Both the position numbers and the translations under genes were made by a program. From the NCBI GenBank assembly GCA_963722795.1, contig CAVROD010000004.1, positions 203,443 to 267,442 of the forward strand: a stretch of DNA of 64,000 nucleotides. The letters run 5' to 3'. Below the pieces are notes generated by a model, which saw only the letters and a list, made by a program, of their open reading frames with translations, did no database searches and had not been told where the DNA came from. Each line of letters starts with the position of its first letter. Position 1 is the first letter of the stretch. This document shows, one piece after another, positions 1 to 64,000 of this stretch. This DNA comes from an uncultured Actinomycetes bacterium (GTDB taxonomy: Bacteria; Actinomycetota; UBA4738; HRBIN12).

Positions 1-291
1 CTTCTGCATCGTCGCCCAGAGCCCGTACGCGTGCAGCCGGGCGACGTCGCGCTCGGCCTCGTCGCGCGTGCCGTTCGATACGACGGCCTTGCCCTTCGTG
101 TGCACGTCCCACATCAGCTTCTCCGCCTTGGCGCGCGGGTAGCCGAACAGCTTCTGGAAGACCCACGTGACGTATGTCATCAGGTTGATGGGGTCGTTCC
201 ACACGATCACGATCCATGGGACGTCGGGCTCGACGTTCTCGAGCGTCTCGGGCCGCTCGATCTCGACGGGCGCCGTACCGGCGCGCATCAT
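1..291 (-). CDS. clpS: ATP-dependent Clp protease adaptor ClpS (3' end runs off the window start)
   Basis: Reverse-strand translation from the ATGATG at 291-286 gives [97 protein letters not shown], a canonical ClpS core. It is absent from the ORF track because no stop codon lies inside the window. Confidence 0.85.
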
Positions 292-1097
292 CGGCCTGCC
301 TTGGTCGCCTTGAGGCCGGTGCGCCGCGCCTGCCGCACGCCCCATCGGTACAGCGGCGGGGTAAGCACGCGGAACGCCTGCAGCGGCGCCACCCAGCGCG
401 GCACCGAATACTCGGGTGCGATGCCCTGGCGCACGACCGTGACGATAGCCTCCCCGACCCGATCGGCCCCCATCACGGCCCAGGCCGGCAGGTCTTCCTG
501 CGGGAACCCCTCGGTCGCCACGAACCCGGGGTTCACGGCGGTCACGCGCACCCCGCGAGCTTCCGCGTCGTAGTTCGCCGATTCACTCGCTGCGACCACG
601 GCGTGCTTCGTTGCCGAGTACAGGGCGGTGCCCGGCGTTGCGAACCGTCCAGCCAGCGACGCCACGTTCACCACGTGCCCGTGGCCGGAACGAACCATCT
701 CGGGCAGGAACGCTCGCATCCCGTACAGCACGCCGAGCAGGTTGACCTCCACGACCCGGCGGATCTGCCGGTAGTCGAGGTCCTCGATCGAGCCACCCGC
801 CGGCACGCCGGCGTTGTTCACGACCACGTCGGCCGGCCTGTCGTAGACCTCGCGGACCAACCTCGGAAGCGCGTCGACCTCGTGTGGCTCGGTCACATCG
901 ACGCGAAGCGCGAGGGCGGACCCTCCGGCGCGCTGGATCCGCTCCGCGAGCGCCTCGAGCCGCTCGAGGCGTCGGGCGACGAGCACGACCCTCGCCCCGC
1001 GTCTGGCGAACGCCACCGAGGTGGCCTCGCCGATGCCCGCGGACGCGCCGGTCACGACGACGACCGCGCCCTTCAGTTCCACGGACGGCTCCAGGAC
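288..1097 (-). CDS. short-chain dehydrogenase/reductase (SDR) family oxidoreductase
   Basis: From ORF 288..1124. Gly-rich NAD(P) motif [11 protein letters not shown] near the N-terminus and catalytic YSATK motif. The start codon is uncertain (first ATG at 1124 versus an internal GTG). Its stop abuts the clpS start. Confidence 0.8.
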
Positions 1098-1152
1098 TCG
1101 GGTCGGCCTGCACTGCCTGCACATACACCGGCTGCTCTAGCATCGGCCATGC

Positions 1153-1977
1153 ATGGACGTTATCGAACGCCACGTCGCCCGGCTCCCCGCGCTCGACGAC
1201 CGATGGACGCCTCGGGAGCACCGCGACGATGCCCTCGCCTCGGCGCTGCTCGAGGGTGGCGTCGCGGGCACCGCCACGCATCCGCTCGACAACGTGCGCG
1301 CGAACGCGCTGATGCTGATCGACGGCGACCCGGACAAGCTCTTCGGCCTGTCGGGGCTGCCCGGCGGCTACGACCTCGACGGCATCCTCGACCTCGTGGG
1401 CACGAGCGCCGGGGTGCCGATCGACCATGACGCCCGATACGGACCGGTCGAGATCGCGCCCGAGCCCATCCTCGCTGCCTGCGGTGCGATGGGGGAGCGG
1501 CTGGCCGGAGCTGCAGCTCGCGGTGAGCACGTCGTGCTGGCGACCGGGCACCCGGTGGGACTCGCGCTCTTCTACCACGCGCTCGACGGGCTGCTCGGCG
1601 ACCGCGGGGCCCGGGTGTCGAGGCCCGCCCGCGGCGAGCGGTGGCGCGATCCTCATCTGGCGCACGACTGGACGATCGCGCACTGGGGAGGGGTCGGCAT
1701 GATCACCGACGGCCGTGAGCCCCGGCACACCCACTGGCCCGAGGCGATGCGGCGCATGCTCGCTGCCGAGCGCCCCGACGTCGTCGTGGCCGACCACGGG
1801 TTCGCCGGCGCGGCGATCGAGGCGGGGGTGGAGACCCTGTCCATCGCCGACGTCAACGATCCGGCCTTGATCGTGGCCAAGGCCCTTGGCCGCACCGAGG
1901 TGGTCGTCGTGATGGACGACCACGTCGCGCCCGACGCGTACTGGCCCTGCTTCCAGGCGATCGCGGCTCGGTTCTGA
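1153..1977 (+). CDS. hypothetical protein (274 aa, Asp/His-rich, no confident family assignment)
   Basis: Clean 274-codon ORF with GC3-rich codon usage typical of the surrounding genes, transcribed divergently from the SDR gene. Confidence 0.5.
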   Translation: MDVIERHVARLPALDDRWTPREHRDDALASALLEGGVAGTATHPLDNVRANALMLIDGDPDKLFGLSGLPGGYDLDGILDLVGTSAGVPIDHDARYGPVEIAPEPILAACGAMGERLAGAAARGEHVVLATGHPVGLALFYHALDGLLGDRGARVSRPARGERWRDPHLAHDWTIAHWGGVGMITDGREPRHTHWPEAMRRMLAAERPDVVVADHGFAGAAIEAGVETLSIADVNDPALIVAKALGRTEVVVVMDDHVAPDAYWPCFQAIAARF

Positions 1978-2067
1978 ATCGCATTCAGTCGCGCCGCTGG
2001 GGCCGCACCGCCTCTGATCTGGGGGTTCGCACCTCGGGCTATCCAGCGAGGGGGTCGAACACCTACG

Positions 2068-2277
2068 ATGCGGCCCATCGTGAATCGAGAACCCTTCACC
2101 GAGGCTCGGCTGAAGACCGTCAATGAGGTCGCAGACCTGTTGCGCGTATCCAGGATGACCGTCTACCGAATGATCAAGACAGGGGAGATGCCCGCCGTGA
2201 GGGTGGGCCGGAGCTATCGGCTCCGTTCCGAAGACGTCGACACCTACCTGACGGAGCGCTACACCGAGGCCGGTTAG
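2068..2277 (+). CDS. helix-turn-helix (excisionase/MerR-like) DNA-binding protein, 69 aa
   Basis: The segment NEVADLLRVSRMTVYRMIKTGEMPAVRVGRSYRL is a typical HTH_17-type excisionase-family fold. Confidence 0.7.
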   Translation: MRPIVNREPFTEARLKTVNEVADLLRVSRMTVYRMIKTGEMPAVRVGRSYRLRSEDVDTYLTERYTEAG

Positions 2278-2341
2278 CCCGGCCCGATCGCTTCCGCGCA
2301 CCGCGCGCTCAGCCGACCTCCGTGGAGAACGGAGGGGGCGC

Positions 2342-3232
2342 ATGAACGAGCACGACCGGCTCGTCGATCGAGCCGCCCGCGACGCACGCACCGTGCTGTT
2401 CGTGGGCGGTCTCGACGCCGGCAAGAGCACGCTGGCGCGCGCGACTGCGGCGTTCGCGCTGCGGCTCGGGCGCACGGTCGCCTACCTCGACGCCGACGTC
2501 GCGCAGAAGACGGTCGGCCCGCCGGCGACCGTGGGGCTCAAGCACATCCGCGAGCCCGACGACCTCACGCTCGATCGCCTCGCTCAGGCCGACGCCCTCG
2601 GGTTCGTCGGTTCCACGAGTCCTCAGGGGCACGTGCTGCCCCTCGTAGGCGCGCTCGCGCGGCTGCGCGACCGAGGGCGCGCCGAGGGCGCCGACCTGGT
2701 CGTCGTCGACACGAGCGCCATGGTGAGCGGCATCTGGGGCCAGCTCGTGAAGTACTACAAGGTCGACATGCTCGAGCCCGACCTCGTGGTGGGCCTGCAG
2801 CGTGGCGAGGAGCTCGAGCCCGTGCTCGGTGTGATCCAACGGTTCTTCGGGGTCGAGCTCGTGACCCTGCCCGTGCATCCCAGCGTGGTGCCCACGAGCG
2901 TCGACCAGCGCTCCGACCAGCGAGAAGGCGCGATGGCGGCCTACTTCCGGGGCGCCCTGCAGCGGTTCCGCGTGAAGCCCACGGTCTTCATGCCTGCGTT
3001 GCCGCCGCTGTTCGACCTGCACGAGCTCGACCGGCTCCTCGTGGGCCTCTCCGACGGCGCCGGAGGGTTCACGGGGCTCGGCTACCTCGAGTACGTGCCC
3101 GAGGACCAAGGCCTGCGGCTGATCTCGCCCGTGGCAGAGCCGCCGAAAGCGCTTAGACTGGGCTCCGTTCGTCTGGAGGACAGCTTCCGCGTGAAGCGTG
3201 TCGACCTCCGGAATCTCTTCGGAACCGAGTGA
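2342..3232 (+). CDS. Clp1/Grc3-family P-loop polynucleotide 5'-kinase-like protein
   Basis: Walker A VLFVGGLDAGKSTLARATAAFALRLGRTVAYLDADVAQKTVGPPATVGL closely parallels the Clp1 signature GKST...RLGR..TY.ELDVGQ. SD GGAGGGGG lies 4 nt upstream of the ATG. Confidence 0.6.
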   Translation: MNEHDRLVDRAARDARTVLFVGGLDAGKSTLARATAAFALRLGRTVAYLDADVAQKTVGPPATVGLKHIREPDDLTLDRLAQADALGFVGSTSPQGHVLPLVGALARLRDRGRAEGADLVVVDTSAMVSGIWGQLVKYYKVDMLEPDLVVGLQRGEELEPVLGVIQRFFGVELVTLPVHPSVVPTSVDQRSDQREGAMAAYFRGALQRFRVKPTVFMPALPPLFDLHELDRLLVGLSDGAGGFTGLGYLEYVPEDQGLRLISPVAEPPKALRLGSVRLEDSFRVKRVDLRNLFGTE

Positions 3233-3244
3233 AAGGGCTCCCGC

Positions 3245-3346
3245 TTGCCGTCGCTGATCAAGAAGCGCCGCAAGAAGATGCGCAAGAAGAAGCACAAGAA
3301 GCTCCTCAAGCGCACGCGGCACCAGCGCATGAAGCTGGGCAAGTAA
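3245..3346 (+). CDS. 30S ribosomal protein bS22 (33 aa; missing from ORF track)
   Basis: TTG start, translating to MPSLIKKRRKKMRKKKHKKLLKRTRHQRMKLGK with a TAA stop at 3344-3346. It matches the mycobacterial bS22 pattern [30 protein letters not shown]. It lies in a different frame from the artefactual 5' extension of ORF 3229..4137. Confidence 0.75.
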   Translation: MPSLIKKRRKKMRKKKHKKLLKRTRHQRMKLGK

Positions 3347-3360
3347 GCGCGAGCCCGCTC

Positions 3361-4137
3361 GTGCGTCGATCGAGGTCGCGGCGACGCCGGCTCTCGGTCG
3401 CCCTCGCCGTCCTGGGTCTCGCGCTTCCCGCCTGCGGTCCCTCGTCGCCCCCCGACTCCCCCGGGTCGAGCACGGTGCGATTCACCTCGTTCGGGGGCGT
3501 CGAGCTCGACGGCAGGTTGTTCGAGGCCGAGGGCGCGACCGCCGGGGTCGTGCTCGCGCACATGCAGCCCGCCGATCAGTCTTCGTGGTTCGACTACGCC
3601 GACACGCTCGCCGACGACGGGTACCGCACCCTCACGTTCAACTTCCGCGGAACCTGTCCCGGCGGCGACGCCGGCTGTTCCCAGGGCGAGGCCGACCCCA
3701 CGATGCTGTGGCGCGACGTGCAAGCGGCCGTGCGCTACCTGCGCACGAACGGCACGCCGCGAGTGGCGGTCATCGGCGCGAGCATGGGGGGCACCGCGGC
3801 GCTCGACGCCGCCGCACGGCCCGGGTCGTCGATGGGCGCCGTCGTGGCATTGTCGGCGCCCATCACGACCGGCACGCTCACGGTCACGCCGGAGACCCTC
3901 GTGGCCGCGACGGCTGCGAAGCTGTTCGTCGCCGGCGCCGGCGACGCCGCCGCTGCGGCCGACGCCCAGCGCATGTACGACCTGAGCGTGCCTCCCAAGC
4001 GCGTGGAGATCGTGCCGTCGGACGACCACGGCACGGATCTGCTCGCCGGGAGCCAGGGCCCGAACGTGCGCGCGGTGCTGGCCCGGTGGCTCGCCCAGTT
4101 CCTTCCGGTGGACGCGCCCGAACGAACCGACGCATGA
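3361..4137 (+). CDS. secreted alpha/beta-hydrolase lipoprotein
   Basis: GTG start. The N-terminus VRRSRSRRRRLSVALAVLGLALPACG is a signal peptide with an LPAC lipobox. GASMGG is a nucleophile-elbow GxSxG motif. The real start is downstream of the bS22 gene, not at 3229. Confidence 0.7.
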   Translation: MRRSRSRRRRLSVALAVLGLALPACGPSSPPDSPGSSTVRFTSFGGVELDGRLFEAEGATAGVVLAHMQPADQSSWFDYADTLADDGYRTLTFNFRGTCPGGDAGCSQGEADPTMLWRDVQAAVRYLRTNGTPRVAVIGASMGGTAALDAAARPGSSMGAVVALSAPITTGTLTVTPETLVAATAAKLFVAGAGDAAAAADAQRMYDLSVPPKRVEIVPSDDHGTDLLAGSQGPNVRAVLARWLAQFLPVDAPERTDA

Positions 4138-4153
4138 TGGGCGAGGGGGTCCG

Positions 4154-4939
4154 ATGACGAGACCGATCGTGTTCTGCACCGACTACGGTCTCGCAGACGG
4201 ATTCGTGGGCGTGTGCCAGGGGGTGATGACGCGCATCGCGCCAGATGCCCGCATCATCGATCTCACCCACGACATCCCACGGCAGGACGTGCTGAGGGGC
4301 GCCCTCACGCTCTCGCGCGCGACCCCGTACATGCCCGCCGACGCCGTCTACGTGGCGGTCGTCGACCCCGGCGTGGGGTCGGAACGCCGTTCCATCGCCG
4401 TGCGCACCGAGGCCGGTGCCCTGCTCGTGGGCCCCGACAACGGTGTGTTGTCGATGGCGTGGGCATCGCTCGGCGGTGCAGCGTCGGCAGCCCTGATCGA
4501 GAACGAGCTCGTGCTGCTCTCGCCGGTGTCGAAGACGTTCCATGGGCGCGACGTGTTCGCGCCCGCGGCGGCGCATCTCGCCTCGGGCTTCCCGTTCGAC
4601 GAGGTGGGTGCTGCCCTCGAACCCGAGTCGCTGCGGGTCGTGGAGCTGCCCGGACCGATGGTGACGCCCGGCGCGATCGGCACGAGGGTCGTCGAGATCG
4701 ACGCGTTCGGCAACGTGCAGCTGGGTGCGCGCATGGCCGACCTCGAGGCGGCCGGCATCGCGGGGCCGCTGACCCTCGGCGGACGTCCGGTGCCGCTGGT
4801 GGGCATCTTCGCCGATGTGCCCGACGGCGCCCTGGCCGCCATCGTCGACTCGCAGGGCTATCTCGCGCTCATCGTGAACCACGGCAGCGCCGCGCAGATG
4901 CTGAACCTGCGGGCCGGCAGCGCCGTCGTGCTGGAGTAG
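4154..4939 (+). CDS. SAM hydroxide adenosyltransferase family protein (DUF62; fluorinase/chlorinase-like SAM hydrolase)
   Basis: N-terminal IVFCTDYGLADGFVGVCQGVM motif and overall length (261 aa) are typical of PF01887. Confidence 0.8.
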   Translation: MTRPIVFCTDYGLADGFVGVCQGVMTRIAPDARIIDLTHDIPRQDVLRGALTLSRATPYMPADAVYVAVVDPGVGSERRSIAVRTEAGALLVGPDNGVLSMAWASLGGAASAALIENELVLLSPVSKTFHGRDVFAPAAAHLASGFPFDEVGAALEPESLRVVELPGPMVTPGAIGTRVVEIDAFGNVQLGARMADLEAAGIAGPLTLGGRPVPLVGIFADVPDGALAAIVDSQGYLALIVNHGSAAQMLNLRAGSAVVLE

Positions 4940-4963
4940 GTCGGGCCGCCCTCGGGAAGCCGG

Positions 4964-5152
4964 TCAGCCAGGCGACGTCGTGGGACCGGCCGAGGAGCTG
5001 GGCGAGGGACTGGCCGAGGAGCTGGGCAGCTGGCCGGGGCTCGCCGGGCCGGGGAAGGGGTCCCCGCCGCCGCTCACGATCACGATCTGGGCCACCGCGG
5101 CCGCCCCGATGAGCACGAACAACACGACGATCATGATGAGGGTCTGGCGCCG
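4964..5152 (-). CDS. putative small single-TM protein with Pro/Ser-rich tail (62 aa)
   Basis: Translates to MRRQTLIMIVVLFVLIGAAAVAQIVIVSGGGDPFPGPASPGQLPSSSASPSPSSSAGPTTSPG. The ATG start at 5152 lies in the frame of ORF 4964..5776. Weak support. Confidence 0.3.
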   Translation of the reverse strand, partial: RRQTLIMIVVLFVLIGAAAVAQIVIVSGGGDPFPGPASPGQLPSSSASPSPSSSAGPTTSPG

Positions 5153-5172
5153 CATGACGAGGCCGAAGGCTA

Positions 5173-6010
5173 TCAGGCGCCGTTGCCCTGACCCTGCGCC
5201 GCGGAGGCATCGGGACCGAGCATGCGCTCGGCGTGTTCCCGCATGTCGACCATGACCGTTCGAAGCCGGATCGGGTCGGTGAGGTAGGTGCGGAGGTCGA
5301 CCTCGAGCGACACCGCGTGCGTCGTACCCGCTGCGCGCGAGGTCGGTGCAGAACGCGGCGAGGTCGAGTACGCCATCGCCGGGCGGCAGGTGCGAGTCCC
5401 AGCCCTGGCCCGCGTTGTCGGACAGATGCACGTGACGAAGGCGGTCGCCGAAGCGCCGCCGCACCTCGATCGGGTCGTGGCTCGGCGACCGCCGCATGGC
5501 TCGTGTCGAGCACGAGGTGGGGCAAGCCCTCCAGGTCGTCGAGGTCCTGGTTCGCGTGGAAGGTGACGCGCGCGCCGTCCCATGCGCACCGGGAACATGT
5601 TCTCGATCGCGACGGTGACCCCCGTGCGGGCCTCGACCCGCGGCAGCTCGTCGTCGAGCCAGCGTCGGTACGCCCGCTGCCACCGGTAGGGCGGGTGCAT
5701 CACGACGACCGGCACCTCGGCTTCCTCGGCCACCTGCACGGCGCGGTCGATCTTGCCGATCGGGTCGGTGCCCCACACCTTGCGTGTGACGAGCAGCGAC
5801 GGCGCGTGGATCGCCCCGATCGTCAGGTCATGCTCCTTCGCGAGCGCTCGCATCGTGGCAGGGTCCTGGCTCGCAGGATCCTTCGTCACCATGACCTCGA
5901 CGCCGGAGTACCCGGTCTCGGCCACGATGCGGAAGGTGGCGGCCAGGGGCCGGGCGAAGAACGCTGCCGACGAGAAGAGCAGTCGCGTGGTTGGCACCCC
6001 GACATCGTAG
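5173..6010 (-). CDS. sugar phosphate isomerase/epimerase (xylose-isomerase-like TIM barrel), frame-disrupted
   Basis: The N-terminal two thirds (VPTTRLLFSSAAFFARP...VTVAIENMFPV) lie in the frame of ORF 5173..6063. The middle (HVHLSDNAGQGWDSHLPPGDGVLDLAAFCTDLARSGYD) lies in the frame of ORF 4964..5776. The C-terminus returns to the first frame (VSLEVDLRTYLTDPIRL). This gives two compensating frame switches near 5590 and 5340. Confidence 0.6.
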
Positions 6011-6049
6011 GCATGCGGGCGCCCGACCGGCGGGCGTCTCGAGGCCCGT

Positions 6050-6765
6050 ATGCTGGGGGACATGTGGGTGTTCCCGCTGGTGGCCGCCGCGGTGGCCGGC
6101 CCTGTTCGCCGGGCTCGTGGCCGCCGCAGTACCGAACCCGCCGGCGCCCGTACCAGCTCGCGTGGGCCGTCGCGATGGCGATGTACGCCGTTGCCTCGAT
6201 CGCGGTGGCGCTCGGCGTGGCCGGGGGCTGGACGCAGCGGTGAGTTCCAGGTCTATTGGGCGCTCGGCGCGGTGCTGAACGTGCCGTTCCTGGCCGGTGG
6301 CGAGCTGATGCTGCTCGTGCGCAACCGCACGGTGCACGCGGCGATCTGGATCGTGCTCGTGTTCCTCACGGCCTACACGCTCGCGGTGCTGCGAGGCGCC
6401 TCGCTCGACGTCGCAGCGCTCGCCGAGGAGCTGCCGTCGGGCAAGCACGTCTTCGGCGACGGGTCGGCAGCCCACCGGCTGCCACAGCTCATCTCGATCC
6501 CGTCGTACCTGGTGCTCGTGCTCGGCGCGCTCTGGTCGGCGTGGCGCATGCGCGGGCGGCGGCGACCTGCGCGACCGGTTCATCGGCACGCTGCTCGTCG
6601 CGCTCGGCGCGACCGTGATCGCCGGGTTCGGCTCGGCGTTCGCCGCCGCCGGCGGCGCTGGCCGCGTTCTCGCTGTCGCTCGTCGCCGGCATCGCCGTGA
6701 TGTTCGCGGGGTTCCTGCGGGCCGCCCGCCAGGCGCCGTCGCCCGCCCCGACGGTCGCCGCGTAA
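6050..6765 (+). CDS. polytopic membrane protein, hypothetical, frame-disrupted
   Basis: Hydrophobic segments are spread over three frames (MLGDMWVFPLVAAAVAG / ALFAGLVAAAV / AWAVAMAMYAVASIAVALGVAGG / FQVYWALGAVLNVPFLAGGELMLL...LVLVLGALWSAW / AAFSLSLVAGIAVMFAGFLRAARQ). TAA stop at 6763-6765. Confidence 0.4.
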
Positions 6766-6813
6766 TCGCGTGATCGCGTGACCGCGTGATCGCGCAGTCG
6801 CGCCGTCGCCCCG

Positions 6814-7523
6814 CTACGCCGCCTCGGCCTCGCTCGCCGACCACCACTCGGCGCTCGTCGGCCGGTCGGTCGGGGCGTCGACGGGCTCGATGGAGATCCA
6901 CAGGTCGTCGTAGCGCGTGGGGTCAACCGGGATGTCGAGGAAGACGTGCCCCTCCGCCGGCGTGAAGCTCGCCGACGAACGTGGGGTCACCGCTGGCCAC
7001 GAGCCACACCCGGTACACCGAGCCGGCGGGCGGCTCGGGCACCCCGTCGCCCATCACGTAGGTGTGCTCCTCGCCGGGGGCCGTGATCTCGTGCACGGGA
7101 CCGACGTCGATACGGCTCGCATCGGGGCGCGTCGCGAGCTGCGCGGCGTTGGCGAGGGCCTCGGCCCGCACGTCGGCATCGTTGGCGCGCATGCTCTGGC
7201 TGATCGTGGCCCCCGCGAGCCCCACGACGACCGCGATGCCGGCGGCCACCGCGAACACCTGCATCGGACGCCGGCGCGGCGCCTGCGGTTCGAGCTCGCG
7301 GTGCAGGCGGGGCAACAGCGTCTCGGGAGGCGCCAGCGGCTCGGCCCCCACGCCCAGATCGGCGGAGAGGCGCTGGAAGTCGTCGAGGGCCTCACGGCAG
7401 GCGCCGCAGCCGGGCACGTGTTCGGAGAGCAGCCGGTCGGCTTCCGCGGCGTCGGCCCCCGACACGCTGCGCAGCACGTAGCCGGCCAGCAGTTCGTCGA
7501 TCGCATCGTGGTCGTCGTTCACC
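6814..7523 (-). CDS. rskA: anti-sigma-K factor RskA-like (zinc-binding anti-sigma factor with TM and C-terminal domain), one frame switch near 6960
   Basis: GTG start overlaps the sigma-factor stop (GTGA). N-terminal motif HVPGCGACREAL (HxxxCxxC) is followed by TM segment VFAVAAGIAVVVGLAG. The C-terminal domain continues in a second frame (…GELH / TPAEGHVFLDIPVDPTRYDDLWISIEPVD…) to a TAG at 6814. Confidence 0.7.
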
Positions 7524-8126
7524 GGCGCTCCAAGTCGGTCGGGAGATCTTCGGTTTCGAGCTCGGTGCGGTCGAGCGCTCGGCGCAACTTGCGCATCGCC
7601 GCGAGGGTCCTCGTCTTCACGGTGCCGACCGGGATCGCGATCTCCTCGGCGATCTGCACCTGGGTCTTCCCGCCGTAATACGCCATCTCGAGCACCTGTC
7701 GTTGTTCGGGCGGAAGGGTGTCGAGCGCCGCCCGGACCTCGATGCGACGCTCGGCCAGGTCGGCCGCGTCGGTGACACCCTCCGCTGGGTCTTCGACGGC
7801 CACCGGCTCGAGGTTCGAGGCCCGCTCCTGCCGGGCTCTGATGCGCTCCTCGCGCCGGACGGTGTCGACGGCGCGATGGTGCACGAGCGAGAGGAAGAAC
7901 GTGCGGAAGGCGCCGCGAGCGGGGTCGAACGCTTCCGGGGCGCGCCACACGGCCAGGAACGCGTCATGCACGACGTCCTGGGCGAGCACCTGCTGGCCCG
8001 TGATGCGATATGCCAGGCCGTATGCCAACGCGGAGTACCTGCGGTACAGGTCATCGAAGGCGCCGCGATCGCCCGCCGACAGGCTGCGGTGCAACTCCAG
8101 GTCGTCGCGCTCGCCCTCGCGCATGC
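7519..8126 (-). CDS. sigK: ECF (sigma-70 family) RNA polymerase sigma factor, SigK-like
   Basis: Region-2 motifs (DDLYRRYSALAYGLAYRITGQQVLAQDVVHDAFLAVW) and a region-4 HTH (LPPEQRQVLEMAYYGGKTQVQIAEEIAIPVGTVKTRT). Start taken at MREGERDDLE (ATG ~8126). Co-transcribed with the anti-sigma gene. Confidence 0.85.
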
Positions 8127-8147
8127 GCCGTATCCTCCCAGACACCG

Positions 8148-8417
8148 ATGCGCCCCCCCGACCGAGCCGGCGACCCCGCCCCACAGCACGTGGTGTTGTA
8201 CACCCGCCCGGGGTGTCACCTCTGCGACGACGCCCGGGCGGTGCTGCGCCAAGTTCGCGCGAGCGTGCCGTTCGAGCTGCACGAGGTGGACATCGAGACC
8301 TCCGACACCCTGGTGGGCGAATACGGCCTGCGCATCCCGGTGGTCGTCATCGACGGCCGGGAAGCATTCGAATACACGGTCGATCCCGTCGAACTCGAGT
8401 CGACGCTTCGTCGATGA
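8148..8417 (+). CDS. glutaredoxin-family protein (mycoredoxin/NrdH-like, CxxC)
   Basis: VVLYTRPGCHLCDDARAVL redox motif and IPVVVIDGRE follow a thioredoxin-fold pattern. The gene is divergent from sigK. The N-terminal extension in ORF 8010..8417 is spurious; ATG at 8148 precedes a C7 homopolymer. Confidence 0.75.
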   Translation: MRPPDRAGDPAPQHVVLYTRPGCHLCDDARAVLRQVRASVPFELHEVDIETSDTLVGEYGLRIPVVVIDGREAFEYTVDPVELESTLRR

Positions 8418-8503
8418 ACTGCCGCTTGGCCCACCCCGCTTGTGAGTTTGTGAACGCTGCCATCACGGCGCTAGTCTGAAGCCATGCAGCGGAGCGCTTC
8501 CCC

Positions 8504-9202
8504 GTGGTGAGGGATCGGACGATCCCCGAGGCCACGGTGGGGCGGCTGCCTGTCTACCTGCGCGCACTCGTCGATCTCGCGGAAGCCGGCGCCGGCACGG
8601 TCTCGAGCGACGAGCTCGCCGAGGCGGCGGGCGTGAACTCCGCGAAGGTGCGCAAGGATCTCTCGCACCTCGGGTCCTACGGCACGCGGGGCGTCGGCTA
8701 CGACGTCGCCTACCTCATCCACCAGATCCGCCGCGAGCTGGGGCTCACCCAGCACTGGGCGATCGCGATCGTGGGCGTCGGCAACCTCGGCCAGGCCCTG
8801 GCGAACTACGGTGGGTTCGCCGAGCGCGGCTTCCGGGTCGCGGCCCTCGTCGACGCCGACACCGCACGGATGGGCGAGCGCATCGGCGACCTCGAGGTGC
8901 GCCACGTCGACGACCTGCCGGCGATCGTGTCGGAGCTCGACGTGGCCATCGGCGTGATCGCCACGCCAGCCGGGGCCGCGCAGGAGGTGGCGGATCGGCT
9001 CGTCGACGCCGGGGTGCGGTCGATCCTGAACTTCGCGCCGGCGATGATCGCGGTGCCCCACGGGGTGTCGGTGCGCAAGGTCGACCTAGCGGTGGAGCTC
9101 CAGATCCTGGCGTTCTACGAGCAACGGAAGGCGACGCTCGCCGACCTGAAGCGCCGGGGCCGGGCGGTCGCCGACCTGGGCCCGGCTACTTCGAGATCGT
9201 GA
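8504..9202 (+). CDS. rex: redox-sensing transcriptional repressor Rex
   Basis: N-terminal winged helix (RLPVYLRALVDLAEAG...VSSDELA) plus Rossmann NADH-binding motif IAIVGVGNLGQALANY. Length 232 aa. Confidence 0.9.
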   Translation: MVRDRTIPEATVGRLPVYLRALVDLAEAGAGTVSSDELAEAAGVNSAKVRKDLSHLGSYGTRGVGYDVAYLIHQIRRELGLTQHWAIAIVGVGNLGQALANYGGFAERGFRVAALVDADTARMGERIGDLEVRHVDDLPAIVSELDVAIGVIATPAGAAQEVADRLVDAGVRSILNFAPAMIAVPHGVSVRKVDLAVELQILAFYEQRKATLADLKRRGRAVADLGPATSRS

Positions 9203-9299
9203 CCCAGAGGGCGGCGAAGACCGCGAGGATCATGATGCCCATCAGGATGAACTGCACGCTTCCCTGTTCGAGGAAGGGGAGCTCGAGGTTGGCGATCAT
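9186..9299 (-). CDS. putative small membrane protein (37 aa), last gene of the qcr-like operon; overlaps the rex 3' end
   Basis: ATG at 9299, translating to MIANLELPFLEQGSVQFILMGIMILAVFAALWVTISK with a TAG stop. One TM helix. It lies 22 nt downstream of the preceding membrane-protein gene on the same strand. Confidence 0.35.
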   Translation of the reverse strand: MIANLELPFLEQGSVQFILMGIMILAVFAALWVTISK

Positions 9300-9320
9300 C
9301 GGTTCGTCCTCTCTCGCGGG

Positions 9321-10052
9321 CTAGGCCGGGCCGTACCAGGCGGGTGCGCCGCCCCCGGTCAGGAACTCCTTGCGCTTCTTCTCGGCCCGGTCCATCAGCG
9401 GCAGGAACACCGCGAACGCCACGATCGAGCCGGCCAGGAACATGTACGAGTAGCGGGGCACGCTGCCCCCGTCGTAGTACAGCGAGACGGTCCACAGCGG
9501 TCCGCCGCCCGTGAAGTGCGATTGCACGACGGCGAGCTTCGTGCCGTCGTCCTCGGCGAAGCGGATCGAGTCGATCGCGAACTGGCTGCCGAGCACCGCG
9601 GTGGGGTCGGTCTCGGCGAGCCCCAGCTCTTCGTTCGTCTGCTCGGCGAGGAAGGCCGTCACGGCGCCGCTCGCGCTCTGCACGTCGGCGTTCGCGGCCT
9701 CGGGCACCACCCACGGGTCTCCCGGCCAGGTCCCGAAGGCGGCGTACTCGGTGGAGGTCTCGTCGACCGCGGCCTCGAGCGCCACCCAGGCCGGCTCGGC
9801 TCCGCGCGGTCCGAGGTTGGTCGGCGTCTCGAGGCCCTGCGACCAGAAGCCGAACAGCCAGAGCGCGGACTGCAGGACCATCCAGCCCGAGAACGACACC
9901 GCGAGCACCAGGAACCCGAGCCACCGGCCGAAGATGGCCGTGAGCAGCAGGTACGTGCTGAAGATGAACAGCGTGAAGCCCATGATCGTGACGCCGGCGC
10001 CCTTCCACAGGGTGTCGCACTCGATCGCGAAGCCGAGGCAGCTGTGCTCCAT
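9321..10052 (-). CDS. hypothetical polytopic membrane protein co-operonic with the cytochrome c / Rieske / cytochrome b genes
   Basis: Intact 243-aa ORF with four hydrophobic helices (three N-terminal, one C-terminal) around a ~120-aa hydrophilic domain. Its ATG directly abuts the stop of the upstream cytochrome c gene. Confidence 0.6.
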   Translation of the reverse strand: MEHSCLGFAIECDTLWKGAGVTIMGFTLFIFSTYLLLTAIFGRWLGFLVLAVSFSGWMVLQSALWLFGFWSQGLETPTNLGPRGAEPAWVALEAAVDETSTEYAAFGTWPGDPWVVPEAANADVQSASGAVTAFLAEQTNEELGLAETDPTAVLGSQFAIDSIRFAEDDGTKLAVVQSHFTGGGPLWTVSLYYDGGSVPRYSYMFLAGSIVAFAVFLPLMDRAEKKRKEFLTGGGAPAWYGPA

Positions 10053-10781
10053 CTACGGATCCCTCGGGTTGAGGCCGGGTCCGCCGTTCTCGGGCAGGTT
10101 CTCTTCGAGCGCCCGGGCCGAGGCCTCCTCGTTCAGGCAGACGTTGTCCTCGAACGGCACGTTCTCCGAGCTCATCTCGACGAGGTAGACGACCAGGTCG
10201 TTGATCTGCTGGTCGTTCAGCGCGCCCTGATAGCGGATGCTCCACGACGGCATCGCGCCCCGGCCCTCCTCGAGTCACCTGGTAGATGTCGTCCTGGGAG
10301 AAGATCGCTGGGTGGCGGGGTGCCGAACGGCCCGCGCACAGAGTTCGTGAGGTCCGGCGGGTACGCGAACGCGTCTCCCGCCTGGATCACGCCACCGCGA
10401 AGCTCCGGTCCGTGGCAGCGGACGCAGCCGACGCCGAGCTGGTTCTCCTCGGAGAAGGGCTGCACGGCGAGCTCGCCGCGGTCGTAGGCGAGCGTGAGCA
10501 GCTCGTCCTCCTGACGCAGGTTCTCCGAGGGCTCGCGCAGCCAGTTGTAGGGGATGAAGACCACGAAGAAGGCGACGAGCACGCACGCCCCAGCCCTGCA
10601 GCTTCTGCAGCAGCGGGGTCTCGAGGGCGGCGTCGCTCGGGCCCGGTCGCATGCCACGCGGGATGTCGAGCGGCTGCTCCTGCTGGCGGCTGCGCAGGAA
10701 CAACGCGGCGCCGGCCGCGACCACGAAGATCGCGCCGAGCACGAGCAGGACGATGCCTGCGGTGTTCGTGGCGGCGAGCAT
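10053..10781 (-). CDS. membrane-anchored monohaem c-type cytochrome (electron acceptor of the Rieske/cyt b complex), ~3 frame switches
   Basis: Assembled across three frames: two N-terminal TM helices (IVLLVLGAIFVVAAGAALFL, VLVAFFVVFIPYNW), haem motif CVRCHGP, a Met-ligand region (GGPGRD.MPSW) and the class-I C-terminus QINDLVVYLVEM. Confidence 0.7.
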
Positions 10782-10799
10782 CTCCGTGGCCGTTCCTCT

Positions 10800-11520
10800 C
10801 TATCCGGTCGCCACGCAGAAGGGGCCCTGCGGTGGCTGGTCGATCGTGTCGGCGCCGCGCGGGGGCCCGAGGATCACCTCGGACGTGTCGACGACGACGT
10901 TGCCGTCGGTGATCTCGAGCTTGAACCGGTCCATGCCGCGCAGGCGCCGGGCCGAGCTTGTACTCCCCGGCGCCGTTGTACTTCGAGCCGTGGCACGGGC
11001 ACTCGAACCACTTCGACGACCCGCAGTACGGGCACCCGGCAGCCGAGGTGCACGCATCGCTGGTACAGGGGCATGATGCCCTCGGCCGCGACGCCCTCGG
11101 TCACGTAGTCGACGTCACCGCTCGGTGAGCCGTTGTACCCGACGACGTAGAAGCGGCCGGTGCCGTTGTAGGCCGCGCCCGCCGGACTCGTCGATCTCGG
11201 CCTTGATGTCGGCGACGTTGCCGGCGTCGACGAGCGAGCCGAACCCGCCCTTGAGGTTCGGCCACAGGAACGCGATCGTGGCGCCGCCGAACTGGGCGCC
11301 GAAGACGACAGCGACGTCAGCAGGGAGCGGCGGAAGAAGTCGCGCCGCGAGAGCGACTTGACCGGCTTGCCGGCGACCTCGATCTGCCCGTCGGCGGTCT
11401 CGCGCGGCGGCGCGATTGCGCGCGCACGAACGACAGGCCGAACACGATCGCGAAGATGTCGAGCACCACGAACGCGAGGATCGCGGCGACGAGCGGCGTG
11501 GAGACAGCGCGAGCGTGCTC
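10800..11520 (-). CDS. qcrA: Rieske [2Fe-2S] iron-sulfur subunit (QcrA/PetC-like), at least 4 frame switches
   Basis: Pieces in different frames: TM LVAAILAFVVLDIFAIVFGL; Tat-like SLSRRDFFRRSLLT; FGAQFGGATIAFLWPNLKGGFGSLVDAG; box I CVHLGC; box II CPCHGSKYN; C-terminus GMDRFKLEITDGNVVVDTSEVILGPPRG. TAG stop at 10800. Confidence 0.75.
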
Positions 11521-12360
11521 ACAGCTCGAAGAACACCCCCTGCGCCCACGGCCAGACCCAGTTGTAGCCGGGGCCGCGGAAGAACGAGCCGATGATCGTG
11601 AGGACGCCGCCGAACATGAACAGGATCGTGAACAGCGTGATCGCGATCTTGCGGTCGCCCGGCTTGTTGCTCGGGTTGCGGTCGACGTAGGGCACCGCCG
11701 CGAGCCCGACCAGGATGAACGTGGGGATCGTGATGCCGGCCACCATCGGGTGGAAGTAGCGCAGCAGCTCCTGCAGGCCGAGGAAGTACCACGGCGCCTT
11801 CGACGGGTTCGGCGTGAGGTTGGGGTTCGCGAGCTCGCGCAGCGGCGCGTTGATGAACGTGGAGAACAGCGTCAGGCCCGCGAGCAGGATGAACATCGCG
11901 ACGAACTCTTCGATCAGCAGGTGCGGCCAGACGTTCACGCGGTCGCCCTGCTCGCGCTCGACCCGCTGGATGCCCTCGGGCGGCACCAGCGCCAGCAGGC
12001 GGTGCTTGTCGTCGGCGCCCTTCTTCGGCGTCGGGCACGTTGCCCGTGGGCAGCGGGGCTTCGCGCATCGGGGTCGTGACCGACGCGGCCACGGCCACGG
12101 CGGCAGGTGCCGCGGCACCGGCGGCGGCGGCAGCGGGTGCGGCAGCGGCCGCGCGCGCCGGGCGCGGCCGCCGCGGCCGCGGCACCGGCGCCGGCGGCCT
12201 CGTGCTTCGCTGCCTCCTCGGGGTTGGCGGCGCGGAATGCGCGCACGGCCGGCGACCGAGCGCGACCCTCGGCCACGCGGCGGTCGGTGCCCTTGGCGAG
12301 CTCCGCCTCCAGCGTGGAGTCGAAGACCTCCTGGTCGAGCGGGGTGTCTTCCTTGGCCAT
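11519..12360 (-). CDS. cytochrome b6f-type subunit IV (PetD-like C-terminal half of cytochrome b), Ala-rich N-terminal extension, frame-disrupted
   Basis: Motifs [21 protein letters not shown] and [21 protein letters not shown] match subunit IV / cyt b C-terminal helices. The N-terminus [23 protein letters not shown] lies in another frame. Confidence 0.7.
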
Positions 12361-12377
12361 GTCTCTCCTTGGACTCC

Positions 12378-13150
12378 CTAGAGCGGTCCCGAGATGCCGC
12401 CGTCCTTGCGGATGCGCCAGAAGTGCACCGCGAGGAAGATCACCAGCACGAACGGCAGTGCGATCACATGCAGCGTGTACCAGCGGAGCAGGGTCTCGGG
12501 CCCGACCACGACGCCGCCGAGCAGCAGGAAGTTCGCCTGCTTCGCGATGAACGGCGAGTAGCCCGGCGAGCGACGTGCCCACGGTGACCGCCCAGATCGC
12601 GAGCTGGTCCCACGGCAGCAGGTAGCCGGTGAACGACAGGCCGAGCGTGAGGAACAGCAGGATCACGCCGACGACCCAGTTGAACTCGCGCGGCGGCTTG
12701 TAGGCGCCCGGTGTAGAACACGCGCGCCATGTGCAGCGTGACGCTGAAGACCATGAGGTGGGCGCCCCACCGGTGCAGGTTGCGCACCAGGTCGCCGAAG
12801 AACACCGACGTGCGGATGCTCTGCATGTCGGTGAAGGCCTGCGCGCCGCCGATGTCGGCCGTGGGCCGGTAGAAGAACATCAGGAAGATGCCGGTGATGG
12901 TGAGCAGGATGAACAGGAAGAACGACAGCCCGCCCAGGCAGAACGTGTAGGTCAGCTTCAGCCCGTGCCGCTTCACCTTCACCGGGTGCAGGTGGTAGAG
13001 CACGTTGTTCATCGTCGCGAGCGCGCGGTCGCGCGACGTGTCCTTGTAGCCCTTGCGGAAGATCGACCCCGGCCGGAAGATCGACTTCCAGACCTCGGTC
13101 TCCCTGATCCGGTCACCCAGGTCGCTCGGCGACGGAGGCTTCAGCTTCAC
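12378..13150 (-). CDS. qcrB: cytochrome b6-like (N-terminal cytochrome b, bis-haem), two single-base frame switches
   Basis: Conserved segments [86 protein letters not shown] and [21 protein letters not shown]. The protein stops after ~255 aa, so it is a split b6-type, not a full-length cyt b. Confidence 0.85.
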
Positions 13151-13174
13151 GTCTTCTCCCTCTCGCGTCGCGGC

Positions 13175-13580
13175 TCATCCGGCCTCGGCCTGCGAGGTCG
13201 GCACCTCGGCCATCGTGCGCGTGCCGCCCTTGGAACCCTCGGGCAGTCGCGCATAGTACAGGGTGTCGGTGGGGCAGCGGTCGACGCACACCGAGCATCG
13301 CGTGCAGGCGTTGTCGTCGACGACGAAGATCGGCGTTCGACGTTGTCGACCTCGTCGCCGACCGACGTCGATCGGCCGCGCCCTCGACGATGCCCGGCGA
13401 CATCATGTAGATGCAGTTCCAGGGGCAGACGTCCTCGCAGGCGCGGCACAGGATGCAGTTGTCGGGATCGAGCATCAGGTGCTTCGGCGACTTCACGCCC
13501 TGGGCGAGCCACGCCGGGTCGACGGCCTCCACGACGTAGTCCTCGTGGATGTCGACCTCGGTCTTCGTGTAGGCCATCGC
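13175..13580 (-). CDS. 2[4Fe-4S] ferredoxin-like protein co-operonic with cytochrome b6, one frame switch
   Basis: Starts MAYTKTEVDIHEDYVVEAV... First cluster motif CILCRACEDVCP, second CTRCSVCVDRCP after a frame switch near 13370. Its ATG is 10 nt downstream of the preceding gene's stop. Confidence 0.7.
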
Positions 13581-13590
13581 GCGCCCGATC

Positions 13591-14018
13591 CTACCGGTAT
13601 CCGCCGGTCGGACGGTTGTCGGATTGCCCGCGCAGCTTGCGGCGCCAGTTCTGCATGATCGCCCCGCCGACGAGCACGATGATGATCGGCCCGGTGCTGC
13701 AGGCCCATCGCGACCGCGTCGCGCACCTGCAGCAGCAGCTCGTCGTAGGCGGCCGGCTCGCCGCCCGGCAGCAACGTGGGCAGCTCTTCGAGCGCCGCTT
13801 CGATGTCGGTCGGGCCCTGCCAGCCGAACTTCTGCTCGCGTCAAGTAGAGCCAGAACGACGGGAGCACCGAGGTCGTGATCAGCAGGAAGAACACGAGCC
13901 CGAGCGAGAAGACGACCGCTGTGGTCCACGTCCACTCGAAGTCCTTGAGGAACGCCTCGACGCGTGCCCTTCGGGTCTGCGTGGCCGTGGCGGGCGTCGT
14001 GGTCTCGACCTGGCTCAT
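13591..14018 (-). CDS. hypothetical two-TM membrane protein, first gene of the qcr-like operon, two frame switches
   Basis: SD AGGAGCG then ATG at 14018. Starts MSQVETTTPATATQTRRARVEAFLKDFEWTWTTAVVFSLGLVFFLLITTSVLPSFWLYL... and ends in a second TM GPIIIVLVGGAIMQNWRRKLRG. Confidence 0.5.
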
Positions 14019-14126
14019 ACGCTCCTGTGTTCCTCGCGTGTCTCGTCGGGCGAGTCTGCCTGAGGCGGGGGGATTATAGACATGTGCCGCACGCGCTCGA
14101 CGACCGCCTTCCACGCTTCGCGATGC

Positions 14127-14144
14127 TCGTGAATCGTTTCACAA
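14127..14144. promoter_or_regulatory. Rex operator (ROP) candidate TCGTGAATCGTTTCACAA
   Basis: 17/18 match to the actinobacterial Rex consensus TTGTGAAnnnnTTCACAA. It sits in the divergent intergenic region between the qcr-like operon (start 14018, minus) and ccdA (14214, plus). Confidence 0.55.
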
Positions 14145-14213
14145 GCGCGTCCGTCTACTATCGCTCGGGTACGCCCTCGGTCCGCGCAAGACAACCGAGC
14201 TCGGAGCCGACCG

Positions 14214-14957
14214 TTGATCGCCGACATCGTGCAGACAGGACTCGCCTCGTGGTGGGCGCCCGCGCTCGCGTTCGCCGCCGGGCTCGTGTCCTGTCTCAGC
14301 CCGTGCGTGTGGCCCGCTGCTGCCCGGGCTACGTCTCGTTCGTCACCGGCGAGCGCATCGCGAGCGGCGACGACGGCGAGCGCCCGGCCGCTCGCGCCGA
14401 TGCTGCTGTTCATCGCCGGGTTCACGATCGTGTTCGTGCTGCTCGGCGCGTTCGCCTCGACCTTCGTGCAGATCTTCCGTGGCATCGACCGGCCAGCGGG
14501 TCGGCGGCGCGATCGTGATCGCGTTCGGCGTGCTGATGATCGGCTACGCGCTCGGCCGTGGGTCGCTCGCGCTGTACGCCGAGCGCCGGCCGTTCCTCGC
14601 CCGGGTGCGGCCCGGGCACGGTCGGCGCCGTGCCGCTCGGCATGGCGTTCGCCGCCGGGTGGACGCCCTGCATCGGGCCGGTGCTCGGGTCGATCCTCGT
14701 GATCGCCGCGACGGGCAGCACCGCTCGCGCCGTGCTGCTGCTCGTGAGCTACTCCGCGGGCCTCGGGGTGCCGTTCCTGCTCGTGGGTCTCGGGGTCACG
14801 CGGTTCATGGGAGCCTTCGAGTGGGTGAAGCGCCGCTACACGGCGATCGCCGTCGTGCTCGGGCGCGCTGATGATCGCCGTCGGCGTGCTGCTCTTCACG
14901 GGCGAGTTCACCCGGCTCGTCGCCCCGCTCGCCGAGCGGTTCACCCTGGGTATCTGA
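14214..14957 (+). CDS. ccdA: cytochrome c-type biogenesis protein CcdA (DsbD-family thiol-disulfide transporter), ~3 frame switches
   Basis: LSPCV(LPLLPGY)VSFVTG motif and a second TPCIGPVLGSIL motif with multiple TM helices. At the first disruption the sequence GTGTGGCCCGCTGCTGCCCGGGC is explained by extra C/G bases in C/G runs. Confidence 0.75.
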
Positions 14958-14975
14958 GGGGCGCCGCTAGGATCG

Positions 14976-16624
14976 GTGCTGGCCCCATGTCGTCTCCCCA
15001 GCGCCTCTCGATCGCGCCAGTCGGTCGCCCTCGTGTGGCGGACCCTGCGCTCGATGCGCACGGCGCTGATCCTGCTGCTGCTCATCGCGCTCGCCTCGGT
15101 CGCCGGGTCGCTGCTGCCCGCAGTGGCCCGAACACGCCCGGACCGCGTGCTGCAGTACCAGGTCGACGCACCCGTTCTGGGGCACGTTCTTCGACCGCGC
15201 CGGACTGTTCGACGTCTTCGGGTCCTGGTGGTTCGTGCTGCTCGCGACGCTGCTGTTCGTCTCGCTCGTCGCCTGCCTCGTGCCGCGCACCCGCGCGCTC
15301 TGGCGGGCGTTGCGCACGCCGCCGCGTGCAGGCTCGCGAGATCGACGCCTTCCCGCGCTACGCCGAGGTCGCGCGTCGCCGCGGGCGCCCGAGGCGGCCA
15401 TCGAGGCGGCTCGCGACGGGTGCTGCGCCGTCGGCGGTTCCGGGTGGCGCGCGACCCGGCCGGCCCGCCCTCGCCGCCGAGAAGGGCGTGGCCCGCGAGG
15501 TCGGCAGCCTCGCGTTCCACTGGGCGTTCATCCTGCTGCTCGCCGGCGTCGTCTATGGCAAGGGCACCGGGTTCAGCGGGCTCGTCGCGGTGGTCGAGGG
15601 CCAGACCTGGGTCGACGCCGAGGCGAACTACGACGGCACACTCCGAGCGGGCCGGTTCTTCGACGACTTCACCGGGGTCGGGCTGCGCTTGCGTGACTTC
15701 GGCAGCGAATTCGCGCACACCGGGCAGCCGATGGACTTCGTCTCCGAGGTCGACCTGCTCGACGCCCGACGGCTCGTCGCTGCGACAGGAGTCATCAGGG
15801 TGAACCATCCGGCGAAGATCGACGGCATCTGGATCTATCAGTCGAGCTTCGGGTGGGCGCCGCTCATCGAGGTGACGCTCGACGGCGAGGTCGTCTCGTC
15901 GGGACCCGTGGTCATGGATCGTGACGCCGCGCCCGAGGGGGTCGTCGAGTTCGCGATGCCGTGGCGCGGCGTCGTGAAGCTGCCGGGGGCCGGCGACCAG
16001 GGCCTCGACCGCGCGATCGAGCTCGAGCTCTGGCCCGACAGCACGGCACTCGCGAACCTGGTGCAAGGTGGCGAACCGCAGGCCATGCTTCGCGAGTTCG
16101 ATCCGGTCATCCGCTTCACGGTCTGGGAAGGCGTGCTCGGCGACCTCTCCACGAACCGCCTCGACACGACGACCCTCGAGGACGTCTCGAGCGGCATCGT
16201 CGGCGCCGGGCGCACCGCCGATCTCGCCGACGGCGGCGCCCTGCCCGAGGGCGGCACGGGATCGGGCTCGACGATCTCGTTCCCCGAGCTGCGGCAGTAC
16301 TCGGTGTTCCAGGTCGCGCGCGACCCCGGGGTGCCCCTGGTGCTGGCCGCGGCTATCCTCATCCTCGCGGGCCTGCTGCCCGCGCTGTACAGCTCGCGGC
16401 GCAAGGTCTGGGTGCGCGCCGACCCGGACGGCGACGGGGCGGTGCTGCGTGTCGGCGGGCTCGCGATGCAGCGCAAGCCGCAGTTCGAAGAGGAGTTCGC
16501 TCGGCTCGTCGACGCGCTCGCGTCGGCGGCCGGCAGCGCCCCGGCGCCCGGCCCGCCGACCGGGGCCGGTGACGACCCAGGGGCACAGGAACCAGGAGCG
16601 CAGGAAAGGGTGCCGACGCCGTGA
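14976..16624 (+). CDS. resB: cytochrome c biogenesis protein ResB/Ccs1, ~3 frame switches in the N-terminal third
   Basis: N-terminal TM RTALILLLLIALASVAGSLLP, FWGTFFDRAGLFDVFGSWWFVLL, and a large periplasmic domain (…GIWIYQSSFGWAPLIEVTLDGE…) with a C-terminal TM LVLAAAILILAGLL. Confidence 0.75.
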
Positions 16625-17593
16625 CCGACCTGCAGTGGGCCCGCGTCTCGAACGACGCGTTCAACGTCGCGCTGTTCGCCTACCTCGCCTCGATGCTCGG
16701 CTACTTCGTGTTCCTCGCCTTCAAGCGCGAAGGCGTCTGGCAGGTGTCGAGGGCGGTGGCGGTCGTGGGCGTGGCCGCGAACCTCGTGTCGATCGTGGCG
16801 CGCGGGCTCTCGGCCGACCGCGTGCCGTGGGGAAACATGTACGAGTACTCCTCGCTGCTGGCGATGCTCGTCGTGGTCGGCGCGCTCGTCGTGGTCGAGG
16901 GCGTGTACAAGGTGCGCTCGCTCACCGGCTTCGCCCTGATGTTCAGCGTGCTCACGATGGCGGTGGCCGTGTCGTTCCTCTACGTCGGCCCCGGACCGCT
17001 CGTGCCGGCGCTCAACTCGTACTGGATCAAGATCCACGTGCAGGCGGCGATCTGGGGTTCCTCGCTGTTCGCGCTCGGTGGCATCGCGACGATCGCCTAC
17101 CTCGTGGTGGACCGGTCGGAACAGCGACGGCTCGCGAGGCTCGGCTCGCACACGCCGCCGCCGATCATGGGCGGCTCGATCGACCTCGAGGCCGGCGCCC
17201 CTCGCCCCGACGCACCCGACGACCTGGTGCCCGACTCGGCCGAGGACGTCGCCACCCGGCCCTCGCTCGCGCCGCCTCGTGCCGTCGGCCGCCGGGCTCG
17301 ACCGACTCGCGTACCGCATCATCGCGCTCGCGTTCCCGATCTGGACGTTCGCGGTGATCGCCGGCGCGATCTGGGCGCAGGAAGCCTGGGGGCGCTACTG
17401 GGGCTGGGACCCGAAGGAGACGTGGTCGTTCATCACGTGGGTCATCTTCGCCGGGTACCTGCACGCGCGCGCCACGAGCGGGTGGAAGGGTCGCCGCGCC
17501 GCCGTCATCGCGCTCGTCGGCTTCGTCTCGCTGTTGATCACGTACTACGCCGTGAACCTCTGGATCGTGGGTCTGCACAGCTATGCGAAGTGA
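16621..17593 (+). CDS. resC: cytochrome c biogenesis protein CcsA/ResC (haem exporter), one frame switch near 17280
   Basis: WWD-domain C-terminus WAQEAWGRYWGWDPKETWSFITWVIFAGYLHAR. Start overlaps the resB stop (GTGA). Confidence 0.8.
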
Positions 17594-17706
17594 TGCGGCG
17601 ACGACCTCTGGATGCACGAGGCGTCGGTGATACAGTGCGCGCGTTCCGGCCGGGTCGGGGGCAGGCCGCGGACAGCCGAGCCGTCAGGTAAGGAGCGAGA
17701 GCGATC

Positions 17707-18804
17707 GTGCGGAAGAAGTCGCTGTGGACCCTCGGCCTGATCGCCGTGGGACTGCTGCTCGCGGCATGTTCTCCCGACGCCAGCCAGGACACCCTGCAGC
17801 CCGTCGGCGACGTCGCGAAGCAGCAGAAGGCCCTCTTCGTGCCGGTGTTCTGGGTGGCCGTCGGGGTCTTCGTGATCGTGCAGGGCGGCATCCTGTACAT
17901 CGCCATCCGCTACCGGCACCGCAAGGGCCGCGACCGCATGCCCAGGCAGACCCACGGCAACACCCGGCTCGAGATCGGCTGGACGATCGCCGCCGGCGGT
18001 GGTGCTCGCCGTCGTCATGGTGCCGACGGTGTCGCTGCTCTGGGACCTCGCCCGCCCGCCGGCCGACGGCGCCCTCAACATCACGGTCGAGGGCTACCAG
18101 TGGTGGTGGGGCTTCGCCTATCCCGACGACGACATGGTGACCGACTGGGACACGCCCCATCACGATCGCCGACACGATGGTGGTGCCCACCGGGCGCGAC
18201 GTCTACCTCTCGCTGGAGTCCCGTGGCGGCGGGGCGCAGGACGCGAACGGCGATCCGGACTTCCAGGTGATCCACTCGTTCTGGGTGCCCGAGCTGTTCG
18301 GCAAGCAGGACGTGATGCCGGGCCGGACGAACCACGATCCTGTTCAGCGTCGACGAGCCTGGCACCTACACCGGGCAGTGCGCGGAGTTCTGCGGGCTGC
18401 AGCACGGGCTGATGAAGCTCGAGGTCGTCGCGCTCGCGCCGACGGACTGGGAGGCCTGGGTCGCGAACCAGCAGACGCTGCCGCCGAGCCCGACCGACCC
18501 GCTGGCGAAGCAAGGGGAGGAGCTGTTCCTGAACCCGCTGAGCGACGGTCGCGGCCAGTGCACGGCGTGCCACGCCGTCGGCGACTCGCCGGGCGGCGCG
18601 GCCGCGCCCGAACCTGACGCACTTCGCCGACCCCGACCCACACGTGCTTCGCGGGGTGCAACTGGTCCACCGAGGACCGTGAGGCGCTCGCGGCCTGGCT
18701 CGAGAACCCCGACGCGGTCGAAGCTCGGCGCGAAGATGCCCGACTACGGCCTCACGCCCGAGGAGATCGATGCCCTCGTCGCCTACCTGTACAGCCTGAC
18801 GTGA
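17707..18804 (+). CDS. ctaC: cytochrome c oxidase subunit II with C-terminal cytochrome c domain (caa3-type), ~4 frame switches
   Basis: Lipoprotein-like signal LAACS, CuA motif HSFWVPELFGKQDVMPGRTN...CAEFCGLQHGLM, then a C-terminal CTACH haem-c motif and LTPEEIDALVAYLYSL. Confidence 0.85.
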
Positions 18805-18823
18805 TGGAGGCGATCACCGACCC

Positions 18824-20704
18824 ATGGCGAGCGTGAGCGTTCCGGCGAGCGGCCGGGGTCTGCTGCGGCGGCCCACGGCGATCACCGGCTTCTGGAGCTG
18901 GTTCACCACGGTGGACCACAAGAAGATCGGCATCATGTACGGCGTCACCGCCTTCGTGTTCTTCATCGTCGGGCGGTCTCGAGGCGCTGCTGATCCGGGC
19001 GCAGCTCGCGCAGCCCGACGGCACCCTGCTGAACGCCGACCAGTACAACCAGATCTTCACGATGCACGGCATCACGATGATCTTCCTGTTCGTGATGCCG
19101 ATGTCGGCGGCGTTCTTCAACTACATGATCCCGCTGATGATCGGGGCGCGCGACGTGGCGTTCCCGCGGCTCAACGCCTACAGCTTCTGGGTCTTCCTGC
19201 TTGGCGGTCTGTTCCTGTACTCGAGCTTCGTTCCTGGGCGGCGCGCCCAACGGCGGCTGGTTCGGCTACGCGCCGAACTCCACGACCGACCCGTCGATCG
19301 GCATGACCTTCTACGCGATCGGACTGCTGATCACGGGCATCGCCTCGACCGTCGGCGCGGTGAACCTGGCGGTCACGGTCGTGAACATGCGCGCGCCGGG
19401 CATGACGTTGTTCCGCATGCCGCCGTTCGTCTGGATGGGGCTCGTGGTGCAGTTCCTGCTGGTGTTCTCGCTGCCGATCATCACGGTGGCCCTGTTCCAG
19501 CTGCTGTTCGACCGGCGATGGGACACGGCGTTCTTCGATCCGACCCGTGGCGGGGAGCCGATCCTGTGGCAGCACCTGTTCTGGCTCTTCGGCCACCCCG
19601 AGGTCTACATCCTGATCCTGCCGGCCTTCGGCATCATCAGCGAGGTCCTGCCGGTCTTCAGCCGAAAGCCCCTGTTCGGCTACCAGTTCGTGGTCTTCTC
19701 GGGCATCGCGATCGGCTTCATCGGGTTCGGCGTGTGGGCCCACCACATGTTCGCCGCCGGACTGGGGCCGGTCGCCAACACCGCGTTCGGCATCTCGACC
19801 GCGATCATCGCGATCCCCACGGGCGTGAAGATCTTCAACTGGATGGGCACGATGTACGGAGGCGACATCCGGTTCGCGACGCCGATGCTCTTCTCGGTCG
19901 GCGCCGTCGCGATGTTCGTGATCGGTGGACTCTCGGGGGTCACGCACGCGATCGTGCCGAGCGACTACCAGCAGACCGACACCTACTACATCGTCGCGCA
20001 CTTCCATTACGTGATCTTCGGCGGTGCCGTCTTCGGCATCTTCGCCGGGCTGTTCTACTGGTGGCCGAAGGTGTTCGGGCGCAGCTTGGGCGAGGCGTCG
20101 GGCAAGGTGCAGTTCTGGCTCTTGCTCGTCGGGTTCAACCTCGCGTTCGGGCCGATGCACATCCTCGGCCTGCAGGGCATGATCCGACGCGAATACACCT
20201 ACCCCGAGTCGCTCGGCCTCACCTTCTGGAACCAGATCGCGACGGTCGGCGCGTTCCTGATCGCCGTCTCGGTGTTGATGTTCATCGTGAACGCCGTGCG
20301 CACGCAGCTCCGACAGCCCGCGGCGAGGTCGTCGAGGACCCATGGGACGCGCGCACCCTGGAGTGGATGACGTACGAGCCCGCCGCCGGTGCACAACTTC
20401 GACGAGATCCCGACCGTGCACTCCCTCGACGAGTTCTGGCACCGCAAGTACGTGGAGGACGAGCGCACCGGCACGCTCGTACCGGCGCAGGCGGGGGCCT
20501 CCGACCAGGACCCCGGTCATGCGTCCGGGCACGGCTCGATCCATCTGCCGAGCCCGTCGTACTGGCCGCTCGTGTCGGGCCTCGGCCTGCCGATCATCGG
20601 GCTACGGCGTGCTCTACTCCTGGTGGCTGATCGGGCTCGGCGCGCTCGTCGTCGCTGATCGGGTTCTACGGCTGGGCCCTCGAGCCATCGGTCGCGGAGG
20701 ACTA
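18824..20704 (+). CDS. ctaD: cytochrome c oxidase subunit I with C-terminal extension, ~4 frame switches
   Basis: Conserved segments GFWSWFTTVDHKKIGIMYG, MIFLFVMPMSAAFFNYMIPLMIGARDVAFPRLN, WQHLFWLFGHPEVYILILPAFGIISEV, GVWAHHMFAAG and YIVAHFHYVIFGG. Ends ...FYGWALEPSVAED. Confidence 0.85.
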
Positions 20705-20706
20705 GT

Positions 20707-21348
20707 CATGGCCGACCTCGCGATCACCCCCGGGCACGGCGCCGTCGAAGCGCACGACGAGCACGCGACCACCACGGGGCTGCCGAACACGAAGCTCGCG
20801 ATGTGGATGTTCCTCGCGTCGGAATGCATGTTGTTCGGCGCGCTGATCAGCACCTACGTGCTGTACCGCGGCGCCAGCCAGACGGGCCCGTACCCCGACG
20901 ACGTCTTCGACATCCCCTACACGTCGGTGTCGTCGTTCGTGCTGCTCGCGTCGTCGCTCACGATGGTGCTCGCGCTCGCTGCGGCGCAGAAGCGCGACGT
21001 CGCTGCGCATGCGCCTGTGGCTGCTCACCACCGCGCTGCTCGGCCTCACGTTCGTCGGCGGCCAGGTCTACGAGTTCACGACCTTCTACGACGAGGGCCT
21101 GTCGATCTCGACGAACCTGTTCGGCACGACGTTCTACGTGCTCACCGGCTTCCACGGGGTGCACGTCACCGTCGGCATCCTGATGCTGCTCTCGCTCGTC
21201 GGCTTCTCGACCGCCGACCGGCTGCCCGACGACGCCGCGTTCCCGGTCGAGATGGTCGGGCTGTACTGGCACTTCGTCGACATCGTGTGGATCGTCGATC
21301 TTCACGGTCGTGTACCTGATCCCGACCCCTTCCCCGGCCCCGGTCTAG
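20707..21348 (+). CDS. ctaE: cytochrome c oxidase subunit III, two frame switches
   Basis: Starts HTTGLPNTKLAMWMFLASECMLFGALISTYVLYRG, continues TTFYVLTGFHGVHVTVGILML and ends LYWHFVDIVWIVIFTVVYLIP. Confidence 0.8.
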
Positions 21349-21354
21349 GAGGCG

Positions 21355-21731
21355 ATGACGGTGTCCGAGATCGAATCGCGCTTCCAGGAGGAACTCGGCA
21401 CGCGCGACATGGCCGACCCCGGTGAGGCTCGCGCGCCTCACCACGAGCACCCGAGCGCCAAGGAGTACATCCGCATCGGCGTGATCCTCGCCGTGCTCAC
21501 CGCCCTCGAGGTCGCGACGTACTACGTCGACGTCGGTGGCGCGCTCGTGCCGACCCTGATCGGGCTCTCGGTCGTGAAGTTCGCGCTCGTCGTGATGTGG
21601 TTCATGCACCTGAAGTTCGACAGTCCGACGCTACGCGCGGTACTTCCTGATGGGCCTCGCCGGGGCGACCACGCTGTACCTCGTCGTACTGATCTCGTTC
21701 GGCGTCTTCAAGGTCGGAGTGAGGGAGCGTG
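21355..21731 (+). CDS. ctaF: cytochrome c oxidase subunit IV (prokaryotic caa3 CoxIV/CtaF-like), frame-disrupted; 3' end uncertain
   Basis: SD GGAGG then ATG. Central motif HPSAKEYIRIGVILAVLTALEVATYYV, then FALVVMWFMHLKFDS / RYFLMGLAGATTLYLVVLISFGVF in a second frame. Confidence 0.6.
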
Positions 21732-22561
21732 CAGCTTCCCGACTGGCATCTGCACCCCGACGTGTGGCTGCTGTTCGGCTCGATCGTCGCCGCGTACCTG
21801 ATCGCCGCGCGCCGGCACCTCGACGACGACAGGCGAGGCGACGTCGCGGCGCTCGAGGACCCTGTTCCTCACGGGCATGGGAGTGCTCTGGCTCGGCGCC
21901 GACTGGCCCGTGCACGACCTGGCCGAGGGCTACCTCTACTCCATGCACATGACCCAGCACCTGCTGTTCACGCTCGTCGCGGCCCCGCTGCTGATCGCGG
22001 GCATGCCGGCGTGGATGCTGCGCGTGCTGCTCGCGCCCGCCGCCCGTGCGCCGGGTGTTCCGGTTCGTGACGCGGCCGCTCGTGGCGCTCGTCGTCTTCA
22101 ACGGCGTGCTGCTCTTCACGCACTGGCCCGCGGTCGTGGAGGCATCGGTCGGCTCCGAACCGATCCACCTGTCGCTGCACGTGCTGATCGTCGCCTCGGC
22201 GCTCGTGATGTGGTGGCCCGTGATGTCGCCGCTGCCCGAGATGCCGTCGCTGTCGGCGCCCGGCCAGATGATCTACCTGTTCCTGCAGTCGCTCGCGCCC
22301 ACGATCCCGGCGTCGTTCCTGACGTTCGGACACACGCCGCTGTATCCGGTCTACGCGACGTTCCCGCGCATCTGGGGCATGTCGGCGCTCACCGACCAGC
22401 TCATCGCGGGCCTCATCATGAAGCTCGCGGGCGGGCTGTTGCTGTGGACCGTGATCGCGGTCATCTTCTTCCGCTGGTTCGAGCAGGAGCAGCGCGACGG
22501 GCTGGACCGGTCGGCCCACCAGAACCTGCACCGAGAGATCGGCGCGGAGCTGTCCCGATGA
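21729..22561 (+). CDS. ctaG: caa3-type cytochrome oxidase assembly factor CtaG-like polytopic membrane protein, two frame switches
   Basis: Seven predicted TM helices (LLFGSIVAAYLIAARRH, LFLTGMGVLWLGADWP, HMTQHLLFTLVAAPLLIAGMPAW, PLVALVVFNGVLLFTHWP, LHVLIVASALVMWWPV, IYLFLQSLAPTIPASFLTF, LIAGLIMKLAGGLLLWTVIAVIFF). Family call rests on position in ctaCDEF(G) and topology. Confidence 0.6.
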
Positions 22562-22613
22562 GGAGCGACCGAACGGATGAGTGCCGGATGCGTGCCAGAG
22601 ATGAGCGACCGAG

Positions 22614-23925
22614 ATGAGTGACAGCAAGAACCGGCAGAGCCTGCTGCTGCCGATCCTGATGCCGATCGCGGTGCTCGCCGTGATCGTGCTCGTGCTGTTC
22701 GGGTTCTCGCGCGTGTTGCTGGCGGTCTCGCACAACGCCGCCACCGTGGTCGCGCTCGTGGCGGCCGCCGGCATCGTCGTCGGTCGCCGCCTGGGTCGCC
22801 TCGCGCAAGCGCGTGACGGGCGGCACGCTCTTCTCGATGGTCGCCGCGATGGCGGGCATCGCGATGGTGGCCGGTGGGCTCGCCGTGGTCGCGGCGCCCC
22901 TGCATGCCGAGGAGGAAGTCGAGGAGCCGGGCGGGGTCGTCGTGGCGCTCGCGGCCCCCGAGGGCGCGGCGGCGTCGGGCTTCTCCACCGAAGCCCTCTC
23001 GGTGCCGAGCGACGAGCCGTTCACGATCGCCTTCGACAACCAGGACCCCGCGGTGCCCGCACAACGTCGTGGTGTTCGACGGGCCGGACGCCGAAGCGCC
23101 GGCCCTCGTCACGGGTGAGCTGATCACCGGTCCGGCCACGGCCGACTACCCGGTCGAGCCCGTGCCCGAGGGGGAGTACTTCTTCCACTGCGAGGTGCAT
23201 CCGACCACGATGGTCGGCACGATGACCGCTGCGCCTGGCGCCGGCGGCGGAGGCGGTGAGGAGGGGGTCACGGTCGTGGCCGCCGACCTCGCGTTCGACA
23301 CCGACACGATCGAGCTGCCCGTCGACGTCGAAACCACGATCACGATGGACAACCAGGACCCCGGCATCCAGCACAACATCGCGATCTACACCGACGACTC
23401 GCTCGGGGAGGAACTGTTCAAGGGGGAGCTCGCGACCGGGCCGGCGAGCGTGAACTACACCGTGCCGCCGCTGCCGGCCGGCGAGTACTACTTCCAGTGC
23501 GACGTGCATCCGAACATGGCGGGCACCGTCGTGGTGGCCGGCGATGAAGGTGGCGGTGGGGGCGAGGATCCCGGCGGCGGCGAGGATCCCGGCGGCGGTG
23601 AGGACCCGGCGGCGGCGAGGAGCCGCCCGACGGCGGGGGCACCGCGGCGGCCGCGGTCACGGCCGTCGGCCTCGCGTTCGAGCCCACGACGCTCACCTGG
23701 CCCTCGAACAGCGAGGTGACGCTCACCTTCGACAACCAGGACGACGCCGCCGTCAACGGCCAGCACAACGTGTCGATCTACGACGGCGACACGGCCCTGT
23801 TCCAGGGCGAGCTGGTCTCGGGGGTCGCCACGGTCGACTACACGATCCCGCCGATGGAACCCGGCACGTTCGAATTCCGATGCGACGTGCATCCCACGAT
23901 GGTCGGCACGGTCGAGGTCACCTGA
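22614..23925 (+). CDS. membrane-anchored protein with three tandem plastocyanin-like type-1 copper (cupredoxin) domains, ~3 frame switches
   Basis: N-terminal TM helices (LLLPILMPIAVLAVIVLVLFGF). Three repeats of the pattern FDNQD...HN...F.GEL..GP......P...GEY.F.C.VHP.M.GT (AVPHNVVVFDG/FHCEVHPTTMVGT; GIQHNIAIYTD/FQCDVHPNMAGT; GQHNVSIYDG/FRCDVHPTMVGT), separated by Gly-rich linkers GGGGGEEG and GGGGGEDPGGGEDPGGGEDP. Confidence 0.7.
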
Positions 23926-24533
23926 CGACCTCGCTCGAGACCCCGCCGAGCGCCGCCCCGGACCCCGACGCATCGCCGGCACCTCGCCGTCGCGGCCGCA
24001 CCGTCGTTCTCGTCGTCGTGGTGGCGCTCGCGGTCGCCGGCGCCGGCTGGCTGCTGCGACCGACGTCGGATCCGCGGGTCGACGGCGGCGTGGCTGAGAT
24101 CGACGAGCCGTTCCCGGGGTTGAACGGCGAAGCCGTCGTCGGGCCGCCGCTCGACACCGCCGCGCAGGAGTGGTCGGTGCTCGTGGTGAACGTGTGGGCC
24201 ACCTGGTGCGAGCCCTGTCGGCGCGAGCAGCCCGCCCTGCAGCGGGTGCAGGCGAGCTACGAGGACCGGGGCGTCGTCTTCGTCGGGGTCGACTACCGCG
24301 ACGACCGTGCGGCGGCCGAGCGGTGGATCGAGAGCTTCGGGGTGACGTACCCGAGCCTGTACGACCCCCAGGGGCGCACGGCGGCGACCCTCGGTTTCCC
24401 CTTCCTGCCCGACACCTACCTGGTCGATGCGACCGGCACGATGCGCTACGTCGTCTACGGCGAGACGAGCGCCGAGGAGCTCGCAGGCTTGCTCGACGGG
24501 CTGCTGGTCGCCGGTGGCCCGGACGCTTCTTAG
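23880..24533 (+). CDS. resA: thiol-disulfide oxidoreductase ResA/TlpA-like (thioredoxin fold, cytochrome c maturation)
   Basis: TM anchor TVVLVVVVALAVAGAGWLL, active-site WATWCEPCRRE and TlpA-like C-terminus. Intact frame. Start is uncertain (ATG 23880 overlaps the upstream gene; GTG alternatives downstream). Confidence 0.75.
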   Translation: MRRASHDGRHGRGHLTTSLETPPSAAPDPDASPAPRRRGRTVVLVVVVALAVAGAGWLLRPTSDPRVDGGVAEIDEPFPGLNGEAVVGPPLDTAAQEWSVLVVNVWATWCEPCRREQPALQRVQASYEDRGVVFVGVDYRDDRAAAERWIESFGVTYPSLYDPQGRTAATLGFPFLPDTYLVDATGTMRYVVYGETSAEELAGLLDGLLVAGGPDAS

Positions 24534-26356
24534 ACGACCGCGTCGAGCGCGACGGCCCCGAACAGGGCGGCGAGGTAGACGATCGAGTACGTGAAGAGCT
24601 TCCACGACCGGTCGGAGCCAGCGAAGCGCCAGAGCACGAGGGCCCGGTAGACGAACACGCCGCCCAGCACGACCGCCGTGCCGAGGTAGATCGGACCCAT
24701 GCCCGCGACCGGGGCCAGCAGCAGCGTGGTGCCGAACAGCACGAGCGAGTAGAGGAAGATCTGCCGTCGGGTCTCGTCGTCGCCCTTCACGACCGGCAGC
24801 ATCGGCACCCCCGCGGCTGCGTAGTCCCCCTGGAAGCGCAGCGCCAGCGCCCAGAAATGCGGTGGTGTCCAGACGAAGACGATGGCGAACAAGATCCAGG
24901 CGGGCAGGGCGAGCGACCCCGTCACGGCGGCCCAGCCGATCAGCGCGGGCGCGGCGCCGGCGGCCCCGCCGATCACGATGTTCTGCGTGGTCGAACGCTT
25001 CAGCCACATCGTGTAGATCACGACGTAGAACGCGATCGCAGCGAGCGAGAGCGTGGCGGCCAGTACGTTCACCGTCATCGCGAGGAACAGGAACGAGAAG
25101 GCGCCGAGCCAGAACCCGAACGCGAGGGCGCGCTCCGGCGGCACCTGGTGGGCGGGCAGCGGCCGCCCGCGAGTGCGGCGCATCACCTCGTCGATGTCGC
25201 GGTCGAGGTACATGTTGATCGCGTTGGCGGCGCCTGCGGCGAGCGTGCCGCCGACGAGGGTCGCGAGCACCAACCACAGCGGCGGCAGACCGCCCTGGGC
25301 CAGCACCATCGCCGGCACCGTCGTGATGAGCAGCAGCACGATGATGCGCGGCTTCGTGAGCCGGAAGTAGGCGGTGAGCGTGTCGACGATCGGTGCCGAC
25401 GGCTCGTCGGCCGGCTCCTGCATGGGGCCCTGCACCTCGCGTGACACGTGCCCCGTGTTCGCGGGCTCGCGACGCGCCACCACCGCCAGCGCGACCATCG
25501 TGGCCCAGATGGCGGCCGACAGGCCGACGTGCAGGGCTCGCGGCAGCGTGGACAGCTCGGTGAGCACGTTCACGCCGCCGGCCACGATCTGGCCGAGGAA
25601 GAGCGCGCCGGCCAGCGTCGACAGGCGCACGAGCCGTGCCGACCGCACGGCCATCGTGCGGGCGCGCACCGACAGCCACAGCACGAGGGCGGCCACGACG
25701 ATCGCGAGCACACGGTGCGCGAACATCTCCGCCGCCCCTCGCGGACCGAACGAGGGCACGAGGCGCCCGCCCATGAGCGGCCAGTCGCGGAACGCGAGCC
25801 CGGCTCCTTCGGCGCGCACGTAGGTGCCGACGAGCAGCAGCGCGAAGGTCGCCACCGCGGCGACGATGGCCAGCCGCGCGAATCCGCGATCGCCGGCCCG
25901 CGCGTCGCCTTCGAAGGCCAGCGTCGTCGCGGCCACCAGCACGCCGAGCACGATCATCGCCAGGCCGAAGTGCAGCGTGACGACGGCCGGGTCGAGCTCG
26001 CTGTTCACCACCGCCCCGCCGAGGGCGCCCTGCACGCCGAACAGCGGCACGAGCGCGACGGCCATCCACACCGCGCCGCGAGAGGTGTCGGTCGGCCTCC
26101 CCCCGCGAGCGCGCACCAGCTCGACCACGCCCACGACCGCGAGCGCGACGGCGAGCAGTCCCGACACGACGCCGAGCGCCCGGTGCACGTACTCGATGAG
26201 GGTGTGGTACTCCCAGCGGGGGATCCAACTGCCGAAGCACGTCGGCCAGTCGGGGCAGCCGTCGCCCGACCCGGTGGCGCGCACGATGCCGCCCCACACG
26301 ATCAGCATGAGCGTCGAGACCGTGGTGGTCACCGCCAGCTTCTGGAACCGGGTCAT
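24530..26356 (-). CDS. ctaAB: fused haem A synthase (CtaA, N-terminal) - protohaem IX farnesyltransferase / haem O synthase (CtaB, C-terminal), 608 aa, intact
   Basis: N-terminal half MTRFQKLAVTTTVSTLMLIVWGGIVRATGSGDGCPDWPTCFG is the CtaA/Cox15 signature with a second Cys pair region. C-terminal half TAYFRLTKPRIIVLLLITTVPAMVLA...NMYLDRDIDEVMRRTRGRPLP...TPPHFWALAL is UbiA-family CtaB. The 307 codons upstream of the ATG at 26356 in ORF 24530..27277 are non-coding read-through. Confidence 0.85.
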   Translation of the reverse strand: MTRFQKLAVTTTVSTLMLIVWGGIVRATGSGDGCPDWPTCFGSWIPRWEYHTLIEYVHRALGVVSGLLAVALAVVGVVELVRARGGRPTDTSRGAVWMAVALVPLFGVQGALGGAVVNSELDPAVVTLHFGLAMIVLGVLVAATTLAFEGDARAGDRGFARLAIVAAVATFALLLVGTYVRAEGAGLAFRDWPLMGGRLVPSFGPRGAAEMFAHRVLAIVVAALVLWLSVRARTMAVRSARLVRLSTLAGALFLGQIVAGGVNVLTELSTLPRALHVGLSAAIWATMVALAVVARREPANTGHVSREVQGPMQEPADEPSAPIVDTLTAYFRLTKPRIIVLLLITTVPAMVLAQGGLPPLWLVLATLVGGTLAAGAANAINMYLDRDIDEVMRRTRGRPLPAHQVPPERALAFGFWLGAFSFLFLAMTVNVLAATLSLAAIAFYVVIYTMWLKRSTTQNIVIGGAAGAAPALIGWAAVTGSLALPAWILFAIVFVWTPPHFWALALRFQGDYAAAGVPMLPVVKGDDETRRQIFLYSLVLFGTTLLLAPVAGMGPIYLGTAVVLGGVFVYRALVLWRFAGSDRSWKLFTYSIVYLAALFGAVALDAVV

Positions 26357-26449
26357 CGAGTCCTCTGGGGTCGGGGCGCCCGCGCGGTCGACGGGGCGCG
26401 ACCCATGATAGTGGCGGGTCGGCGTGCCCGGCTGCGAGATACTCCGCAC

Positions 26450-27352
26450 ATGACCGCGACCCCGGCGACCGGCAGCGACGTCGTCGGCGTCGTGCGCGGG
26501 CCGGTCGACCGCGTCCTCACCGACTATCTCGCCCGCAGCGCCGACGACCTCGCCCGCATCGACGAGCATGCGCCGTTGCTCGTGCTCGAGATCGGCCGGC
26601 TCGTGGCGGCCGGGGGCAAGCGGCTGCGACCGGCCTTCTGCATCTGGGGCTACCGGGCGGCCATGGCGCCGGGCGGCGCCGTCGTCGATGAGGAGCCCAT
26701 CGTGCGGTCGGCCGCCGCCATCGAGCTGCTCCACACGATGGCGCTCGTGCACGACGACCTGATGGATGCCGCCACCCACCGTCGCGGGGTCGCGGCGTCG
26801 GCGCCCCACCTCGCCCGGCGGGCGCGCGAGCTGTCGCTGCCGGCCGAGCCCGATCGCGTCGGGCGCTCGGCGGCCTTGCTCGTGGGCGACCTCGCGGCCG
26901 TGCTCGCCGACCGGCTGTTCCTCACGAGCGGATGCGAGCCCGCCGCGATCGTGCGGGCCCTCGTGCCGTATCACGAGATGCGCCTCGAGATGGCCGCCGG
27001 GCAGCTGCTCGACGTCGCCGGGCTCGCCTCCGAGCCCGACGCCGCGCGTCGCGCCGCTCGTCTGAAGGGCGGCAGCTACACGGTGGTCGGGCCCCTGCTG
27101 GTCGGGGCGGCGCTCGCCGGCGATCGCGACGACGTGCGGGCGGCGTTGCGCGCCTTTGGCGAGCCGCTCGGCGAGGCATTCCAGCTCCGTGACGACCTGC
27201 ACGACCGCGAGGGGGCGCACGGCGCGACCCGGGAGACGGTGAACGACCTCGTCCTGGCATCGAGGCAGGCGCTGCAAGGCGCCCGGTCCGCGCTCGCCCC
27301 GGACGCGGTTGGCGCCCTCGACGCCCTGGCCGCCTCGGTGGCGATGCCGTGA
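26450..27352 (+). CDS. polyprenyl synthetase family protein (farnesyl/geranylgeranyl diphosphate synthase-like)
   Basis: First Asp-rich motif LVHDDLMD and second FQLRDDLHD, with a GKRLRPAF region. Divergent from ctaAB. Confidence 0.85.
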   Translation: MTATPATGSDVVGVVRGPVDRVLTDYLARSADDLARIDEHAPLLVLEIGRLVAAGGKRLRPAFCIWGYRAAMAPGGAVVDEEPIVRSAAAIELLHTMALVHDDLMDAATHRRGVAASAPHLARRARELSLPAEPDRVGRSAALLVGDLAAVLADRLFLTSGCEPAAIVRALVPYHEMRLEMAAGQLLDVAGLASEPDAARRAARLKGGSYTVVGPLLVGAALAGDRDDVRAALRAFGEPLGEAFQLRDDLHDREGAHGATRETVNDLVLASRQALQGARSALAPDAVGALDALAASVAMP

Positions 27353-27774
27353 GCGACGATCAGGTGGGTCTGCGGCGAGCGTTCGGCGACGTGCCGGCGT
27401 GCAGGGTGGGCACCGTGCGCCCCGACGGCGGTCCCCACGTGGCGACGCGATGGTTCGTGTGGCGCGACGACGGACTGTGGGTCTCGACCCGCGTCGACGA
27501 CACGACGTGGCGCCACGCCCTGCGCGACCCTCGGGTGTCGGTCGTGATCGACCATGGGCGCGAGTGGACCGACCTGGCCGGCGTGCGCGTGGAAGGGGTC
27601 GCCGAGGCGTTCCCGGCGGAGCATCCGGACCTGCGTGCGCCGATGTCGGGTTGGCACGACAAGTACCGGCAGATGTTCGCGCGCGACGGCTTCGAGTCGT
27701 TCACCCGCGACGTGCCCGCGCTGGGTTTCCTGCGCGTCGTGCCCTCGCGCGTGGATGCGTGGGCTCACCGCTGA
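27349..27774 (+). CDS. pyridoxamine 5'-phosphate oxidase-like (PPOX/FMN- or F420-binding split-barrel) family protein
   Basis: 141 aa. Start GTG overlaps the upstream stop. RVGTVRPDGGPHVATRWFVW... is typical of the PPOX split barrel. Confidence 0.6.
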   Translation: MSDDQVGLRRAFGDVPACRVGTVRPDGGPHVATRWFVWRDDGLWVSTRVDDTTWRHALRDPRVSVVIDHGREWTDLAGVRVEGVAEAFPAEHPDLRAPMSGWHDKYRQMFARDGFESFTRDVPALGFLRVVPSRVDAWAHR

Positions 27775-27860
27775 TCGCCCGACCCGGCGCGTTGTGCGCC
27801 GTCGAGCCCGCGGGGTAGCGTGGGTCGTGCGCGTTCCGACGCGCTGCGGTAGCCTGAGGC

Positions 27861-27878
27861 TTGTGAAACTTTTCACAA
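27861..27878. promoter_or_regulatory. Rex operator TTGTGAAACTTTTCACAA (perfect 18-bp palindrome)
   Basis: Exact match to the consensus TTGTGAA-N4-TTCACAA, 32 nt upstream of the geranylgeranyl reductase start that leads into nuoA. Confidence 0.7.
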
Positions 27879-27909
27879 GCTCTGCCACGTCCGCAGAGAG
27901 GGAACCGAC

Positions 27910-29160
27910 GTGATGGCGCAACCGCTCGAGACCGACGTGCTCGTGGTCGGCGGGGGCCCCGGCGGGGCGGCCGCGGCCTACTACCTGGCACGGCAGGGGC
28001 TCGACGTCACGGTCGTCGACCGGTCGTCGTTCCCGAGGGAGAAGGTCTGCGGCGACGGCCTCACGCCGCGCAGCGTGGCGGCGCTGTTGCGCATGGGCAT
28101 CGACACCGACGACCCAGGCTTCGAGCGCGTGCAGGGCCTGCGGGTCTACTCGAGGGGAGCCACGATCGAGCTTCCTTGGCCGGAGCTTTCGAGCTGGCCG
28201 GGGTACGGGCTCGTGATGCCGCGGGCGCGGTTCGACCACCTGCTGATCCAGCGCGCCGAGAAGGCCGGCGCCCGGGTGCAGGAGCGAACCGAGGCGGTCT
28301 CGCCGACGTTCGACGGGGGGTGGGTCACGGGCGCCACCCTGCGCGATGCCGACGACAAGGACGCCGAGCCCACCGAGATCAAGGCGCGCTTCACGATCGC
28401 GGCCGACGGCGCCGCGAGCCGCTTCGCGAAGCCGGCGGGGGTGCGTCGCGACGATTCCCGGCCGCTCGGCATCGCGGCCCGCCGCTACTACCGCACGTCC
28501 TACCACCCCGGACCCTGGTTCGAATCGTGGCTCGACCTGTGGGAGGGCGACCTGCTGCTGCCCGGGTACGGCTGGTTGTTCCCGGTCGCCGGCGGGCAGA
28601 TCAACCTGGGCGCCGGCCTGCTCAACACGTTCAAGGACTTCAAGCAGATCTCGGCCCAGCGGCTGTTCGATGCCTTCTCGACGATGTTGCCGCCCGAGTG
28701 GGAGATCGCCGAGGAGACCGCCGAGGGGCGGGTGCTGTCAGGTCCGCTGCCGATGAGCCTGAATCGCGTGCCCCAGGTCGTGCCGGGCATGCTGCTGATC
28801 GGTGACGCCGCCGGCGCCGTGAACCCGTTCAACGGCGAGGGCATCGCGTACGCGATGGAGACCGGCGAGGTCGCCGCCGATCTCGTGCACGAGGCGCTGG
28901 TGCAGGACCGGCCGGGCATCGCGATGATGTACCCCACCGTGCTGCGCGAGCGCTACGGCGACTACTTCACGATCGGCCGCGGCTTCGCGAAGATCATCGG
29001 GCGTCCGGCGATCATGAGCCGCGCCACCCGGTACCTGTTGCCGAATCGGCGGGTCATGGGGTTCGCGATGCGCGTGATGGCCAACCTCACCGACGGGCCC
29101 GACGGCGACCGCCAGGACCGCCTCTTCCACCTGCTGCAACGGATCGCGAGGGTGGCGTGA
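27910..29160 (+). CDS. geranylgeranyl reductase family FAD-dependent oxidoreductase (MenJ-like menaquinone isoprenyl reductase)
   Basis: FAD motif VLVVGGGPGGAAAAYYLARQGLDVTVVDR, CGDGLTP, and C-terminal GDAAGAVNPFNGEGIAYAM. 416 aa, intact. Confidence 0.85.
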   Translation: MMAQPLETDVLVVGGGPGGAAAAYYLARQGLDVTVVDRSSFPREKVCGDGLTPRSVAALLRMGIDTDDPGFERVQGLRVYSRGATIELPWPELSSWPGYGLVMPRARFDHLLIQRAEKAGARVQERTEAVSPTFDGGWVTGATLRDADDKDAEPTEIKARFTIAADGAASRFAKPAGVRRDDSRPLGIAARRYYRTSYHPGPWFESWLDLWEGDLLLPGYGWLFPVAGGQINLGAGLLNTFKDFKQISAQRLFDAFSTMLPPEWEIAEETAEGRVLSGPLPMSLNRVPQVVPGMLLIGDAAGAVNPFNGEGIAYAMETGEVAADLVHEALVQDRPGIAMMYPTVLRERYGDYFTIGRGFAKIIGRPAIMSRATRYLLPNRRVMGFAMRVMANLTDGPDGDRQDRLFHLLQRIARVA

Positions 29161-29176
29161 CCGCTAGGATTCGCCC

Positions 29177-29650
29177 GTGCTGATCGAGTACCTGCCGATC
29201 GTCGTCATGGCCGCGCTGGCGATCGTGTTCGGTGTGGCCTCGCTGCTCGTGTCGAGGGCGTTCCGCCCCCATCGCCCGAACCCCGTGAAGCTGTCGCCGT
29301 ACGAGTGCGGCAACGACCCGGTACGCCTGCCGCGTGGCGAGAAGTTCAGCGTGAAGTTCTACGTCGTCGCGATGCTGTTCATCATCTTCGACATCGAGAT
29401 CATCTTCTTGTTCCCGTGGGCGGTGCGCTTCCGCCAACTGGGGCTGTTCGGCCTGATCGAGATGGCGTTCTTCATCGGCCTCGTGTTCATCGCCTACGTC
29501 TACATCTGGCGCACGGGCGGGTTCGACTGGGGCGACAGCGTGGCGCCGCCCATCGAGGGCGGGCTGCCTCGGGAAGCTGACGTGATGGCCGAGGCCGACG
29601 CCGACCTCGCGGCCGCGATGCGCGACCCGGAGGCCGCCGGTGCCCGTTGA
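29177..29650 (+). CDS. nuoA: NADH-quinone oxidoreductase subunit A
   Basis: Contains YECG...FSVKFY..A.LF..FD.E..FLFPW, three TM helices. First gene of the 14-gene operon. Confidence 0.9.
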
Positions 29651-30158
29651 GCGCATCGAGGGCGTGCACCTCGGCAAGACGCCCGAGGAGATCGAGGACG
29701 AGGTCCGTCGCGGCGTGTTGCTGACCTCGCTCGATCGGGCGGTCGGGTGGGCGCGCAAACAGTCGATGTGGCCGGCGACGTTCGGCCTCGCGTGTTGCGC
29801 GATCGAGATGATGTCGACGGGCGCCGGCAAGTACGACCTGTCGCGCTGGGGCATGGAGCTGTTCCGTGCCTCGCCGCGCCAGGCCGACCTGATGATCGTC
29901 GCGGGGCGGGTCTCGCAGAAGATGGCCCCGGTGCTGCGGCGCATCTACGACCAGATGCCCGAGCCGCGGTGGGTGATCTCCATGGGCGTGTGCGCGAGCG
30001 CCGGCGGCATGTTCACGAACTACGCGATCGTGCAAGGGGTCGACACGATCGTGCCGGTCGACGTGTACGTGCCGGGGTGCCCCCCCAAGCCCGAGATGCT
30101 GATGCACGGCATCTTGAAGCTGCACGAGAAGGTGCGCACGACGGAGCCGTTCAAGTGA
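29640..30158 (+). CDS. nuoB: NADH-quinone oxidoreductase subunit B
   Basis: Contains [18 protein letters not shown] and VPGCPP motifs (N2 cluster ligands). Confidence 0.9.
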
Positions 30159-30655
30159 TGCCCGCAGATCTGGCCGAGCGAGTGCGCGAGCGTTGTGCCG
30201 ACGTGGTGGTGGCCCGCGGCGAGGTGACCGCCATCGTCGATCGCGACGAGCTGCTCGACCTGCTCGCGTGGTTGCGTGATGACCCCGGCCTCTCGCTGGG
30301 GTTCTGTGCGAGCCTCACCGCGACCGACTGGCCCGGTTCCGAGCCCCGGTTCTGGATGGCTTACGAGCTGCTGTCGATCGAGCACCATCACCGGTTGCGG
30401 GTGAAGGTCGGCCTCGCGGCATCCGACGCGCGCGTGCCGAGCGTGACGCCGTTGTTCCCCACGGCGAACTGGCACGAGCGCGAGACGCACGACTTCTACG
30501 GCATCGTGTTCGAGGGGCATCCCGATCCACGGCCGCTGCTGCTGCCCGAGGGGTGGGAAGGCCATCCCCTGTTGAAGACCGAGGCGCTCGGCGGCGTGAA
30601 CACCCGCTTCCAGGGGGCATTCATCCCGCCGGTCGACACTCGCACGGCCCCCTGA
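30158..30655 (+). CDS. nuoC: NADH-quinone oxidoreductase subunit C
   Basis: Contains [20 protein letters not shown], the NuoC 30-kDa signature. Confidence 0.9.
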
Positions 30656-30660
30656 GGACC

Positions 30661-31948
30661 ATGACCGACGCTCCCACCACGCCGATCACGCCCGACCCGC
30701 CGGCGGTCGATGCCCGCACGGGCGAGATCCGTCAGGAGACGATGATCATCAACATGGGGCCGCAGCACCCCTCGACCCACGGCGTGCTGCGCCTGCTGCT
30801 CGAGCTCGACGGCGAGACGGTCATCAAGTGCACGCCGATCATCGGGTACCTACACACCGGCATCGAGAAGAACACCGAGTACCGCAGCTGGATGCAGGGC
30901 GTCACCTTCGTCACGCGTGCCGACTACCTGTCGCCGTTCTTCAACGAGCTCGGGTACTGCCTGGCGGTCGAGCGACTGCTCGGCGTCGAGGCGCCCCCGC
31001 GCGCCCAGGTCATCAGGGTGTTGATGAACGAGCTGAACCGCATCTCCTCGCACCTCGTGTGGCTCGCCACCGGCGGTCTGGAGCTCGGCGCGGTGAGCGT
31101 GATGCTCTACGGGTTCCGCGAGCGCGAGGTGCTGCTCGACATCTTCGAAGAGGTCACCGGGCTGCGCATGAACCACGCGTACATCCGCATCGGCGGCGTG
31201 ATCATGGACCTGCCCGACGAGGGCGTGCGCAAGATGCGCCGCTTCCTCGAGGACATGCCGGCGCGCATCGACGACTACGAGCGCCTGCTCGACCGCAACC
31301 CGATCTGGCTCGAGCGAAACGTGGGGGTCGGCGTGCTCCCGGCCGCCGACGCGCTGGCGCTCGGCGTGACCGGGCCGGTGCTGCGCGCGGCCGGCGTGCC
31401 CACAGACGTGCGCAAGGATGCCCCCTATTGCGGCTACGAGACCTACGACTTCGACGTGCCCGTGCGCACCGAAGCCGACTCCTACGCGCGGTACCGCCTG
31501 CGCATCGAGGAGATGCGCGAATCGATGAAGATCGTCGCGCCAGTGCCTCGACCGCCTCGACGAGCCCGGTCCGGTGATGATCGAGGACCCCAAGGTTGCG
31601 TGGCCCGCGAAGCTCACCGTGGGGCCCGACGGCATCGGCAACGACCCCGCGTACATCACCCACATCATGGAAGAGTCGATGGAGGCCCTCATCCATCACT
31701 TCAAGATGGTGACCGAGGGCGTCGAGGTGCCGCCGGGCGAGGTCTATCAGCCCGTCGAGTCCCCGCGTGGCGAGCTCGGGTTCTACGTGGTCTCCGACGG
31801 CGAGCACCGTCCGTACCGCGTCAAGATCCGCGACCCTTCGTTCGTGAACCTGCAGGCGATCCCGGCCATGGTCGAGGGCTTCCTCGTGGCCGACGCCATC
31901 GCGGCGATCGCCTCGCTCGACCCGGTGATGGGCGGGGTGGACCGCTGA
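30661..31948 (+). CDS. nuoD: NADH-quinone oxidoreductase subunit D, one frame switch near 31550
   Basis: Contains [20 protein letters not shown] and GYLHTG. The C-terminal part (…[17 protein letters not shown]…[11 protein letters not shown]…) lies in a second frame. Confidence 0.85.
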
Positions 31949-32547
31949 TGGCGATCTTCGAGGGCGACCGTCTCGACGAGGCGCGCGCGATCATCGCGCG
32001 CTATCCCGATGGGCGGCAGCGCTCGGCCGTGATGCCGCTGCTCTACCTCGCGCAATCGGTCGACGGACAGGTGACCCGCGCCGCCCTGCAGGAGGTGGCC
32101 GGGCTCATCGGTGTGCGCACCGCCGAGGTGGAAGCGGTCGCGAGCTTCTACACGATGCTGCGCCTGCGGCCGACCGGCACCCACCTGATCGCGGTCTGCA
32201 CGAACCTCTCGTGCGCGCTGCGCGGTGCGAACGAGGTCTACGAGGCCGCCCACGAGGCGACCGGCATCCCGCACGGCGGCGAGATGAGCGACGACGGTCT
32301 GTTCAGCGTGCACGAAGAGGAATGCCTCGGCGTGTGCGAGCTGGCGCCGGTCGTGCAGGTGAACGTGGCGAACCACGACACCGTGACGCCCGAGCGCGTT
32401 CGCGAGATCGTGGGAGCCCTGCGCGGCGGTGTCGTGCCCGAGCCAGCCCGGGGCCCCGCGGTCGAGAGCTTCAAGGCCGCCTCGCGCATCCTCGCCGGGC
32501 TCGAGCCGCTCGAGGCCGTCACGTCGAGCGAGGGAGCGAGCGCGTGA
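31948..32547 (+). CDS. nuoE: NADH-quinone oxidoreductase subunit E
   Basis: Thioredoxin-like [2Fe-2S] motifs [10 protein letters not shown] and CLGVCELAP. Confidence 0.9.
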
Positions 32548-33902
32548 GCGAGACCCGCCGGGTGCTCACCGCCCACTGGGACGACCCGAGCGTGGTCTCC
32601 CTGCCGGGCTACGAGGCCGCGGGCGGCTACCGCGCCCTGCGCATCGCGCTCGGCATGAGCGCCGACGAGCTGATCCAGCTCGTGAAGGATTCCGGGCTGC
32701 GTGGCCGCGGGGGAGCGGGCTTCCCCACCGGCATGAAGTGGTCGTTCGTGCCCCGCGACACGGGCAAGCCCACCTACGTCACGGTGAACTTCGACGAGTC
32801 GGAGCCCGGCACGTGCAACAACCGGGAGCTCGTGGAGCGCGAGCCGCACGCCCTGATCGAAGGCACCGCGATCGCGGCCCGGGCCATCGATTGCCGCCTC
32901 GCGTTCATCTACGTCCGCGGGGAGTACCTGTGGCAAGGACGGGTGCTGCAGCGCGCGCTCGACGAGGCCTACGAGGCCGGCTACCTCGGCCAGGGCATCA
33001 TGGGCAGCGACGAGGACCTCGACATCGTGCTGCACCGGGGCGCGGGTGCGTACATCTGCGGCGAGGAGACGGCGCTGCTCTCGAGTCTCGAGGGCTACCG
33101 GGGCCAGCCCCGGCTGCGTCCGCCGTTCCCGGCGGTCGAGGGCCTGTACGAGTCGCCGACGGTGATCAACAACGTCGAGACGCTGATGAACGTGCCGCAC
33201 ATCGTGAACAACGGCGCGGACTGGTTCAAGGAGGTCGGCACCGAGAAGGCGCCCGGCACCAAGATGTTCACGATCAGCGGCAAGGTGGAGCGCCCCGGCA
33301 ACTACGAGCTGGCGATGGGCACCCCGATGCGCACCCTGCTCGAGGATCACGCGGGCGGCGTGCTCGGGGGCAAGGCGCTCAAGGCGTGGACGCCGGGCGG
33401 CTCCTCGACCCCGTTCCTCACGGCCGACCACCTCGACGTGGGCCTGGACTTCGAGTCGGTGATGGCTGCGGGGTCCCTGCTCGGCACCGGCGCGATCATG
33501 GTGCTCGACGAGACCGATTGCATGGTGGAGGCCGCCCGTCGCTTGGTCGAGTTCTACGCCCACGAGTCCTGCGGCAAGTGCACCCCGTGCCGCGAGGGCA
33601 CCTGGTGGGCCACCCGCGTGCTCGGCCGCATCGAGGCCGGGTACGGGCGCGAGGACGATCTGCCGCTCATGGCCGACGTGAGCGAGAACATCCTGTTCCG
33701 CGCGTTCTGCGCCCTCGCCGACGGCGCGGTCTCGCCGATCCAATCGACGCTCACCCACTTCATGGACGAGTACGAGGCGCACATCCGCGACGGCCGCTGT
33801 CCGGTCACCGGGATCGGTCCCGGTCGCGGTGCCGAGCCCGAGCAGGAAGCCGTCACGTTCGCGACGACGGGACCCTTCGAGATCCAGGGAGCGAACCCGT
33901 GA
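32544..33902 (+). CDS. nuoF: NADH-quinone oxidoreductase subunit F
   Basis: FMN/NADH site [13 protein letters not shown] and 4Fe-4S motif [12 protein letters not shown]. Confidence 0.9.
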
Positions 33903-36473
33903 CGGGACAGGGACAGGTGGTCACGCTCACGATCGACGGCAAGGAGGTGACCGTGCCCGCCGGCACGCTCATCATCCGCGCCGCCGAGCAGGTCGGCGTC
34001 GAGATCCCACGCTTCTGCGACCACCCGATGCTCGAGCCCGTCGGCGCCTGCCGCCAGTGCTACGTGGAGGTCGAGGGCCAGCGCAAGCTCTTCACCTCGT
34101 GCACGACGACGGTGGCCGAGGGCATGGTGGTGCGCACGCAAGACACGAGCGACGTCGTGCACGGCGCGCAGGTCGCGAACCTCGAGTTCCTGCTGCTGAA
34201 CCATCCGCTCGACTGCCCGATCTGTGACCGCGGCGGGGAATGCCCGCTGCAGGACCAGGCACTCGCCTTCGGGCCGGGGGAGAGCCGCTACCGCGAGGCC
34301 AAGCGCGTGTACCCGAAGCCGCTGCCGCTGTCGCCGCTCGTGAACCTCGACCGCGAGCGATGTGTGCTGTGCGCCCGGTGCACGCGCTTCTGCGACCAGA
34401 TCTCGGGTGACCGGTTCATCGAGCTGTTCGCGCGCGGCGCCGCCGAGCAGGTTTCCATCGCGCCCGGCGAGGACTTCCGCTCGCCCTTCAGCGGCAACAC
34501 GGTGCAGATCTGCCCCGTCGGCGCCCTCACCTCGACCCCGTACCGGTTCGCCGCGCGTCCGTTCGACCTGTCCACGGTCGACACGGTGTGCCCGCACTGC
34601 AGCGCCGGCTGCAACATCAAGCTCGACATGCGCCGGGGCGAGGTCGTGCGCCAGCTCGCGCGCGACAACGTCGACGTGAACGACGCGTGGCTCTGCGACA
34701 AGGGACGCTACGCGTTCCGCTTCCCCGACGCGCCCGATCGCATCGCGACACCGCTGATCCGCGACCACGGGCTCGAGCCGGCGTCGTTCGGGGAGGTGCT
34801 CACGAGGGTCGCGGCGTGGACCGACGGCGCGCGCGTCGCGATGCTCACCGGTGGCCGGCTGATGGACGAGGACTACTTCGCGCTGTCGAAGCTCGCCCGC
34901 ACGGTGTTCCGCACGAACGACCTCGACCACCGGCGAGCGGGCGAGAGCGGAGCCGCCGCCGCGGAGCGTCACGCCGCGGCCAGCCCGATGTCGGTGACCT
35001 ACAAGGACGTGGAACGGGCCGGCGTGATCGTCGTGGTGGGTCTCGACGCCGAACAGGAAGTGCCGATCCTGCACCTGCGCCTGCGCAAGGCCGCCCGGCG
35101 TGGGGCTCGCATCTGGGTGCTGCATCCGCGCAGGACCCGCCTGCACGACGTGGCGACGCACGTGCTGTGCGTGCCGGGCGACGAGGCTCGCTTGCTGGCC
35201 GGGGGGGCCGACCGCACCGTCGACGAGGCGCTCGACGCCCTGCGCGAGGCAGGCGAGCTCGGTGTCGTGCTCGCGGGGGAGCGATCGGGGCGGCCGACGC
35301 CGCGAAGGCTGCCGCCGACGCCGCGGGCGCGCGGTTCCAGTACGTGACGCGCCGGGCCAACGACCGAGGCGCCTTGCTGGCCGGCGTGCACCCGTCGCTG
35401 CTGCCCGGTGGCCGCGAGATGCACGAGGTCGACGAGGTCGAGCGCGCCTGGGGGCCGCTGATGAACCGCGAGCCCGGCCGCGACACGATGGGCATCCTGC
35501 GGGCGTGCGCCGACCGCGAGGTCGACGTGCTGTTCCTGATCGGCATCGACCCGCTGCGCGACCTGCCCGACGGCGACCTCGTGCGATCGGGCCCTCGACA
35601 ACGTGCCCGTGAAGATCGTGCAGGGGCTGGAGCTCGGGTCGCTCGAGCGCTACGCCGACGCGTTCCTGCCCGCGAGCGCCTTCCTCGAGAAGGACGGCCA
35701 CGTCTCCACGTGGGAAGGCCGGGGCCAGCGGCTGCGGGCGATCCGCGGGCGCGACGGCATCAGCCTCGCCGACTGGGAGATCTTCGCGAGCATGGCCCTT
35801 GCCTGCGGCGGCGACCTCGGCTTCGAGTCGCTCGACGAGCTGCACGAGCAGATGGGCCGTGCTGATGGGGGCGCGCGAGGGGAGCGGGCGTGACGAGGCG
35901 GTCGGCGCGCCCGACGCCGACGGTCAGCCCAGCGGCTCGGTCGAGGGGCTCGACGCCCAGCCCGATTGGGAGCGCGAGCGCGGCGCGCACGGCGCGACGG
36001 CCGAGGTGGACCGTGCGCGCGACGACCTCGGGGAGAGCCACAGCGCCGACACCGCCGGGTCGGCGGACGGCGAGGGCCTCGTGCTTTTCACCTATCCCTT
36101 GCTCGTCGACGAGGGGCGCCTGTCCGAGGGGGCCGACGAGCTGAAGGCCGCCCTCGGCGACGACGCCTTCGTCGAGGTGCACCCCCGCGATGCGGCAGCG
36201 GCGGGGCTCGCCGACGGGGTGGTCGCGCTCGTGCGCACCGACGCGGGCGAGGCCGAGCTGCCGGTGCGGGTCACCGAGCATGTCGCGGCTGGCTCCGTCT
36301 TCGTGCCGTTCAACCAGCCGGGACCGGCGATCAACGCGCTGCTCTCCGGGCAGATGGTTGCGCGTGCAACCATCGCTTCGACGGCGAGCGCCGAGGAATC
36401 CGAAGGAACCGAGCCGGCCGACGCCGCATCGGCGGCGGAACCGGCCGCGGCATCGATCGGCGGTGACGCCTGA
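33899..36473 (+). CDS. nuoG: NADH-quinone oxidoreductase subunit G, ~3 frame switches in the C-terminal half
   Basis: N-terminal 2Fe-2S/4Fe-4S motifs (CRQCYVEV, CPICDRGGECPLQD, CVLCARCTRFC, CPVGAL). Frame changes near 35300, 35600 and 35870. Confidence 0.85.
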
Positions 36474-37606
36474 TGGACTGGGTCGATTGGGCGATCCTGG
36501 TGGTGCGGGTGGTGCTCGTGTTCTTCGTGCTGCTGATCGCCGTCATGCTCTACATCTGGATGGAGCGCAAGGTGATCGCCGATATGCAGACGCGTGTCGG
36601 TCCGATGCGCGCCGGTCCTCGCGGTGTGCTGATCACCCTTGCCGACGGCATCAAGCTCTTCTTCAAGGAAGGCATCACGCCGACCGAGGCCGACCGGCCG
36701 GTGTACGCGATCGCCCCGATCCTCGCGATGTTCCCCGGCTTCCTCGCCTTCTGCGTGATCCCGTTCGGCACCGAGGTCACGCTCTTCGGCCGGGTGATCC
36801 CGTTCCAACTCGCCGACCTCAACATCGGCATCCTGTGGATCCTCGCGATGACCTCGCTGGGGGTCTACGGCGTGGTGCTCGCTGGGTGGTCGAGCGGCTC
36901 GAATTACCCGCTGCTCGGCGCCGTGCGCTCGAGCGCCCAGATGATCTCCTACGAGGTGGGCATGGGCCTCGCCCTCGTCGCGGTGCTGATGTACAGCGGC
37001 ACCCTGCGCATGAGCGAGCTCGTGGCCGCGCAGGACACCGTCTGGAACATCGTGCCGCAGTTCCCCGCGTTCCTGGTGTTCCTGATCGGGGCGATCGCTG
37101 AGACGAACCGGCCCCCGTTCGACCTGGCGGAGGCCGAGTCCGAGCTCGTGGCGGGCTTCCACACGGAGTACTCGGGCATCAAGTTCGCGATGTTCTACCT
37201 GGGGGAGTACGTGAGCACGGTGACGGTCGCCGCGGTCGCGGTGACGTTGTTCCTCGGCGGCTGGCGCGGCTACTGGCCCTTCGACGGCGCCGTGGCGTGG
37301 GTCGGCCCCTTCCTGTGGTTCCTGCTCAAGGTGACCGCGGTGATCTACGTGTTGATCCTGGTGCGCGCGACGCTGCCGCGCATGCGCTACGACCGCCTGA
37401 TGAACTTCGGCTGGAAGGTGCTCATCCCGTTCGGGCTGCTCTGGGTGATGATCACCGGCGTCGTTGTCGTGCTGCCGCAGGAGTACGGCAACCGGGGCCG
37501 CTACATCGCCGCCGCCGTCATCGTGGGCGCGGCGGCGATCGCAACGCTCGTCGCTCCGCTGTTCTCGCGCGGCCCGGCGCTCGAGAGCGAGGAGACCCGC
37601 GCATGA
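36473..37606 (+). CDS. nuoH: NADH-quinone oxidoreductase subunit H
   Basis: Contains [26 protein letters not shown] and [26 protein letters not shown]. Intact. Confidence 0.9.
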
Positions 37607-38181
37607 CCGAAGAGACGAGACCCCAGCCGACCGAGCCCGACGCCGATGGCGACGCCGGCGCCGACGCGGAGATCCGCGAGCCCGTGCACGAGCCGCGGCA
37701 GGGAGAGCAGGGGGGGTGGGACGGTGCGGTCGCGATCGCCAAGGGCATGGCGACGGTCTTCAAGCAGACCTTCCGGCCCGACAACACCGAGCGCTATCCG
37801 ACGGAGATCGCGCCGATCCCCGAACGCTCGCACATCGGCCGCCATCGCCTGAACCGACACGACGACGGCCTCGAGAAGTGCATCGGGTGCGAGCTGTGCG
37901 CCTTCGCCTGCCCGGCCGACGCCATCTGGGTGGAGGGTGCCGACAACGACCCCGAGGCCCCCGTGAGCCCCGGGGAGCGCTACGCGAAGGACTACCAGAT
38001 CAACTACCTGCGCTGCATCATGTGCGGCCTGTGCGTCGAGGCGTGCCCCACCCGCGCGTTGACCCTCACCGACTACTTCGAGCTCGCCTTCACGAGCCGC
38101 GAGGACGCCATCTGGACCAAGGAGCAGCTGCTGCAGAAGCCGCCGGAGCTCGGCACCGACCCGGTGGACCGGGAGGGCTAG
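37603..38181 (+). CDS. nuoI: NADH-quinone oxidoreductase subunit I
   Basis: Two 4Fe-4S motifs [12 protein letters not shown] and [12 protein letters not shown]. Confidence 0.9.
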
Positions 38182-38187
38182 GGCGCC

Positions 38188-38811
38188 GTGCCGCTCGACA
38201 ACGTCGTGTTCTGGGTCTTCGCGCCGCTCTCCGTGGCCACGGCCATCGGCATGATCGTCGTGCGCAACGCGGTGCACGCGGCGCTGTTCCTCGTCGTGAA
38301 CTTCTTCACGATCGCGGTGATGTACCTGCTGCTCGATGCGCCGTTCCTGTTCGCGGTGCAGATCGTCGTGTACGCAGGCGCGATCATGGTGCTCTTCCTC
38401 TTCGTGATCATGCTGCTCGGGGTCGACCGGGGCGAGGAGCCCTCCGAGCGGCTGTTCGGCCAGCGCACGACCGCCGTCATCCTCGCGGTCGCCGTCGTGG
38501 CCGAGCTCGCGACCGCGATCCGTGCCGGCGTGGGGTTCGCGACGCGGGCTCCAGAGGGCTTCGACACGGTGAACCCCGGGGGGAACCCCGCGGCGCTCGC
38601 CGACGTGCTCTTCCGCGATTACTTCTTCCCGTTCGAGGTCACCTCGGTGCTGCTGATCGTCGCGGCGGTCGCGGCGATGGTGCTGGCGCTGCGTCGCACG
38701 AAGGCCATCACCCAGCGCGAGGTCGCCGCCCACGCCGGCGACGATCTCGGGGCCTATGCGATGGCGCCGCCCGGCGGGCTGCCCCCATCGACCGAGGGAC
38801 CGGCCCGATGA
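38188..38811 (+). CDS. nuoJ: NADH-quinone oxidoreductase subunit J
   Basis: Contains [53 protein letters not shown]. Confidence 0.9.
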
Positions 38812-39113
38812 GGACCCCGATCGCCTACTTCCTGCTGTTGTCGGCCGTGTTGTTCGCGCTCGGCTCCGCCTCGGTGCTGCTGCGCCGCAACGCGCTGCGC
38901 ATCTTCATGGGGGTCGAGCTGCAGCTCAACGCCGTGAACCTCACGCTCGTGGCCTTCTCGCGCATGCACATGCAGCTCGATGGACAGATCCTGGCGTTCT
39001 TCTCGATGGTCGTGGCCGCGGCTGAGGTGGTGGTCGGGCTCGCCATCATCGTCGCGGTGTTCCGGCGCACGGCTACGACCGACGTCGACCGAGCGAGCGT
39101 GCTGCGCGGATGA
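38808..39113 (+). CDS. nuoK: NADH-quinone oxidoreductase subunit K
   Basis: Contains [26 protein letters not shown]...[17 protein letters not shown]. Confidence 0.9.
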
Positions 39114-40990
39114 TCGATCTCATCGGCCTCGCGATCGTGATCCCGCTCGGCGCGGCGGCCGTGAACATGCTGTTCGGGTCTCGGTTCGCGCGACGGTCGG
39201 GGTGGTTGGCAACCACCGCCCTCACGGCGTCGTTCGCGATCGCGCTGGGCGCCCTGCTCGAGATGCTGTCGCTGCCCGCGGAGGAGCGCACGCAGGTCGT
39301 CACGGTCGTGGAGTGGATCCGTGCCGGCGCCGCCACGGTGTCGCTCGACCTGCGGGTCGACCCCTTGTCGATCACGATGGCGATGGTCGTGACGGGCATC
39401 GGTTCGCTCATCCATCTATACGCGATCGGCTACATGGAGCACGACCCGCGGCCGTGGCGCTTCTTCGGCTACACGAACCTGTTCTGCGCGTTCATGCTCG
39501 CGCTCGTGCTCGCGAACGACTTCCTGCTGCTCTACCTCGGGTGGGAAGGCGTGGGCCTGTGCTCGTACCTGTTGATCGGGTTCTGGTCCGACCGGCCCGA
39601 GGCGGCCCGGGCGGCGAAGAAGGCGTTCATCACGACCCGGGTCGGCGACGTGCTGCTGATGCTGGGGCTGTTCGTGATGTTCATGCACTTCGGCTCGTTC
39701 GACTTCGACACGGTGCTCGGGCACGAGGGCTCGCTGCCCGAGATCGCCGCCGGCACCGCGACCGCGATCTCGTTGCTGCTGCTCGGCGGCGCGGTGGGCA
39801 AGTCGGCGCAGCTGCCCCTGCACGTCTGGCTGCCCGACGCCATGGCGGGCCCGACCCCCGTCTCGGCGCTGATCCACGCGGCCACGATGGTGACCGCCGG
39901 CGTGTACCTCGTGGTGCGCTCCCACGTGCTCTTCGAGATCTCCGATGTGGCACTCACCGTCGTCGCCGTGGTGGGGCTCGCGAGCGCGCTGTACGCCGGG
40001 TTCGCCTCGCTCGGGCAGTACGACATGAAGCGAGCGCTCGCGTACTCGACGATGTCGCAGCTCGGCTTCATGTTCCTGGCGGCCGGCCTCGGCTACTTCG
40101 CGGTCGCGATCTCGTTGCTCGTGGCGCACGCGTTCTACAAGGCGTTGCTGTTCCTCACGTCGGGCAACGTGATGCACGGGCTGCACGACGAGATCGACGT
40201 GCGTCGCCTCGGCGGGCTGCGCCTCGACATGCCGTGGACCGCGGCCCTGTTCGCTGCCGGGGCGCTCGCGCTCTCGGGGTTGCCGCCGTTCAGCGGCTTC
40301 TTCACGAAGGACGCGATCCTCGAGCTCGCGAGCCACGACGGGAAGACGTGGGCCTACCTGCTCGGCTCGCTCGGCGCCCTCGTGTCCGCCTGGTACATCA
40401 CGCGCCTGTACGTCGCGGCGTTCGCCGGCGAGCGGCGGTACGAGGGCCACGCGCACGAGGCGTCGCCGTTGATGCGCGCCCCGCTCGTCGTGCTCGCGAT
40501 CGGAGGGCTGTTCGTCGGTGCCTGGCTGGCGTTCACCCCGGAAGGAAGGCTCGCGACGTTCCTCGAGCCGGTGGTCGGTCACCTCAGCGAGGGCGAGGCG
40601 GGACCCTCGACCGCGACGCTGATCGCGGTCTCGGTCGTGGTGACCCTCGCCGGCATCGGCGTGGCCTGGCTCTTGTACCGCCCCCGCAACGCGGAACGGT
40701 GGATCTCCTTCCCCGAGCGCGAGCCCGCGATGGCCGGCGCGCTCGGGCATGCCTTCTACATCGACGATCTGTACGCCTGGGTCGTCGGCACCGTGGGCCT
40801 CCGGGGCGCGGCGGCCCTCGCGTGGTTCGATCGTGTGGTCATCGACGGTGCGGTCAACGGCGCGGGCCGCCTGGCCGTCATGGCCTCGGGTCTCGCGCCC
40901 ATCTGGCAGTCGGGCAAGGTGCGCCGCTACGCCCTGTCGTTCATGGCGGGCGGGGCGGCGCTGCTCTTCTACGCGGCGGCGAGGGTCTGA
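39110..40990 (+). CDS. nuoL: NADH-quinone oxidoreductase subunit L
   Basis: Antiporter-like, 626 aa, with [28 protein letters not shown]. Confidence 0.9.
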
Positions 40991-42540
40991 TGGACACCGT
41001 GCCCTGGTTGACGCTCGCGATCGCCGCGCCGCTCGTGGGACTGCCGGTGCTCCTGTTCTGGCGCTCGATCTCCGACGATGCGGCGCGGTGGATCGGGCTC
41101 GCCTCGACGCTCACGGCCTTCGTGGTCTCCCTCGGCATGCTCGCGAACTTCGAGTCGGGGCAGGCCGGCTTCCAGATGGTCTCGAAGCACCCGTGGGTCG
41201 AGTCGGTCGGTCTCTCGTGGTTCGTCGGCGTCGACGGCTTCTCGATCTGGCTCGTGATGGTCACGACGTTCATGTTCCCCATCGCGGTCGCGGCGTCGTG
41301 GAAGGTCGACCATCAGGTGCGCCGCTACATGGCGATGTCGCTGTTCCTGGAGACCGTGATCATCGGCGCGTTCCTGTCGCTGGACCTGCTGCTGTTCTTC
41401 GTGTTCTTCGAGGCCCTGCTGTTCCCGATGTACTACATCATCGGGGTGTGGGGCTCGAAGCGGCGCGTGTACGCCGCCACGAAGTTCCTGCTGTACACGA
41501 TGTTCGGCTCGGCGTTCCTGCTCGTGGGCATCCTCTACCTGTACGTGGAGTCGGGGCGCCAGCTCGGCGCGGCGACCTTCGATCTCACGGCGCTCGAGCA
41601 GCTCGAGCTGTCGACGAGCGCAGGACGGTGGCTGTTCCTCGCCTTCTTCATCGGGTTCGCCGTCAAGGTGCCGGTGTGGCCGCTGCACACGTGGTTGCCC
41701 GACGCCCACACCGAGGCGCCGACGAAGGGCTCGATCGTGCTGGCCGCGATCCTGCTGAAGACGGGGCCCTACGGCATGTTGCGGTTCAACCTCGACCTGT
41801 TCCCCGAGGCGGCGCAGTACTTCGCCACCGCGATCATGGTGCTCGCGGTCATCGGCATCATCTACGGGGCTGTGGTGGCGATGATGCAGACCGACATCAA
41901 GCGGCTCATCGCGTACTCGTCGGTGAGTCACATGGGGCTCATCGTGCTCGGCATCTTCGCGTTCTCGGCCGAGTCGATGGACGGCGCCGTGATCCAGATG
42001 GTGAACCACGGTCTCAGTACGGGCATGTTGTTCCTCGTGTTCGGCATGCTGTACGAGCGCACGCACACGCGCGAGATCGCCGACCTCGGCGGCATCGTGC
42101 AGGTCACGCCGTGGCTCGCGGGCGCCTACGTGATCGCGATGCTGTCGTCGATCGGCCTGCCCGGGCTCAACAACTTCGTGGGCGAGTTCCTCGTGCTGCT
42201 CGGCACCTTCTCGGTCGACCGGGTGCTGGCGTCGATCGCCATCGTCGGCGTGATCCTCAGCGCCGTGTACATGCTCTGGTCGTACCAGCGCACGTTCCAG
42301 GGCTCCCTGAAGGACCGGTGGGCCTCGTTGCCGGACCTGAGCTGGCGAGAGGGTGCGATCGTGGCGCCGATCGTCGTTGCGATGCTCTGGATCGGTCTGC
42401 ATCCGGCGCCGGTGCTCGAACGGCTGCGACCGACCTCGGAGCAGGTGTCGGAGCGCATGGCTACCTTCGAGCCGACGACCATCTCGACCACCGCCGGCAC
42501 GACGGTCCCCGGCGATCCCACGGGCGGGGAGGCGCCGTGA
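40990..42540 (+). CDS. nuoM: NADH-quinone oxidoreductase subunit M
   Basis: Antiporter-like, with WPLHTWLPDAHTEAPTKGSIVLAAILLKTGPYG. Confidence 0.9.
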   Translation: MDTVPWLTLAIAAPLVGLPVLLFWRSISDDAARWIGLASTLTAFVVSLGMLANFESGQAGFQMVSKHPWVESVGLSWFVGVDGFSIWLVMVTTFMFPIAVAASWKVDHQVRRYMAMSLFLETVIIGAFLSLDLLLFFVFFEALLFPMYYIIGVWGSKRRVYAATKFLLYTMFGSAFLLVGILYLYVESGRQLGAATFDLTALEQLELSTSAGRWLFLAFFIGFAVKVPVWPLHTWLPDAHTEAPTKGSIVLAAILLKTGPYGMLRFNLDLFPEAAQYFATAIMVLAVIGIIYGAVVAMMQTDIKRLIAYSSVSHMGLIVLGIFAFSAESMDGAVIQMVNHGLSTGMLFLVFGMLYERTHTREIADLGGIVQVTPWLAGAYVIAMLSSIGLPGLNNFVGEFLVLLGTFSVDRVLASIAIVGVILSAVYMLWSYQRTFQGSLKDRWASLPDLSWREGAIVAPIVVAMLWIGLHPAPVLERLRPTSEQVSERMATFEPTTISTTAGTTVPGDPTGGEAP

Positions 42541-43982
42541 GCGACGCCCCGCGCGTGGAGCTGTGGGCGATCCTGCCCGTGTTGATCCTGTTCGGCGGGG
42601 CGCTCGTGGCGCTGCTCGGCTCGGCGTTCGCCCGGCGCGGCGCCCAGGCCCCGTTCGTGCTGTTCACGCTCGCCGTGCTCGCCGCCGCATCGGCCTCGGC
42701 GCTCTGGCTCTGGGACCGCGAACCCGTCACCGTGCTGGAGGGCATGGCGAGCGTCGACCGGCTCGCCGTCGTGGGCACCCTCATGCTCTGCGGCATCGGG
42801 GCCTTCGCTGCCTACCTCGGGTTCCACTACTTCGAGCGTGACGAGTTCCGGCGCAACGAGTTCTACGCGTTGGTGCTCTTCGCCCTCGGGGGCATGGCGC
42901 TGCTCGTGGCCGCCGCCGACCTCATCGTGGTGTTCCTCGCGATCGAGGTGCTCTCGCTCTCGCTGTACGTGCTCACGGCGCTCACGTTCCGCCGCGGGCC
43001 CGCCGAGGCCGCGATGAAGTACTTCCTGCTCGGGGCGTTCGCCTCGGCGTTCCTGCTCTACGGGGTCGCGATGAGCTACGGCGCGGCGGCGACGACGAGC
43101 ATCCAGGGCCTCGCGCGCGCCCTCGCCGGCGGGGGGGACAGCCGGGCGCTCGCGATCGCCGGGGCGCTCTTGCTCGTGGTCGGCCTCGGGTTCAAGGTCT
43201 CGCTCGTGCCGTTCCACATGTGGACGCCCGACGTGTATCAGGGCGCGCCGAGCCCCGTGACCGCGTTCATGGCCGCCGCGACGAAGGTGGCGGTGTTCGT
43301 CGTGCTCGTGCGCGTGCTCGACGTGGCGTTCAGCCCGTTGCAGTGGGATCTCGCGCCCGCCGTAGCGGCCCTGTCGGCCGTCTCGATGGTCGTGGGCAGC
43401 GTGCTCGCGATCGCCCAGCGCGACGTGAAGCGCATGCTGGCCTACTCGAGCATCGCCCAGGCCGGGTTCATCCTGTCGGCGTTCGTCTCGCCCGACAGCG
43501 AGGCGATCGCGGCGGCGTTGTTCTATCTGATCGCCTACGGCGCTGCCGTGCTCGGCGCCTTCGGCGTCGTGATGCTCATCTCCGGCGGCATCCGCGAGCA
43601 GACCGGCTTCGACCGGTTCCGGGGCCTCGGCCGGCGGCAGCCCGCGCTGGCGGTGCTGCTCACGGTGTTCCTGCTCTCGCTCGCGGGCATCCCGCCGACC
43701 GCCGGGTTCGCGGCCAAGGTGCTCGTGTTCGGGGCGGCGACGAACGCGGGGTACTGGCCGCTCGTGCTGATCGGGGCCCTCGCGAGCGTGGTCGGAGCCT
43801 TCTTCTACCTGCGGGTCGTCGCCCTCATGGCGATGCAGGAACCCGAGGGCGACGACGTCGCCGACCCCTCCCCGCTGCCTCGCCTCGTGCTGGCCGTGCC
43901 CGCGCTGTCGGTCATCGTGCTGGGTATCGTGCCGGGTGTGCTCGTGCCGCTGCTGCAGGAAGCCGGGGTCCTCTCGTGGTGA
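42537..43982 (+). CDS. nuoN: NADH-quinone oxidoreductase subunit N
   Basis: Antiporter-like, with FHMWTPDVYQGAPSPVTAFMAAATK. Confidence 0.9.
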   Translation: MSDAPRVELWAILPVLILFGGALVALLGSAFARRGAQAPFVLFTLAVLAAASASALWLWDREPVTVLEGMASVDRLAVVGTLMLCGIGAFAAYLGFHYFERDEFRRNEFYALVLFALGGMALLVAAADLIVVFLAIEVLSLSLYVLTALTFRRGPAEAAMKYFLLGAFASAFLLYGVAMSYGAAATTSIQGLARALAGGGDSRALAIAGALLLVVGLGFKVSLVPFHMWTPDVYQGAPSPVTAFMAAATKVAVFVVLVRVLDVAFSPLQWDLAPAVAALSAVSMVVGSVLAIAQRDVKRMLAYSSIAQAGFILSAFVSPDSEAIAAALFYLIAYGAAVLGAFGVVMLISGGIREQTGFDRFRGLGRRQPALAVLLTVFLLSLAGIPPTAGFAAKVLVFGAATNAGYWPLVLIGALASVVGAFFYLRVVALMAMQEPEGDDVADPSPLPRLVLAVPALSVIVLGIVPGVLVPLLQEAGVLSW

Positions 43983-43989
43983 GGTGCGC

Positions 43990-45000
43990 ATGAGCCGTCG
44001 CGTGATCCCGGGCCTCGAGGCGCCCGACGCCACCCTGGAGGCCGAGGTGCGCACCCGTCTCGACCAGGTCGAGCAGGCGCTGGAGAAGTCGGTGCACGCC
44101 GAGGCCTCGGGCATGCTCACCGAGACCTCGTCGTACCTGATCGCGGCCGGTGGCAAGCGGTTCCGGGCGATGCTGGTGCTGCTCGCCGGCTACTTCGGCG
44201 ACCCGGCCGACCCGCGGCTCGTGCCGGGCTCGGTCTCGATCGAGCTCGTGCACCTCGCCACGCTCTACCACGACGACGTGATCGACGAGGCCGATGCCCG
44301 GCGCGGGGCGCCGAGCGCGAACGTGCGCTGGGACAACACGGTCGCGATCCTCACGGGCGACTTCTTGTTCGCGCGGGCCTCGGAGATCTCGACCGATCTC
44401 GGCACCGACGTCTGCCGCCTGCTCGCCCGCACGATCGCGGTGCTGTGCGACGGTCAGATCCGAGAGGTCGACAGCTCGGCCAAGGTCGAGCAGGAGGTCT
44501 CGAACTACCTCGAGATCATCCGCCGCAAGACGGCGTCGCTGATCGCGACCTCGTGCCGGCTCGGCGGCATGCTCTCCGACGCCGCGCCCGAGGCGGTCGA
44601 GGTGCTCGACGAGTTCGGCGACGCGCTCGGCATGGCCTACCAGCTCTCCGACGACATCATGGACATCACCTCGTCGCAGATGGAGCTCGGCAAGGAGCCC
44701 GGCCAGGACCTCCGCGAGGGCGTCTACACGCTGCCGGTGCTGCACGCCCTGGCCCACGACGAGCATCGCGAGGAGCTCTCGCGCATCCTCTCCCACGGCT
44801 CGCCCGACGGCGAGATGCTCGATCGCGCCCTCGAGATCGTGCGGTCGGGGGGCTCGGTCGACGTGGCCCGCGCGGCCGTGACCGACGAGGTCAGGCGGGC
44901 GACGCGGCTCGCCGAGCGACTGCCCGAGGGACCGGCTCGCCACGCCTTGATCCAGCTCGCGAAGTTCCTGGCCGCCAGGTGCGGCGCGGAGGCCGGATGA
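43990..45000 (+). CDS. polyprenyl synthetase family protein (long-chain, menaquinone side-chain type)
   Basis: Asp-rich motifs LYHDDVIDEAD and YQLSDDIMD. Immediately follows nuoN. Confidence 0.85.
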   Translation: MSRRVIPGLEAPDATLEAEVRTRLDQVEQALEKSVHAEASGMLTETSSYLIAAGGKRFRAMLVLLAGYFGDPADPRLVPGSVSIELVHLATLYHDDVIDEADARRGAPSANVRWDNTVAILTGDFLFARASEISTDLGTDVCRLLARTIAVLCDGQIREVDSSAKVEQEVSNYLEIIRRKTASLIATSCRLGGMLSDAAPEAVEVLDEFGDALGMAYQLSDDIMDITSSQMELGKEPGQDLREGVYTLPVLHALAHDEHREELSRILSHGSPDGEMLDRALEIVRSGGSVDVARAAVTDEVRRATRLAERLPEGPARHALIQLAKFLAARCGAEAG

Positions 45001-45073
45001 GCCGTTCCGACACCCCCCGAACCCCCGAGAAGGCGCTGCTAGGATACGGGCGCCCGAGGAGCCGTTCACTGTC

Positions 45074-45439
45074 ATGAGCGATTACTACGCGTCGTACGGA
45101 GTGGTGCTGGCGGTCCTGACCGCGGGTGCGCTGCTGGTCGCCGTGGCGTTCACCGCGGCGCGTCTGATCGCCCCGAACCGGCCAAGTCGCGAGAAGCTCC
45201 TGACCTACGAATGCGGCATCGATCCGGTCGGACAGGGGTGGTCGCAGAGCCACGTGCGCTACTACGTGTACGGCTTCCTGTTCGTCATCTTCGACGTCGA
45301 GAGCGTGTTCCTCTTCCCGTGGGCGAGGGTCCTCGAGGACATCGGGTACGCGGCCGTGGTGGAGATGGCGATCTTCATCGCGATCTTGGCCGTCGGGCTG
45401 CTCTACGCGTGGCGCAAGGGGGTCCTGCGGTGGGCCTGA
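45074..45439 (+). CDS. nuoA2: NADH-quinone oxidoreductase subunit A, second copy
   Basis: Contains YECGIDP...[22 protein letters not shown]. Confidence 0.85.
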
Positions 45440-45936
45440 TCACCGAGAAGACCGCGCTGCCGCGCATCCAGCCCGTGAAGTTCATCCTCAACTGGGGGCG
45501 CCGCTACTCCCTGTGGGTCATGAACTTCGGACTCGCGTGCTGCGCGATCGAGTTCATCGCCGCGTCGACCGCCAAGAACGACTTCATCCGCCTCGGTGTC
45601 ATCCCCACGGCCCACGGCCCGCGCCAGGCCGACCTGCTCGTGGTGGCCGGCACCCTCACCGACAAGATGGCCCCGGCGCTCAAGCGCGTGTACGAGCAGA
45701 TGCCCGACCCGAAGTACGTGATCTCGTTCGGCTCGTGCTCCAACTGCGGCGGCCCCTACTGGGACAGCTACTCCGTGACCAAGGGCGTCGACCAGATCGT
45801 GCCCATCGACGTGTACGTGCCGGGGTGTCCGCCGCGGCCCGAAGCGCTGCTGCACGGCATCCTGGAGCTGCAGCGCAAGATCAAGGACGAAGACATCGCG
45901 GAGAAGTTCGGTGGCCCGGCATCCGCGGCGTTCTGA
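45430..45936 (+). CDS. nuoB2: NADH-quinone oxidoreductase subunit B, second copy
   Basis: Contains [20 protein letters not shown] and VPGCPP. Confidence 0.85.
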
Positions 45937-45946
45937 TGGGGGCGCG

Positions 45947-46471
45947 GTGAGCGGCGCCGGCACCCTGGCGCTCGACGATGCCGCCTCGCGGCTTCGGGCT
46001 CGATTCGGCGACGACCTGCTCGAGGTGGCCGAGCAGCACGGCCACCTCGCGGTGTCGGTGACGCCCGCCCGCTACCACGACGTCTGCCGATTCGTGCGCG
46101 ACGAGCCCGAGTTCGACTGTGACTACGCCGACTTCACCACAGGCGTCGACCGAGGCGACGACGGCGGGTTCGAGGTCGTGACCCATGTCTTCTCGACGAC
46201 CCATCACCACAACGTGCGCGTGAAGGTGACGCTGCCACATGACGAGCCCGCCGTGGCGACCGTGAGCGACCTGTGGGCCACATGCGACTGGCACGAACGT
46301 GAGACCGCGGAGATGTTCGGCATCCGGTTCGAGGGCCACCCCCAGCCCGTGAAGCTGTTGCTCTCCGAGCCGTTCGAGGGACATCCGCTGCGCAAGGACT
46401 TCGCGCTCATGACGCGCGAGGCCAAGCCCTGGCCCGGCGCGTCCGAGGGCGAGGAGGACGACGAGGCATGA
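45947..46471 (+). CDS. nuoC2: NADH-quinone oxidoreductase subunit C, second copy; no nuoD-like gene follows
   Basis: Contains CDWHERETAEMFGIRFEGHP. 174 aa, so it is not a C-D fusion. Its stop overlaps the nuoH2 start (ATGA). Confidence 0.8.
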   Translation: MSGAGTLALDDAASRLRARFGDDLLEVAEQHGHLAVSVTPARYHDVCRFVRDEPEFDCDYADFTTGVDRGDDGGFEVVTHVFSTTHHHNVRVKVTLPHDEPAVATVSDLWATCDWHERETAEMFGIRFEGHPQPVKLLLSEPFEGHPLRKDFALMTREAKPWPGASEGEEDDEA

Positions 46472-47481
46472 TCGACGTGGTCGCCACCTCGGGCGTCTCG
46501 TTCATCGAGGAGCTCACGTCCAACTTCTGGCTCTCGCTGGTGCTGAAGACGGTGCTGGTCATGGCCTTCTTCCTCATCGTGCCACTCGGGGTGGGCTACA
46601 TGGAGCACAAGGTGCTGGCGCACATGCAGTCGCGTCTCGGACCCATGGAGGCGGGCGCCTTCCACGGCTGGGCGCAGCTCATCGCCGACGGCGTGAAGTT
46701 CATCCAGAAGGAGAACGTCGTGCCGGCGGCGGCCGACCGCACGATCTACTCGCTGGCGCCGGCGGTGGCGATGGTGCCCTACATCGCGATCCTCGTCGTG
46801 CTGCCCTTCAGTGACACGCTGTTCGCGCTCGATCTCGACATCGGCATCTTCTTCGTGATGGCCATGTCGAGCGTGTCGGTGATCGGCGTGCTCATGGCAG
46901 GGTGGTCGAGCGCCAACAAGTTCTCGCTGATCGGGGCTTTGCGCGCGGCCGCGCAGCTGATCGCCTACGAGCTGCCGCTCGTGCTGGCCGCTGCGGGCGT
47001 CGTGATGCTCTCGGGCGTGACCTCGATGGTCGGCATCGTCGAGGCGCAGGAATCGCTCTGGTACGTGATCCCGCTGTTCCCGCTGTTCGTGATCTTCATG
47101 CTCGCCTCGCTCGCCGAGCTGAGCCGCACGCCCTTCGACATGCCGATCGCCGACTCCGAGATCATCTTCGGCGCCTACACCGAGTACGGGGGGCTGAAGT
47201 TCGCGTTCTTCCTGCTCGCCGAGTACGGGGGCATCGTGGCGCTCTCGGGCGTCGCCGCCGTGCTGTTCCTCGGCGGCTACCAGGGCCTGCCGGGCATCCC
47301 GCTCCCCGACCCGATCTGGATGGCGGGCAAGATCGGCGTGCTGTCGTTCTTCGTGATCTGGCTGCGGGCCACCTACCCGCGCCTGCGCGAGGACCAGCTG
47401 CAGCGGTTCGCCTGGCTCACGCTCATCCCGATCTCGCTCCTGTGGATCCTGGGCGCCGCCGTCTTCAAGGTCGCCTTCTAA
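46468..47481 (+). CDS. nuoH2: NADH-quinone oxidoreductase subunit H, second copy
   Basis: Contains SRLGPMEAG..GWAQLIADGVKFIQKE and ELSRTPFDMPIADSEIIFGAYTEYGG. Confidence 0.85.
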   Translation: MIDVVATSGVSFIEELTSNFWLSLVLKTVLVMAFFLIVPLGVGYMEHKVLAHMQSRLGPMEAGAFHGWAQLIADGVKFIQKENVVPAAADRTIYSLAPAVAMVPYIAILVVLPFSDTLFALDLDIGIFFVMAMSSVSVIGVLMAGWSSANKFSLIGALRAAAQLIAYELPLVLAAAGVVMLSGVTSMVGIVEAQESLWYVIPLFPLFVIFMLASLAELSRTPFDMPIADSEIIFGAYTEYGGLKFAFFLLAEYGGIVALSGVAAVLFLGGYQGLPGIPLPDPIWMAGKIGVLSFFVIWLRATYPRLREDQLQRFAWLTLIPISLLWILGAAVFKVAF

Positions 47482-47502
47482 CCGACAAGGACGAACGACA
47501 CC

Positions 47503-48036
47503 GTGGCCATCGACCGAACGCACATCGACCAGCCCGAATCGGGGGTCGGCCAGGGCCTGCTCAAGGGCCTCGCGGTCACGATGAAGACGATGCTGCGCCC
47601 GGCGGTCACGGTGCAGTACCCGCACGTGAAGCCCGATCTGCCGGCGCGCACGCGCGGCGTCATCGCCCTGAAGCAGGAGAACTGCACCGTCTGCTACAAG
47701 TGCTCGCGCGAGTGCCCCGACTGGTGCATCTACATCGACGCCCACAAGGAGACCCACGAGCCGGCGGGCGGGGGCCGCGGGCGCTCGATGAAGGTGCTCG
47801 ACCGTTTCGCGATCGACTACGCCCTGTGCATGTACTGCGGCATCTGCGTCGAGGTGTGCCCGTTCGATGCCCTCTTCTGGAGCCCCGAGTTCGAGTACGC
47901 GGAGTACGAGATGGACCTGCTCATCCACGAGAAGGAGCGTCTCGAGGAGTGGACGTACACGGTGCTGCCGCCGCCCGCCTTGGAGGTCGGCGCCGAGCCG
48001 AGCGCCGACGCCCTCGTGGCGGAGGAGACCGCGTGA
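47503..48036 (+). CDS. nuoI2: NADH-quinone oxidoreductase subunit I, second copy
   Basis: Contains [12 protein letters not shown] and [12 protein letters not shown]. Confidence 0.85.
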
Positions 48037-48533
48037 GCGCACAGGAGTACGCCTTCTGCGTGCTGGCCGTCGTCGGCGGTCTGGCGGCCATCGCCGTGGT
48101 GACCGTGCGCAACGTCGTGCACGCGGCCCTGTACCTGGTGGTCTCGCTGCTCTCGGTCGCCGGGGTGTACCTGCTGCTCGGCGCCGAGTTCGTGGCCTGG
48201 GTGCAGATCCTGATCTACGTCGGTGCGATCGTGATCTTGTTCCTGTTCGGCTTGATGCTCACGAAGGCCCCGATCGGGCGCGATGCGCTCGACAACCAGC
48301 AACGCTGGCTCGGCGCACTCGTGGGCGTGGGCGTGTTCGCCGGGCTCGTGTTCCTGATCCAGCGGGCCTATCCGGTGCAGGACGCCGTGGCGTTCCGAAC
48401 GGTCGAGGGCACGACCGACGTCGTGGGCGAGGCGATCTTCCGCCACTACGTGCTGCCGTTCGAGGCCGTGTCGTTCCTGCTGCTGGCGGCCCTGATCGGC
48501 GCCATCGTGCTCGCCCGCAAGGACGACGCATGA
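48033..48533 (+). CDS. nuoJ2: NADH-quinone oxidoreductase subunit J, second copy
   Basis: Contains [48 protein letters not shown]. Confidence 0.85.
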
Positions 48534-48832
48534 TCCGGCTGCCGCTGGTGCTGATGTTCTCGGCCCTGCTGTTCTCCGCAGGGGTCTACGGGGTGCTCGC
48601 CCGCCGCAACGCGGTGATGGTGCTCATGGCGATCGAGCTGATGCTGAACGCCGTCAACGTGAACCTGGTCGCCTTCGCGGCCTCGCTGCAGGAGATGACG
48701 GGGCAGGTCTTCGCGCTGTTCGTGATCGCGGTGGCCGCCGCCGAGGTCGGCATCGGTCTCGCGATCGTCATCTTGCTGTTCCGCACGCGCGAGTCGATCA
48801 ACGTGGACGAGGTGAACCTGCTCAAGTGGTGA
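48530..48832 (+). CDS. nuoK2: NADH-quinone oxidoreductase subunit K, second copy
   Basis: Contains [26 protein letters not shown]...[17 protein letters not shown]. Confidence 0.85.
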
Positions 48833-50826
48833 CCGCGCTGGCGTCCGAGGGGGAGGCGGCCTTCAAGGCCACGACCGACGGCATCTGGTTCGTCGAGCAT
48901 GCCTGGATCGTGGTGCTGCTGCCGCTGATCTCGTCGGCGCTCATCCTGTTCTTCGGCAAGCGCACGCCCGGCAAGGGGGCGGTGATCGGCATCACCGCGG
49001 TGGCCGCCGCGTTCGCGTTCTCGCTCGGCGTGCTCTGGCACTTCGTGGAAGGCGGGGGGCCCTTCGAGGCGAGCGTCGATTGGTTCACGGTCGGGCCGCT
49101 GCATCTGGAGCTCGGCATCCTCGTCGACGGACTCACCGCCATCATGCTCGTCGTCGTCACCTCGGTCTCGCTCTGCGTGCACGTCTACTCCCTCGGGTAC
49201 ATGCACGGCGACGAGCGGTTCACCTGGTTCTACGTGGTGCTCTCGCTGTTCACCGCCGCGATGCTCACCGTGGTCGTCTCGAACAACCTGATCCAGCTGC
49301 TCGTGGGCTGGGAGGTCATGGGCGTCTGCTCCTACCTGTTGATCGGGCACTGGTGGGAGGTCAAGGAGAACTCGAACGCCGCGATCAAGGCGTTCATCAC
49401 CACGCGCATCGGCGACATCCCGTTCATGTTCGGCATCATCATGCTCATCGCGCTCACCGGGTTCGAGACGACGAACATCGCCGAGATCTCGCACGAGTTG
49501 GGGGTCGGGGTGGCCTCGCCGCTGTTCGTCTCGATGGCGGCCATCCTGTTGTTCGGCGGCACGGTCGGGAAGTCGGCGCAGTTCCCGTTGCACGTGTGGC
49601 TGCCCGACGCGATGGCAGGTCCCACGCCCGTGTCGGCCCTGATCCACGCCGCCACCATGGTGGCGGCGGGCGTCTACCTGATCGGGCGCCTGTTCGAGGT
49701 GTTCCTGCAGGCCGAGCCGTGGGTGCTCACCACGGTCAGCATCGTCGCCGCGATCACCGCGCTCGGCGCCGCCCTGCTGGCGATCGTGCAGGACGACATC
49801 AAGCGTGTGCTCGCCTATTCGACGCTCTCGCAGCTCGCCTACATGGTGGCGGGGCTCTCCCTCGGCGAGCTGGGGCTCACCGCGGGGTTCTTCCACCTGT
49901 TCACCCACGCCTTCTTCAAAGCCCTGCTCTTCCTCGGGGCGGGCTCGGTGATCCACGCCGTGCACTCCAACAACATGAGCGACATGGGGGGCCTGCGGAA
50001 GTCGATGCCCGTCACGTTCTGGACGATGCTGATCGGCTCGCTCGCGCTCGCGGGCATCTTCCCGCTGGCCGGCTTCTGGTCGAAGGACGAGCTGCTCGTG
50101 GTCGCCGAGGAGGAGCATGTGACCTGGCTCTTCGTCGTCTTCCTCATCACCGCGGTGATCACCGCCTTCTACACGATCCGTATGGTGCTGCTCACGTTCT
50201 TCGGGGAGTACAAAGGGCAGGCGCACCCGCACGAATCGCCCCGTACGATGACCGGCCCGCTCGTCGCGCTCGCCGCCGCCACGATCGGGGTGGGCCTCCT
50301 CGGCTCGCCGCAACTCGGCGCCGTGTTCGGCAAGTGGGTCTTCTACGACGCGATCCACGAGGCCGTCTTCGTGCCGTGGATCGCGCTGCTGTCGACGGCC
50401 GGCGCGCTGCTGGGCCTGGCCGCGGGCTGGGCTCTCTACAAGGAACGGAAGCAACAGGACCCGCTGCAGGCCCCGATGGGGCCGCTGTGGAACGTGCTCG
50501 AGCACCGCTACTACATCGACGCCTTCTACATGCGGGCGATCGTCTACCCCGTGCGCGACACCTGGTCGGGGGCCGTCAACTGGTTCAATCAGACGGTGAT
50601 CGACGGCGTCGTGAACGGCGCCGCCCTGCTGGCGAGAGGCTTCGGTCAGGTGGTCGCCTGGTTCGACCGCTCGGTGATCGACGGCGTCGTGAACGGTGCT
50701 GGCGAGACCGCCGGGCGTACCGGCAACGTGCTGAAGTACCTGCAGACGGGCAACGTGCAGTGGTACGCCGTCGCGCTGTTCGTCGGCGTGATCGCGATGG
50801 CCGTCGTGTTCATCCGAGTCGTTTGA
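48826..50826 (+). CDS. nuoL2: NADH-quinone oxidoreductase subunit L, second copy
   Basis: 666 aa, with [28 protein letters not shown]. Confidence 0.85.
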
Positions 50827-50845
50827 GAGGAAGCGTGGAGGCCAC

Positions 50846-52382
50846 ATGACCTGGGAGAACTCGGCCATCACGATCACCACGATGCTGCCCATCGTCGGCG
50901 CGCTGGTGATCGTGCTGATGCCACGGGGCAAGGACCGCGCGATCCGCGGTCTCGGCATCGTGTTCACGGGGGCGGCGCTCGTGCTCGCGATCGCGATCGC
51001 GATCGGGTTCGACTACGGCACCGATGGCCTGCAGTACGTGCTCGACGTGAACTGGATCAGCGCGATCGGGGTGCGCTACCACGTGGGCATCGACGGCATC
51101 TCGCTGCCCCTCTACGTGCTGACCTTCCTGCTGTCGTTCCTCTGCGCGATCTACAGCTGGCGCTACGTGCCCGACCCGGGCCGCACGAAGGCCTTCCTCG
51201 CACTGATGCTGCTGCTCGAGACCGGCATGGCGGGCACGTTCATCGCGTTCGACCTGATCCTGTTCTTCGTGTTCTGGGAGATGGTGCTCGTGCCGATGTA
51301 CTTCCTCATCGCCGTCTGGGGTTCGGCGAACCGCGAGTACGCCTCGATCAAGTTCTTCCTCTACACGCTGTTCGGGTCGATCTTCATGCTGCTGGGCTTC
51401 CTCGCGATGTACTTCCAGGGGCCCGACCCGCACACGTTCGACATGGTGGTGCTCCGCGACTTCGGCATCGCGGGCGGCTTCACGTCAGTCGTTCCAGCTG
51501 ATCGTGTTCGGAGCCGTTGCGCTCGGCTTCGCGGTGAAGGTGCCGATGTGGCCGTTCCACACGTGGCTGCCCGACGCCCACACCGAGGCCCCGACGATCG
51601 GCTCGGTGCTGCTGGCCGGCATCATGCTGAAGATGGGCACCTACGGGTTCATCCGCATCGCGATCCCGATCCTGCCCGACGGCGCCCAGAAGTACGCACC
51701 GTGGATCGGTGCGCTCGCCGCGATCGCCATCGTGTACGCAGCGCTCGCGTGCCTCGCGCAGAAGGACCTGAAACGCCTCATCGCGTTCTCATCGGTCGGG
51801 CACATGGGCTTCGTGATGCTCGGCATCGCGACCCTCACCGAGATCGGCATCCAGGCAGCCATCTTCGGCATGGTGGCCCACGGCGTGATCACGGGCATGC
51901 TGTTCTTCTGCGTCGGCTCGATCTACGACCGCTACCACACGCGCGAGATCGCGAAGATCGGGGGCGGCATGCTGCAGGCGATGCCGAAGCTCGGCAGCGT
52001 CTTCGCCTTCGTGGCGATCGCTTCGCTCGGCCTGCCCGGGCTCGCCGGGTTCTGGGGTGAGGTGATGGCGCTGCTCAGCTCGTTCAGCCCGAACGAGGTC
52101 CTGTTGGCGGACCAGGTGGGTCTGTTCCGTGTGTTCATGGTGATGGGGGGCATCGGCACCGTGCTCACGGCCGGCTACTTCCTGTGGATGCTGCAGCGGG
52201 TGAACATGGGCACCGTGCCCGACCAGTGGCGCGAGGCGGGGCTGCGCGACGTGCTGGTGATCGAGTGGGTGTCGTGGGTGCCCCTGCTGCTGTTGACCCT
52301 GGTGCTCGGGTTGTACCCGCGACTCGTGTTCGGTGTCACCGACGAGGCCGTGAACGGCCTCATGCAGCTGTTGGGGAGCTAG
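50846..52382 (+). CDS. nuoM2: NADH-quinone oxidoreductase subunit M, second copy, one frame switch near 51490
   Basis: Contains WPFHTWLPDAHTEAPTIGSVLLAGIMLKMGTYG. The N-terminal 215 aa lie in a different frame from the rest. Confidence 0.8.
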
Positions 52383-52391
52383 GTCGCCTCG

Positions 52392-53864
52392 ATGGACGTC
52401 GACTACCACGCCCTGCTGCCCGAGTTCATCCTCGCGGGCACGATCCTGCTCGTGCTGGTCGTCGACGTGTTCCTGCCTGAGCGCACGAAGTGGCTCGCGA
52501 TGCCGATCGGGCTCCTCGGGGTGGTCGCGTCGTTCGTCGCGGTGCTCACGCTTATCGGCGCCGACACCCGCATCAGCTTCGGCGGATCGTACGTGGTCGA
52601 CGAGTTCGCGCTGCTGTTCAAGGGGTTCTTCCTCGTGGTGGCGAGCGTGGTGCTGGCCCTGTCGCTGCGGTACTTCCGCGAAGGCGGGTTCTATCAGGGC
52701 GAGTACTACTTCCTGCTGCTCACCTCGTTCCTCGGCTGCGTGATGATGCCGAGTTCGCGCGACCTGCTGCTGCTGTTCATCGCGCTCGAGCTCGTGTCGG
52801 CACCCGGGTTCCTGATGGCTGCGTTCCGCAAGGGCGACGTGAAGTCGAACGAGGCGGGCGTGAAGTTCTTCATCATCGGCGTGTTGTCGACGGCCGTGAT
52901 GCTCTTCGGCATGAGCCTGATCTACGGCGTGACGGGCGGTCAGACGCAGCTCGCCGAGATCGCGGTCGCCCTCGACGGCGTGACGGGCGACCTCGAGACT
53001 CTGGCGTTCGCGGCCATCCTGTTCGTCGTGGTGGGCTTCGCGTTCAAGGTGTCGGCGTTCCCGTTCCAGTTCTGGGCGCCCGACACGTATGAAGGGTCGC
53101 CGGTGCCGGTCGCGGCGTTCCTCGCGGTCGCCTCGAGCGTGGCGGGCTTCGCAGGCCTGTTGCAGCTGATGTTCGTGGCGTTCGCGGGCCAGCACGAGTT
53201 CTGGGTGCCGATCTTCGCGTTCCTGTCGATCGCGACGATGACGGTGGGCAACTTCGTGGCGCTGCAGCAGACGCAGGTCGTGCGGCTGCTCGCGTACTCG
53301 GGCATCGCGCAGTCGGGCTACATCTTGATGACCTTCGCCCTGGTGACCGACGACGCCACGTCGAATCGCGATGCGTTCGCCGCCGGAGTGGCCTACATCC
53401 TGATCTACGGCATCATGAACCTGGGAGCCTTCGCGGCGACCGTCGCCGTGTCGCGGCGCCACCCGGCGCTGCAGGTGGCCGACTTCGCCGGTCTGCGGGA
53501 GACCGCGCCGATCATCGCGGTCGGCATGGCCGTGTTCATGATCTCCCTCGCGGGCGTGCCGCCGACCGGTGGGTTCTGGGGGAAGCTGCTCATCTTCCAG
53601 GCGGCGATCGAACGCGGCGGCACCCTCGGGCCGGCACTCGCCGTGGTGATGCTCGTGAACTCGGTCGTGAGCGTCTTCTACTACCTGGTCGTGCCCCGGC
53701 AGATGTTCCTGCGTGACGCCGCCGACCGTTCACGGCTGCGCGTGCCGGGCCTCGTGACGGCCGTCGTCGTGCTCGCGATGATCGCGATCCTCGCGATCTT
53801 CGTGTTGCCGAACGCCGTCGCGCGGCTGGCCGAGATCTCCACGCTGGTCGGCCTCGGGCCGTAA
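52392..53864 (+). CDS. nuoN2: NADH-quinone oxidoreductase subunit N, second copy
   Basis: Contains FPFQFWAPDTYEGSPVPVAAFLAVASS. 490 aa. Confidence 0.85.
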   Translation: MDVDYHALLPEFILAGTILLVLVVDVFLPERTKWLAMPIGLLGVVASFVAVLTLIGADTRISFGGSYVVDEFALLFKGFFLVVASVVLALSLRYFREGGFYQGEYYFLLLTSFLGCVMMPSSRDLLLLFIALELVSAPGFLMAAFRKGDVKSNEAGVKFFIIGVLSTAVMLFGMSLIYGVTGGQTQLAEIAVALDGVTGDLETLAFAAILFVVVGFAFKVSAFPFQFWAPDTYEGSPVPVAAFLAVASSVAGFAGLLQLMFVAFAGQHEFWVPIFAFLSIATMTVGNFVALQQTQVVRLLAYSGIAQSGYILMTFALVTDDATSNRDAFAAGVAYILIYGIMNLGAFAATVAVSRRHPALQVADFAGLRETAPIIAVGMAVFMISLAGVPPTGGFWGKLLIFQAAIERGGTLGPALAVVMLVNSVVSVFYYLVVPRQMFLRDAADRSRLRVPGLVTAVVVLAMIAILAIFVLPNAVARLAEISTLVGLGP

Positions 53865-53945
53865 GCATCCCCGTTCGGGGAACCGTCGGGTCCCACGTAT
53901 CGAAACCCCCATGGGACGATGGATGGGAACGACCGACGAGGAGTG

Positions 53946-54832
53946 ATGACGGTGACACCAGGTATCAACAGGGCCAAGACGTGGGTCCTGATCGCGGCGA
54001 TGATGGGCCTGTTCCTGGCGATCGGCGCGTTGCTGGGCGGACGGGCCGGCGTGACGACGGCACTCGTGCTGGGGCTGGGCTTCAACTTCGCCATGTACTG
54101 GTGGTCGGGCTCGATCGCGGTTCGCTCGACCCGCTCGCGCGAGGTGGGGGAGGCCGAGTACCCGCACTGCATCGCATCGTCCGCGAGCTGGCGCAGGCCA
54201 ACGACATGCCGATGCCGGGCGTCTACGTCTCCGACATGCAGCAGCCCAACGCCTTCGCGACCGGTCGCAACCCGCGCAACGCCAAGGTCGCCGTGACGCA
54301 GGGCATCCTGCAGATCCTCGACGAGCGCGAGTTGCGCGGCGTGCTCGCGCACGAGCTGAGCCACGTCGCGAACCGCGACATCCTGGTCGGTTCGGTCGCC
54401 GCGGCGATCGGCACCTCGATCAGCTACCTCGCCTGGATGGCGCTGTGGTTCGGCGGTGACGACGAGGGCGGGAACCCGATCGTCGCCCTCGTCGCGTGGA
54501 TCCTCGCGCCGATCGCCGCCGGTCTGATCCAGATGGCGGTGTCGCGTTCACGCGAGTTCCAGGCCGACGAGTCGGGGGCGTTCCTGTCCCGCGATCCGTC
54601 GGCGCTGGCGAGCGCGTTGCAGAAGCTCGACCAGACGAGCCGGCGGGTACCGCCGCCCCACTCGCTGCAGCCCGGAGAGGCGCACATGTTCATCGTGAAT
54701 CCGCTCGCGGCGCTGAAGGGCCGCGGCCTCACGAGCCTGTTCTCGACGCATCCGCCGACCGAGGAACGGGTCGCGCGGCTGATGGCGATGCAGGACGAGG
54801 TGTACCGCCGGCAGGGACCGATCGGGAACTAG
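53946..54832 (+). CDS. htpX: zinc metalloprotease HtpX (M48 family), one frame switch near 54120
   Basis: Two N-terminal TM helices and an HELSH zinc motif (GVLAHELSHVANRD). Confidence 0.8.
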
Positions 54833-54895
54833 CGCACCGAGGCGCCCGAGAGGCTCCCGAGAGCGGCGACACGGTGGTGTTGCGCCGGCGGTCTT

Positions 54896-54945
54896 GGCAG
54901 GGACCTCCGTCTTCCGTCGCAGGGGGCACGACGGAGGTCCTTGCC
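54896..54945. terminator. bidirectional stem-loop between convergent htpX and decarboxylase genes
   Basis: 16-nt arms GGCAGGGACCTCCGTC / GACGGAGGTCCTTGCC (15/16 complementary) around an 18-nt loop. No U-tract, as is common in high-GC genomes. Confidence 0.45.
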
Positions 54946-55015
54946 GAGTGCCGGCGCGAACCCGCGCGTTCGCGAGCTCCGCGCACGCCCGCGAACCCAG
55001 CGACTCCGCGGCCCG

Positions 55016-56398
55016 CTACGACGCCATCGTCCCAAGCACCGCTCGCACATGATCGATGGTCGTGCGTGGGTTCACGAAGCACAGCCGTGCGAGCTTCTCG
55101 CCCTTCCACGTGGTCGGCTGCACGAAGGCGATCTGCGCCTCGAGCAGCCTTCGCCACCAGGCTTCGTAGTCGGCGTCGCCCCAGCCTCGCCGGCGGAAGA
55201 GCACGACCGACAGCTCGGGGTCCATCACGAGCTCGAGCTCGGGCCGCGCCGAGATCTCCCCGGCCGTCTCGCGCGTGAGCGTCAGCACGCGCTCGATCGC
55301 GTCGCGGTAGGCGTCGGTGCCGTAGGTCGCGAGCGAGAACCACAGCGGGAGCCCCCGGGCGCGTCGGGACAGGTGGTAGGCGTAGTCCGCCGGATTCCAC
55401 TCGCTCCAGGCGGCGTCGGGCTGGTTCACCGTGTCGAGGTAGCCGGCTTCCTGCCGGAACACCCCGTACGCGGCGGTGGGGTCGCGGTAGACCAGAGCGC
55501 AGCAATCGTAGGGCGCGAACAGCCACTTGTGCGGGTCGACGATGAACGAGTCGGCACGCTCGATGCCGCGGTAGCGCTCGCGCACCGAGGGCGCCGCGAG
55601 CCCGGCACCGCCGTAGGCCCCGTCGACGTGGAACCAGACCCCGTGACGGTCGCAGGCCTCGGCCACGCCCGCGAGGTCGTCGACCGTGCCCGCGTTCGTG
55701 GCGCCTGCGCTCGCGACGACCGCGACGACGCTCGCCGCTTCGTCGGGGCCGAGCGTGTCGAGCGTGGCGGCGAGGGCATCGCCGGTGAGCCGCCCGCGTT
55801 CGTCGCCGGGCACGTCCACGACGCCCACGTCGATCACGCGGGCGGCGGTGGCGACCGAGGAATGCACGCTGTCGGCGACCGCGATCTTCCAGCCGGTGGC
55901 CGGGCGTCGGCCGAGGCGGGCGGCCGCTCGCGCCCGGGCGGCGACCAGGGCCGAGAGATTGCCCGCCGAGCCGCCGCTCACGAAGACGCCGCCGGCCCCA
56001 TCGGGGAAGCCGGCGAGGTCGGCGAGCCAGCGCAGCGCCTGGTTCTCCGCCCAGATCGCCCCGGCGCCGTCGATCCAGCCCGCGGCGATCGTCGACGAGG
56101 CGCCGACCACGAGGTCGAAGAGCACCGCGGCCTTGGTGGGCGCGCCCGGCACGAACGCCATCGAGGAGGGGTGGTCGGTCGAGATCGTGGCGGGAGCGAG
56201 CACCTCGCTCCACACGCGCAAGGCCTCCTCACCGCCGATGCCCTCGGGCGTGACGGTCGCGCCGGCGCGCCGGGCGAGCTCGTCGCCGCTCGCCGAGCCG
56301 TCGAGCGGCTGCGGGCTCGCGATGCGGTTGCGCGCGTACGTCACGATCGCGTTCGAGAGCGCCTCGGTCTCGTCGGTGTAGCGGTGCATGTCGTCCAT
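55016..56398 (-). CDS. group II pyridoxal-phosphate-dependent decarboxylase (aromatic amino acid / L-2,4-diaminobutyrate decarboxylase family)
   Basis: PLP-Lys motif SFIVDPHKWLFAPYDCCALVY. 461 aa, intact. Starts MDDMHRYTDE. Confidence 0.8.
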   Translation of the reverse strand: MDDMHRYTDETEALSNAIVTYARNRIASPQPLDGSASGDELARRAGATVTPEGIGGEEALRVWSEVLAPATISTDHPSSMAFVPGAPTKAAVLFDLVVGASSTIAAGWIDGAGAIWAENQALRWLADLAGFPDGAGGVFVSGGSAGNLSALVAARARAAARLGRRPATGWKIAVADSVHSSVATAARVIDVGVVDVPGDERGRLTGDALAATLDTLGPDEAASVVAVVASAGATNAGTVDDLAGVAEACDRHGVWFHVDGAYGGAGLAAPSVRERYRGIERADSFIVDPHKWLFAPYDCCALVYRDPTAAYGVFRQEAGYLDTVNQPDAAWSEWNPADYAYHLSRRARGLPLWFSLATYGTDAYRDAIERVLTLTRETAGEISARPELELVMDPELSVVLFRRRGWGDADYEAWWRRLLEAQIAFVQPTTWKGEKLARLCFVNPRTTIDHVRAVLGTMAS

Positions 56399-56475
56399 CG
56401 TTTCACCCCCGCATACGCGAAGGGCCGGCCCGAAGGCCGGCCCGCCGCGTCTGGTCGCTACCCGTCCGCGCGTGG

Positions 56476-57859
56476 TTACGCGGTCAGCTCCTGGCAGAAC
56501 GCGCCGAAGGCCTCGACGTAGATCTGCACGTCGCTCTCGGTGTGCTGCACGGAGACCGTCCACTGCTCCTCGTCGCCCGGGGTCATGAAGATGCCGCGGT
56601 TGACCATCCACGGGTACGACGCCCAGTAGATCTCTGGGATCGTCTCCAGGAAGTCCCGGTAGTTGGCGAGCGGCTCGCTCCGGTAGGAGACGCAGCCCTT
56701 CGCGCCGAGGTCGACCGTGTGCGCCGGGATGCCGCTGTCGGCGATGGCCCGGTTGCACCCTTCGGCCAGCATCGTGCCGAGCTTGCCGAGGTGGTCGTAG
56801 GCGTCGCGCGTGAGCACCTGCGTGAGCGCCGCGAGCCCCACCGCCGAGGAGAGCGGGTTGCCGTTGAAGGTGCCTTGCTGGGCGGCGCCCTTCGTCACGT
56901 ACTCCATGATGGCCGCATCGCCGCCGAAGGCGCCGGTGGTGGCGCCTCCGCCGATGGCCTTGGCCCACGCGGCGAGGTGCGGCACCACGCCGAAGCGCTC
57001 TGCGGCGCCGCCGTAGGCGATCGTGCCGCCGCACTTGACCTCGTCGAAGATGAGCACCGCGCCGTGACGCTCGCAGGCGTCCTTGAGCGCCTGCAGGTAC
57101 CCGTCGTGCGGCACCACGATGCCGATGTTCATCATGACCGGCTCGAGGATGACCGCCGCGATCTCGACCGGGGTTGTCGGTGAAGGCGGCCTCGACGGCC
57201 GATGCGTCGTTGAAGGGCACGATGATCGTCGTGTCCCACAGCGCCTGTGGCACGCCCTTCGATGTCGGCTGCGTGGTGTACCACGGCTTCCCGCTCTCAT
57301 CGACGCTATGCCGAAGGTCGAGCACGTCGGCCTCGGGCACGACCGAGAACAGCACCGAGTCGTGATGGCCGTGGTAGGAGCCTTCCATCTTGATGATCTT
57401 GTCGCGGCCGGTCGCGGCCCGGGCGACCCGGATCGCGTCCATCGTGGCCTCGGTGCCCGAGTTCACGAACCGCATCTGCTCGCACTGGAACCGCGAGCAG
57501 ATCTCCTCGGCGAGCGCGACCGTGGTCTCGGTGGTGACCGCGAAGTGGATCGCGTCGTCGGCCGCCTTCTTGATGGCTTCGACGATCTTCGGATGGGCGT
57601 GCCCGACGACGTTGACGCCGAACCCGCCGTGGAAGTCGGTGTAAAGGTTGTCGTCGACGTCGGTGACCGTGGAGCCCTTGCCGTGCTTGAGGTACACGGG
57701 ATAGGGGTCGCCCGCCTGGAAGTTCGAGACCACGCCGTTGGGCAGGGTCTTGATCGCCCGCTGGTACAGCCGTTCACTCGCCTGGGTCCGACCCAGCCAT
57801 TCCTTCGTTTCCTTCTCGGCGATCTCCGCCGCGCGCGCCTTCAACCGGTCGAGGTCCAC
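56476..57859 (-). CDS. class-III aminotransferase (glutamate-1-semialdehyde 2,1-aminomutase-like), one frame switch near 57180
   Basis: SD AGGAGG 8 nt upstream of GTG. N-terminus LPNGVVSNFQAGDPYPVYLKHGKGSTVTDVDDNLYTDFHGGFGVNVVGHAHPKIVEAI follows the HemL-like pattern. Confidence 0.75.
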
Positions 57860-57921
57860 GCGTATCACCTCCTGAGTCGCGCCAGGGTACTCGGGGGCGA
57901 GGTCGCCCCGCAATGGGGCCG

Positions 57922-58419
57922 TCAGGGCCGGTAATTCGTGAACTGCAGCGCCAGCCCGAAGTCGTGGTCCTTCACGGCTCGGATCGCGGCCTGCAGGTCG
58001 TCCTTGCTCTTGCCGAGCACCCGCACCTGTGCGCCCTGGATCTGGGTCTGGATCTTGGGCACCGCCTGGCGCACGAACTTCGATATCTCCTTGGTCTTCT
58101 CGTCGGAGATGCCGGTGACGATGGTGACCGTCTGGCGTGCCGTGCCCTTGGCGGCGTCCTCGATGGAGCCAGCCTGCAGCGCCTTGAGCGGGATGTTGCG
58201 CTTCACGGCGCGCTCCTGCAGCACCTGCCAGGCCGCCTTGAGTCGATCCTCGGTGGCCGAGTGCATCTCGATCGTGCCGTCGCCGAGCTCGATCGACGTG
58301 CCCGTGCCCTTGAAGTCGAACCGCTGGGAGATCTCGCGCCCGGTCTGGTCCACCGCGTTGCGCACTTCCTGCAGGTCGACCTCGGAGACGATGTCGAAGC
58401 TGAACTGATCTTTCGCCAT
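57922..58419 (-). CDS. yajQ: YajQ-family (UPF0234) nucleotide/c-di-GMP-binding protein
   Basis: Starts MAKDQFSFDIVSEVDLQEVRNAVDQ and ends KIQTQIQGAQVRVLGKSKDDLQAAIRAV, matching E. coli YajQ end to end. 165 aa. Confidence 0.85.
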   Translation of the reverse strand: MAKDQFSFDIVSEVDLQEVRNAVDQTGREISQRFDFKGTGTSIELGDGTIEMHSATEDRLKAAWQVLQERAVKRNIPLKALQAGSIEDAAKGTARQTVTIVTGISDEKTKEISKFVRQAVPKIQTQIQGAQVRVLGKSKDDLQAAIRAVKDHDFGLALQFTNYRP

Positions 58420-58485
58420 GGCCGAAGGATACCGCCCGGGCGGTGCGGGCCACCCCGCCGGTTCGCTATCCTCGGTGAGCACCAC

Positions 58486-58569
58486 GGGAGGATGCCCGAG
58501 TGGCCAAAGGGAGCGGCCTGTAAAGTCGCCGGCGATGCCTACGGAGGTTCGAATCCTCCTCCTCCCACC
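58486..58569 (+). tRNA. tRNA-Tyr (anticodon GTA), class II with long variable arm
   Basis: Acceptor GGGAGGA/TCCTCCC; anticodon stem GCGGC/GTCGC with loop CTGTAAA; T-arm GGAGG-TTCGAAT-CCTCC; discriminator A then CC. The 3'-terminal A of CCA is not encoded. Confidence 0.8.
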
Positions 58570-58771
58570 TTGTGATGTCTCGAGACATCGTTCACACGTG
58601 TCTCGGGACATCGTGCCCCTCAGGCCTCCTCCGGCGAGCGCGCCTGGTAGTCCTTGGAGGAGTCGAGGTGAAGCTCGACACCGTGGGCGGCATCAGTTCC
58701 CTCATTCGTCCGTCGCCGGGGTCCTGGCAGGGCTCAAGAGTAGTGCATGAGGAGTGCAGTATCATGCACTG

Positions 58772-59371
58772 ATGGACGATGAGACCACAGCGCTCGCGAT
58801 GGCGATCGGCGGACGGGTGCGACGGGAGCGGCAGTCGCGCCGCTGGACGCTGGATCGGCTGGCCGAGGCCGCCGGGGTGAGCCGCAGGATGGTGGTGAAT
58901 GTCGAGCAGGGTGCGGTCAATCCGAGCGTCGGCAGTCTGCTCAGGATCAGCGACGCGCTCGGCGTCGGGCTTCCGGCGCTGGTCGAGCCGCCGGCAGCGA
59001 CCCCGGTCACGGTGACCCGGAAGGGGACGGGCGCAACCCTGTGGACCAGCGGATCGGGGGGACGGGCGGTGCTCCTTGCCGGCACCGACCCTCCCGATGT
59101 CGTCGAACTGTGGGACTGGACGCTCGGCCCGGGCGACCGACACGCGAGCGAACCGCACATGCAGGGCACCCACGAGCTTCTGACGGTGCACAAGGGCTCG
59201 ATCGCCGTCGAGGTCGAGGGCCGGGCGGTCACGCTCGCGGCCGGGGACACCGCCGCGTTCTCCGGCGATGTCGCACACTCCTACGAGAACCCTCGCACAC
59301 GTCCGGCGGCGTTCTCGTTGGTCGTCTTCCAGCCCGGTGTCGGCGAACGATCGGGGGCGCAGGATGGCTGA
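58772..59371 (+). CDS. XRE-family HTH transcriptional regulator with C-terminal cupin domain
   Basis: HTH_3 region RRWTLDRLAEAAGVSRRMVVNVEQGAVNPSVGSLLRISDALGV, then a cupin beta-barrel. Start may be GTG 58754 or ATG 58772. Confidence 0.7.
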   Translation: MDDETTALAMAIGGRVRRERQSRRWTLDRLAEAAGVSRRMVVNVEQGAVNPSVGSLLRISDALGVGLPALVEPPAATPVTVTRKGTGATLWTSGSGGRAVLLAGTDPPDVVELWDWTLGPGDRHASEPHMQGTHELLTVHKGSIAVEVEGRAVTLAAGDTAAFSGDVAHSYENPRTRPAAFSLVVFQPGVGERSGAQDG

Positions 59372-60098
59372 CCTCGGCGAGCTCGAGAGCTTCCTGGCGG
59401 GCGCCCGCGTCGACGCCGACGTGTTCGCGCTGCGGCCCGACTACCGCGCGTCGCTCCTGGCCGTCGACGGCCTCGTGGCCGGTTCGAGCGATCACGAGAG
59501 CGATGCGCTGCTGCGCGCCGCGGAGGCGACGGCCGCCGAGGCGCTGCGCGACCAAGCCGCGGAACAGCTCCCGCACGTCGCCGCGTGGCGGCACGCGTAC
59601 CGAGCATTCGGCGCCAAGCCGCAGCGCACCCGCAACAGCGTGGAGGCCCTTTTGCGCCGTGCGGCCTCCGGGCTTCCCAGTGTGGATCGGCTCACCGACG
59701 TCTACAACGCGGTGTCGGTGAGGCATCAGATCCCACTCGGAGGAGAGGACCTCGCCCGTTATGCCGGAACGCCCAGGCTGAAGCGCGCCGACGGCACGGA
59801 GCCGTTCGACACGGTGGCCGAGGGCATCGCCGTGACCGAGTACCCCGACGCCGGCGAGGTGGTGTGGTGCGACGACGTCGGCGTCACCTGTCGGCGCTGG
59901 AACTGGCGCCAGGCCCGCCGAACCCAGCTCGGGCCCGAGACGACCAGCGCTCTGTTCATCCTCGATGCCCTCGAACCTCTCTCGGACGAGATGCTGGATG
60001 CCGCCGCCGCGGACCTGGTGGCGCATCTCACGCACCTCGGGCCCGATGTGCGGGTTGCCCGACGCCACCTCAGCGCCACCACGACGAACGGAGCCTGA
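59364..60098 (+). CDS. B3/4 domain-containing protein (Phe-tRNA ligase beta-subunit-related nucleic-acid-binding fold)
   Basis: 244 aa. Start overlaps the upstream stop. Assignment by general resemblance to stand-alone B3/4 proteins. Confidence 0.5.
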   Translation: MADLGELESFLAGARVDADVFALRPDYRASLLAVDGLVAGSSDHESDALLRAAEATAAEALRDQAAEQLPHVAAWRHAYRAFGAKPQRTRNSVEALLRRAASGLPSVDRLTDVYNAVSVRHQIPLGGEDLARYAGTPRLKRADGTEPFDTVAEGIAVTEYPDAGEVVWCDDVGVTCRRWNWRQARRTQLGPETTSALFILDALEPLSDEMLDAAAADLVAHLTHLGPDVRVARRHLSATTTNGA

Positions 60099-60099
60099 C

Positions 60100-60765
60100 A
60101 TGTTGATCCATCCTTGGGATGCCGCGCTCGACGCCGACGAGTGGAAGGATTGGCTGGCCTCGACCGACCGGTTCGGCATGCTCGTCGTCGGCAACCTCGA
60201 TCCCGCGCAGGCTCCGCTGGCCTTGCCCACGCACTTCTCCCTCGCGGGTGACGAGGTGGTCTTCCACCTCGCACGGCCGAACCCGGTCTGGGCGCACCTC
60301 GAGGCGGCGTCGGAGGTGCGGCTCGCGGTGGTCGGTGACTACGCCTACATCCCGTCGTACTGGCGAGCGAAAGCTGGTGGTCCCGACGAGGACGGGGTGC
60401 CGACGAGCTACTACTCGGCCGTGCAGTTCGTGTGTCGCCCGACGGTCGTCGACGACCCGGCAGAGAAGGTGCAGATCCTCGAGACCCAGTTCGGCGATCT
60501 TCAGCCCGAGGGGGACCACGCTGCGGTCGGGGTGGACACTGAGCCGTACGGGCGGATGCTGTCGGGCATCCGCGGTGTGCGGCTGGCGGTGCTGCGCGTC
60601 GACGCCAAGTTCAAGTACGACGACTCCAACCCGGTCGATCATCGCGAGCGCGTGATCGGCTCGCTCGAGGAACGCGGCCGGGGGGTCGACGCCGGGGCGG
60701 CGAGGCAGCAACGTCGTCGCCTCGACACGATCGGCGACTGGCAGGCCCACCGGACCCGTCCATGA
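60100..60765 (+). CDS. PaiB-family FMN-binding protein (PPOX-like split barrel, putative negative transcriptional regulator)
   Basis: 221 aa. Start 2 nt after the upstream stop. Confidence 0.55.
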   Translation: MLIHPWDAALDADEWKDWLASTDRFGMLVVGNLDPAQAPLALPTHFSLAGDEVVFHLARPNPVWAHLEAASEVRLAVVGDYAYIPSYWRAKAGGPDEDGVPTSYYSAVQFVCRPTVVDDPAEKVQILETQFGDLQPEGDHAAVGVDTEPYGRMLSGIRGVRLAVLRVDAKFKYDDSNPVDHRERVIGSLEERGRGVDAGAARQQRRRLDTIGDWQAHRTRP

Positions 60766-60896
60766 ACCCGGCGAGGGCAGGGGGTTCGCACTCGACATGC
60801 GGGATGAGCGGGACCGATCCGGACGGCCCCGAGTGGGCCTTCGGCTCGATGCGGATCGAGTCGAGGACCGCGCCGCGGTTGTCGGATGAGCGAAGC

Positions 60897-61670
60897 TCAG
60901 TTCGCCAGTGAGCCGGCGAAGATCTGCCACGCCAGCACCGACTTCGCCACCAGGCTGAGTACGAGGTAGCTCTTCTCACCGAAGGCGTACTCACCCCATC
61001 TGCCGATCTCCCGGTACTGCAGCCATTGATTGACGCCGAAGCTGGAGAAGAAGATGAACTGCGCGATGACGATCCCGTAGACGAACCCCGGGACCGTCTG
61101 GGATCCCGCGATGTTCACACCGATCGAGATCCACGGGACGATGCCCACGATCGCCCCGAACCAGAAAGCGAGCATCGTCGTCGAGGTCCTCCCCGGCGGG
61201 TTCATCCGCTCCTGGAGCCAACCGAACAGGATCATGCCGACGTTGGCCCCGGCCACGGCGATGACGGCGTTGATCGAGGTGATGCCGGAGTAGAAGCCGA
61301 TCAGGATGATCATCAAGGTGGCGCTGAACGAATACTCGATCCACCGGAAGCGGTTGATGCCTCGTCGCAGGTCGCGCTCGTACGCGCCGCGGGAGACGGT
61401 CGCCGTGAGCAGATGGTCGACGGCCGCCAGAGCCAGGAACACCGCGACGGCCCACCCGATGCGCACGTCGAACAACGTCTCGGGCGCAGGGGGCGGCGTG
61501 CCGGGAGGTCCCTCGGGGAACGACGACGTGACGGCGATGGCGAATCCGCCGGCGAGGAACACGATCAATGCTGCTTGCGCCAGATGGATGAGTGTCAGGC
61601 CGAGGTTCCACCGGTGGAGCCCGCCCAGCCTCGCGTCGTCGACTCCGGTGGCGATGGGAGCTCCGCTCAT
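60897..61670 (-). CDS. heliorhodopsin (7-TM retinal-binding photoreceptor with inverted topology)
   Basis: 257 aa, intact. Tracks the prototype HeR 48C12 block by block: NRFRWIEYSFSATLMIIL (cf. NIFRWVEYSLSSSVMIVL), MILFGWLQE (identical), FWFGAIVGIVPWI, VPGFVYGIVIAQFIFFSSF, and retinal-Lys helix YLVLSLVAKSVLAWQIFAGSL (cf. YIVLSLVAKSALAWQIFSGTL). Confidence 0.85.
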   Translation of the reverse strand: MSGAPIATGVDDARLGGLHRWNLGLTLIHLAQAALIVFLAGGFAIAVTSSFPEGPPGTPPPAPETLFDVRIGWAVAVFLALAAVDHLLTATVSRGAYERDLRRGINRFRWIEYSFSATLMIILIGFYSGITSINAVIAVAGANVGMILFGWLQERMNPPGRTSTTMLAFWFGAIVGIVPWISIGVNIAGSQTVPGFVYGIVIAQFIFFSSFGVNQWLQYREIGRWGEYAFGEKSYLVLSLVAKSVLAWQIFAGSLAN

Positions 61671-61798
61671 CGCTCGTTCCCCGACGTGTCGTCGCTGCCG
61701 AGTGCTGGCATGACCAGTCTCCTTCCATCGGTGGTGACCCGGCTATGGGTGGTGATCCGAACCCCGAGCGACCTCGGACGGCCGAGAGCCCGGCGTGC

Positions 61799-62257
61799 AT
61801 GGGTTACTCCTCGCACGGGGTTCGTTCGACGGAAGGGTACGCTCGAGGCGTGCGAAAGCGAGTCGAGGTTCGAGGACCGGCGAGCGCGGTCGCGATGTGG
61901 TCGGCGTACGCGGACACCTCGCGCTGGTCTACCTGGGCACCTCAGATCCGACGGGTCGAACCGCTGGGGCCGCTCGAGACTGGTATGCGAGGGAAGGTGG
62001 AAGGGCCGTTCTGGACGACGGCCCGGTTCGAGGTCACCGCCGTCGACGAGGCAGCAGGGTTATGGACGTGGAGGGTGCGGGTGGGTCCCGCCAGCCTCAC
62101 GATCGATCACGAAGTTGCCGACGGTCTCGCGGCGGTGGAGATCGACGGGCCCCCGCCGCTCGTCTACGCCTATGCCCCCGTCGCACGTATCGCACTCGCC
62201 CGGCTCGTGCACGTCCCCGGCACGCGTCCACGCACGCGACGGGAACCGGTCGTGTGA
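61799..62257 (+). CDS. SRPBCC (START/Bet v1-like, polyketide cyclase/dehydrase fold) family protein
   Basis: ~150 aa, divergent from the heliorhodopsin gene. Start ATG 61799 or GTG 61849. Confidence 0.55.
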   Translation: MGYSSHGVRSTEGYARGVRKRVEVRGPASAVAMWSAYADTSRWSTWAPQIRRVEPLGPLETGMRGKVEGPFWTTARFEVTAVDEAAGLWTWRVRVGPASLTIDHEVADGLAAVEIDGPPPLVYAYAPVARIALARLVHVPGTRPRTRREPVV

Positions 62258-62292
62258 CCCAGGTAAGCTCGCGTCGACCTGAAGGGGGTGGC

Positions 62293-63006
62293 GTGGAGTC
62301 AGAAGCGGATGAGATCCTTCGTGAGCAGCACCGGTACTACGAGGACAGAGCTCCCGAGTACGACGACGTGTGGTACCGCCGCGGTATCTACGACCTGGGA
62401 GTTGCTGGGAACGAGCGGTGGTTCGAAGAGACGGCCAAGCTCGAAGCGGCGGTCGACGAGCTCGACGTCTCGGGAAGTGTGCTGGAGCTGGCGTGCGGGA
62501 CCGGGTTGTTCACTCGCCACCTCGCGCCCCGCGCCGGACGCATGGTCGCTGTCGACGCGGCCGCCAGCGCGCTGGCTATCAATCGCGAACGGGTCGCCGA
62601 CCCGCGCGTCGAGTACGTGCACGCGGACATGTTCGAATGGGCGCCGCCCGACGACACGCGGTTCGACACGATCTTCTTCGCCTTCCTCGTCTCGCACATC
62701 CTGCCGGAGCGTTCTCGGGCGTTCTGGGATCGACTCCGCGGGTGGCTCGCGCCCGGGGGCAGCGTCTTCTTCTGCGATGACGTCGCCGGCGCCGAGCCTC
62801 GCCGTTCCGATCCGGGAGGCCCCGCCCTCGATGGTCCGCATTTCGCCCACCGCCGCCGCCTGAGCGACGGTCGCGAATACACGATCGTGAAGATCCTCTA
62901 CGGTCCTGAGGAGTTCCGCGAGACACTCAGCGCGTTCGGCTGGGATGCAGACGTCCGAACCACGGGGGATGAGTTCTTCTACGGGGTGGCGCGTCCGTCG
63001 GAGTAG
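62293..63006 (+). CDS. class I SAM-dependent methyltransferase
   Basis: Motif I VLELACGTGLFTRHLA. ~237 aa. Upstream codons of ORF 61795..63006 are read-through. Confidence 0.7.
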   Translation: MESEADEILREQHRYYEDRAPEYDDVWYRRGIYDLGVAGNERWFEETAKLEAAVDELDVSGSVLELACGTGLFTRHLAPRAGRMVAVDAAASALAINRERVADPRVEYVHADMFEWAPPDDTRFDTIFFAFLVSHILPERSRAFWDRLRGWLAPGGSVFFCDDVAGAEPRRSDPGGPALDGPHFAHRRRLSDGREYTIVKILYGPEEFRETLSAFGWDADVRTTGDEFFYGVARPSE

Positions 63007-63053
63007 TCACGTCGCAGGCCGAGCGTGAACACGACGTCAGGAACTCTGCGAGG

Positions 63054-63296
63054 ATGGGCTGCATGCGCGAGGAACAGCGCTACCGTGTGATCGGTGCGAT
63101 CCTGGCGGAGCCGCGCAAGAGTGTTCACGTGTGGACCGTGAGCTTCACCCCATGTGCACGACCGACGGGTCTGCCGTTCGATCCCGACGCCGGGAAGGAG
63201 ATCATCGTCACGATCCTGCCCTCGGTGCTCGACGGGATGAGCTTCGACCACGAGTACACCCGGGTCGAGATCGAGTCGCTGCGGGCGTCACTGTAG
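63054..63296 (+). CDS. hypothetical protein (80 aa)
   Basis: Clean short ORF with plausible amino-acid composition. No family recognised. Confidence 0.3.
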   Translation: MGCMREEQRYRVIGAILAEPRKSVHVWTVSFTPCARPTGLPFDPDAGKEIIVTILPSVLDGMSFDHEYTRVEIESLRASL

Positions 63297-63899
63297 GACC
63301 TGGCCAGGTGGGGGCGAGGCGGGTGGATAGGGGACTGCCACCGTGATGGACGGGGAGACTCCCGGCGCTCCGGGGAACCCGAGTACCGACAGAGGCCAGG
63401 AGCCTCCTCGTTGCACGAGTGTGCGCTCGCCACGTCCGGACCACAACCCCGCCCAGCGGTGTCTCAGTTTGAAGATCGAACTGAGACGCCACCCCCGCCC
63501 AGCTCTCCTCTAGGGTGTCGAGCGTTCGACCACGCTGGCGTCATAGAGCGTCCTGAACTCGGCCGCCAGTTCTGCTCTGTCGACACGAAGTCGCTCGCTC
63601 TCGAATCTCCTGGAGTTGGCGATTGCACCGCCGCTTGTCGGCGGAGATGACGCGGCGAGGAGGATTCGCGTAGCGCCGATCGCCGCCCGCCTCGACGATC
63701 AAGACCCGTAGAACGCTCCGTGCGACTCGAGCGGTACGCAGAGCGCGAGGCGGTGTGGGCTCGGGTCGGAAGTGTCGCCCGGGTCGGAGCGGTCCGGCAA
63801 CTCGGAAAAGGACATCCACATGAGCCGAGGTCTCCTGGTTAGGGGGACCGGAGTCACCGTACGCGTGTCGCGGCTATCACGACGAGGTCACCCGGGCGA

Positions 63900-64000
63900 T
63901 CACGTTACCAGCTCGTCGTCTGATTCGAGGAGCATGATGGCTCCGCTGTCGCCCTCGAGCAGGTCCATCGAGCTTCGAAGGATCGTTCGCAGCACGGCGG
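63900..64000 (-). CDS. C-terminal end of a gene running off the window end (hypothetical)
   Basis: Reverse-frame translation ends ...AVLRTILRSSMDLLEGDSGAIMLLESDDELVT with a TGA at 63900-63902. The body lies beyond 64000. Confidence 0.25.
   Translation of the reverse strand, partial: AVLRTILRSSMDLLEGDSGAIMLLESDDELVT

Follow-up and report, generated by a model that had tools for sequence, protein, structure and literature searches.

Interrupted bc-type complex, cytochrome c maturation and caa3 oxidase genes of an uncultured actinomycete probably reflect an assembly artefact resembling strain alleles written in tandem

The window, a 64,000-nucleotide stretch of a contig from an uncultured Actinomycetes bacterium, carries genes for a bc-type complex, cytochrome c maturation and a caa3 oxidase, as well as nuo genes, htpX and an aminotransferase gene. 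Many of these reading frames are interrupted. We placed the breaks by frameshift-aware protein-to-DNA alignment against 11 to 16 syntenic genomes, which gave consistent sites, and viewed each break base by base in DNA alignments to 3 to 15 close relatives with intact genes; the DNA references had nucleotide identities of 98% (L101), 95.4% (L081), 92% (L169 and L170) and 89% (L083).

There were about 58 frame-breaking events between positions 5157 and 23056 (3.2/kb), made up of 51 one-base insertions, five two-base insertions and two one-base deletions, compared with 7 across the rest of the checked window (0.17/kb). This clustering (58 events in 17.9 kb versus 7 in 40.7 kb) had a P value of 8e-23, and the density of GC3 phase switches was also much higher at 5-24 kb than elsewhere in the window. 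Both measures bear out the claim, made in a sequence-only reading of this DNA, that frame disruptions are frequent and clustered at 5-24 kb, although the multi-reference alignments raise its count of about 35 switches between roughly 5.2 and 24 kb to about 58. That reading had also counted about 7 breaks in the remaining 40 kb or so, and we found exactly 7, at the genes it had listed; the stretches it called clean (nuoH-N, nuoA2-L2, and resA through the MenJ-like reductase) were clean on re-check. The clustering itself stands, but a clean stretch of 3.3 kb (gap P about 1e-3) divides the cluster into two dense blocks, 5157-6968 and 10275-23056, and the cluster's left edge lies in non-respiratory genes for a TIM-barrel enzyme, a membrane protein and an anti-sigma factor.

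Table 1. Genes, blocks and frame-breaking events in the window.
Feature	Coordinates	Strand	Events	Remarks
Dense block 1	5157..6968		10 one-base insertions (5.5/kb): 5157, 5322, 5479, 5570, 6098, 6121, 6235, 6563, 6657, 6968	All in non-respiratory genes; multi-reference DNA and frameshift-aware alignments
Xylose-isomerase-like TIM-barrel gene (AP_endonuc_2)	5176..6048	-	Insertions 5322, 5479, 5570	
Membrane protein gene	6011..6753	+	Insertions 6098, 6121, 6235, 6563, 6657	
Anti-sigma factor (RskA_C)	6817..7645	-	Insertion 6968	Pfam and alignments
Clean stretch	6969..10274			Most of anti-sigma gene, ECF sigma factor, Rex (8480-9199), gene 9324-10052 without assigned function
Dense block 2	10275..23056		41 one-base insertions; two-base insertions 13338, 13370, 15370, 15415, 20316; one-base deletions 11308, about 15460	3.8/kb
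Monohaem cytochrome c gene	10101..10800	-	Insertions 10275, 10584	Pfam Cytochrom_C on corrected protein
Rieske iron-sulfur protein gene	10803..11520	-	Insertions 10941, 11030, 11184, 11406, 11418; deletion 11308	
Cytochrome b subunit IV (Cytochrom_B_C)	11522..12360	-	Insertion 12032; frame change about 12107-12168	Frame change placed to Ala-rich linker
Cytochrome b6-like gene qcrB	12381..13150	-	Insertions 12562, 12707	
2x[4Fe-4S] ferredoxin-type gene	13187..13577	-	Two-base insertions 13338-13339, 13370-13371	Upstream of cytochrome b
Small membrane protein gene	13594..14020	-	Insertions 13700, 13839	
ccdA (DsbD_TM)	14196..14954	+	Insertions 14313, 14328, 14485, 14610, 14857	
resB	14990..16567	+	15015, 15168, 15324, 15370-1, 15415-6, about 15460 (deletion)	
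ccsA/resC	16603..17590	+	Insertion 17266	Corrected protein 100% aa identity to L081
Intergenic spacer after ccsA/resC			Insertion 17617	
ctaC (COX2 + cytochrome c domain)	17704..18801	+	Insertions 17992, 18154, 18332, 18606, 18635, 18720	
ctaD (COX1)	18800..20700	+	Insertions 18970, 19230, 20316-7 (2 nt), 20373, 20601, 20653	
ctaE (COX3)	20708..21340	+	Insertions 21005, 21296	
COX4_pro + Caa3_CtaG	21350..22558	+	COX4_pro insertions 21630, 21718; Caa3_CtaG insertions 21825, 22042	
Cupredoxin-domain gene	22605..23919	+	Insertions 22779, 23056	
nuoD	30705..31942	+	Insertion C at 31536, context T[C]G	L164 and L165 agree
nuoG	33899..36356	+	Deletion 35284; T insertions 35587, 35860	Intact orthologues 802-804 aa
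nuoM2	50846..52382	+	Insertion C at 51483	L166 and L168 agree
htpX (Peptidase_M48)	53973..54805	+	One-base deletion 54166	
Aminotransferase (Aminotran_3)	56479..57930	-	Insertion G at 57166	

For dense block 1 the frameshift-aware references were L089, L092, L093, L094 and L096. The Pfam match of the AP_endonuc_2 gene was split across two frames before correction, and the corrected protein covers positions 1-230 of the 249-position profile. Its neighbour, the membrane protein gene, matched no Pfam family; its strand was taken from the better-scoring reference ORF. No genic indel was seen in the clean stretch against up to 15 references, and a comparison with L101 over 7527-9090 (98.1% nucleotide identity) revealed a single difference in indels, an intergenic C-run base at 8433.

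Within dense block 2, the breaks in the Rieske gene agreed across 11-12 references and the corrected protein matched Pfam Rieske, while the qcrB product was identical to that of L007 at 235 of 262 residues, with two +1 events and no stops. The corrected CcdA and ResB proteins cover positions 3-214 of 219 of the DsbD_TM profile and 1-486 of 486 of the ResB profile, respectively. Event positions in resB are less exact because the sole DNA reference was only 83% identical; the 3'-most 1.1 kb, encoding the C-terminal part, carries no events. The ctaD orthologues are intact (624 aa, 96-98% amino acid identity), and the last frame change of the cupredoxin-domain gene, at about 23600, falls within a 44-nt length difference in a repeat region.

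Uninterrupted orthologues of the broken genes were present in the DNA references above at the identities given, in L168 (93%) and in contigs at 80-86% nucleotide identity. The window's insertions were absent from every relative compared, including those at 92-98% identity, making each event window-specific. After correction there were no internal stops in ccsA, ctaC, ctaD, ctaE, COX4, ctaG or the cupredoxin gene, whose products showed 90-100% amino acid identity to those of L081, and the corrected proteins of the left block gave full-length Pfam matches.

Real decay, of which the reductive pseudogenisation of Mycobacterium leprae is an example, brings relaxed constraint and the loss of conserved residues, along with stop codons and deletions of differing size. 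The window resembles M. leprae in that many frame disruptions cluster in one functional module: most events lie in respiratory genes, with resA and ctaAB spared, as would be expected had this lineage recently lost its branch of bc-type complex, cytochrome c maturation and caa3 oxidase genes to pseudogenisation. However, it bears none of the hallmarks of decay and its close relatives are intact; the corrected genes are free of nonsense mutations and large deletions and retain their domains. Outgroup-rooted unique substitutions at codon positions 1+2 and 3 numbered 20 and 50 in the window but 37 and 95 in L081, so that substitutions are fewer in the window lineage than in its intact sister and the ratio is equal (0.40 and 0.39), with neither acceleration nor relaxed constraint. 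In bacterial mutation spectra, some 58 neutral indels should be accompanied by hundreds of unconstrained substitutions. Bacterial pseudogenes, moreover, have a deletion bias, the opposite of what we observed here, where 56 one-base insertions stood against 4 one-base deletions window-wide (P=9e-13). The distribution of events is positional and not functional: the dense blocks pass over the ECF sigma factor and Rex, as well as most of the anti-sigma gene, 1.1 kb of ctaD and a portion of resB, and scattered events of this type turn up in the nuo genes, in htpX and in the aminotransferase gene. Nor is there a reason why frameshift mutations should favour the wobble position or bring in a base that relatives have as their alternative allele, as described below. 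We therefore regard pseudogenisation as extremely unlikely, and see just as slight a chance that the extra bases are real in one lineage, where a very recent burst of +1 wobble insertions, by a mutational process of no known kind, would have just inactivated these genes; if true, the latter would mean that an uncultured soil actinomycete had only just turned from cytochrome c-dependent aerobic respiration. The earlier preference for an artefact over decay of the cytochrome branch is thus strongly supported by the intact relatives at up to 98% identity, the lack of stops and of acceleration, and the unrelated genes affected. Judged from these sequences, the organism almost certainly has intact genes for the bc-type complex, for cytochrome c maturation and for the caa3 oxidase.

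As to the nature of the artefact, the sequence-only reading had proposed length miscalls with a homopolymer signature. Its hand-read sites are correct: the gene strand of qcrB reads GGGCGCC at 12707 and GCCGGGC at 12562, and in ccdA both 14313 and 14328 lie within a 3-base run. The signature is not general, though. Only 14 of the 51 one-base insertions fell in a run of at least 2, where 29 +/- 3.4 would be expected if bases were inserted at random (P<2e-4), so that runs hold fewer insertions than chance, and the check it had suggested, whether frame switches coincide with runs of 3 or more, succeeded for only 7 of 51; no insertion fell in a run of at least 4. In the 37 insertions outside runs, the inserted base was unlike either neighbour. 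Run-length miscalls, as in 454, Ion Torrent and older nanopore consensus sequences, would account for the three checked sites and the other insertions in runs of 3, but over-calls and under-calls would both be expected, in place of 56 insertions and 4 deletions. Moreover, the run-type minority is no larger than the chance level if two alleles of a variable site were stacked side by side, a model that predicts 16.6 homopolymer-type insertions (14 seen, p=0.55), and these sites were consistent with stacking in the allele test as well. The three hand-checked sites belong to this minority of about 27%, in which the stacked allele equals its outer neighbour. With no run of 4 or more, a 56:4 excess of insertions, and events that follow wobble sites and relatives' alleles, length miscalls are unsupported as the mechanism, and we consider them very unlikely.

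What the events do follow is the wobble position. Defined by GC3 across the window, 48 of 54 insertions adjoined the wobble codon position, versus an expected two-thirds (P=1.6e-4). The six that did not were 5322, 5479, 5570, 6121, 14485 and 15015, and 51483 appears from its alignment to be a seventh. In the best-referenced stretch, every one of the 20 genic insertions touched codon position 3 (slot 2|3 or 3|1), leaving slot 1|2 empty, and 18 of the 20 stacked pairs gave synonymous codons. Of the 22 non-homopolymer events there, 15 had an inserted base that relatives carry as an allele in the neighbouring column, where the null expectation was a fraction of 0.18 (P=4e-7); about one-third of the non-homopolymer events in the allele test had no matching allele among the compared relatives. 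For the left block the match (11 of 15 versus a null of 0.48, P=0.045) was only marginal because the many references raise the null. In alignments to 3-15 intact relatives, the extra base and its partner are unlike each other and together match a single column; the sites fall on naturally polymorphic, synonymous wobble positions of conserved genes, and both stacked bases occur as population alleles when relatives are taken as a proxy for the population.

These observations bear on a further explanation, that random single-molecule insertions entered the long-read consensus in poorly covered or unpolished patches, independent of strain polymorphism. Long-read assemblies are well known to suffer from frameshifts caused by indels, and such errors would fit a spectrum of nearly all insertions without excess substitutions, a patchy distribution indifferent to gene function, and the few events off the wobble position or lacking a matching allele. 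Yet a third of random insertions should occupy the 1|2 slot, where we found 0 of 20 in the best-referenced stretch and 6 of 54 overall, and about 57% should touch an identical neighbour, where 27% did. Random insertion also gives no reason for the match to relatives' alternative alleles (15 of 22 versus 18%). We judge it unlikely, though not negligible.

The need for the same +1 correction at nearly all events could suggest programmed recoding, with real extra bases bypassed by +1 ribosomal frameshifting or transcript editing. A motif search around the 56 sites found no shared motif (at most 0.23 bit per position), however, and the sites are conserved in no relative, those at 92-98% identity included. 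One event is intergenic (17617), and the density reaches six events per gene; we know of no precedent for bacterial recoding at up to six sites in a gene. The probability of recoding is, in our view, vanishingly small.

We hypothesize instead that the broken frames are an assembly artefact in which both alleles of strain-level SNPs were written in tandem (allele stacking), which we consider probable from the pattern in the sequence. The window would be a consensus over reads of at least two very closely related, co-occurring strains, most likely from a metagenome-assembled genome. At a single-base difference between strains, consensus building would write out both alleles consecutively rather than select one of them, and a SNP would become a +1 insertion. 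Strain SNPs in conserved genes cluster at synonymous third positions of codons, and two alleles are by definition different bases; stacking of such SNPs predicts extra bases that lie beside the wobble position, are mostly G or C in this genome of 70% GC, rarely extend a homopolymer, and break the frame without amino-acid damage, as observed in the window. The events, their bias towards insertion, their place beside wobble sites, their agreement with relatives' alleles and the intact state of the corrected genes are direct observations. We infer from the assembled sequence what happened at the level of reads and which kind of software or platform would be responsible, and we take it from relatives sampled elsewhere that both alleles occurred together in the source sample.

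A related case is known from Trypanosoma brucei Lister 427, where haplotype variants misaligned reads, and collapsed allelic variants in the PacBio assembly gave INDEL errors that mimicked frameshifts and pseudogenes and were gone after phasing (Cosentino et al. 2021, PMC8445201). As in that case, the events here coincide with variable sites in otherwise intact genes. Unlike the homologous chromosomes of T. brucei, the haplotypes here would be strains of a bacterial community, and the signature is unusually clean, consisting of tandem SNP alleles, almost only +1, at wobble positions. Indel frameshifts in long-read genomes and metagenome-assembled genomes, a problem tackled by IDEEL scoring, polishing with short reads, and proovframe, likewise truncate proteins of biologically intact genes and are detected against full-length homologues. 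Their classical cause is homopolymer length error, described for Nanopore (PMC9262707), whereas in the window homopolymers are under-represented and the errors follow polymorphic wobble sites.

Taken at face value, the window would describe an uncultured actinomycetotal lineage without a cytochrome bc/caa3 branch, and that reading would be wrong. Gene callers, pseudogene counts and metabolic reconstructions under-call respiratory capacity on such assemblies unless the frames are corrected. The insertion-only, non-homopolymer, wobble-sited and allele-matching pattern can be recognised from the sequence and close relatives alone, and tells consensus errors due to collapsed strains apart from both homopolymer errors and real decay.

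Allele stacking, which would explain the one-base insertions, gives no specific account of the five two-nucleotide insertions, the four deletions or the frame change near 23600. As for the block structure, the collapsed strains would differ, or both be well covered, in the dense blocks, and one haplotype would dominate, or the strains be identical, in the clean ones; dense and clean blocks may mark where the co-existing strains differ.

A GC3 phase plot, used to locate frame switches across the window, showed these to be far commoner at 5-24 kb than in the rest. Many uncultured Actinomycetota MAGs share synteny with 9-31 kb at 70-78% nucleotide identity. We aligned ORFs from syntenic loci, first 11 and later 5 more, with our own frameshift-aware protein-to-DNA aligner. 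Individual intact reference ORFs each matched two to seven colinear segments of the window in different frames, the breaks falling at consistent positions. With references this distant the number of events was right but their placement was imprecise and some deletions and 2-nt events were spurious, and these calls were superseded by calls against closer relatives, located via protein searches and contig look-ups, in all of which the genes are uninterrupted. The survey spans 1-58.6 kb, the range with syntenic references.

Between 5157 and 23056, base-by-base alignments revealed a one-base insertion at 51 sites (25 G, 20 C, 4 T, and 2 A), a two-base insertion at five, and a one-base deletion at two; exactly seven genic events lay elsewhere in the surveyed range. 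The density was 3.24/kb inside and 0.17/kb outside (P=8e-23), bearing out the disruptions and the clustering described by the sequence-only reading. Its figure of about 35 switches was an undercount, the catalogue giving about 58; its affected genes, its seven outside events, and its clean stretches all agreed with the alignments to relatives. The dense region consists of two blocks separated by a clean 3.3-kb stretch, part of which was confirmed by a 98%-identical relative, and the first block lies wholly within non-respiratory genes. Spacing inside the second block is approximately Poisson; the only outliers are the 3.3-kb gap between the blocks and, marginally, a 1.8-kb gap, and a periodic or chunk-wise failure was discarded on this basis. 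The possibility that polishing had failed where GC content is highest was likewise discarded because the dense stretches include the region's lowest-GC part (18-22 kb, 67%; the whole 64-kb window is at about 70%).

Window features, events, and closest reference loci (L numbers, loci of environmental relatives).
Feature	Window position	Strand	Detail
Short-chain dehydrogenase, phosphatase, CLP1_P-type P-loop protein
SAM hydroxide adenosyltransferase	3986-4936
TIM-barrel enzyme, membrane protein, anti-sigma/ECF-sigma pair
Dense block 1	5157-6968
Clean stretch	6969-10274
Dense block 2	10275-23056
Rex
b6c-type complex cluster	10101-14020	minus	membrane protein, 2x[4Fe-4S] ferredoxin, cytochrome b6, subunit IV, Rieske, monohaem cytochrome c
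ccdA-resB-ccsA
ctaC-ctaD-ctaE-COX4-ctaG, cupredoxin gene, resA
Fused ctaA-ctaB	24533-26449	minus	one ORF, ~639 aa
Two genes with polyprenyl_synt and PNPOx_N matches in L164
MenJ-like FAD reductase, nuoA-N, polyprenyl synthase
Second nuo cluster	45056-53864		NuoA, B, C, H, I, J, K, L, M, N homologues only
htpX, HAD-family hydrolase region, pyridoxal-dependent decarboxylase, aminotransferase
tRNA-Tyr (GTA)	58486-58569
Non-coding by codon-usage HMM	61656-62355, 62710-63170, 63282-64000
Outside event, nuoD	31536
Outside events, nuoG	35284, 35587, 35860
Outside event, nuoM2	51483
Outside event, htpX	54166
Outside event, aminotransferase	57166
Example doublet	18720		CG; C/G in relatives
Example doublet	18970		CG; G/C in relatives
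Example doublet	21005		TG; T/G in relatives
Example doublet	21718		GA; G/A in relatives
L081	16368-23101		95.4% nt identity
L101	7527-9090		98% nt identity
L168	50904-53933		93% nt identity
L169, L170	ctaC-ctaE		92% nt identity
L083	17790-23218		89% nt identity
L082, L089, L092-L094, L164-L167	jointly 1-58.6 kb		80-86% nt identity

When the extra bases were deleted, the corrected ccsA, ctaC, ctaD, ctaE, COX4, ctaG, and cupredoxin genes had no internal stops and were 90-100% identical to L081, the closest relative over this stretch. Corrected left-block proteins gave full-length Pfam matches (ResB 1-486/486, Cytochrome_B 9-188/189, DsbD_TM 3-214/219, AP_endonuc_2 1-230/249), with further matches to Rieske, Cytochrom_C, Fer4, and Cytochrom_B_C. 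Rooted with L083, the window lineage carried fewer unique substitutions than L081, both at codon positions 1+2 (20 versus 37) and at position 3 (50 versus 95), with the same constraint ratio (0.40 versus 0.39), so selection is not relaxed and substitution errors are not in excess. From what is generally known of mutation in bacteria, some 58 neutral indels should be accompanied by unconstrained substitutions in the hundreds and by a bias towards deletion, and the window shows neither. The dense blocks take in unrelated genes and leave out other parts of the pathway (resA, ctaAB, the C-terminal end of resB, and 1.1 kb of ctaD), following position rather than function. From the sequence evidence we judge the clustered frame disruptions to be an assembly artefact, and the earlier preference for artefact over decay was right. 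Loss of the bc/caa3 branch should not be inferred from assembly GCA_963722795.1.

Homopolymer indels are the usual long-read explanation for such errors (PMC9262707), and length miscalls had been proposed here from three sites checked by hand. Those three do lie in 3-base runs, as claimed, but the signature does not hold in general: 14/51 single-base insertions are in runs of at least two, against the 29 +/- 3.4 to be had if these bases were inserted at random across the region (P<2e-4), showing that the events avoid homopolymers. Coincidence with runs of at least three was found for just seven of the 51, and with runs of at least four for none. Moreover, single-base indels comprise 56 insertions and 4 deletions (P=9e-13). 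The proposed mechanism is wrong, and the homopolymer explanation does not fit the events of this window. The single clear homopolymer-length difference in the whole study, at 8433, lies in an intergenic run that is shorter by one C in the window (CCCC versus CCCCC), the sole length difference from the 98%-identical L101 over 1.56 kb.

In the alignments, a window doublet XY stands against one column that varies X/Y among the relatives. The inserted base was the relatives' adjacent-column allele in 15 of 22 non-homopolymer events in the right part of the dense region, where references are closest (positional null 0.18, P=4e-7), and in 11 of 15 in the left part (null 0.48, P=0.045). Within the stretch annotated in L081, all 20 genic insertions fell in codon slots 3-1 or 2-3 and none in 1-2 (by chance, about (2/3)^20 = 3e-4), and the stacked base pairs yielded synonymous codons in 18 of the 20. 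Window-wide, the wobble position defined by GC3 was touched by 48/54 insertions (P=1.6e-4). A model of tandem SNP alleles predicts 16.6 chance homopolymer-like events among 51, close to the 14 observed. There is no reason for the wobble preference and the match to the relatives' alternative allele under frameshifting mutation or random read error, while pre-existing synonymous polymorphism would account for both. No sequence motif surrounds the insertion sites (at most 0.23 bit per position). In the right block, 10 of 11 inserted Gs directly follow a C, a pattern put down to wobble alleles that are G or C; an error that creates CpG or follows a methylation motif was dropped, as the minus-strand genes show the reverse (G[C] on the plus strand) and there is no motif.

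The best-supported explanation of the frame breaks, as far as sequence can tell, would be a consensus drawn over collapsed, very similar strains, with the SNPs between them written out as +1 insertions. Similar indel errors, with apparent frameshifts, arose from collapsed allelic variants in a long-read assembly and were gone after phasing (PMC8445201). Such allele stacking does not specifically account for the non-wobble minority, the five insertions of 2 nt, the four deletions, or two frame changes, one near 23600 and the other at ~12107-12168, where subunit IV has an Ala-rich linker. A generic low-coverage insertion-error process is the weaker alternative and may contribute some events. The useful result is a sequence-only diagnostic for errors of the collapsed-strain type. 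The cupredoxin gene has a Gly/Glu-rich repeat linker in which the window differs from L082, the sole reference there (83% identical), by an 18-nt deletion (23256) and a 44-nt insertion (23585-23628). The latter coincides with the final frame change of the cluster and may be either natural variation of the repeat or an artefact.

Several features of gene content were also observed. CtaA (COX15) and CtaB (UbiA) form a fusion that is kept in relatives, for example in L164, where the gene encodes 617 aa, and in L007 and L016, whose ORFs span 637-650 aa. In the bc-type cluster cytochrome b is split in b6f-like fashion, and the ferredoxin-type gene and the small membrane protein precede the cluster, an arrangement common to the syntenic MAGs. 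The second nuo cluster lacks NuoD, E, F, and G, and its genes are annotated in identical order in L166/L167; clusters without NuoD are unusual, and this one may depend on the first operon. A segment at ~4119-5020, holding the larger part of the gene for SAM hydroxide adenosyltransferase, is missing in L094 and L096, whose BLAST alignments are interrupted at this point, and found in L089; the gene is thus variably present. Finally, the tRNA-Tyr gene sits exactly at the end of synteny with L166/L167, and coding signal is weak or patchy downstream (58570-64000), which may represent an integration site or variable region.

Follow-up and report, generated by a model that had tools for sequence, protein, structure and literature searches.

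The locus described here raises the question of which kind of Rieske/cytochrome b complex is encoded by an actinobacterial operon that also carries a ferredoxin gene, and whether this ferredoxin is part of the complex. The operon lies in a stretch of 64,000 nucleotides (nt) from an uncultured Actinomycetes bacterium, which we term the window herein. The list of open reading frames (ORFs), their translations, and comparison with relatives showed eight head-to-tail genes on the minus strand at positions 9186 to 14018, as described in an earlier note made from the sequence alone. The gene identities assigned in that note were supported by Pfam and NCBIfam matches (two Fer4, Cytochrome_B, Cytochrom_B_C, Rieske, and Cytochrom_C), and the same searches returned zero matches for g1, g7, and g8. 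The operon genes and two regulatory elements are as follows.

8504 to 9202, plus strand: rex, redox-sensing repressor gene (Put_DNA-bind_N and CoA_binding domains)
9186 to 9299, minus strand: g8, single-transmembrane (TM) peptide of 37 amino acids (aa); intact ORF
9321 to 10052, minus strand: g7, conserved protein of 243 aa; intact ORF
10053 to 10781, minus strand: g6, membrane-anchored monoheme class I cytochrome c; several frameshifts in the window
10800 to 11510, minus strand: g5, Rieske [2Fe-2S] protein of ∼235 to 240 aa; several frameshifts in the window, start approximate
11519 to 12360, minus strand: g4, subunit IV homologue of ∼280 aa, identified by Pfam/NCBIfam and motifs
12378 to 13150, minus strand: g3, cytochrome b6-type subunit of 256 aa, starting with GTG; frameshifted twice in the window
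13175 to 13577, minus strand: g2, 2[4Fe-4S] ferredoxin of ∼132 aa; broken over about three frames in the window
13591 to 14018, minus strand: g1, membrane protein of ∼141 aa with two predicted TM helices; broken over three frames in the window
14127 to 14144: palindrome TTGTGAAACGATTCACGA resembling a Rex operator, located between g1 and ccdA in their divergent promoter region

The operon is flanked by ccdA-resB-ccsB (cytochrome c biogenesis) and by genes for a caa3-type oxidase. The rex gene is convergent with g8 and overlaps its end by 17 nt, a position that is conserved in relatives. For the palindrome, 0 matches are expected by chance, and 49 of 81 loci have an equivalent site upstream of g1; a TATAAT box is located at ∼14073 to 14078. 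With both gene and operator flanking the operon, its expression would be under the control of the NADH-sensing repressor Rex.

Intact relatives identify the frameshifts as assembly errors

In the window, only g7 and g8 are intact ORFs, and the remaining six genes are each split across two to four reading frames. Six of eight genes being out of frame could indicate a decaying pseudogene cluster, with genuine frameshifts and no functional products. However, a contig with 97.2% DNA identity to the window (L093) carries intact genes for b6 (256 aa), subunit IV (283 aa), and the Rieske protein (235 aa), and the window, which contains ∼30 single-base G/C indels across the operon, has gained or lost single G/C bases relative to this contig exactly at the frame-switch sites (e.g., positions 12706, 12561, 12152, 12032, 11509, 11418, and 11405). 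Each frame segment also keeps ∼90% amino acid identity to intact relatives without in-frame stops. Moreover, frameshifts of this kind interrupt CcdA and the essential genes for ResB, CcsB, and COX1-3 elsewhere in the window, and many related metagenome-assembled genomes in the set are long-read assemblies with the same artifact. Because this near-identical contig and >80 related loci have the operon genes intact, and because other genes of the window are broken likewise, the frameshifts are assembly errors and not a specific decay of the operon; a pseudogene cluster is extremely improbable.

Cytochrome b is split and carries b6f-type features

The b6 sequence ends in ...GISGPL with a TAG codon at 12380 to 12378, followed by 17 nt that contain AAGGAG and by the ATG of subunit IV at 12360. 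In all related loci, b6 is 242 to 269 aa long, and b6 and subunit IV are separate genes in all intact relatives. The earlier reading of a truly split cytochrome b, with b6 stopping after ∼255 aa, is thus upheld: the protein has 256 aa, the stop is genuine, and in no intact relative do the two genes form one continuous ORF, which the note had considered as the alternative after frame correction. A split cytochrome b was previously reported for the deep-branching Actinobacteria Rubrobacter, Conexibacter, Patulibacter, and Ilumatobacter (PMC4122944).

Four TM helices are predicted for b6, which possesses the four histidine ligands of hemes bL and bH (HRWGAH...LH and LH...VH, aligned with the b6 ligands of 1q90_B). 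Subunit IV, a separate protein, has a conserved ∼45-aa module at its N terminus, an Ala-rich linker (the note had described an Ala-rich N-terminal tail), and a 3-TM core. Compared with solved structures, b6 matched b6f cytochrome b6 best (163 bits, through Cys35 and the C-terminal GISGPL), with ∼85 bits for actinobacterial QcrB. It is the most conserved protein of the operon across the window lineage, and its N-terminal segment is nearly invariant across lineages.

The cysteine of the CxGG motif binds heme ci in b6f and Bacillus complexes. This cysteine is kept in b6 (TFCLGG in the window, T[FYL]CLGG across all readable loci; the aligned stretch of 1q90_B is FYCIGG), and covalent attachment of heme ci is predicted. 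The Qo motif of subunit IV is APWY, and not PEWY or PDWY, in the window and in all readable loci; the split, the CxGG motif, and APWY are invariant wherever the locus is readable.

The ferredoxin gene keeps its place between g1 and b6

The ferredoxin contains two CxxCxxCxxxCP motifs, an invariant fifth cysteine (CPWxC), an inter-cluster insert of ∼38 residues, and N- and C-terminal extensions. Its cluster cysteines (C41, C44, C47, and C51, and C90, C93, C96, and C100) are invariant in 30 sequences, and its Fer4 and Fer4_7 scores exceed the cutoffs. Neither a signal peptide nor a Tat motif was present in the sequence, and no membrane segment is predicted. It has ∼1000 close homologues, and a scan of species-representative genomes found relatives in 593 stretches. 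These homologues, together with the conserved synteny and the missing signal peptide, bear out the view that the ferredoxin is real and cytoplasmic and not an artifact of the opposite strand. The spacer between the ferredoxin and b6 genes, previously given as 10 nt, is in fact 24 nt in the window; in relatives, the spacing ranges from a 4-nt overlap of the coding regions (9 loci) to ∼145 nt. AlphaFold gave no usable model for the ferredoxin (pLDDT 48). Assignment as NuoI/NdhI was rejected (TIGR01971 score of 39.4 versus a cutoff of 113). A true nuoI gene is located elsewhere in the window, at ∼37.3 to 38.2 kb.

The two predicted TM helices of g1 agree with the earlier description; its sequence includes the motif ...VLPSFWLY..AEQ... 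and has a basic tail at the C terminus (...RPTGGYR). ORFs resembling g1, which share this motif and tail, were found directly upstream of the ferredoxin gene in loci of the window lineage and in Nitriliruptoria-like and Acidimicrobiia-type loci. In the accessible literature on the APWY clade (see below), we found no mention of the ferredoxin-g1 pair.

The retained set comprised 80 loci, with synteny readable only where the locus was long enough. In every such locus, the order g1-like/ferredoxin/b6/subunit IV/Rieske/cytochrome c is kept, and it persists in relatives with ferredoxins just 38 to 42% identical (L003, L089, and L091). The ferredoxin gene was always directly between g1 and b6, apart from one stand-alone paralogue of the same family in an Acidimicrobiia genome (L090), not near any cytochrome b gene. 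The g1-ferredoxin-b6 arrangement was recovered in the window's uncultured lineage and also in Nitriliruptoria and Acidimicrobiia, the latter being one of the groups in which the note had proposed that such synteny be sought. The note had called a ferredoxin in such an operon unusual; the ferredoxin is indeed present, but this genome is no rarity, since the full arrangement occurs in all readable loci of the 80.

Across the window lineage, the median identity of the ferredoxin is 80%, second to b6, compared to 62% for the Rieske protein and 55% for cytochrome c. A protein that is conserved more than the Rieske subunit, occupies a fixed position across three deep lineages, and overlaps the b6 coding region in 9 loci does not fit well with a merely cotranscribed soluble carrier (e.g., for 2-oxoacid:ferredoxin oxidoreductases or P450s) beside an ordinary b6c enzyme. 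Small ferredoxins are often general carriers, and the missing membrane segment and the stand-alone paralogue would agree with such a role. However, a homologous module is fused into an oxidoreductase of a Rieske/cytochrome b operon, as described next, and we regard the soluble-carrier explanation as unlikely.

This oxidoreductase (P0332, locus L096) is a GltD-like NAD(P)H oxidoreductase with Fer4_20, Pyr_redox_2, and Fer4 domains, and its gene is immediately upstream of genes for a Rieske protein, cytochrome b, and a multiheme cytochrome c. The dicluster module of the ferredoxin, including the fifth cysteine and the long insert, shares 38% identity with the domain at the C terminus of P0332. 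This module also forms the C terminus of a second GltD-like protein, whose gene is not adjacent to cytochrome b. FeS/NAD(P) oxidoreductase subunits attached to short cytochrome b complexes are known for planctomycetes (PMC5600118). The ferredoxin itself was rejected as a planctomycete-type bc-associated NAD(P)H oxidoreductase subunit, as it consists of the dicluster module alone, without Fer4_20 and Pyr_redox_2.

Rieske protein, cytochrome c, and two additional membrane proteins

For the Rieske protein, the sequence shows an N-terminal TM helix, SRRDFFRR as the Tat motif, and CVHLGC...CPCHGS as the cluster motifs; the best models, Pfam Rieske and the NCBIfam PetC type, both scored under their own cutoffs. 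Cytochrome c (Pfam Cytochrom_C and Cytochrome_CBB3) contains a single CVRCH motif plus ...GAMPSW..., in line with its earlier description as a monoheme membrane cytochrome. It is monoheme throughout the window lineage and diheme in most Nitriliruptoria-like loci. Each of the two proteins has one extra N-terminal TM helix, which adds to the earlier description.

Of the two intact genes, g7 encodes a 243-aa protein as described, with three predicted TM helices and not four: two are N-terminal and one is C-terminal, with a β-sheet/helix ectodomain (AlphaFold2 pLDDT 82.5). Cys5, Cys12, and the C terminus (...WYGPA) are invariant, and neither sequence nor fold searches returned a solved homologue of g7. 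The g8 peptide has the single TM helix and the length noted before, and 28 loci of the window lineage were found to encode it. In the complex, g7 and g8 would probably act as supernumerary membrane subunits, much like the small Pet subunits of b6f.

The invariant cysteines of g7, the heme ci cysteine kept in b6, and the adjoining cytochrome c biogenesis genes might instead point to a maturation factor, with the ferredoxin (possibly together with g1 and g7) supplying reducing power from the cytoplasmic side for covalent heme ci attachment or helping to assemble the complex. The CCB factors for heme ci attachment are not known beyond cyanobacteria and chloroplasts, which would leave room for such a factor. 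However, the homologous module in P0332 belongs to a redox enzyme, the rank of second-most-conserved operon protein is rare for assembly factors, and Bacillus, whose qcr operon contains no such ferredoxin, makes heme ci as well, so that a role in maturation appears distinctly unlikely.

Proposed function of the complex

We consider it fairly probable that the operon encodes a menaquinol:cytochrome c reductase of the b6c type, controlled by Rex and equipped with a ferredoxin subunit on its cytoplasmic side. In this reading, the region encodes the organism's complex III (quinol:cytochrome c oxidoreductase), which departs from the QcrCAB type that is usual in actinobacteria; the core shown by the sequence comprises the four-helix b6, the three-helix subunit IV (APWY), the Tat-exported Rieske protein, and the membrane-anchored monoheme cytochrome c. 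From the context, the quinol would be menaquinol, and the caa3 oxidase specified by the neighboring genes would receive its electrons from cytochrome c.

Synteny, conservation, and homology are consistent with the ferredoxin being a peripheral subunit at the n (cytoplasmic) side and a stand-alone form of the dicluster module that ends the NAD(P)H-oxidoreductase-like subunit in planctomycete-type Rieske/cytochrome b operons. The ferredoxin, g1, g7, and g8 are inherited together with the core and are putative subunits by virtue of gene order, conservation, and the homology of a single domain. Anchoring of the ferredoxin may involve g1 together with N-terminal extensions that are conserved in b6 and subunit IV, and the ferredoxin could connect the heme bH/ci-Qi end of the low-potential chain with the cytoplasm. 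The conserved ferredoxin gene upstream of b6 suggests an electron port on this side of the membrane, through which low-potential electrons would flow into the quinone reduction site, or electrons would leave the low-potential branch of the Q cycle; we lean slightly toward input. The ferredoxin may also have just a structural role. Electron transfer from ferredoxin to heme cn has been proposed for b6f (PMC5600118; bioRxiv 10.1101/2020.08.22.262592).

A stronger version, in which this is a "ferredoxin-wired" b6-type enzyme with a permanently bound 2[4Fe-4S] subunit that exchanges electrons with heme ci/bH, is possible but doubtful. If it were true, the low-potential branch would either feed a low-potential acceptor in the cytoplasm, making the complex a bifurcating menaquinol:cytochrome c/ferredoxin enzyme, or accept electrons, in which case a ferredoxin:quinone reductase would be built into the complex. 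It would also make the g1-ferredoxin module an ancestral n-side port in common with the anammox-type complexes, and the enzyme would offer a tractable bacterial model for the ferredoxin-to-heme ci route long proposed in cyclic electron flow through b6f.

Comparison with known complexes

The complex resembles b6f of cyanobacteria and chloroplasts in its split cytochrome b6 and subunit IV and its Rieske subunit, and b6 aligns with its b6f counterpart end to end, including the four histidines, the CxGG cysteine, and the C-terminal GISGPL. The small single-TM peptide recalls PetG/L/M/N, and an interaction of ferredoxin/FNR at the n side of b6f is a long-standing proposal. In contrast to b6f, the complex has APWY instead of PEWY and N-terminal extensions on b6 and subunit IV, is respiratory and encoded beside a caa3 oxidase, and has a ferredoxin gene within its operon. 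It was rejected as b6f proper, as a class I monoheme cytochrome c (Cytochrom_C, Cytochrome_CBB3) replaces cytochrome f (PetA).

With Bacillus/Geobacillus QcrABC (b6c), it shares the Gram-positive and respiratory setting, the split cytochrome b, the heme ci cysteine, menaquinol as the likely substrate, and the caa3 oxidase partner. Genes for the ferredoxin, g1, g7, or g8 are not known from the Bacillus qcr operon. Furthermore, subunit IV of Bacillus is fused to a cytochrome c domain (QcrC), and its Qo motif is PDWY (PMC4122944).

The invariant APWY motif and the best NCBIfam model for b6, ExtP (borderline, with 291.1 bits versus a cutoff of 290), would place the complex in the APWY clade (Kao and Hunte, 2014). 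This clade includes some Actinobacteria, e.g., Ilumatobacter, and is biochemically uncharacterized (PMC4122944); the CxGG context typical of the clade is WCMGG (PMC4122944), whereas it is T[FYL]CLGG here. The clade corresponds approximately to subfamily G of Dibrova et al. and includes Geobacter ExtP/ExtQ. Identity with ExtP/ExtQ was rejected: subunit IV scored far under the ExtQ cutoff (54.6 versus 150), and the neighbors ccdA/resB/ccsB, caa3 oxidase, and rex form an aerobic respiration context, in contrast to the selenite/tellurite cluster of ext.

QcrCAB of Mycobacterium and Corynebacterium comes from the same phylum and is likewise presumed to be a menaquinol:cytochrome c reductase, feeding an aa3-type oxidase; its Rieske protein also has extra N-terminal membrane helices ahead of the Tat motif. 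Unlike here, QcrB is one long polypeptide without the heme ci cysteine, and QcrC is diheme. A QcrCAB-type bc1 complex was rejected based on the scores for NF050120 (QcrB; 108.8 versus a cutoff of 500) and NF050121 (QcrA; 21.3 versus 275) and on the single CxxCH motif.

The Rieske/cytochrome b complexes of anammox bacteria and planctomycetes, which have an NAD(P)-binding FeS flavoprotein as a subunit, differ in that cytochrome b is split here, the organism is probably an aerobic actinobacterium, and the 130-aa dicluster module stands alone, without a flavin/NAD(P) domain or multiheme cytochromes. They share with the operon described here a cytoplasmic FeS protein encoded among the Rieske/cytochrome b genes, and the alignment of the window ferredoxin with the C terminus of such a protein, P0332, spans the whole dicluster module.

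Frameshifts in the operon are assembly errors

The window has a G+C content of about 70%, and six-frame translation of its minus strand from 9100 to 14200 yielded recognizable protein segments in a frame that switched repeatedly. A hand-joined ferredoxin sequence served as the query for clean references. The proteins of one related locus, L001, placed all eight genes at window positions 14018 to 9186 by tblastn, with segment identities of mostly 75 to 100%, which bears out the eight-gene minus-strand operon proposed in the earlier note. Six of the eight genes are split across two to four frames, and CcdA, ResB, CcsB, COX1, COX2, and COX3, outside the operon, are frame broken likewise.

Such breaks could be taken for real pseudogenes, a reading that is essentially excluded by a related contig, L093. 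This contig encodes a g7 protein identical to that of the window, matches window positions 6296 to 13045 at 97.2% DNA identity, and carries unbroken genes (b6, 256 amino acids [aa]; subunit IV, 283 aa; Rieske protein, 235 aa). Scattered one-base insertions or deletions of G or C, exactly at the frame switches, set the two sequences apart, and single-base G/C indels (for example, at 12706, 12561, 12152, 11509, 11418, 10583, 14483-14485, 17256, 18157, and 21001) scatter most window genes over several frames. Because so close a relative is intact and differs at exactly these sites, the operon frameshifts are assembly errors of the kind typical of long-read assemblies. The indels are absent from this contig, so an unpolished long-read assembly is the probable source of the window sequence; many relatives in the set are long-read metagenome-assembled genomes (MAGs) with the identical artefact. 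The operon is to be treated as intact, and an ORF-based reading of any window gene requires frame correction.

Apparent g1-ferredoxin and ferredoxin-b6 fusions in the representative protein library (P0245, P0246, P0258, P0302, and others) are frameshift read-through products of error-prone assemblies, and Rosetta-stone evidence from them was discarded; P0245 is the window's own garbled ORF (13113-14114). Read-through "proteins" from frameshifted operon copies (P0245, P0246, P0258, P0295, and P0321) sit in public collections.

Genes of the operon (minus strand), in transcriptional order: lengths in the uninterrupted related loci L001 and L002 and median identity to L001 within the window lineage
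g1, membrane protein without a Pfam match: 141-145 aa; 52%
g2, ferredoxin: 131-133 aa; 80%
g3, cytochrome b6: 249-256 aa; 89%
g4, subunit IV (window 11519-12360): 276-282 aa; 74%
g5, Rieske protein (window 10800-11510): 239-244 aa; 62%
g6, cytochrome c: 211-237 aa; 55%
g7, without a Pfam match (window 9321-10052): 244-250 aa; 54%
g8: 36-37 aa; 65%

The complex has a split, haem-ci-type cytochrome b

Cytochrome b6 matches Pfam Cytochrome_B. Among solved structures, it scored best against cytochrome b6 of b6f (163 bits, versus about 108 for proteobacterial cytochrome b and about 85 for actinobacterial QcrB), in an alignment that covers the four haem histidines, the haem-ci cysteine (TFCLGG versus FYCIGG), and the shared C terminus GISGPL. 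The best NCBIfam model for b6 was Geobacter ExtP (291 against a cut-off of 290), and the actinobacterial QcrB and QcrA models stayed far under their cut-offs (109 against 500 and 21 against 275, respectively). The b6 gene ends with TAG at 12380-12378, followed by 17 nt containing AAGGAG and then by the subunit IV ATG at 12360, and b6 is 242 to 269 aa long in every related locus. On the strength of this junction, with its AAGGAG resembling a ribosome-binding site (RBS), and of the conserved length, the split of cytochrome b is real, as the earlier note had it; b6 and subunit IV remain separate after frame correction, as the intact genes of L093 confirm.

Subunit IV matches Pfam Cytochrom_B_C and carries APWY, invariant in all loci, at the position of PEWY in b6f. 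At its N terminus, a conserved and charged module of about 45 aa, without a Pfam match, is followed by a variable Ala/Gly-rich linker to the membrane core and has the look of a tethered arm. In b6, the segment ahead of helix A is almost invariant in all lineages. In b6f structures, the N termini of b6 and subunit IV lie on the n side, beside haem cn (PMC5600118).

The Rieske protein (L001 10039-10758) has the motifs CVHLGC and CPCHGS and a Tat motif, SRRDFFRR, preceded by a hydrophobic helix, and is for that reason predicted to be a Tat substrate with two transmembrane (TM) helices. Cytochrome c has a single CxxCH and N-terminal membrane helices, in agreement with the monohaem membrane cytochrome described before.

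The membrane proteins g7 and g8

All 616 homologues of g7 are hypothetical proteins without Pfam domains. Invariant features are Cys5 and Cys12 (CxxxxxxC) before the first TM helix and the C terminus WYGPA. The AlphaFold model (pLDDT, 82.5) places a beta-sheet/helix ectodomain between two N-terminal TM helices and a single C-terminal one, so that the four TM helices assigned to g7 in the earlier note are to be corrected. A sequence search of g7 against PDB chains gave no match, and Foldseek returned matches with E values of ≥0.04 and TM scores of ≤0.25, pointing to no solved relative by fold. The searches proposed for the flanking membrane proteins thus produced a model for g7, with neither a Pfam nor a solved relative, and no Pfam family for g1. 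The g8 product, a peptide with one TM helix, is conserved in the window lineage.

A conserved ferredoxin and its upstream partner

The ferredoxin contains two CxxCxxCxxxCP motifs and a fifth cysteine (CPWxC), all invariant. An insert of about 38 residues separates the cluster motifs, and the protein is extended by about 35 residues at the N terminus and by about 25 at the C terminus. No curated family fits it (NuoI model, 39 against a cut-off of 113), and an AlphaFold2 model built from a 30-sequence alignment was set aside for fold searches owing to its pLDDT of 48. Signal peptide, Tat motif, and hydrophobic segment are all absent, so the protein should be cytoplasmic. In the window, the spacer between ferredoxin and b6 measures 24 nt, with a GGAG-rich RBS, rather than the 10 nt first reported; in nine loci, the two coding regions overlap by 4 nt.

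The hand-joined query found about 1,000 ferredoxin homologues, and the 120 listed are all at least 79% identical and all from uncultured Actinomycetota. In a scan of one genome per species, 593 stretches contained a ferredoxin relative. The 80 loci retained for synteny came from MAGs of uncultured Actinomycetota or "Actinomycetes," from Nitriliruptoria (Euzebya, Nitriliruptoraceae, Egibacteraceae, and Egicoccus), and from a few MAGs labelled Frankiaceae or Mycobacteriales. The order ferredoxin, b6, subunit IV, Rieske protein, cytochrome c is kept in every locus of sufficient length, which, with the many homologues, upholds a soluble ferredoxin upstream of b6. Ferredoxins of 38 to 42% identity have the identical arrangement (loci L003, L089, and L007), with rex downstream in two. 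A second large ferredoxin subfamily belongs to Acidimicrobiia (2,117 matches) and has an equivalent operon, adjoining nuo (locus L091); this is one of the groups in which the earlier note suggested looking for the synteny. The gene directly upstream of the ferredoxin always encodes a small membrane protein that shares the motif (I/V)PSxWxYxx(D/E)Q and ends, like g1, in a basic tail (...GGYR/K, or ...GRPLVK in Acidimicrobiia).

One Acidimicrobiia MAG (L090, 9001-9829) has a lone ferredoxin of the family followed by a small ORF (VWDYPRPP...), with no adjoining cytochrome b; either a paralogue or relocation of the gene may account for it. In L088 (672-2784), a divergent ferredoxin (P0288) precedes a 511-aa ORF without a Pfam match in place of a recognizable b6. 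A 2-kb contig (L057, CAYFXO010000169.1) of a MAG labelled Methanomassiliicoccales archaeon carries an actinobacterial g1/ferredoxin/b6 fragment, and the archaeal label is probably a binning error.

Predicted control by Rex

The operon is flanked on one side by System II cytochrome c biogenesis genes and a caa3-type oxidase, in a block that is divergent from it, and on the other by rex, a glutaredoxin-like gene, and an ECF sigma/anti-sigma pair. Relatives have these neighbours too; L003, a more distant relative, has System I (ccmABCEFH) in place of System II.

Respiratory genes near the operon
14214-17590, plus strand: ccdA, resB, and ccsB (System II cytochrome c maturation)
17626-21339, plus strand: COX2 with a fused cytochrome c domain, COX1, and COX3 (caa3-type oxidase)
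36473-42500: nuo (NADH dehydrogenase) operon
36473-37606: nuoH
about 37300-38180: nuoI
38188-38811: nuoJ
39110-40990: nuoL, followed by nuoM

The palindrome TTGTGAAACGATTCACGA lies at 14127-14144 in the divergent g1/ccdA promoter. It fits, with one mismatch, the actinobacterial Rex operator consensus, TTGTGAA-N4-TTCACAA. The window has three Rex-type sites with N4 spacing, and no site of the TTGTGAAACGATTCACGA type is expected by chance in 64 kb. Of 81 loci, 49 have an equivalent site 450 to 600 nt ahead of the ferredoxin start and almost no other sites. From the promoter palindrome, its chance expectation, and its equivalents, the operon is very probably under Rex control, which fits a core respiratory enzyme.

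A perfect operator, TTGTGAAACTTTTCACAA, at 27861-27878 lies 32 nt upstream of a FAD-dependent oxidoreductase ORF (27910-29160; FAD_binding_3, with a weak geranylgeranyl-reductase match) that precedes the nuo region, and marks a second predicted Rex target in the window. A Rex-like site with two mismatches inside nuoJ (38294-38311) is probably not an operator. The sole Rfam match in the window is one tRNA gene (58486-58567, plus strand).

Relation to known complexes

Split cytochrome b is itself known: Kao and Hunte reported it in Rubrobacter, Conexibacter, Patulibacter, and Ilumatobacter, and state that no member of their APWY clade has been characterized (PMC4122944). In full-text searches for cytochrome b6 or Rieske together with Acidimicrobiia, Euzebya, or Nitriliruptor, the operon was nowhere described, and the small ferredoxin and g1 are absent from the literature searched, as is this operon for either Acidimicrobiia or Nitriliruptoria. 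On a haem-ci-type APWY complex, such a strictly conserved pairing of g1 and ferredoxin, like the addition of g7 and g8, appears to be undescribed. The observation in the earlier note is confirmed and its interpretation supported.

An all-against-all representative search found remote homologues of the ferredoxin in the C-terminal domains of GltD-like NAD(P)H oxidoreductases (550 to 700 aa; Fer4_20, Pyr_redox_2, and dicluster domains). The gene for one of these, P0332 (L096), is directly upstream of genes for a Rieske protein, a long cytochrome b, and a multihaem cytochrome c, a layout known from planctomycete and anammox complexes (PMC5600118; PMC12954380); a second GltD-like protein with the C-terminal module has no adjacent cytochrome b. 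The whole dicluster module aligns with P0332 at 38% identity and with only a 2-residue gap, through the fifth cysteine (CP[WY]xCI) and the long insert. This position and alignment lend moderate support to the view that the actinobacterial ferredoxin represents, as a separate protein, the module in contact with cytochrome b in the planctomycete and anammox enzymes. It could also be an independent carrier or a maturation factor, both of which are less likely. Its status as a subunit of the complex, like the direction in which electrons would flow, is a matter of inference. Dibrova et al. noted FeS/NAD(P) oxidoreductase genes near the short cytochrome b genes of subfamily G and argue that bc complexes derive from membrane-anchored dehydrogenases (PMC5600118).

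The arrangement, a minimal, strictly conserved ferredoxin module genetically tied to a haem-ci-type cytochrome b6, spans abundant soil, freshwater, and marine Actinomycetota, and the classes that carry it include cultured, aerobic, genome-sequenced members (Ilumatobacter in Acidimicrobiia; Euzebya and Nitriliruptor in Nitriliruptoria). In so accessible a system, purification of the complex and the function of the clusters are within reach, and the unsettled role of haem ci, the decades-old question of direct ferredoxin electron input to b6f-type complexes, and the proposed, biochemically obscure NAD(P)H-producing Rieske/cytochrome b complexes of anammox bacteria would become testable. Several large actinobacterial lineages seem to use this complex as their main complex III, in place of the QcrCAB assumed from Mycobacterium and Corynebacterium, which bears on the reading of metagenomes and on bc complex evolution. 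The extra hydrophobic helix of the window Rieske protein recalls the polytopic QcrA of other Actinobacteria. P0332 of the planctomycete/anammox type places a FeS oxidoreductase in a Rieske/cytochrome b operon, but the window ferredoxin is homologous to its C-terminal domain only.

Follow-up and report, generated by a model that had tools for sequence, protein, structure and literature searches.

A membrane-anchored protein with three tandem type-1 cupredoxin domains is encoded in the caa3 oxidase operon of an uncultured actinobacterial lineage

What could a protein with several blue-copper domains do when it is encoded directly behind a caa3-type terminal oxidase, and does the locus specify a single protein at all? 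Within the window, the 64-kb stretch of DNA analysed here, the question is raised by a gene that, as assembled, is frameshifted at three points and therefore appears in the ORF list and the six-frame translation as four open reading frame pieces lying in three frames:

22614..23925, + strand: whole gene, 436-aa product once three 1-nt indels are mended (ORF list, six-frame translation, end-to-end alignment with intact homologues)

The pieces join into one protein, from the start codon ATG at 22614 to the stop codon TGA at 23923-23925, when a surplus G at 22782/22783 (indel 1; GTCGTCG[G]TCGCC) and a surplus C in the run 23056-23058 (indel 2; GTGCC[C]GCACAAC, encoding V-P-H-N) are removed and a C absent from the run 23605-23607 (indel 3; GAGGACCC-GGCGGC) is restored. 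The first lies inside the part that encodes the membrane anchor, the second directly before the codon of the domain 1 His ligand, and the third inside the (GGGEDP)n linker. All three junctions are spanned end to end by more than 100 intact full-length homologues (416-474 aa, 43-92% identity), bearing out the proposal of an earlier note, made from the letters of this DNA, that a single protein of ~436 aa is encoded here despite the frame breaks.

That note had counted two to three frame disruptions; there are indeed three, each a single-base indel, but they are not peculiar to the blue-copper gene. Frame breaks, some 60 of them besides these three, fill one continuous block at ~4,970-23,920 (19 kb; median frame segment <200 nt) that covers unrelated genes and is bordered by clean flanks, all 13 genes examined from cytB through the blue-copper gene are disrupted, and the sister assembly L081, from the same kind of data set, is fragmented to a comparable degree. 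Because the block breaks all 13 of these genes, we read the indels as assembly noise, probably homopolymer errors in an unpolished long-read stretch, rather than as decay of this gene; programmed frameshifting was ruled out by the same distribution of frame switches over the block. A pseudogene in decay, in which the three frameshifts would be real and the protein no longer produced in this organism, is highly improbable. Three frame breaks within 1.3 kb would suit such a reading, and the concurrent breakage of the examined genes from cytB onwards could in principle reflect lost aerobic respiration, but every lesion is a 1-nt change in a G or C run, the mended frame is free of stop codons and larger deletions, the mended protein shares 92% identity with one of the intact homologues and retains all its ligands, and both the confinement of the lesions to one contiguous block and the similar state of L081 argue against decay.

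The repaired protein is divided as follows:

22614..22899, + strand: N-terminal three-helix membrane anchor, aa 1-95, containing indel 1 (AlphaFold2 helices, invariant alignment columns)
22930..23239, + strand: cupredoxin domain 1, aa 106-208, containing indel 2 (PF13473 at 36.2 bits, invariant ligands, pLDDT >90)
23261..23539, + strand: cupredoxin domain 2, aa 216-308 (PF13473 at 43 bits, PF00127 at 23.4 bits, amicyanin match, pLDDT 98 when modelled alone)
23540..23640, + strand: disordered long acidic Gly/Pro linker, (GGGEDP)x3-GGGEEPPDGGG, containing indel 3 (TRF array, pLDDT <50)
23641..23922, + strand: cupredoxin domain 3, aa 343-436 (PF13473 at 42.6 bits, invariant ligands, pLDDT >90)

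AlphaFold2 predicts transmembrane helices at residues 11-35, 40-62 and 69-93, followed by three beta-sandwich domains with pLDDT >90 and separated by disordered linkers at 95-105, 210-215 and 312-340 (pLDDT <50 for residues 312-340; pTM of the whole model 0.42). Together with Pfam matches in three stretches, this agrees with the earlier description of N-terminal membrane helices and three tandem cupredoxin domains. The linkers, of about 10, 8 and 35 residues, consist of Gly, Asp, Glu and Pro and differ in length among homologues; the Gly-rich and (GGGEDP)x3 linkers that had been described can be read directly in the repaired protein, and the DNA of the long linker is an 18-nt tandem repeat (23561-23621, 3.4 copies; TRF).

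Each domain carries a full set of type-1 copper ligands in the 436-aa numbering: H149/C192/H195/M199 in domain 1 (loop C-E-V-H-P-T-T-M), H253/C295/H298/M301 in domain 2 (loop C-D-V-H-P-N-M) and H384/C423/H426/M429 in domain 3 (loop C-D-V-H-P-T-M). All 12 ligands are present after frame correction and are invariant across 72 intact homologues. The earlier note was thus right about the ligand set, but the spacing that it had called plastocyanin-like is the short amicyanin type, C-x2-H-x3-M for domain 1 and C-x2-H-x2-M for the other two, as opposed to the C-x2-H-x4-M of plastocyanin. The profile PF13473 (Cupredoxin_1) matches the protein in three stretches with an E-value of 2.5e-32 overall, and at 36.2, 43.0 and 42.6 bits the three domains all exceed its cut-off of 27 when searched one by one, while PF00127 (Copper-bind; cut-off 21.2) is passed by domain 2 only (23.4 bits, against 20.3 for domain 1 and 16.9 for domain 3). 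The Greek-key beta-sandwich fold, the ligand set and the profile score confirm each domain as a type-1 cupredoxin (clan CU_oxidase), which would be expected to bind copper.

Assignment to narrower families did not follow. The amicyanin equivalog TIGR02657 scored 46.1 bits against a cut-off of 110.2, and no mau genes occur in the conserved neighbourhood of the gene; the plastocyanin equivalog TIGR02656 scored 34.4 bits against 87.85, with loops of the C-x2-H-x2/3-M form. The two cysteines (C-x3-C) of a CuA site as in COX2 or NosZ are absent, there being one Cys per domain, and no COX2 Pfam match was found in the 436-aa protein. The same protein gave no match to PF06525 (SoxE, sulfocyanin) at E <= 0.1; among relatives, SoxE matches are weak or precomputed only (P0102; P0246 at 16.9 bits against 21). 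The extra conserved His and HxH motifs of multicopper oxidases and copper nitrite reductases are likewise missing: only six His are invariant, every one a type-1 ligand, together with one invariant Cys per domain, so that no catalytic T2/T3 site and no CuA site is possible.

Structural comparison placed the domains among electron carriers. Domain 2, modelled alone with a pLDDT of 98, finds its best PDB sequence match in amicyanin (E 2.8e-5), with its ligands aligned to amicyanin H53/C92/H95/M98. In a Foldseek search with this single-domain model amicyanin and auracyanin came top, rusticyanin, plastocyanin and AcoP were also retrieved, and the nearest relatives were all electron carriers; CuA and NosZ folds, which that note had named as the outcome that would overturn its reading, rank under the type-1 carriers. 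Among solved structures the closest are therefore those of amicyanin and auracyanin, rather than those of CuA, NosZ or multicopper oxidases. A whole-model Foldseek search against the PDB put NirK and three-domain laccases first (E 1e-17 to 1e-11), at TM ~0.2 and an rmsd of 16-22 A; these matches were rejected as artefacts, because both sides merely hold several cupredoxin domains. This ranking might suggest an enzyme of the multicopper oxidase or nitrite-reductase-like kind, or a forerunner of such an enzyme, whose packed domains would form catalytic copper sites between them, and two-domain proteins with T1 sites only have been discussed as ancestral forms (PMC9038741). We regard this as hardly credible: besides the poor superposition and the lack of any conserved His past the six T1 ligands, without which T2/T3 sites cannot form, the inter-domain linkers are disordered, the pTM is low and the number of domains varies from 1 to 3.

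The anchor is more than a generic transmembrane stretch, to judge from its sequence. Its mean identity among orthologues (58%) is level with that of the copper domains, and it has conserved motifs at R7, P13, P17, F31-S32-R33 and a positively charged loop, S63-R-K-R, with R7 and F31-S32-R33 invariant. By the positive-inside rule, the N-terminus is predicted to lie inside the cell and the C-terminus with the copper domains outside. An anchor profile found no match among PDB sequences even at E <= 10, and by this search the anchor is not a known oxidase subunit.

The genomic setting of the gene was resolved by mapping the proteins of the orthologous locus L082:

9324..13985, - strand: complex III-type divergent cluster (fragment translations, tblastn mapping, Pfam)
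17707-18801, + strand: ctaC with a C-terminal cytochrome c domain (CxxCH), caa3-type (tblastn of L082 proteins, Pfam on orthologous loci; so also the next four)
18824-20699, + strand: ctaD
20756-21339, + strand: ctaE
about 21355-21712, + strand: ctaF, COX4_pro type
about 21729-22561, + strand: Caa3_CtaG
23950..24533 (start approximate), + strand: TlpA/ResA-like membrane-anchored thioredoxin, WCxxC, intact (tblastn, Pfam AhpC-TSA/Redoxin on the L082 orthologue)

The blue-copper gene is thus the last structural gene of the caa3 operon, directly after ctaCDEFG as first described; each of ctaC, ctaD, ctaE, ctaF and ctaG (17707..22561) has 1-3 frame switches. The order ctaC(+cyt c)-D-E-F-ctaG-cup-tlpA, in which cup is the blue-copper gene, is kept at about 55 of 82 loci of distinct species-level genomes, down to ~35% identity, and these genomes all belong to uncultured Actinomycetota; the co-occurrence with cta operons that had been put forward as a check is therefore found. 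In L082 the start of cup overlaps the stop of ctaG. The divergent cluster, which corresponds to the b6-type complex that had been noticed nearby, encodes an unknown membrane protein, a 2x[4Fe-4S] ferredoxin-like protein, a split cytochrome b6 and subunit IV, a Rieske protein (CVHLGC / CPCHGS), a cytochrome c in which one CVRCH motif was seen, and a further membrane protein. A ctaA-ctaB fusion lies opposite the blue-copper gene, whose conserved neighbours are limited to genes of the oxidase, of complex III and of cytochrome c maturation. The cytochrome c domain of ctaC is present in all 44 loci that include ctaC, and there is therefore no sign of its replacement by the cupredoxin.

Relatives of the protein are numerous, with 1,384 database matches and at least 178 species-level genomes, which come from soil. 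The same anchor, in the same operon position, bears 1, 2 or 3 copper domains in different related lineages, so that the three-domain form reported earlier holds for this gene while the number is not fixed across the family. A profile of the anchor alone retrieved 504 cluster representatives; among the best 150 of these, all complete proteins except P0231 and P0270 bear cupredoxins (1, 2 or 3 sites), and none contains a CxxCH motif that would join the anchor to a cytochrome c domain, a pairing that would have spoken independently for a function as carrier. In seven representatives a 130-aa N-terminal module precedes the anchor; five of the seven continue into a cupredoxin, and in P0231 and P0270 the anchor is followed by a tail that lacks one, the tail of P0231 being rich in His and Asp, which hints at metal handling. 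The fused module weakly resembles actinobacterial oxidase subunit IV (PF12270, E 5e-5 to ~1e-4, 23.7 bits against a cut-off of 26.9, in hydrophobic sequence), and its profile matches mycobacterial 'cytochrome c oxidase polypeptide 4' chains (E 2e-4). The two fusions whose context was examined (P0243 and P0249) lie directly behind COX1-COX3, and in the lineage to which the window belongs an extended COX1 gives a weak match to PF12270. The position of subunit-IV-like fusions right after COX1-COX3 argues for a physical association of the anchor-cupredoxin with the oxidase. No curated family or paper describing the architecture was located, and full-text literature searches returned no account of T1 cupredoxins arranged in tandem within the cta operons of actinobacteria, in line with the earlier note's failure to place it. 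New here are the series of one, two and three domains on one anchor, the equal conservation of anchor and copper domains, and the fusion of the anchor-cupredoxin to a subunit-IV-like module.

We propose, with a probability of roughly 0.6, that the protein, tethered to the membrane, transfers electrons outside the cytoplasm as a partner of the caa3 oxidase encoded upstream, to which it is probably bound. By analogy with sulfocyanin, halocyanin, AcoP and the membrane cytochromes c of Bacillus, and from the genomic context, it would transfer electrons between complexes III and IV. The conserved three-helix anchor would keep it in the membrane beside the oxidase, and the three type-1 copper domains would hang outside the cell on their flexible Gly/Asp/Glu/Pro linkers; each copper would alternate between Cu(I) and Cu(II), and the domains would take electrons from a donor, most plausibly the cytochrome c subunit of the adjoining Rieske/b6 complex, and hand them to the cytochrome c domain or the CuA of CtaC. 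With one to three carrier domains tethered to it, the oxidase would have them at a high local concentration, which could be useful because a monoderm cell would lose a soluble carrier. Further carriers may be encoded elsewhere in the genome, the analysis having spanned the 64-kb window. As a point against a relay, the oxidase has a fused cytochrome c and complex III a cytochrome c subunit, and if the two joined directly in a supercomplex, no additional carrier might be needed.

Several known systems resemble parts of this arrangement. Amicyanin (Paracoccus; TIGR02657; PDB 1AAC and others) is the best single-domain match (27-33% identity, TM 0.68-0.73) and shares the short C-x2-H-x2-M loop and the P/Q-H-N motif at the first ligand, but it consists of one domain, is soluble in the periplasm and serves methylamine dehydrogenase specifically, whereas the present protein has three domains, a polytopic anchor and a place in the cta operon. 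Auracyanin (Chloroflexus/Roseiflexus; TM 0.83-0.85) occurs in association with Alternative Complex III and, tethered to the membrane, acts as T1 carrier between a quinol oxidoreductase and terminal acceptors; it differs in its single domain, its other loop and an identity of 20%. The respiratory chain of Bacillus, a monoderm cell, combines a split b6c complex, tethered cytochrome c550/c551 (CccA/CccB) and a caa3 oxidase; these cytochromes have the role proposed here in the same kind of chain, with haem c in place of copper and with unrelated sequence and fold. Sulfocyanin (SoxE, Sulfolobus SoxM) and halocyanin (Natronomonas) are membrane-bound type-1 copper carriers that replace cytochrome c between a bc-analogous complex and a heme-copper oxidase, with halocyanin serving as the substrate of the terminal oxidase in N. 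pharaonis and sulfocyanin as a component of the SoxM supercomplex (PMC3062577); both, however, are archaeal, with a single domain and one helix or a lipid anchor, and the oxidase here is a bacterial caa3 enzyme equipped with a cytochrome c of its own. AcoP of Acidithiobacillus ferrooxidans (PDB 7Z3B/7Z3F; fold-match ranks 37 and 39) is a membrane-associated cupredoxin encoded in oxidase clusters that binds cytochrome c and the oxidase (PMC4059628), but it comes from an acidophilic proteobacterium, is 16% identical, has a single domain with a green copper site and lacks the three-helix anchor. In Ca. Angelarchaeales, two-domain T1-only proteins, with more than one T1 centre and no T2/T3 site, are encoded beside terminal oxidase genes, one of them behind coxB (PMC9038741); in contrast to the beads on a flexible string found here, they are archaeal, compact and NirK-like, and have a different anchor.

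The location of the gene between the biogenesis genes Caa3_CtaG and the TlpA-like thioredoxin suits a function in assembly or copper handling just as well as it suits electron transfer. The three Cys/His/Met sites might hold copper at the outer membrane face and deliver or buffer it for insertion into CuA/CuB together with CtaG and the TlpA-like thiol reductase, or the protein might stabilise the oxidase, as was first proposed for AcoP. Beyond the two flanking genes and the ctaA-ctaB fusion opposite, this alternative can draw on the thioredoxin that likewise follows the fused variant in L083, on the lack of any Sco or PCuAC gene in the 20-kb neighbourhood, on the cupredoxin-less anchor of P0231 with its His/Asp-rich tail, and on AcoP, which maintains oxidase activity (PMC4059628). 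We nevertheless judge it improbable. With their axial Met and conserved His-Asn motif, the sites have the features of canonical, rigid T1 sites, all nearest structural relatives are electron carriers, the protein has no His/Met-rich tracts and gave no Pfam match to PCuAC or Sco at E <= 0.1, and chaperones are not known to amplify a tight-binding site in tandem. PCuAC chaperones, which share the cupredoxin fold, bind copper through His and Met in the motif H(M)x10Mx21HxM without a Cys (PMC9145763), whereas the ligand set here includes one; Sco chaperones have a thioredoxin fold with a CxxxC motif.

Electrons might also reach the oxidase from donors other than complex III. As an entry port, the 1-3 copper domains would reach outward, possibly into the cell wall, and pass on to the oxidase electrons gathered from dehydrogenases outside the cytoplasm or from humics, Fe(II) or Mn(II) in the extracellular surroundings, in the manner of rusticyanin and amicyanin. 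The amicyanin-type loop and best matches, the disordered linkers of variable length and the soil origin of the genomes are consistent with this, and paralogous lipoproteins, which combine a ~430-aa unknown domain with two closely similar cupredoxins, might include a partner enzyme. It nonetheless appears unlikely, since the conserved neighbourhood of the gene contains neither a dehydrogenase nor an outer redox partner, and the estimate of reach is arithmetic on a disordered model. More doubtful still, and offered as speculation, is a broader version of the proposed tethered carrier, in which the anchor-cupredoxin would be a stoichiometric subunit of a b6c-caa3 supercomplex in a large uncultured actinobacterial lineage; its 1-3 flexibly linked coppers would then form a tunable 'copper wire' that relays between the complexes or reaches tens of nanometres into the cell wall to extracellular donors, as a copper counterpart of the multihaem cytochrome conduits of other monoderms.

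In the textbook picture of actinobacterial respiration, drawn from Mycobacterium and Corynebacterium, electrons pass through a bcc-aa3 supercomplex with a dihaem cytochrome c subunit in place of a mobile carrier, and copper has no part in the transfer between complexes. This widespread uncultured soil lineage instead combines a Bacillus-like split b6c complex and a caa3 oxidase with an oxidase-linked protein that has up to three type-1 copper sites. Should the protein indeed carry electrons between the complexes or belong to the oxidase as a subunit, it would represent the first tethered blue-copper carrier with several domains in bacteria, and the principle embodied by sulfocyanin and halocyanin in archaea would then hold in Actinomycetota as well; furthermore, the series of one, two and three domains would offer a natural experiment on carrier copy number and respiratory flux, and copper supply would be tied to the respiration of abundant soil bacteria. 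Because the domains are small, very confidently predicted and easily expressed, the hypothesis is directly testable. An Rfam scan of the window, in which no rRNA was found, returned one tRNA.

The cupredoxin gene directly after the caa3 oxidase operon (22614-23925, + strand) appears as four overlapping ORFs spread over three frames, in a window of about 70% G+C. Six-frame translation with codon-level inspection showed that three single-base repairs join the four pieces into one protein of 436 aa:

22782/22783, + strand: lesion 1, an extra G
23056-23058, + strand: lesion 2, an extra C in this run, directly before a copper-ligand His codon
23605-23607, + strand: lesion 3, a missing C in this run, within an 18-nt tandem repeat coding for (GGGEDP)n

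The two or three frame disruptions suspected in the earlier note were thus traced to three lesions, each a single-nucleotide change within a G or C run. Searching 5.8 billion protein sequences returned 1,384 matches (E ≤ 1e-5); the best 120 of these, mostly full-length and uninterrupted (416-474 aa), aligned end to end with the repaired protein at 43-92% identity, validating the repairs at junctions 2 and 3 and settling the one at junction 1. The repaired gene has no in-frame stops, retains its copper ligands and shares 92% identity with an intact homologue.

The frameshifts reflect the surrounding block and not the cupredoxin gene specifically. When the uninterrupted proteins of L082, a related locus, were mapped onto the window, each gene from cytB through the cupredoxin gene switched frame 1-3 times, and none of the seven downstream genes from the thioredoxin to nuoB did so. 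GC3-phase segmentation of the whole window placed all short frame segments (median <200 nt) in one block at ~4,970-23,920, with ~60 frame switches (one per ~100-600 nt) and gene-length frame segments on either side. Fragmentation of the same type was found in a sister assembly (L081), and most relatives are long-read soil MAGs. Because of these features, together with the 1-nt lesions in G/C runs, the lack of stops and the conservation of ligands and sequence, the block is probably an error-rich part of a long-read assembly that escaped polishing. A real pseudogene, as the broken frame might suggest, is very unlikely, since the switches fill the whole block, hitting all genes examined from cytB to the cupredoxin gene, and the ligands are kept.

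An AlphaFold2 model built with a 72-sequence alignment (mean pLDDT 85) comprised transmembrane helices at residues 11-35, 40-62 and 69-93, three beta-sandwich domains (D1-D3; pLDDT >90 each) and disordered linkers at 95-105, 210-215 and 312-340; the low pTM (0.42) indicates no fixed inter-domain arrangement. The N-terminus (K5, R7) and the S-R-K-R loop between helices 2 and 3 are positively charged, which by the positive-inside rule predicts that the copper domains lie outside the cell. The copper ligands are as follows:

D1: H149/C192/H195/M199, invariant in 72 homologues
D2: H253/C295/H298/M301, invariant in 72 homologues
D3: H384/C423/H426/M429, invariant in 72 homologues

With all 12 ligands invariant, the three full type-1 ligand sets claimed in the earlier note were borne out; its plastocyanin-like spacing was not, the ligand loop being instead of the short amicyanin type (C-x2-H-x2-M in D2 and D3, C-x2-H-x3-M in D1). 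Pfam Cupredoxin_1 matched three stretches (E 2.5e-32), each domain alone scoring above the cut-off; matches to Copper-bind (PF00127) were weaker, and the NCBIfam amicyanin and plastocyanin matches were both sub-threshold. The best PDB sequence match of D2 alone was amicyanin (E 2.8e-5, all four ligands aligned). A single-domain model (pLDDT 98) best matched amicyanin, auracyanin, an uncharacterised B. anthracis Cupredoxin_1 protein, the Nitrosopumilus purple cupredoxin, rusticyanin, plastocyanin and AcoP, with CuA and NosZ domains ranking lower, in agreement with a type-1 fold. Neither a missing ligand nor a CuA- or NosZ-like fold, the two outcomes that the earlier note named as refuting its reading, was found. 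To read the multi-domain chain as an MCO/NirK-like enzyme is extremely improbable, as no His other than the ligand His is invariant in the 72-homologue alignment and the disordered linkers leave no fixed inter-domain arrangement. D1-D3 share 43-49% pairwise identity and are each 53-61% conserved among orthologues; they are old copies, each maintained in its own right, and do not stem from a recent amplification.

The following arrangement emerged as conserved from precomputed Pfam annotation of two related loci and from tblastn mapping onto the window and 82 loci:

Minus strand: membrane protein, 2x[4Fe-4S] protein, split cytochrome b6 and subunit IV, Rieske, cytochrome c
+ strand: ccdA-resB-resC, ctaC (with cytochrome c domain), ctaD, ctaE, ctaF (COX4_pro), Caa3_CtaG, cupredoxin gene, TlpA/ResA-like thioredoxin
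Minus strand: ctaA-ctaB fusion
then: polyprenyl synthase, PNPOx, geranylgeranyl-reductase-like flavoprotein, nuoA onwards

The cytochrome c domain of ctaC, kept in all 44 loci that include this gene, identifies the oxidase as caa3. Co-occurrence with the cta operon extended to related genomes: ctaG lies immediately 5' of the cupredoxin gene in ~55 of 82 loci, and in L082 the cupredoxin start overlaps the ctaG stop. This neighbourhood could also be read as a copper-delivery or stabilising role beside CtaG and TlpA, which we consider unlikely. All loci belong to uncultured Actinomycetota/Actinomycetes genomes, mostly from soil, and cluster look-ups gave no cultured source.

Within this region, the gene at 24,533-~26,350 (- strand), divergent to the cta operon and kept across related loci, fuses heme A synthase (CtaA/COX15) and heme O synthase (CtaB/UbiA) in ~612 aa. 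CtaD (18,824-20,699, + strand; L082:6287-8152) is long (621 aa in L082) and has a weak Cyt_c_ox_IV (PF12270) match, presumably in a C-terminal extension, despite the separate COX4_pro-type ctaF downstream. In the complex III-type cluster, two genes directly adjoining split cytochrome b6 (~13,180-13,985, - strand; L082:751-1596), conserved in ~40 related loci, encode a 131-aa 2x[4Fe-4S] ferredoxin-like protein, not a usual component of bc/b6c operons, and a 145-aa membrane protein without a Pfam family.

Domain-specific HMMs revealed the same three-helix anchor (aa 1-95) at the same operon position with varying numbers of cupredoxins: three in ~20 loci, two in ~32 and one in L076, L077 and L079. 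The anchor is conserved equally with the copper domains (58% mean identity; R7 and F31-S32-R33 invariant), which goes beyond the need of a passive tether. An anchor-only profile retrieved 504 proteins from 1.84 billion cluster representatives. Among the best 150 of these, the complete proteins carry one to three type-1 sites, except P0231 and P0270, and none has a CxxCH motif; the remainder are partial sequences or carry frameshifts. In seven representatives the anchor is preceded by an additional N-terminal module of ~130 aa. In P0243 this module matched Pfam Cyt_c_ox_IV just under the cut-off (E 5e-5; 23.7 versus 26.9 bits), and a module profile matched, over nearly full length, mycobacterial 'cytochrome c oxidase polypeptide 4' chains of solved supercomplexes (E 2e-4 to 8e-4). 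Both fusion genes that were located lie directly after COX1-COX3, the expected ctaF position, followed by thioredoxin in one and SURF1 in the other; a weak Cyt_c_ox_IV match in the lineage of the window falls on the extended COX1 itself. By a Rosetta-stone type argument, these fusions are suggestive of an anchor-cupredoxin that sits on the oxidase, an argument of limited strength, given the weak similarity and the hydrophobic nature of the sequences. P0231 and P0270 combine the subunit-IV-like module and the anchor without a cupredoxin; the C-terminal tail of P0231 is His/Asp-rich (HHGAEHGSETDDHSSDDHSSDDADHGDEADGDH) and could bind metal, and that of P0270 is low-complexity and Gly/Thr/Asn/Pro-rich.

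Taken together, the evidence best supports reading the protein as a tethered electron-transfer module of type-1 copper domains that is bound to the caa3 oxidase; all functional statements that go further than fold, ligands and linkage are inferred. Outside the membrane the module would accept electrons, with the cytochrome c subunit of the neighbouring Rieske/b6 complex as the most plausible donor, and CtaC would take them over at its cytochrome c/CuA entry; multiple domains might, speculatively, concentrate the carrier locally or act as a short relay. An entry port serving other donors, or extracellular ones, is an unlikely alternative. Functionally, the protein would stand where the Bacillus b6c-caa3 chain has its tethered cytochromes c550/c551.

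Analogues of the proposed role are established: halocyanin is an oxidase substrate in N. pharaonis and sulfocyanin is part of the SoxM supercomplex (PMC3062577), AcoP is a partner of cytochrome c and oxidase encoded in oxidase clusters (PMC4059628), membrane-bound 'Cup' cupredoxins are depicted among the oxidase-cluster genes of iron oxidisers (PMC8239418), and Ca. Angelarchaeales encode a T1-only two-domain protein after coxB (PMC9038741). Taken singly, D1-D3 are unremarkable representatives of the type-1 cupredoxin superfamily. The whole protein fits no curated family, in line with the earlier note, and belongs with the oxidase-associated membrane cupredoxins. No NCBIfam equivalog scored above cut-off, a full-text literature search found no description of the protein, and source names of homologues read only 'plastocyanin' or 'cupredoxin domain-containing protein'. 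Its distinguishing features are the conserved three-helix anchor, one to three tandem T1 domains on flexible linkers, the bacterial caa3 context and the fusion variants; such a protein is unexpected for Actinomycetota and its proposed role is readily testable.

A second family of ~600-720 aa (L042, L047-L049, L051-L055, L059, L066, L067, L069 and L070; for example L047:8708-10717) mostly has a lipobox-like N-terminus (...AAAC) and comprises a ~430-aa N-terminal domain without a Pfam match, followed by two C-terminal T1 cupredoxins closely resembling D1-D3; its genes lie in different genomic surroundings, in some cases within the same genomes. Further along the window, a polyprenyl synthase gene (43,771-44,997) separates two tandem NADH-dehydrogenase-type clusters on the + strand (29,177-~43,700 and 44,951-53,861). 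The first begins nuoA-B-C-D-E-F-G; a Pfam scan of eight ORFs in the second found homologues of nuoA, C, H, I, L, M and N and none of nuoE/F/G. The only Rfam match within the window was a tRNA gene at 58,486-58,567 (+ strand).

Follow-up and report, generated by a model that had tools for sequence, protein, structure and literature searches.

A second complex I-type gene cluster without nuoD behind the nuoA-N operon of an uncultured actinobacterial lineage

Gene content of the second nuo cluster

The window, meaning the whole 64-kb stretch of actinobacterial DNA that was analysed, carries a full nuoA-N operon (29177-43982) and, behind it, a second nuo cluster at 45074-53864 that reads nuoA2-B2-C2-H2-I2-J2-K2-L2-M2-N2. 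All ten genes were assigned by Pfam and NCBIfam models, and the cluster lacks nuoD, nuoE, nuoF, and nuoG. When set against the 11-subunit form of the enzyme (A, B, C, D, H-N), ten of the eleven core complex I genes are present and D is missing. An earlier, sequence-only reading had described a second 10-gene cluster of this composition after a full nuoA-N operon, and the Pfam and NCBIfam assignments, together with tblastn, confirm it. The features of the region are as follows:

30661-31948, plus strand: nuoD1 of the first operon, with a +1 frameshift at 31537; no other NuoD homologue occurs in the window
43936-45000, plus strand: polyprenyl diphosphate synthase gene between the two nuo clusters (PF00348, E=2e-64)
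45074-45439, plus strand: nuoA2, 121 aa (PF00507, E=1e-36), FDVE motif kept
45430-45936, plus strand: nuoB2, about 166-169 aa, start approximate and overlapping the end of nuoA2 (PF01058, NuoB subfamily NF005012)
45947-46471, plus strand: nuoC2, 174 aa, or 186 aa from a GTG at 45911 (PF00329 only)
46468-47481, plus strand: nuoH2, 337 aa (PF00146, E=8e-100)
47503-48036, plus strand: nuoI2, 177 aa, two 4Fe-4S motifs (Fer4 families and NuoI)
48033-48533, plus strand: nuoJ2, 166 aa (NF005168 NuoJ)
48530-48832, plus strand: nuoK2, 100 aa (NuoK models), both membrane glutamates kept (IELMLNA, AAAEVG)
48826-50826, plus strand: nuoL2, 666 aa (PF00662 and PF00361; NF005141 NuoL at 628 bits, above cut-off)
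50846-52382, plus strand: nuoM2, 511 aa when the extra base near 51483 is left out (PF00361 matched in two pieces, each in its own frame)
52392-53864, plus strand: nuoN2, 490 aa (PF00361; TIGR01770 NuoN at 378 bits, above cut-off)
53952-54832, plus strand: htpX-like M48 peptidase gene directly 3' of nuoN2 (PF01435), frameshift near 54165

The polyprenyl synthase gene holds an equivalent position in related contigs, and htpX downstream of nuoN2 is conserved in relatives. Scanning 43800-54200 for promoters and terminators yielded no signal above chance level. The best solved relative of NuoH2 is the NuoH of M. smegmatis (8e9g_H), NuoC2 ends in an acidic tail, and NuoL2, an antiporter-like subunit, has a long extension at its C terminus and an FFKALLF motif. 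The four cysteine ligands of cluster N2 in NuoB2 and the two CxxCxxCxxxCP motifs of NuoI2 are intact in the translations. The motifs WE..G, K(S/V).., and HxWLPDA, the two NuoK2 glutamates, and the FDVE of NuoA2 were likewise read by eye in the translations; on this reading the antiporter-like subunits appear to retain their charged membrane residues.

At the nuoC2/nuoH2 junction, GAGGCATGATCGAC (46462-46475), the nuoC2 stop codon TGA at 46469-46471 overlaps the nuoH2 start codon ATG at 46468 (ATGA), and therefore there is no space for a D gene between them. Both the overlap and the earlier description of nuoC2 as encoding a NuoC-only protein of 174 aa hold, as judged by the sequence and by the PF00329-only match. 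A fused NuoCD, as in clade E complex I, was ruled out since the 174-aa NuoC2 carries PF00329 and lacks PF00346. Queried by tblastn with NuoD1 as well as a genuine NuoD2, the 64 kb yielded only nuoD1 and no second NuoD.

One extra base near 51483 splits nuoM2 into two frames (50846-52060 and 51504-52382), a frameshift that had been overlooked earlier. In DNA alignments this base is absent from three related contigs (L004, L007, and L010), in which the intact NuoM2 is 511 aa long. Single-nucleotide insertions are also found in nuoD1, nuoG, and htpX, and the alignment of htpX to its L004 orthologue falls in two frames. Because similar single-base shifts occur in these nearby essential genes, we regard the nuoM2 frameshift as a probable sequencing error; all four insertions are most likely long-read sequencing errors. 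Apart from this probable single-nucleotide error in nuoM2, the ten genes of the cluster are intact.

Conservation and descent of nuo2

The D-less gene order A2-B2-C2-H2...N2 was found in 80 of 80 related species, which are uncultured Actinomycetota MAGs, and in all 86 related loci. All ten genes are under strong purifying selection, with dN/dS values of 0.06-0.14 (0.10 for nuoC2; 0.08 and 0.07 for the nuoM2 halves), and the cluster is real, neither an artefact nor a relic. The N2 ligand motifs of NuoB2, which had been singled out for comparison beforehand and include PGCPP, recur with small substitutions in each of the 86 loci. None of these loci encodes a NuoD within 10 kb of NuoC2, and the best 120 of 3897 NuoC2 homologues are all 161-193 aa long and match PF00329 only. 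The sequence-only reading had named a nuoD2 adjacent to these genes in a better assembly and a C-D fusion truncated by an assembly error as findings that would speak against it; none of the 86 related loci has an adjacent D2, and NuoC2 is not a truncated fusion.

Whether the cluster is a recent duplicate or an anciently distinct module had also been raised. Identities between nuo2 and the first operon of the window are low for every subunit (A 40, B 51, C 38, H 42, I 31, J 38, K 45, L 37, M 39, and N 38%), and at 31-51% identity nuo2 is, on sequence grounds, an ancient paralogue of that operon, as in the second possibility. Identities with the nuo2 cluster of Nonomuraea gerenzanensis are higher (A 55, B 75, C 42, H 57, I 65, J 54, K 64, L 42, M 51, and N 41%). 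Because all ten subunits are closer to Nonomuraea nuo2 than to the nuo1 of the window, the two D-less clusters are judged to be orthologous.

Source of the 49-kDa subunit

In Nonomuraea, a nuoD2 gene lies outside the nuo2 cluster of the same chromosome, at 471028-472179, about 740 kb from the cluster at about 1.209-1.225 Mb. D2 is 38% identical to the NuoD1 of the window, keeps the quinone-site histidine (QHPSTHG) and tyrosine (GYMHRG), lacks a segment of 20-40 residues found in D1, and has NdhH (6hum_H) among its best solved matches. In all six contexts examined, D2 is an orphan with a PF02636 methyltransferase gene nearby. Judged from sequence and gene context, the orphan D2 genes make up a family of their own, short in form and associated with an NDUFAF7-like methyltransferase. 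A D2 of the window's lineage, which would be expected to show about 60-70% identity to known D2, was sought among 1.84 billion representative proteins using the N-terminal portion of NuoD1 as the query; P0252 is the true representative of the D2 family. Candidates picked by GC-rich amino acid composition were mostly frameshifted NuoD1 fragments, and three others (P0235, P0231, and P0143) were the in-operon D of unrelated 11-subunit clusters. The best 120 D2-profile matches all came from Nocardioidaceae/Propionibacteriales or were Nonomuraea-like; a D2 of the window's lineage was not found among them, and none shared a contig with a window-type NuoC2. No NDUFAF7-like gene was seen in the window or in the 86 related loci.

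We consider it likely that the region is the lineage's own nuo2 copy and encodes a complex I-type enzyme in all but one of its eleven subunits, with D coming from an unlinked nuoD2. The 49-kDa subunit would be supplied from elsewhere in the genome, by a gene that probably lies beside an NDUFAF7-like methyltransferase, as in relatives. By homology, the eleven proteins would form a proton-pumping (mena)quinone reductase in which electrons may pass from NuoI2 (N6a/N6b) to NuoB2 (N2) and on to a quinone bound between NuoD2 and NuoH2. The donor would not be NADH via NuoEFG; reduced ferredoxin or F420H2 would be an obvious candidate in its place. The sequence-only reading had correctly listed three options, namely borrowing of NuoD1, an unlinked paralogue, and a different catalytic partner, and left the choice among them open; the orthology with the actinobacterial nuo2 cluster and the D2 of Nonomuraea favor the second. 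For the window's lineage, an unlinked D2 is the explanation that the relatives best support, short of a demonstration.

The position of nuo2 directly downstream of nuo1 would fit co-expression, and would fit the sharing of parts as well. Under the latter explanation there is no nuoD2, and the nuo2 products combine with NuoD1, and possibly with NuoEFG, so that two isoforms use one 49-kDa subunit. Both in the window and in its relatives, nuo2 comes right after nuo1 and points the same way, D2 was not seen in the 64 kb or the 86 loci and none is tied to the lineage, and a hybrid nuo/nuo2 machinery of this sort has been suggested for Streptomyces (PMC9239103). We nevertheless hold such an enzyme to be unlikely. 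A dedicated orphan D2 exists in relatives that carry the orthologous D-less cluster, D1 and D2 share only 38% identity, and D2 lacks the segment mentioned above. The subunits that contact D also differ strongly between the clusters (B, C, H, and I, at the 31-51% identities given above), and the cluster retains a NuoC2 of its own, a protein known chiefly for binding NuoD.

A switch of D partner also predicts accelerated divergence of these subunits from Nonomuraea nuo2, and none was observed. Between the window and Nonomuraea, identities in nuo2 versus nuo1 are 75 versus 70% for B, 42 versus 41% for C, 57 versus 47% for H, and 65 versus 64% for I. The D-contacting subunits thus appear at least as conserved in nuo2 as in nuo1, which argues against such a switch. 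Faster evolution of NuoC2 to fit NuoD1 was rejected as well, since C is poorly conserved alike in nuo1 and nuo2. That the clade has truly lost nuoD2, so that Nuo2 relies on the NuoD1, and perhaps the NuoEFG, of the adjacent canonical operon, is slightly less probable still. If true, the loss would mean that two complex I isoforms exchange the membrane arm and some of the Q-module while keeping a common 49-kDa subunit.

A complex that works without D, with a different catalytic partner or job (e.g., a redox-driven or antiporter-type module without the canonical quinone pocket), would agree with the lack of a linked D gene and with descriptions of Streptomyces nuo2 function as unclear (PMC9239103). 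However, the N2 ligands, both NuoI2 clusters, and a full-length NuoH2 are under purifying selection, which is sensible only around a NuoD-type subunit, and relatives hold a fitting orphan D2 family; we give this explanation little credence. The split nuoM2 might be taken as a sign of a decaying or non-functional duplicate, but the extra base is absent from three relatives, both halves of the gene have dN/dS values of about 0.08, similar shifts in the essential genes nuoD1, nuoG, and htpX point to sequencing error, and the cluster is intact in 80 species, which leaves decay with a very slim chance. Loss or truncation of a nuoD2 or a C-D fusion through mis-assembly is next to impossible, even in a window that contains indel errors, as the C2-H2 junction (at most 66 nt between aligned ends) recurs in 84 of 86 independent loci, short-read assemblies included, the two exceptional loci are broken H2 alignments, and NuoC2 homologues are uniformly about 170-190 aa (best 120 of 3897).

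Comparison with known systems

The cyanobacterial and chloroplast NDH-1 (ferredoxin dependent) and the archaeal Fpo (F420H2 dependent) consist of an A, B, C, D, H-N core without NuoEFG and are a precedent for alternative electron donors. The window cluster is no more similar to them than to ordinary complex I, and its surroundings showed no NdhS/O/V-like or FpoF-like gene. The 11-subunit "ancestral" complex I (Moparthi and Hagerhall 2011, PMC3144371) resembles the window cluster in lacking the N-module, although the 11-subunit clusters sampled here are only 27-59% identical to it. An example is the Ca. Actinomarina operon nuoABCDHIJKLMN-NDUFAF7-htpX, found next to heliorhodopsin (bioRxiv 10.1101/2021.02.01.429150), which has the same order as the window apart from D. 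In both, htpX is directly downstream, and a heliorhodopsin gene lies 7 kb away in the window. Operons of the Ca. Actinomarina type, however, have D between C and H and NDUFAF7 after N, whereas the window cluster is without both. The short form of the orphan D2, without the "MEALIHHFK" segment, is shared with the in-operon D of three 11-subunit clusters (L091, L092, and L099).

Like the window, Nonomuraea gerenzanensis has a second, D-less nuo2 cluster beside a full nuo operon, with about 42-75% identity per subunit. The arrangements differ in that nuo2 of the window follows nuo1 after one polyprenyl synthase gene, whereas that of Nonomuraea begins roughly 55 kb past the end of nuo1. The ten genes are contiguous in the window, while in Nonomuraea insertions interrupt the A2-B2 and H2-I2 junctions. 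Nonomuraea also has a 2-oxoacid:ferredoxin oxidoreductase gene ahead of nuoA2; this gene is absent from the window and related loci and does not point to a donor for the window cluster.

Streptomyces has nuoA2, B2, D2, and H2-N2, with nuoD2 encoded separately (PMC8388888; PMC3765725), so the missing NuoD has an ordinary, already published explanation. The nuo2 genes of S. coelicolor (SCO4599-SCO4608) form, as in the window, a second cluster beside a full nuoA-N and lack nuoD, E, F, and G, and their proteins have been detected (PMC9739823). Streptomyces nuo2 is placed at a separate chromosomal location (PMC3765725), and by SCO numbers about 23 locus tags lie between nuoN and nuoA2 in S. coelicolor (PMC9739823). 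Some Streptomyces papers describe nuo2 without NuoC, whereas both the window and Nonomuraea clearly have a NuoC2 gene. The window cluster is therefore an example of the nuo2 oddity already known from actinobacteria rather than a novel type of enzyme; the sequence-only reading was right in its description, but the arrangement had already been published for Streptomyces. The link between the orphan nuoD2 and the NDUFAF7-like methyltransferase offers a concrete handle for genetics. The D-less nuo2 is not peculiar to Streptomyces but is an old, selected feature of Actinomycetota, among them a species-rich uncultured soil clade in which nuo2 sits right behind the canonical operon.

The nuo2 cluster and its conservation

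Pfam and NCBIfam gene calls in the window, whose G+C content is about 70%, identified a second complex I-like cluster (nuo2) after the full nuoA-N operon (nuo1), and a polyprenyl diphosphate synthase gene alone separates the two, as the sequence-only reading had claimed. The region upstream of nuo1 (8504-29160) is a respiratory island.

Features of the window around the two nuo clusters
8504-9202, Rex-like redox repressor gene
11519-12118, minus strand, cytochrome b fragment
19201-20370, cytochrome oxidase subunit I gene, match beginning at profile position 97
within 8504-29160, genes for CtaG, a cupredoxin protein and a thiol-disulfide oxidoreductase
24530-27277, minus strand, CtaA-CtaB (COX15-UbiA) fusion ORF
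27910-29160, FAD-dependent geranylgeranyl-reductase-like gene, immediately before nuoA
29177-43982, plus strand, full nuoA-N operon (nuo1)
43936-45000, plus strand, polyprenyl diphosphate synthase gene
45074-53864, plus strand, nuoA2, B2, C2, H2, I2, J2, K2, L2, M2 and N2 (nuo2)
60897-61568, minus strand, heliorhodopsin gene (PF18761, E=8e-89)

The central claim of that reading, that this cluster has no NuoD, was borne out. NuoC2 is a NuoC-only protein (PF00329) of 174 aa, the TGA stop of its gene overlaps the nuoH2 ATG as ATGA (46468-46471), and tblastn searches of the whole 64 kb with NuoD1 (the 49-kDa subunit of nuo1) and with a genuine NuoD2 returned nuoD1 itself as the sole match, which confirms the D-less observation. 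The reading had also considered a nuoD2 gene neighbouring the cluster elsewhere, or a NuoC2 that is a truncated C-D fusion. No NuoD homologue was found within 10 kb of nuoC2 in any of 86 related loci, and the best 120 of 3897 NuoC2 homologues are all 161-193 aa long with PF00329 only.

Metagenome contigs match the window layout, running from nuoG...N through a polyprenyl synthase gene and A2 B2 C2 H2...N2 to an M48 peptidase gene. A scan of relatives, with one genome per species, yielded 193, and the best 80 of these were all uncultured Actinomycetota MAGs. The gene order A2-B2-C2-H2...N2 is kept in 86/86 related loci, and no more than 66 nt separate the C2 alignment from the H2 alignment in 84 of the 86, the two exceptions being broken H2 alignments. 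Against orthologues from the related locus L004, dN/dS is 0.06-0.14 for all ten nuo2 genes, nuoC2 and each half of the split nuoM2 among them. The comparison of NuoB2 cluster N2 ligands proposed in the sequence-only reading found the four cysteines (CC...C...C) intact in all 86 loci. NuoI2 retains two CxxCxxCxxxCP motifs, and the usual charged membrane residues, read from the translation by eye, are retained in NuoA2, NuoK2, NuoL2, NuoM2 and NuoN2. Conserved order, dN/dS and intact ligands rule out a relic or an assembly artefact, and nuo2 is, judging from its sequence, a working gene set under selection.

Two features of the clade's proteins were also recorded. NuoB2 (45430-45936) reads GSC(S/A)NCGG where canonical NuoB and the NuoB2 of Nonomuraea gerenzanensis (GACSNSGG) have a single Cys, and this extra cysteine, two residues past the N2 ligand, is kept in 86/86 loci. 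The C-terminus of NuoC2 (45947-46471) carries a conserved M[TS]REAKPWPG motif and, after it, the acidic stretch EGEEDEEE; together these might form a docking site.

Frameshifts and sequence quality

The ten-gene content of nuo2 stands as first described, but nuoM2 is not the unbroken gene it was taken for: one extra base near 51483 splits it into two frames. An alignment with three relatives shows this base to be unique to the window, and the orthologues are intact at 511 aa. A similar +1 shift occurs in nuoD1 at 31537, and comparison with a short-read relative revealed shifts in nuoG (~35860-36069) and htpX (~54165), which brings the total to four one-base shifts across ~25 kb (approximately one per 5-6 kb), all in genes that are intact in relatives. 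Because these shifts fall in respiratory and housekeeping genes and the clade is represented mainly by long-read soil MAGs, we attribute them to sequencing error; gene decay is disfavoured by the intact orthologues and by the spread of shifts to nuoD1, nuoG and htpX. This suggests that the window comes from a long-read assembly in which some indel errors remain, and caution is due with pseudogene calls anywhere in it. The cytochrome oxidase subunit I gene is probably frameshifted as well, given where its profile match begins. On the minus strand at 55016-58453, a single long ORF whose frames are broken seemingly joins a PLP-dependent decarboxylase to a class III aminotransferase; relatives have the two as distinct genes downstream of htpX.

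Orthology of nuo2 and its probable NuoD partner

The sequence-only reading had asked whether nuo2 is a recent duplicate or an anciently distinct module. Within the window the two clusters share 31-51% identity per subunit, so the duplication is ancient. The N. gerenzanensis chromosome (NZ_LT559118.1) carries a canonical nuo operon (L098) and, about 55 kb past its end, a second cluster without D (A2...B2 C2 H2...I2 J2 K2 L2 M2 N2). Window nuo2 is far closer to this cluster (B2 75%, I2 65%, K2 64%, H2 57% and A2 55% identity) than to its own nuo1, and the two are therefore orthologues.

The second NuoD of Nonomuraea, located by a distant NuoD query and then read, is encoded by an orphan nuoD2 (471028-472179; 384 aa) about 740 kb from nuo2, adjoining folK, folB and folP. 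It is 38% identical to window NuoD1 and 76% identical to P0252, a representative of the D2 family, and in it both the His (QHPSTHG) and the Tyr (GYMHRG) of the quinone site are retained. D2 proteins lack the helix segment around MEALIHHFK that canonical 14-subunit NuoD, NDUFS2 and NdhH carry, a gap of ~41 residues against window NuoD1 and ~20-30 against NDUFS2 and NdhH. This short form is common to orphan D2 (P0252, L088) and to the in-operon D of three unrelated 11-subunit clusters without an N-module (L091, L092, L099). By sequence, D2 is a family of its own. It is an orphan in every context examined, in a folK/panC/lysS neighbourhood, with a gene for an NDUFAF7/MidA-like methyltransferase (PF02636) a few kb away in the contexts examined, Nonomuraea included.

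Coordinates of the linked pair of orphan nuoD2 and PF02636 gene in comparison loci, listed by position
L088, ~2661-3614 and 7953-9107
L089, 8596-9396 and 10001-11203
L090, 7480-8421 and 10001-11221
L095/L096, 2420-3409 and 6001-7203
L097, 4418-5392 and 6001-7203

NDUFAF7, a PF02636-type methyltransferase, dimethylates Arg85 of NDUFS2. In the alignment the Arg of the D2 HRG motif falls at this methylated site; window NuoD1 has Thr (LHTG) at that position.

We consider it probable that an unlinked nuoD2 supplies the missing subunit. Alternatively, nuo2 could borrow NuoD1 from nuo1. The best 120 matches of a D2 profile search came only from Nocardioidaceae/Propionibacteriales and Nonomuraea-like genomes, with none tied to the window lineage, and D2-bearing contigs did not match NuoC2-bearing contigs. 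However, had nuo2 exchanged D2 for D1, a very different protein, accelerated change should show in the D-contacting subunits, and none is seen: between the window and Nonomuraea these are at least as conserved in nuo2 as in nuo1 (identities of 75% for B, 42% for C, 57% for H and 65% for I in nuo2, against 70, 41, 47 and 64% in nuo1). An unlinked D2 is consequently favoured, and borrowing is unlikely. There is a small chance that the clade truly has no D2, and further readings carry little weight.

Proposed enzyme and comparison with known systems

By homology, the ten nuo2 products would join a D2-type subunit in a complex I-like enzyme of 11 subunits that has no NADH module. The electron route would run from the two clusters of NuoI2 through cluster N2 of NuoB2 to menaquinone held between D2 and NuoH2, with proton pumping by NuoL2, NuoM2 and NuoN2. 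Donor precedents for a complex lacking the NADH module are ferredoxin in NDH-1 and F420H2 in Fpo. A 2-oxoacid:ferredoxin oxidoreductase gene (korA) lies upstream of nuoA2 in Nonomuraea (L087, 5230-7077), and a pyruvate:ferredoxin oxidoreductase gene lies downstream of an unrelated 11-subunit operon (L092, 18882-21227). These neighbours hint that ferredoxin may be the donor of N-module-less clusters; neither gene was found near window nuo2.

Exactly the same arrangement, a D-less nuo2 with a separate nuoD2, has been described in Streptomyces (PMC8388888, PMC3765725). Its proteins were detected in S. coelicolor (PMC9739823), and its function has been termed unclear, with a hybrid with the canonical complex suggested (PMC9239103). 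The window cluster is this known actinobacterial arrangement in a new uncultured lineage, real and well conserved, and its remaining interest lies in the partner D, the electron donor and the physiological role. Ca. Actinomarina is reported to have an 11-subunit operon that includes D, followed by NDUFAF7 and htpX and beside heliorhodopsin (preprint bioRxiv 10.1101/2021.02.01.429150). The window resembles it in that htpX is the next gene after nuoN2 and heliorhodopsin is encoded 7 kb downstream, but differs in that its cluster has neither D nor the PF02636 gene, which is absent from the whole window. On the simplest history, D and its putative methyltransferase seem to have departed the nuo2 operon together, in an ancestor.
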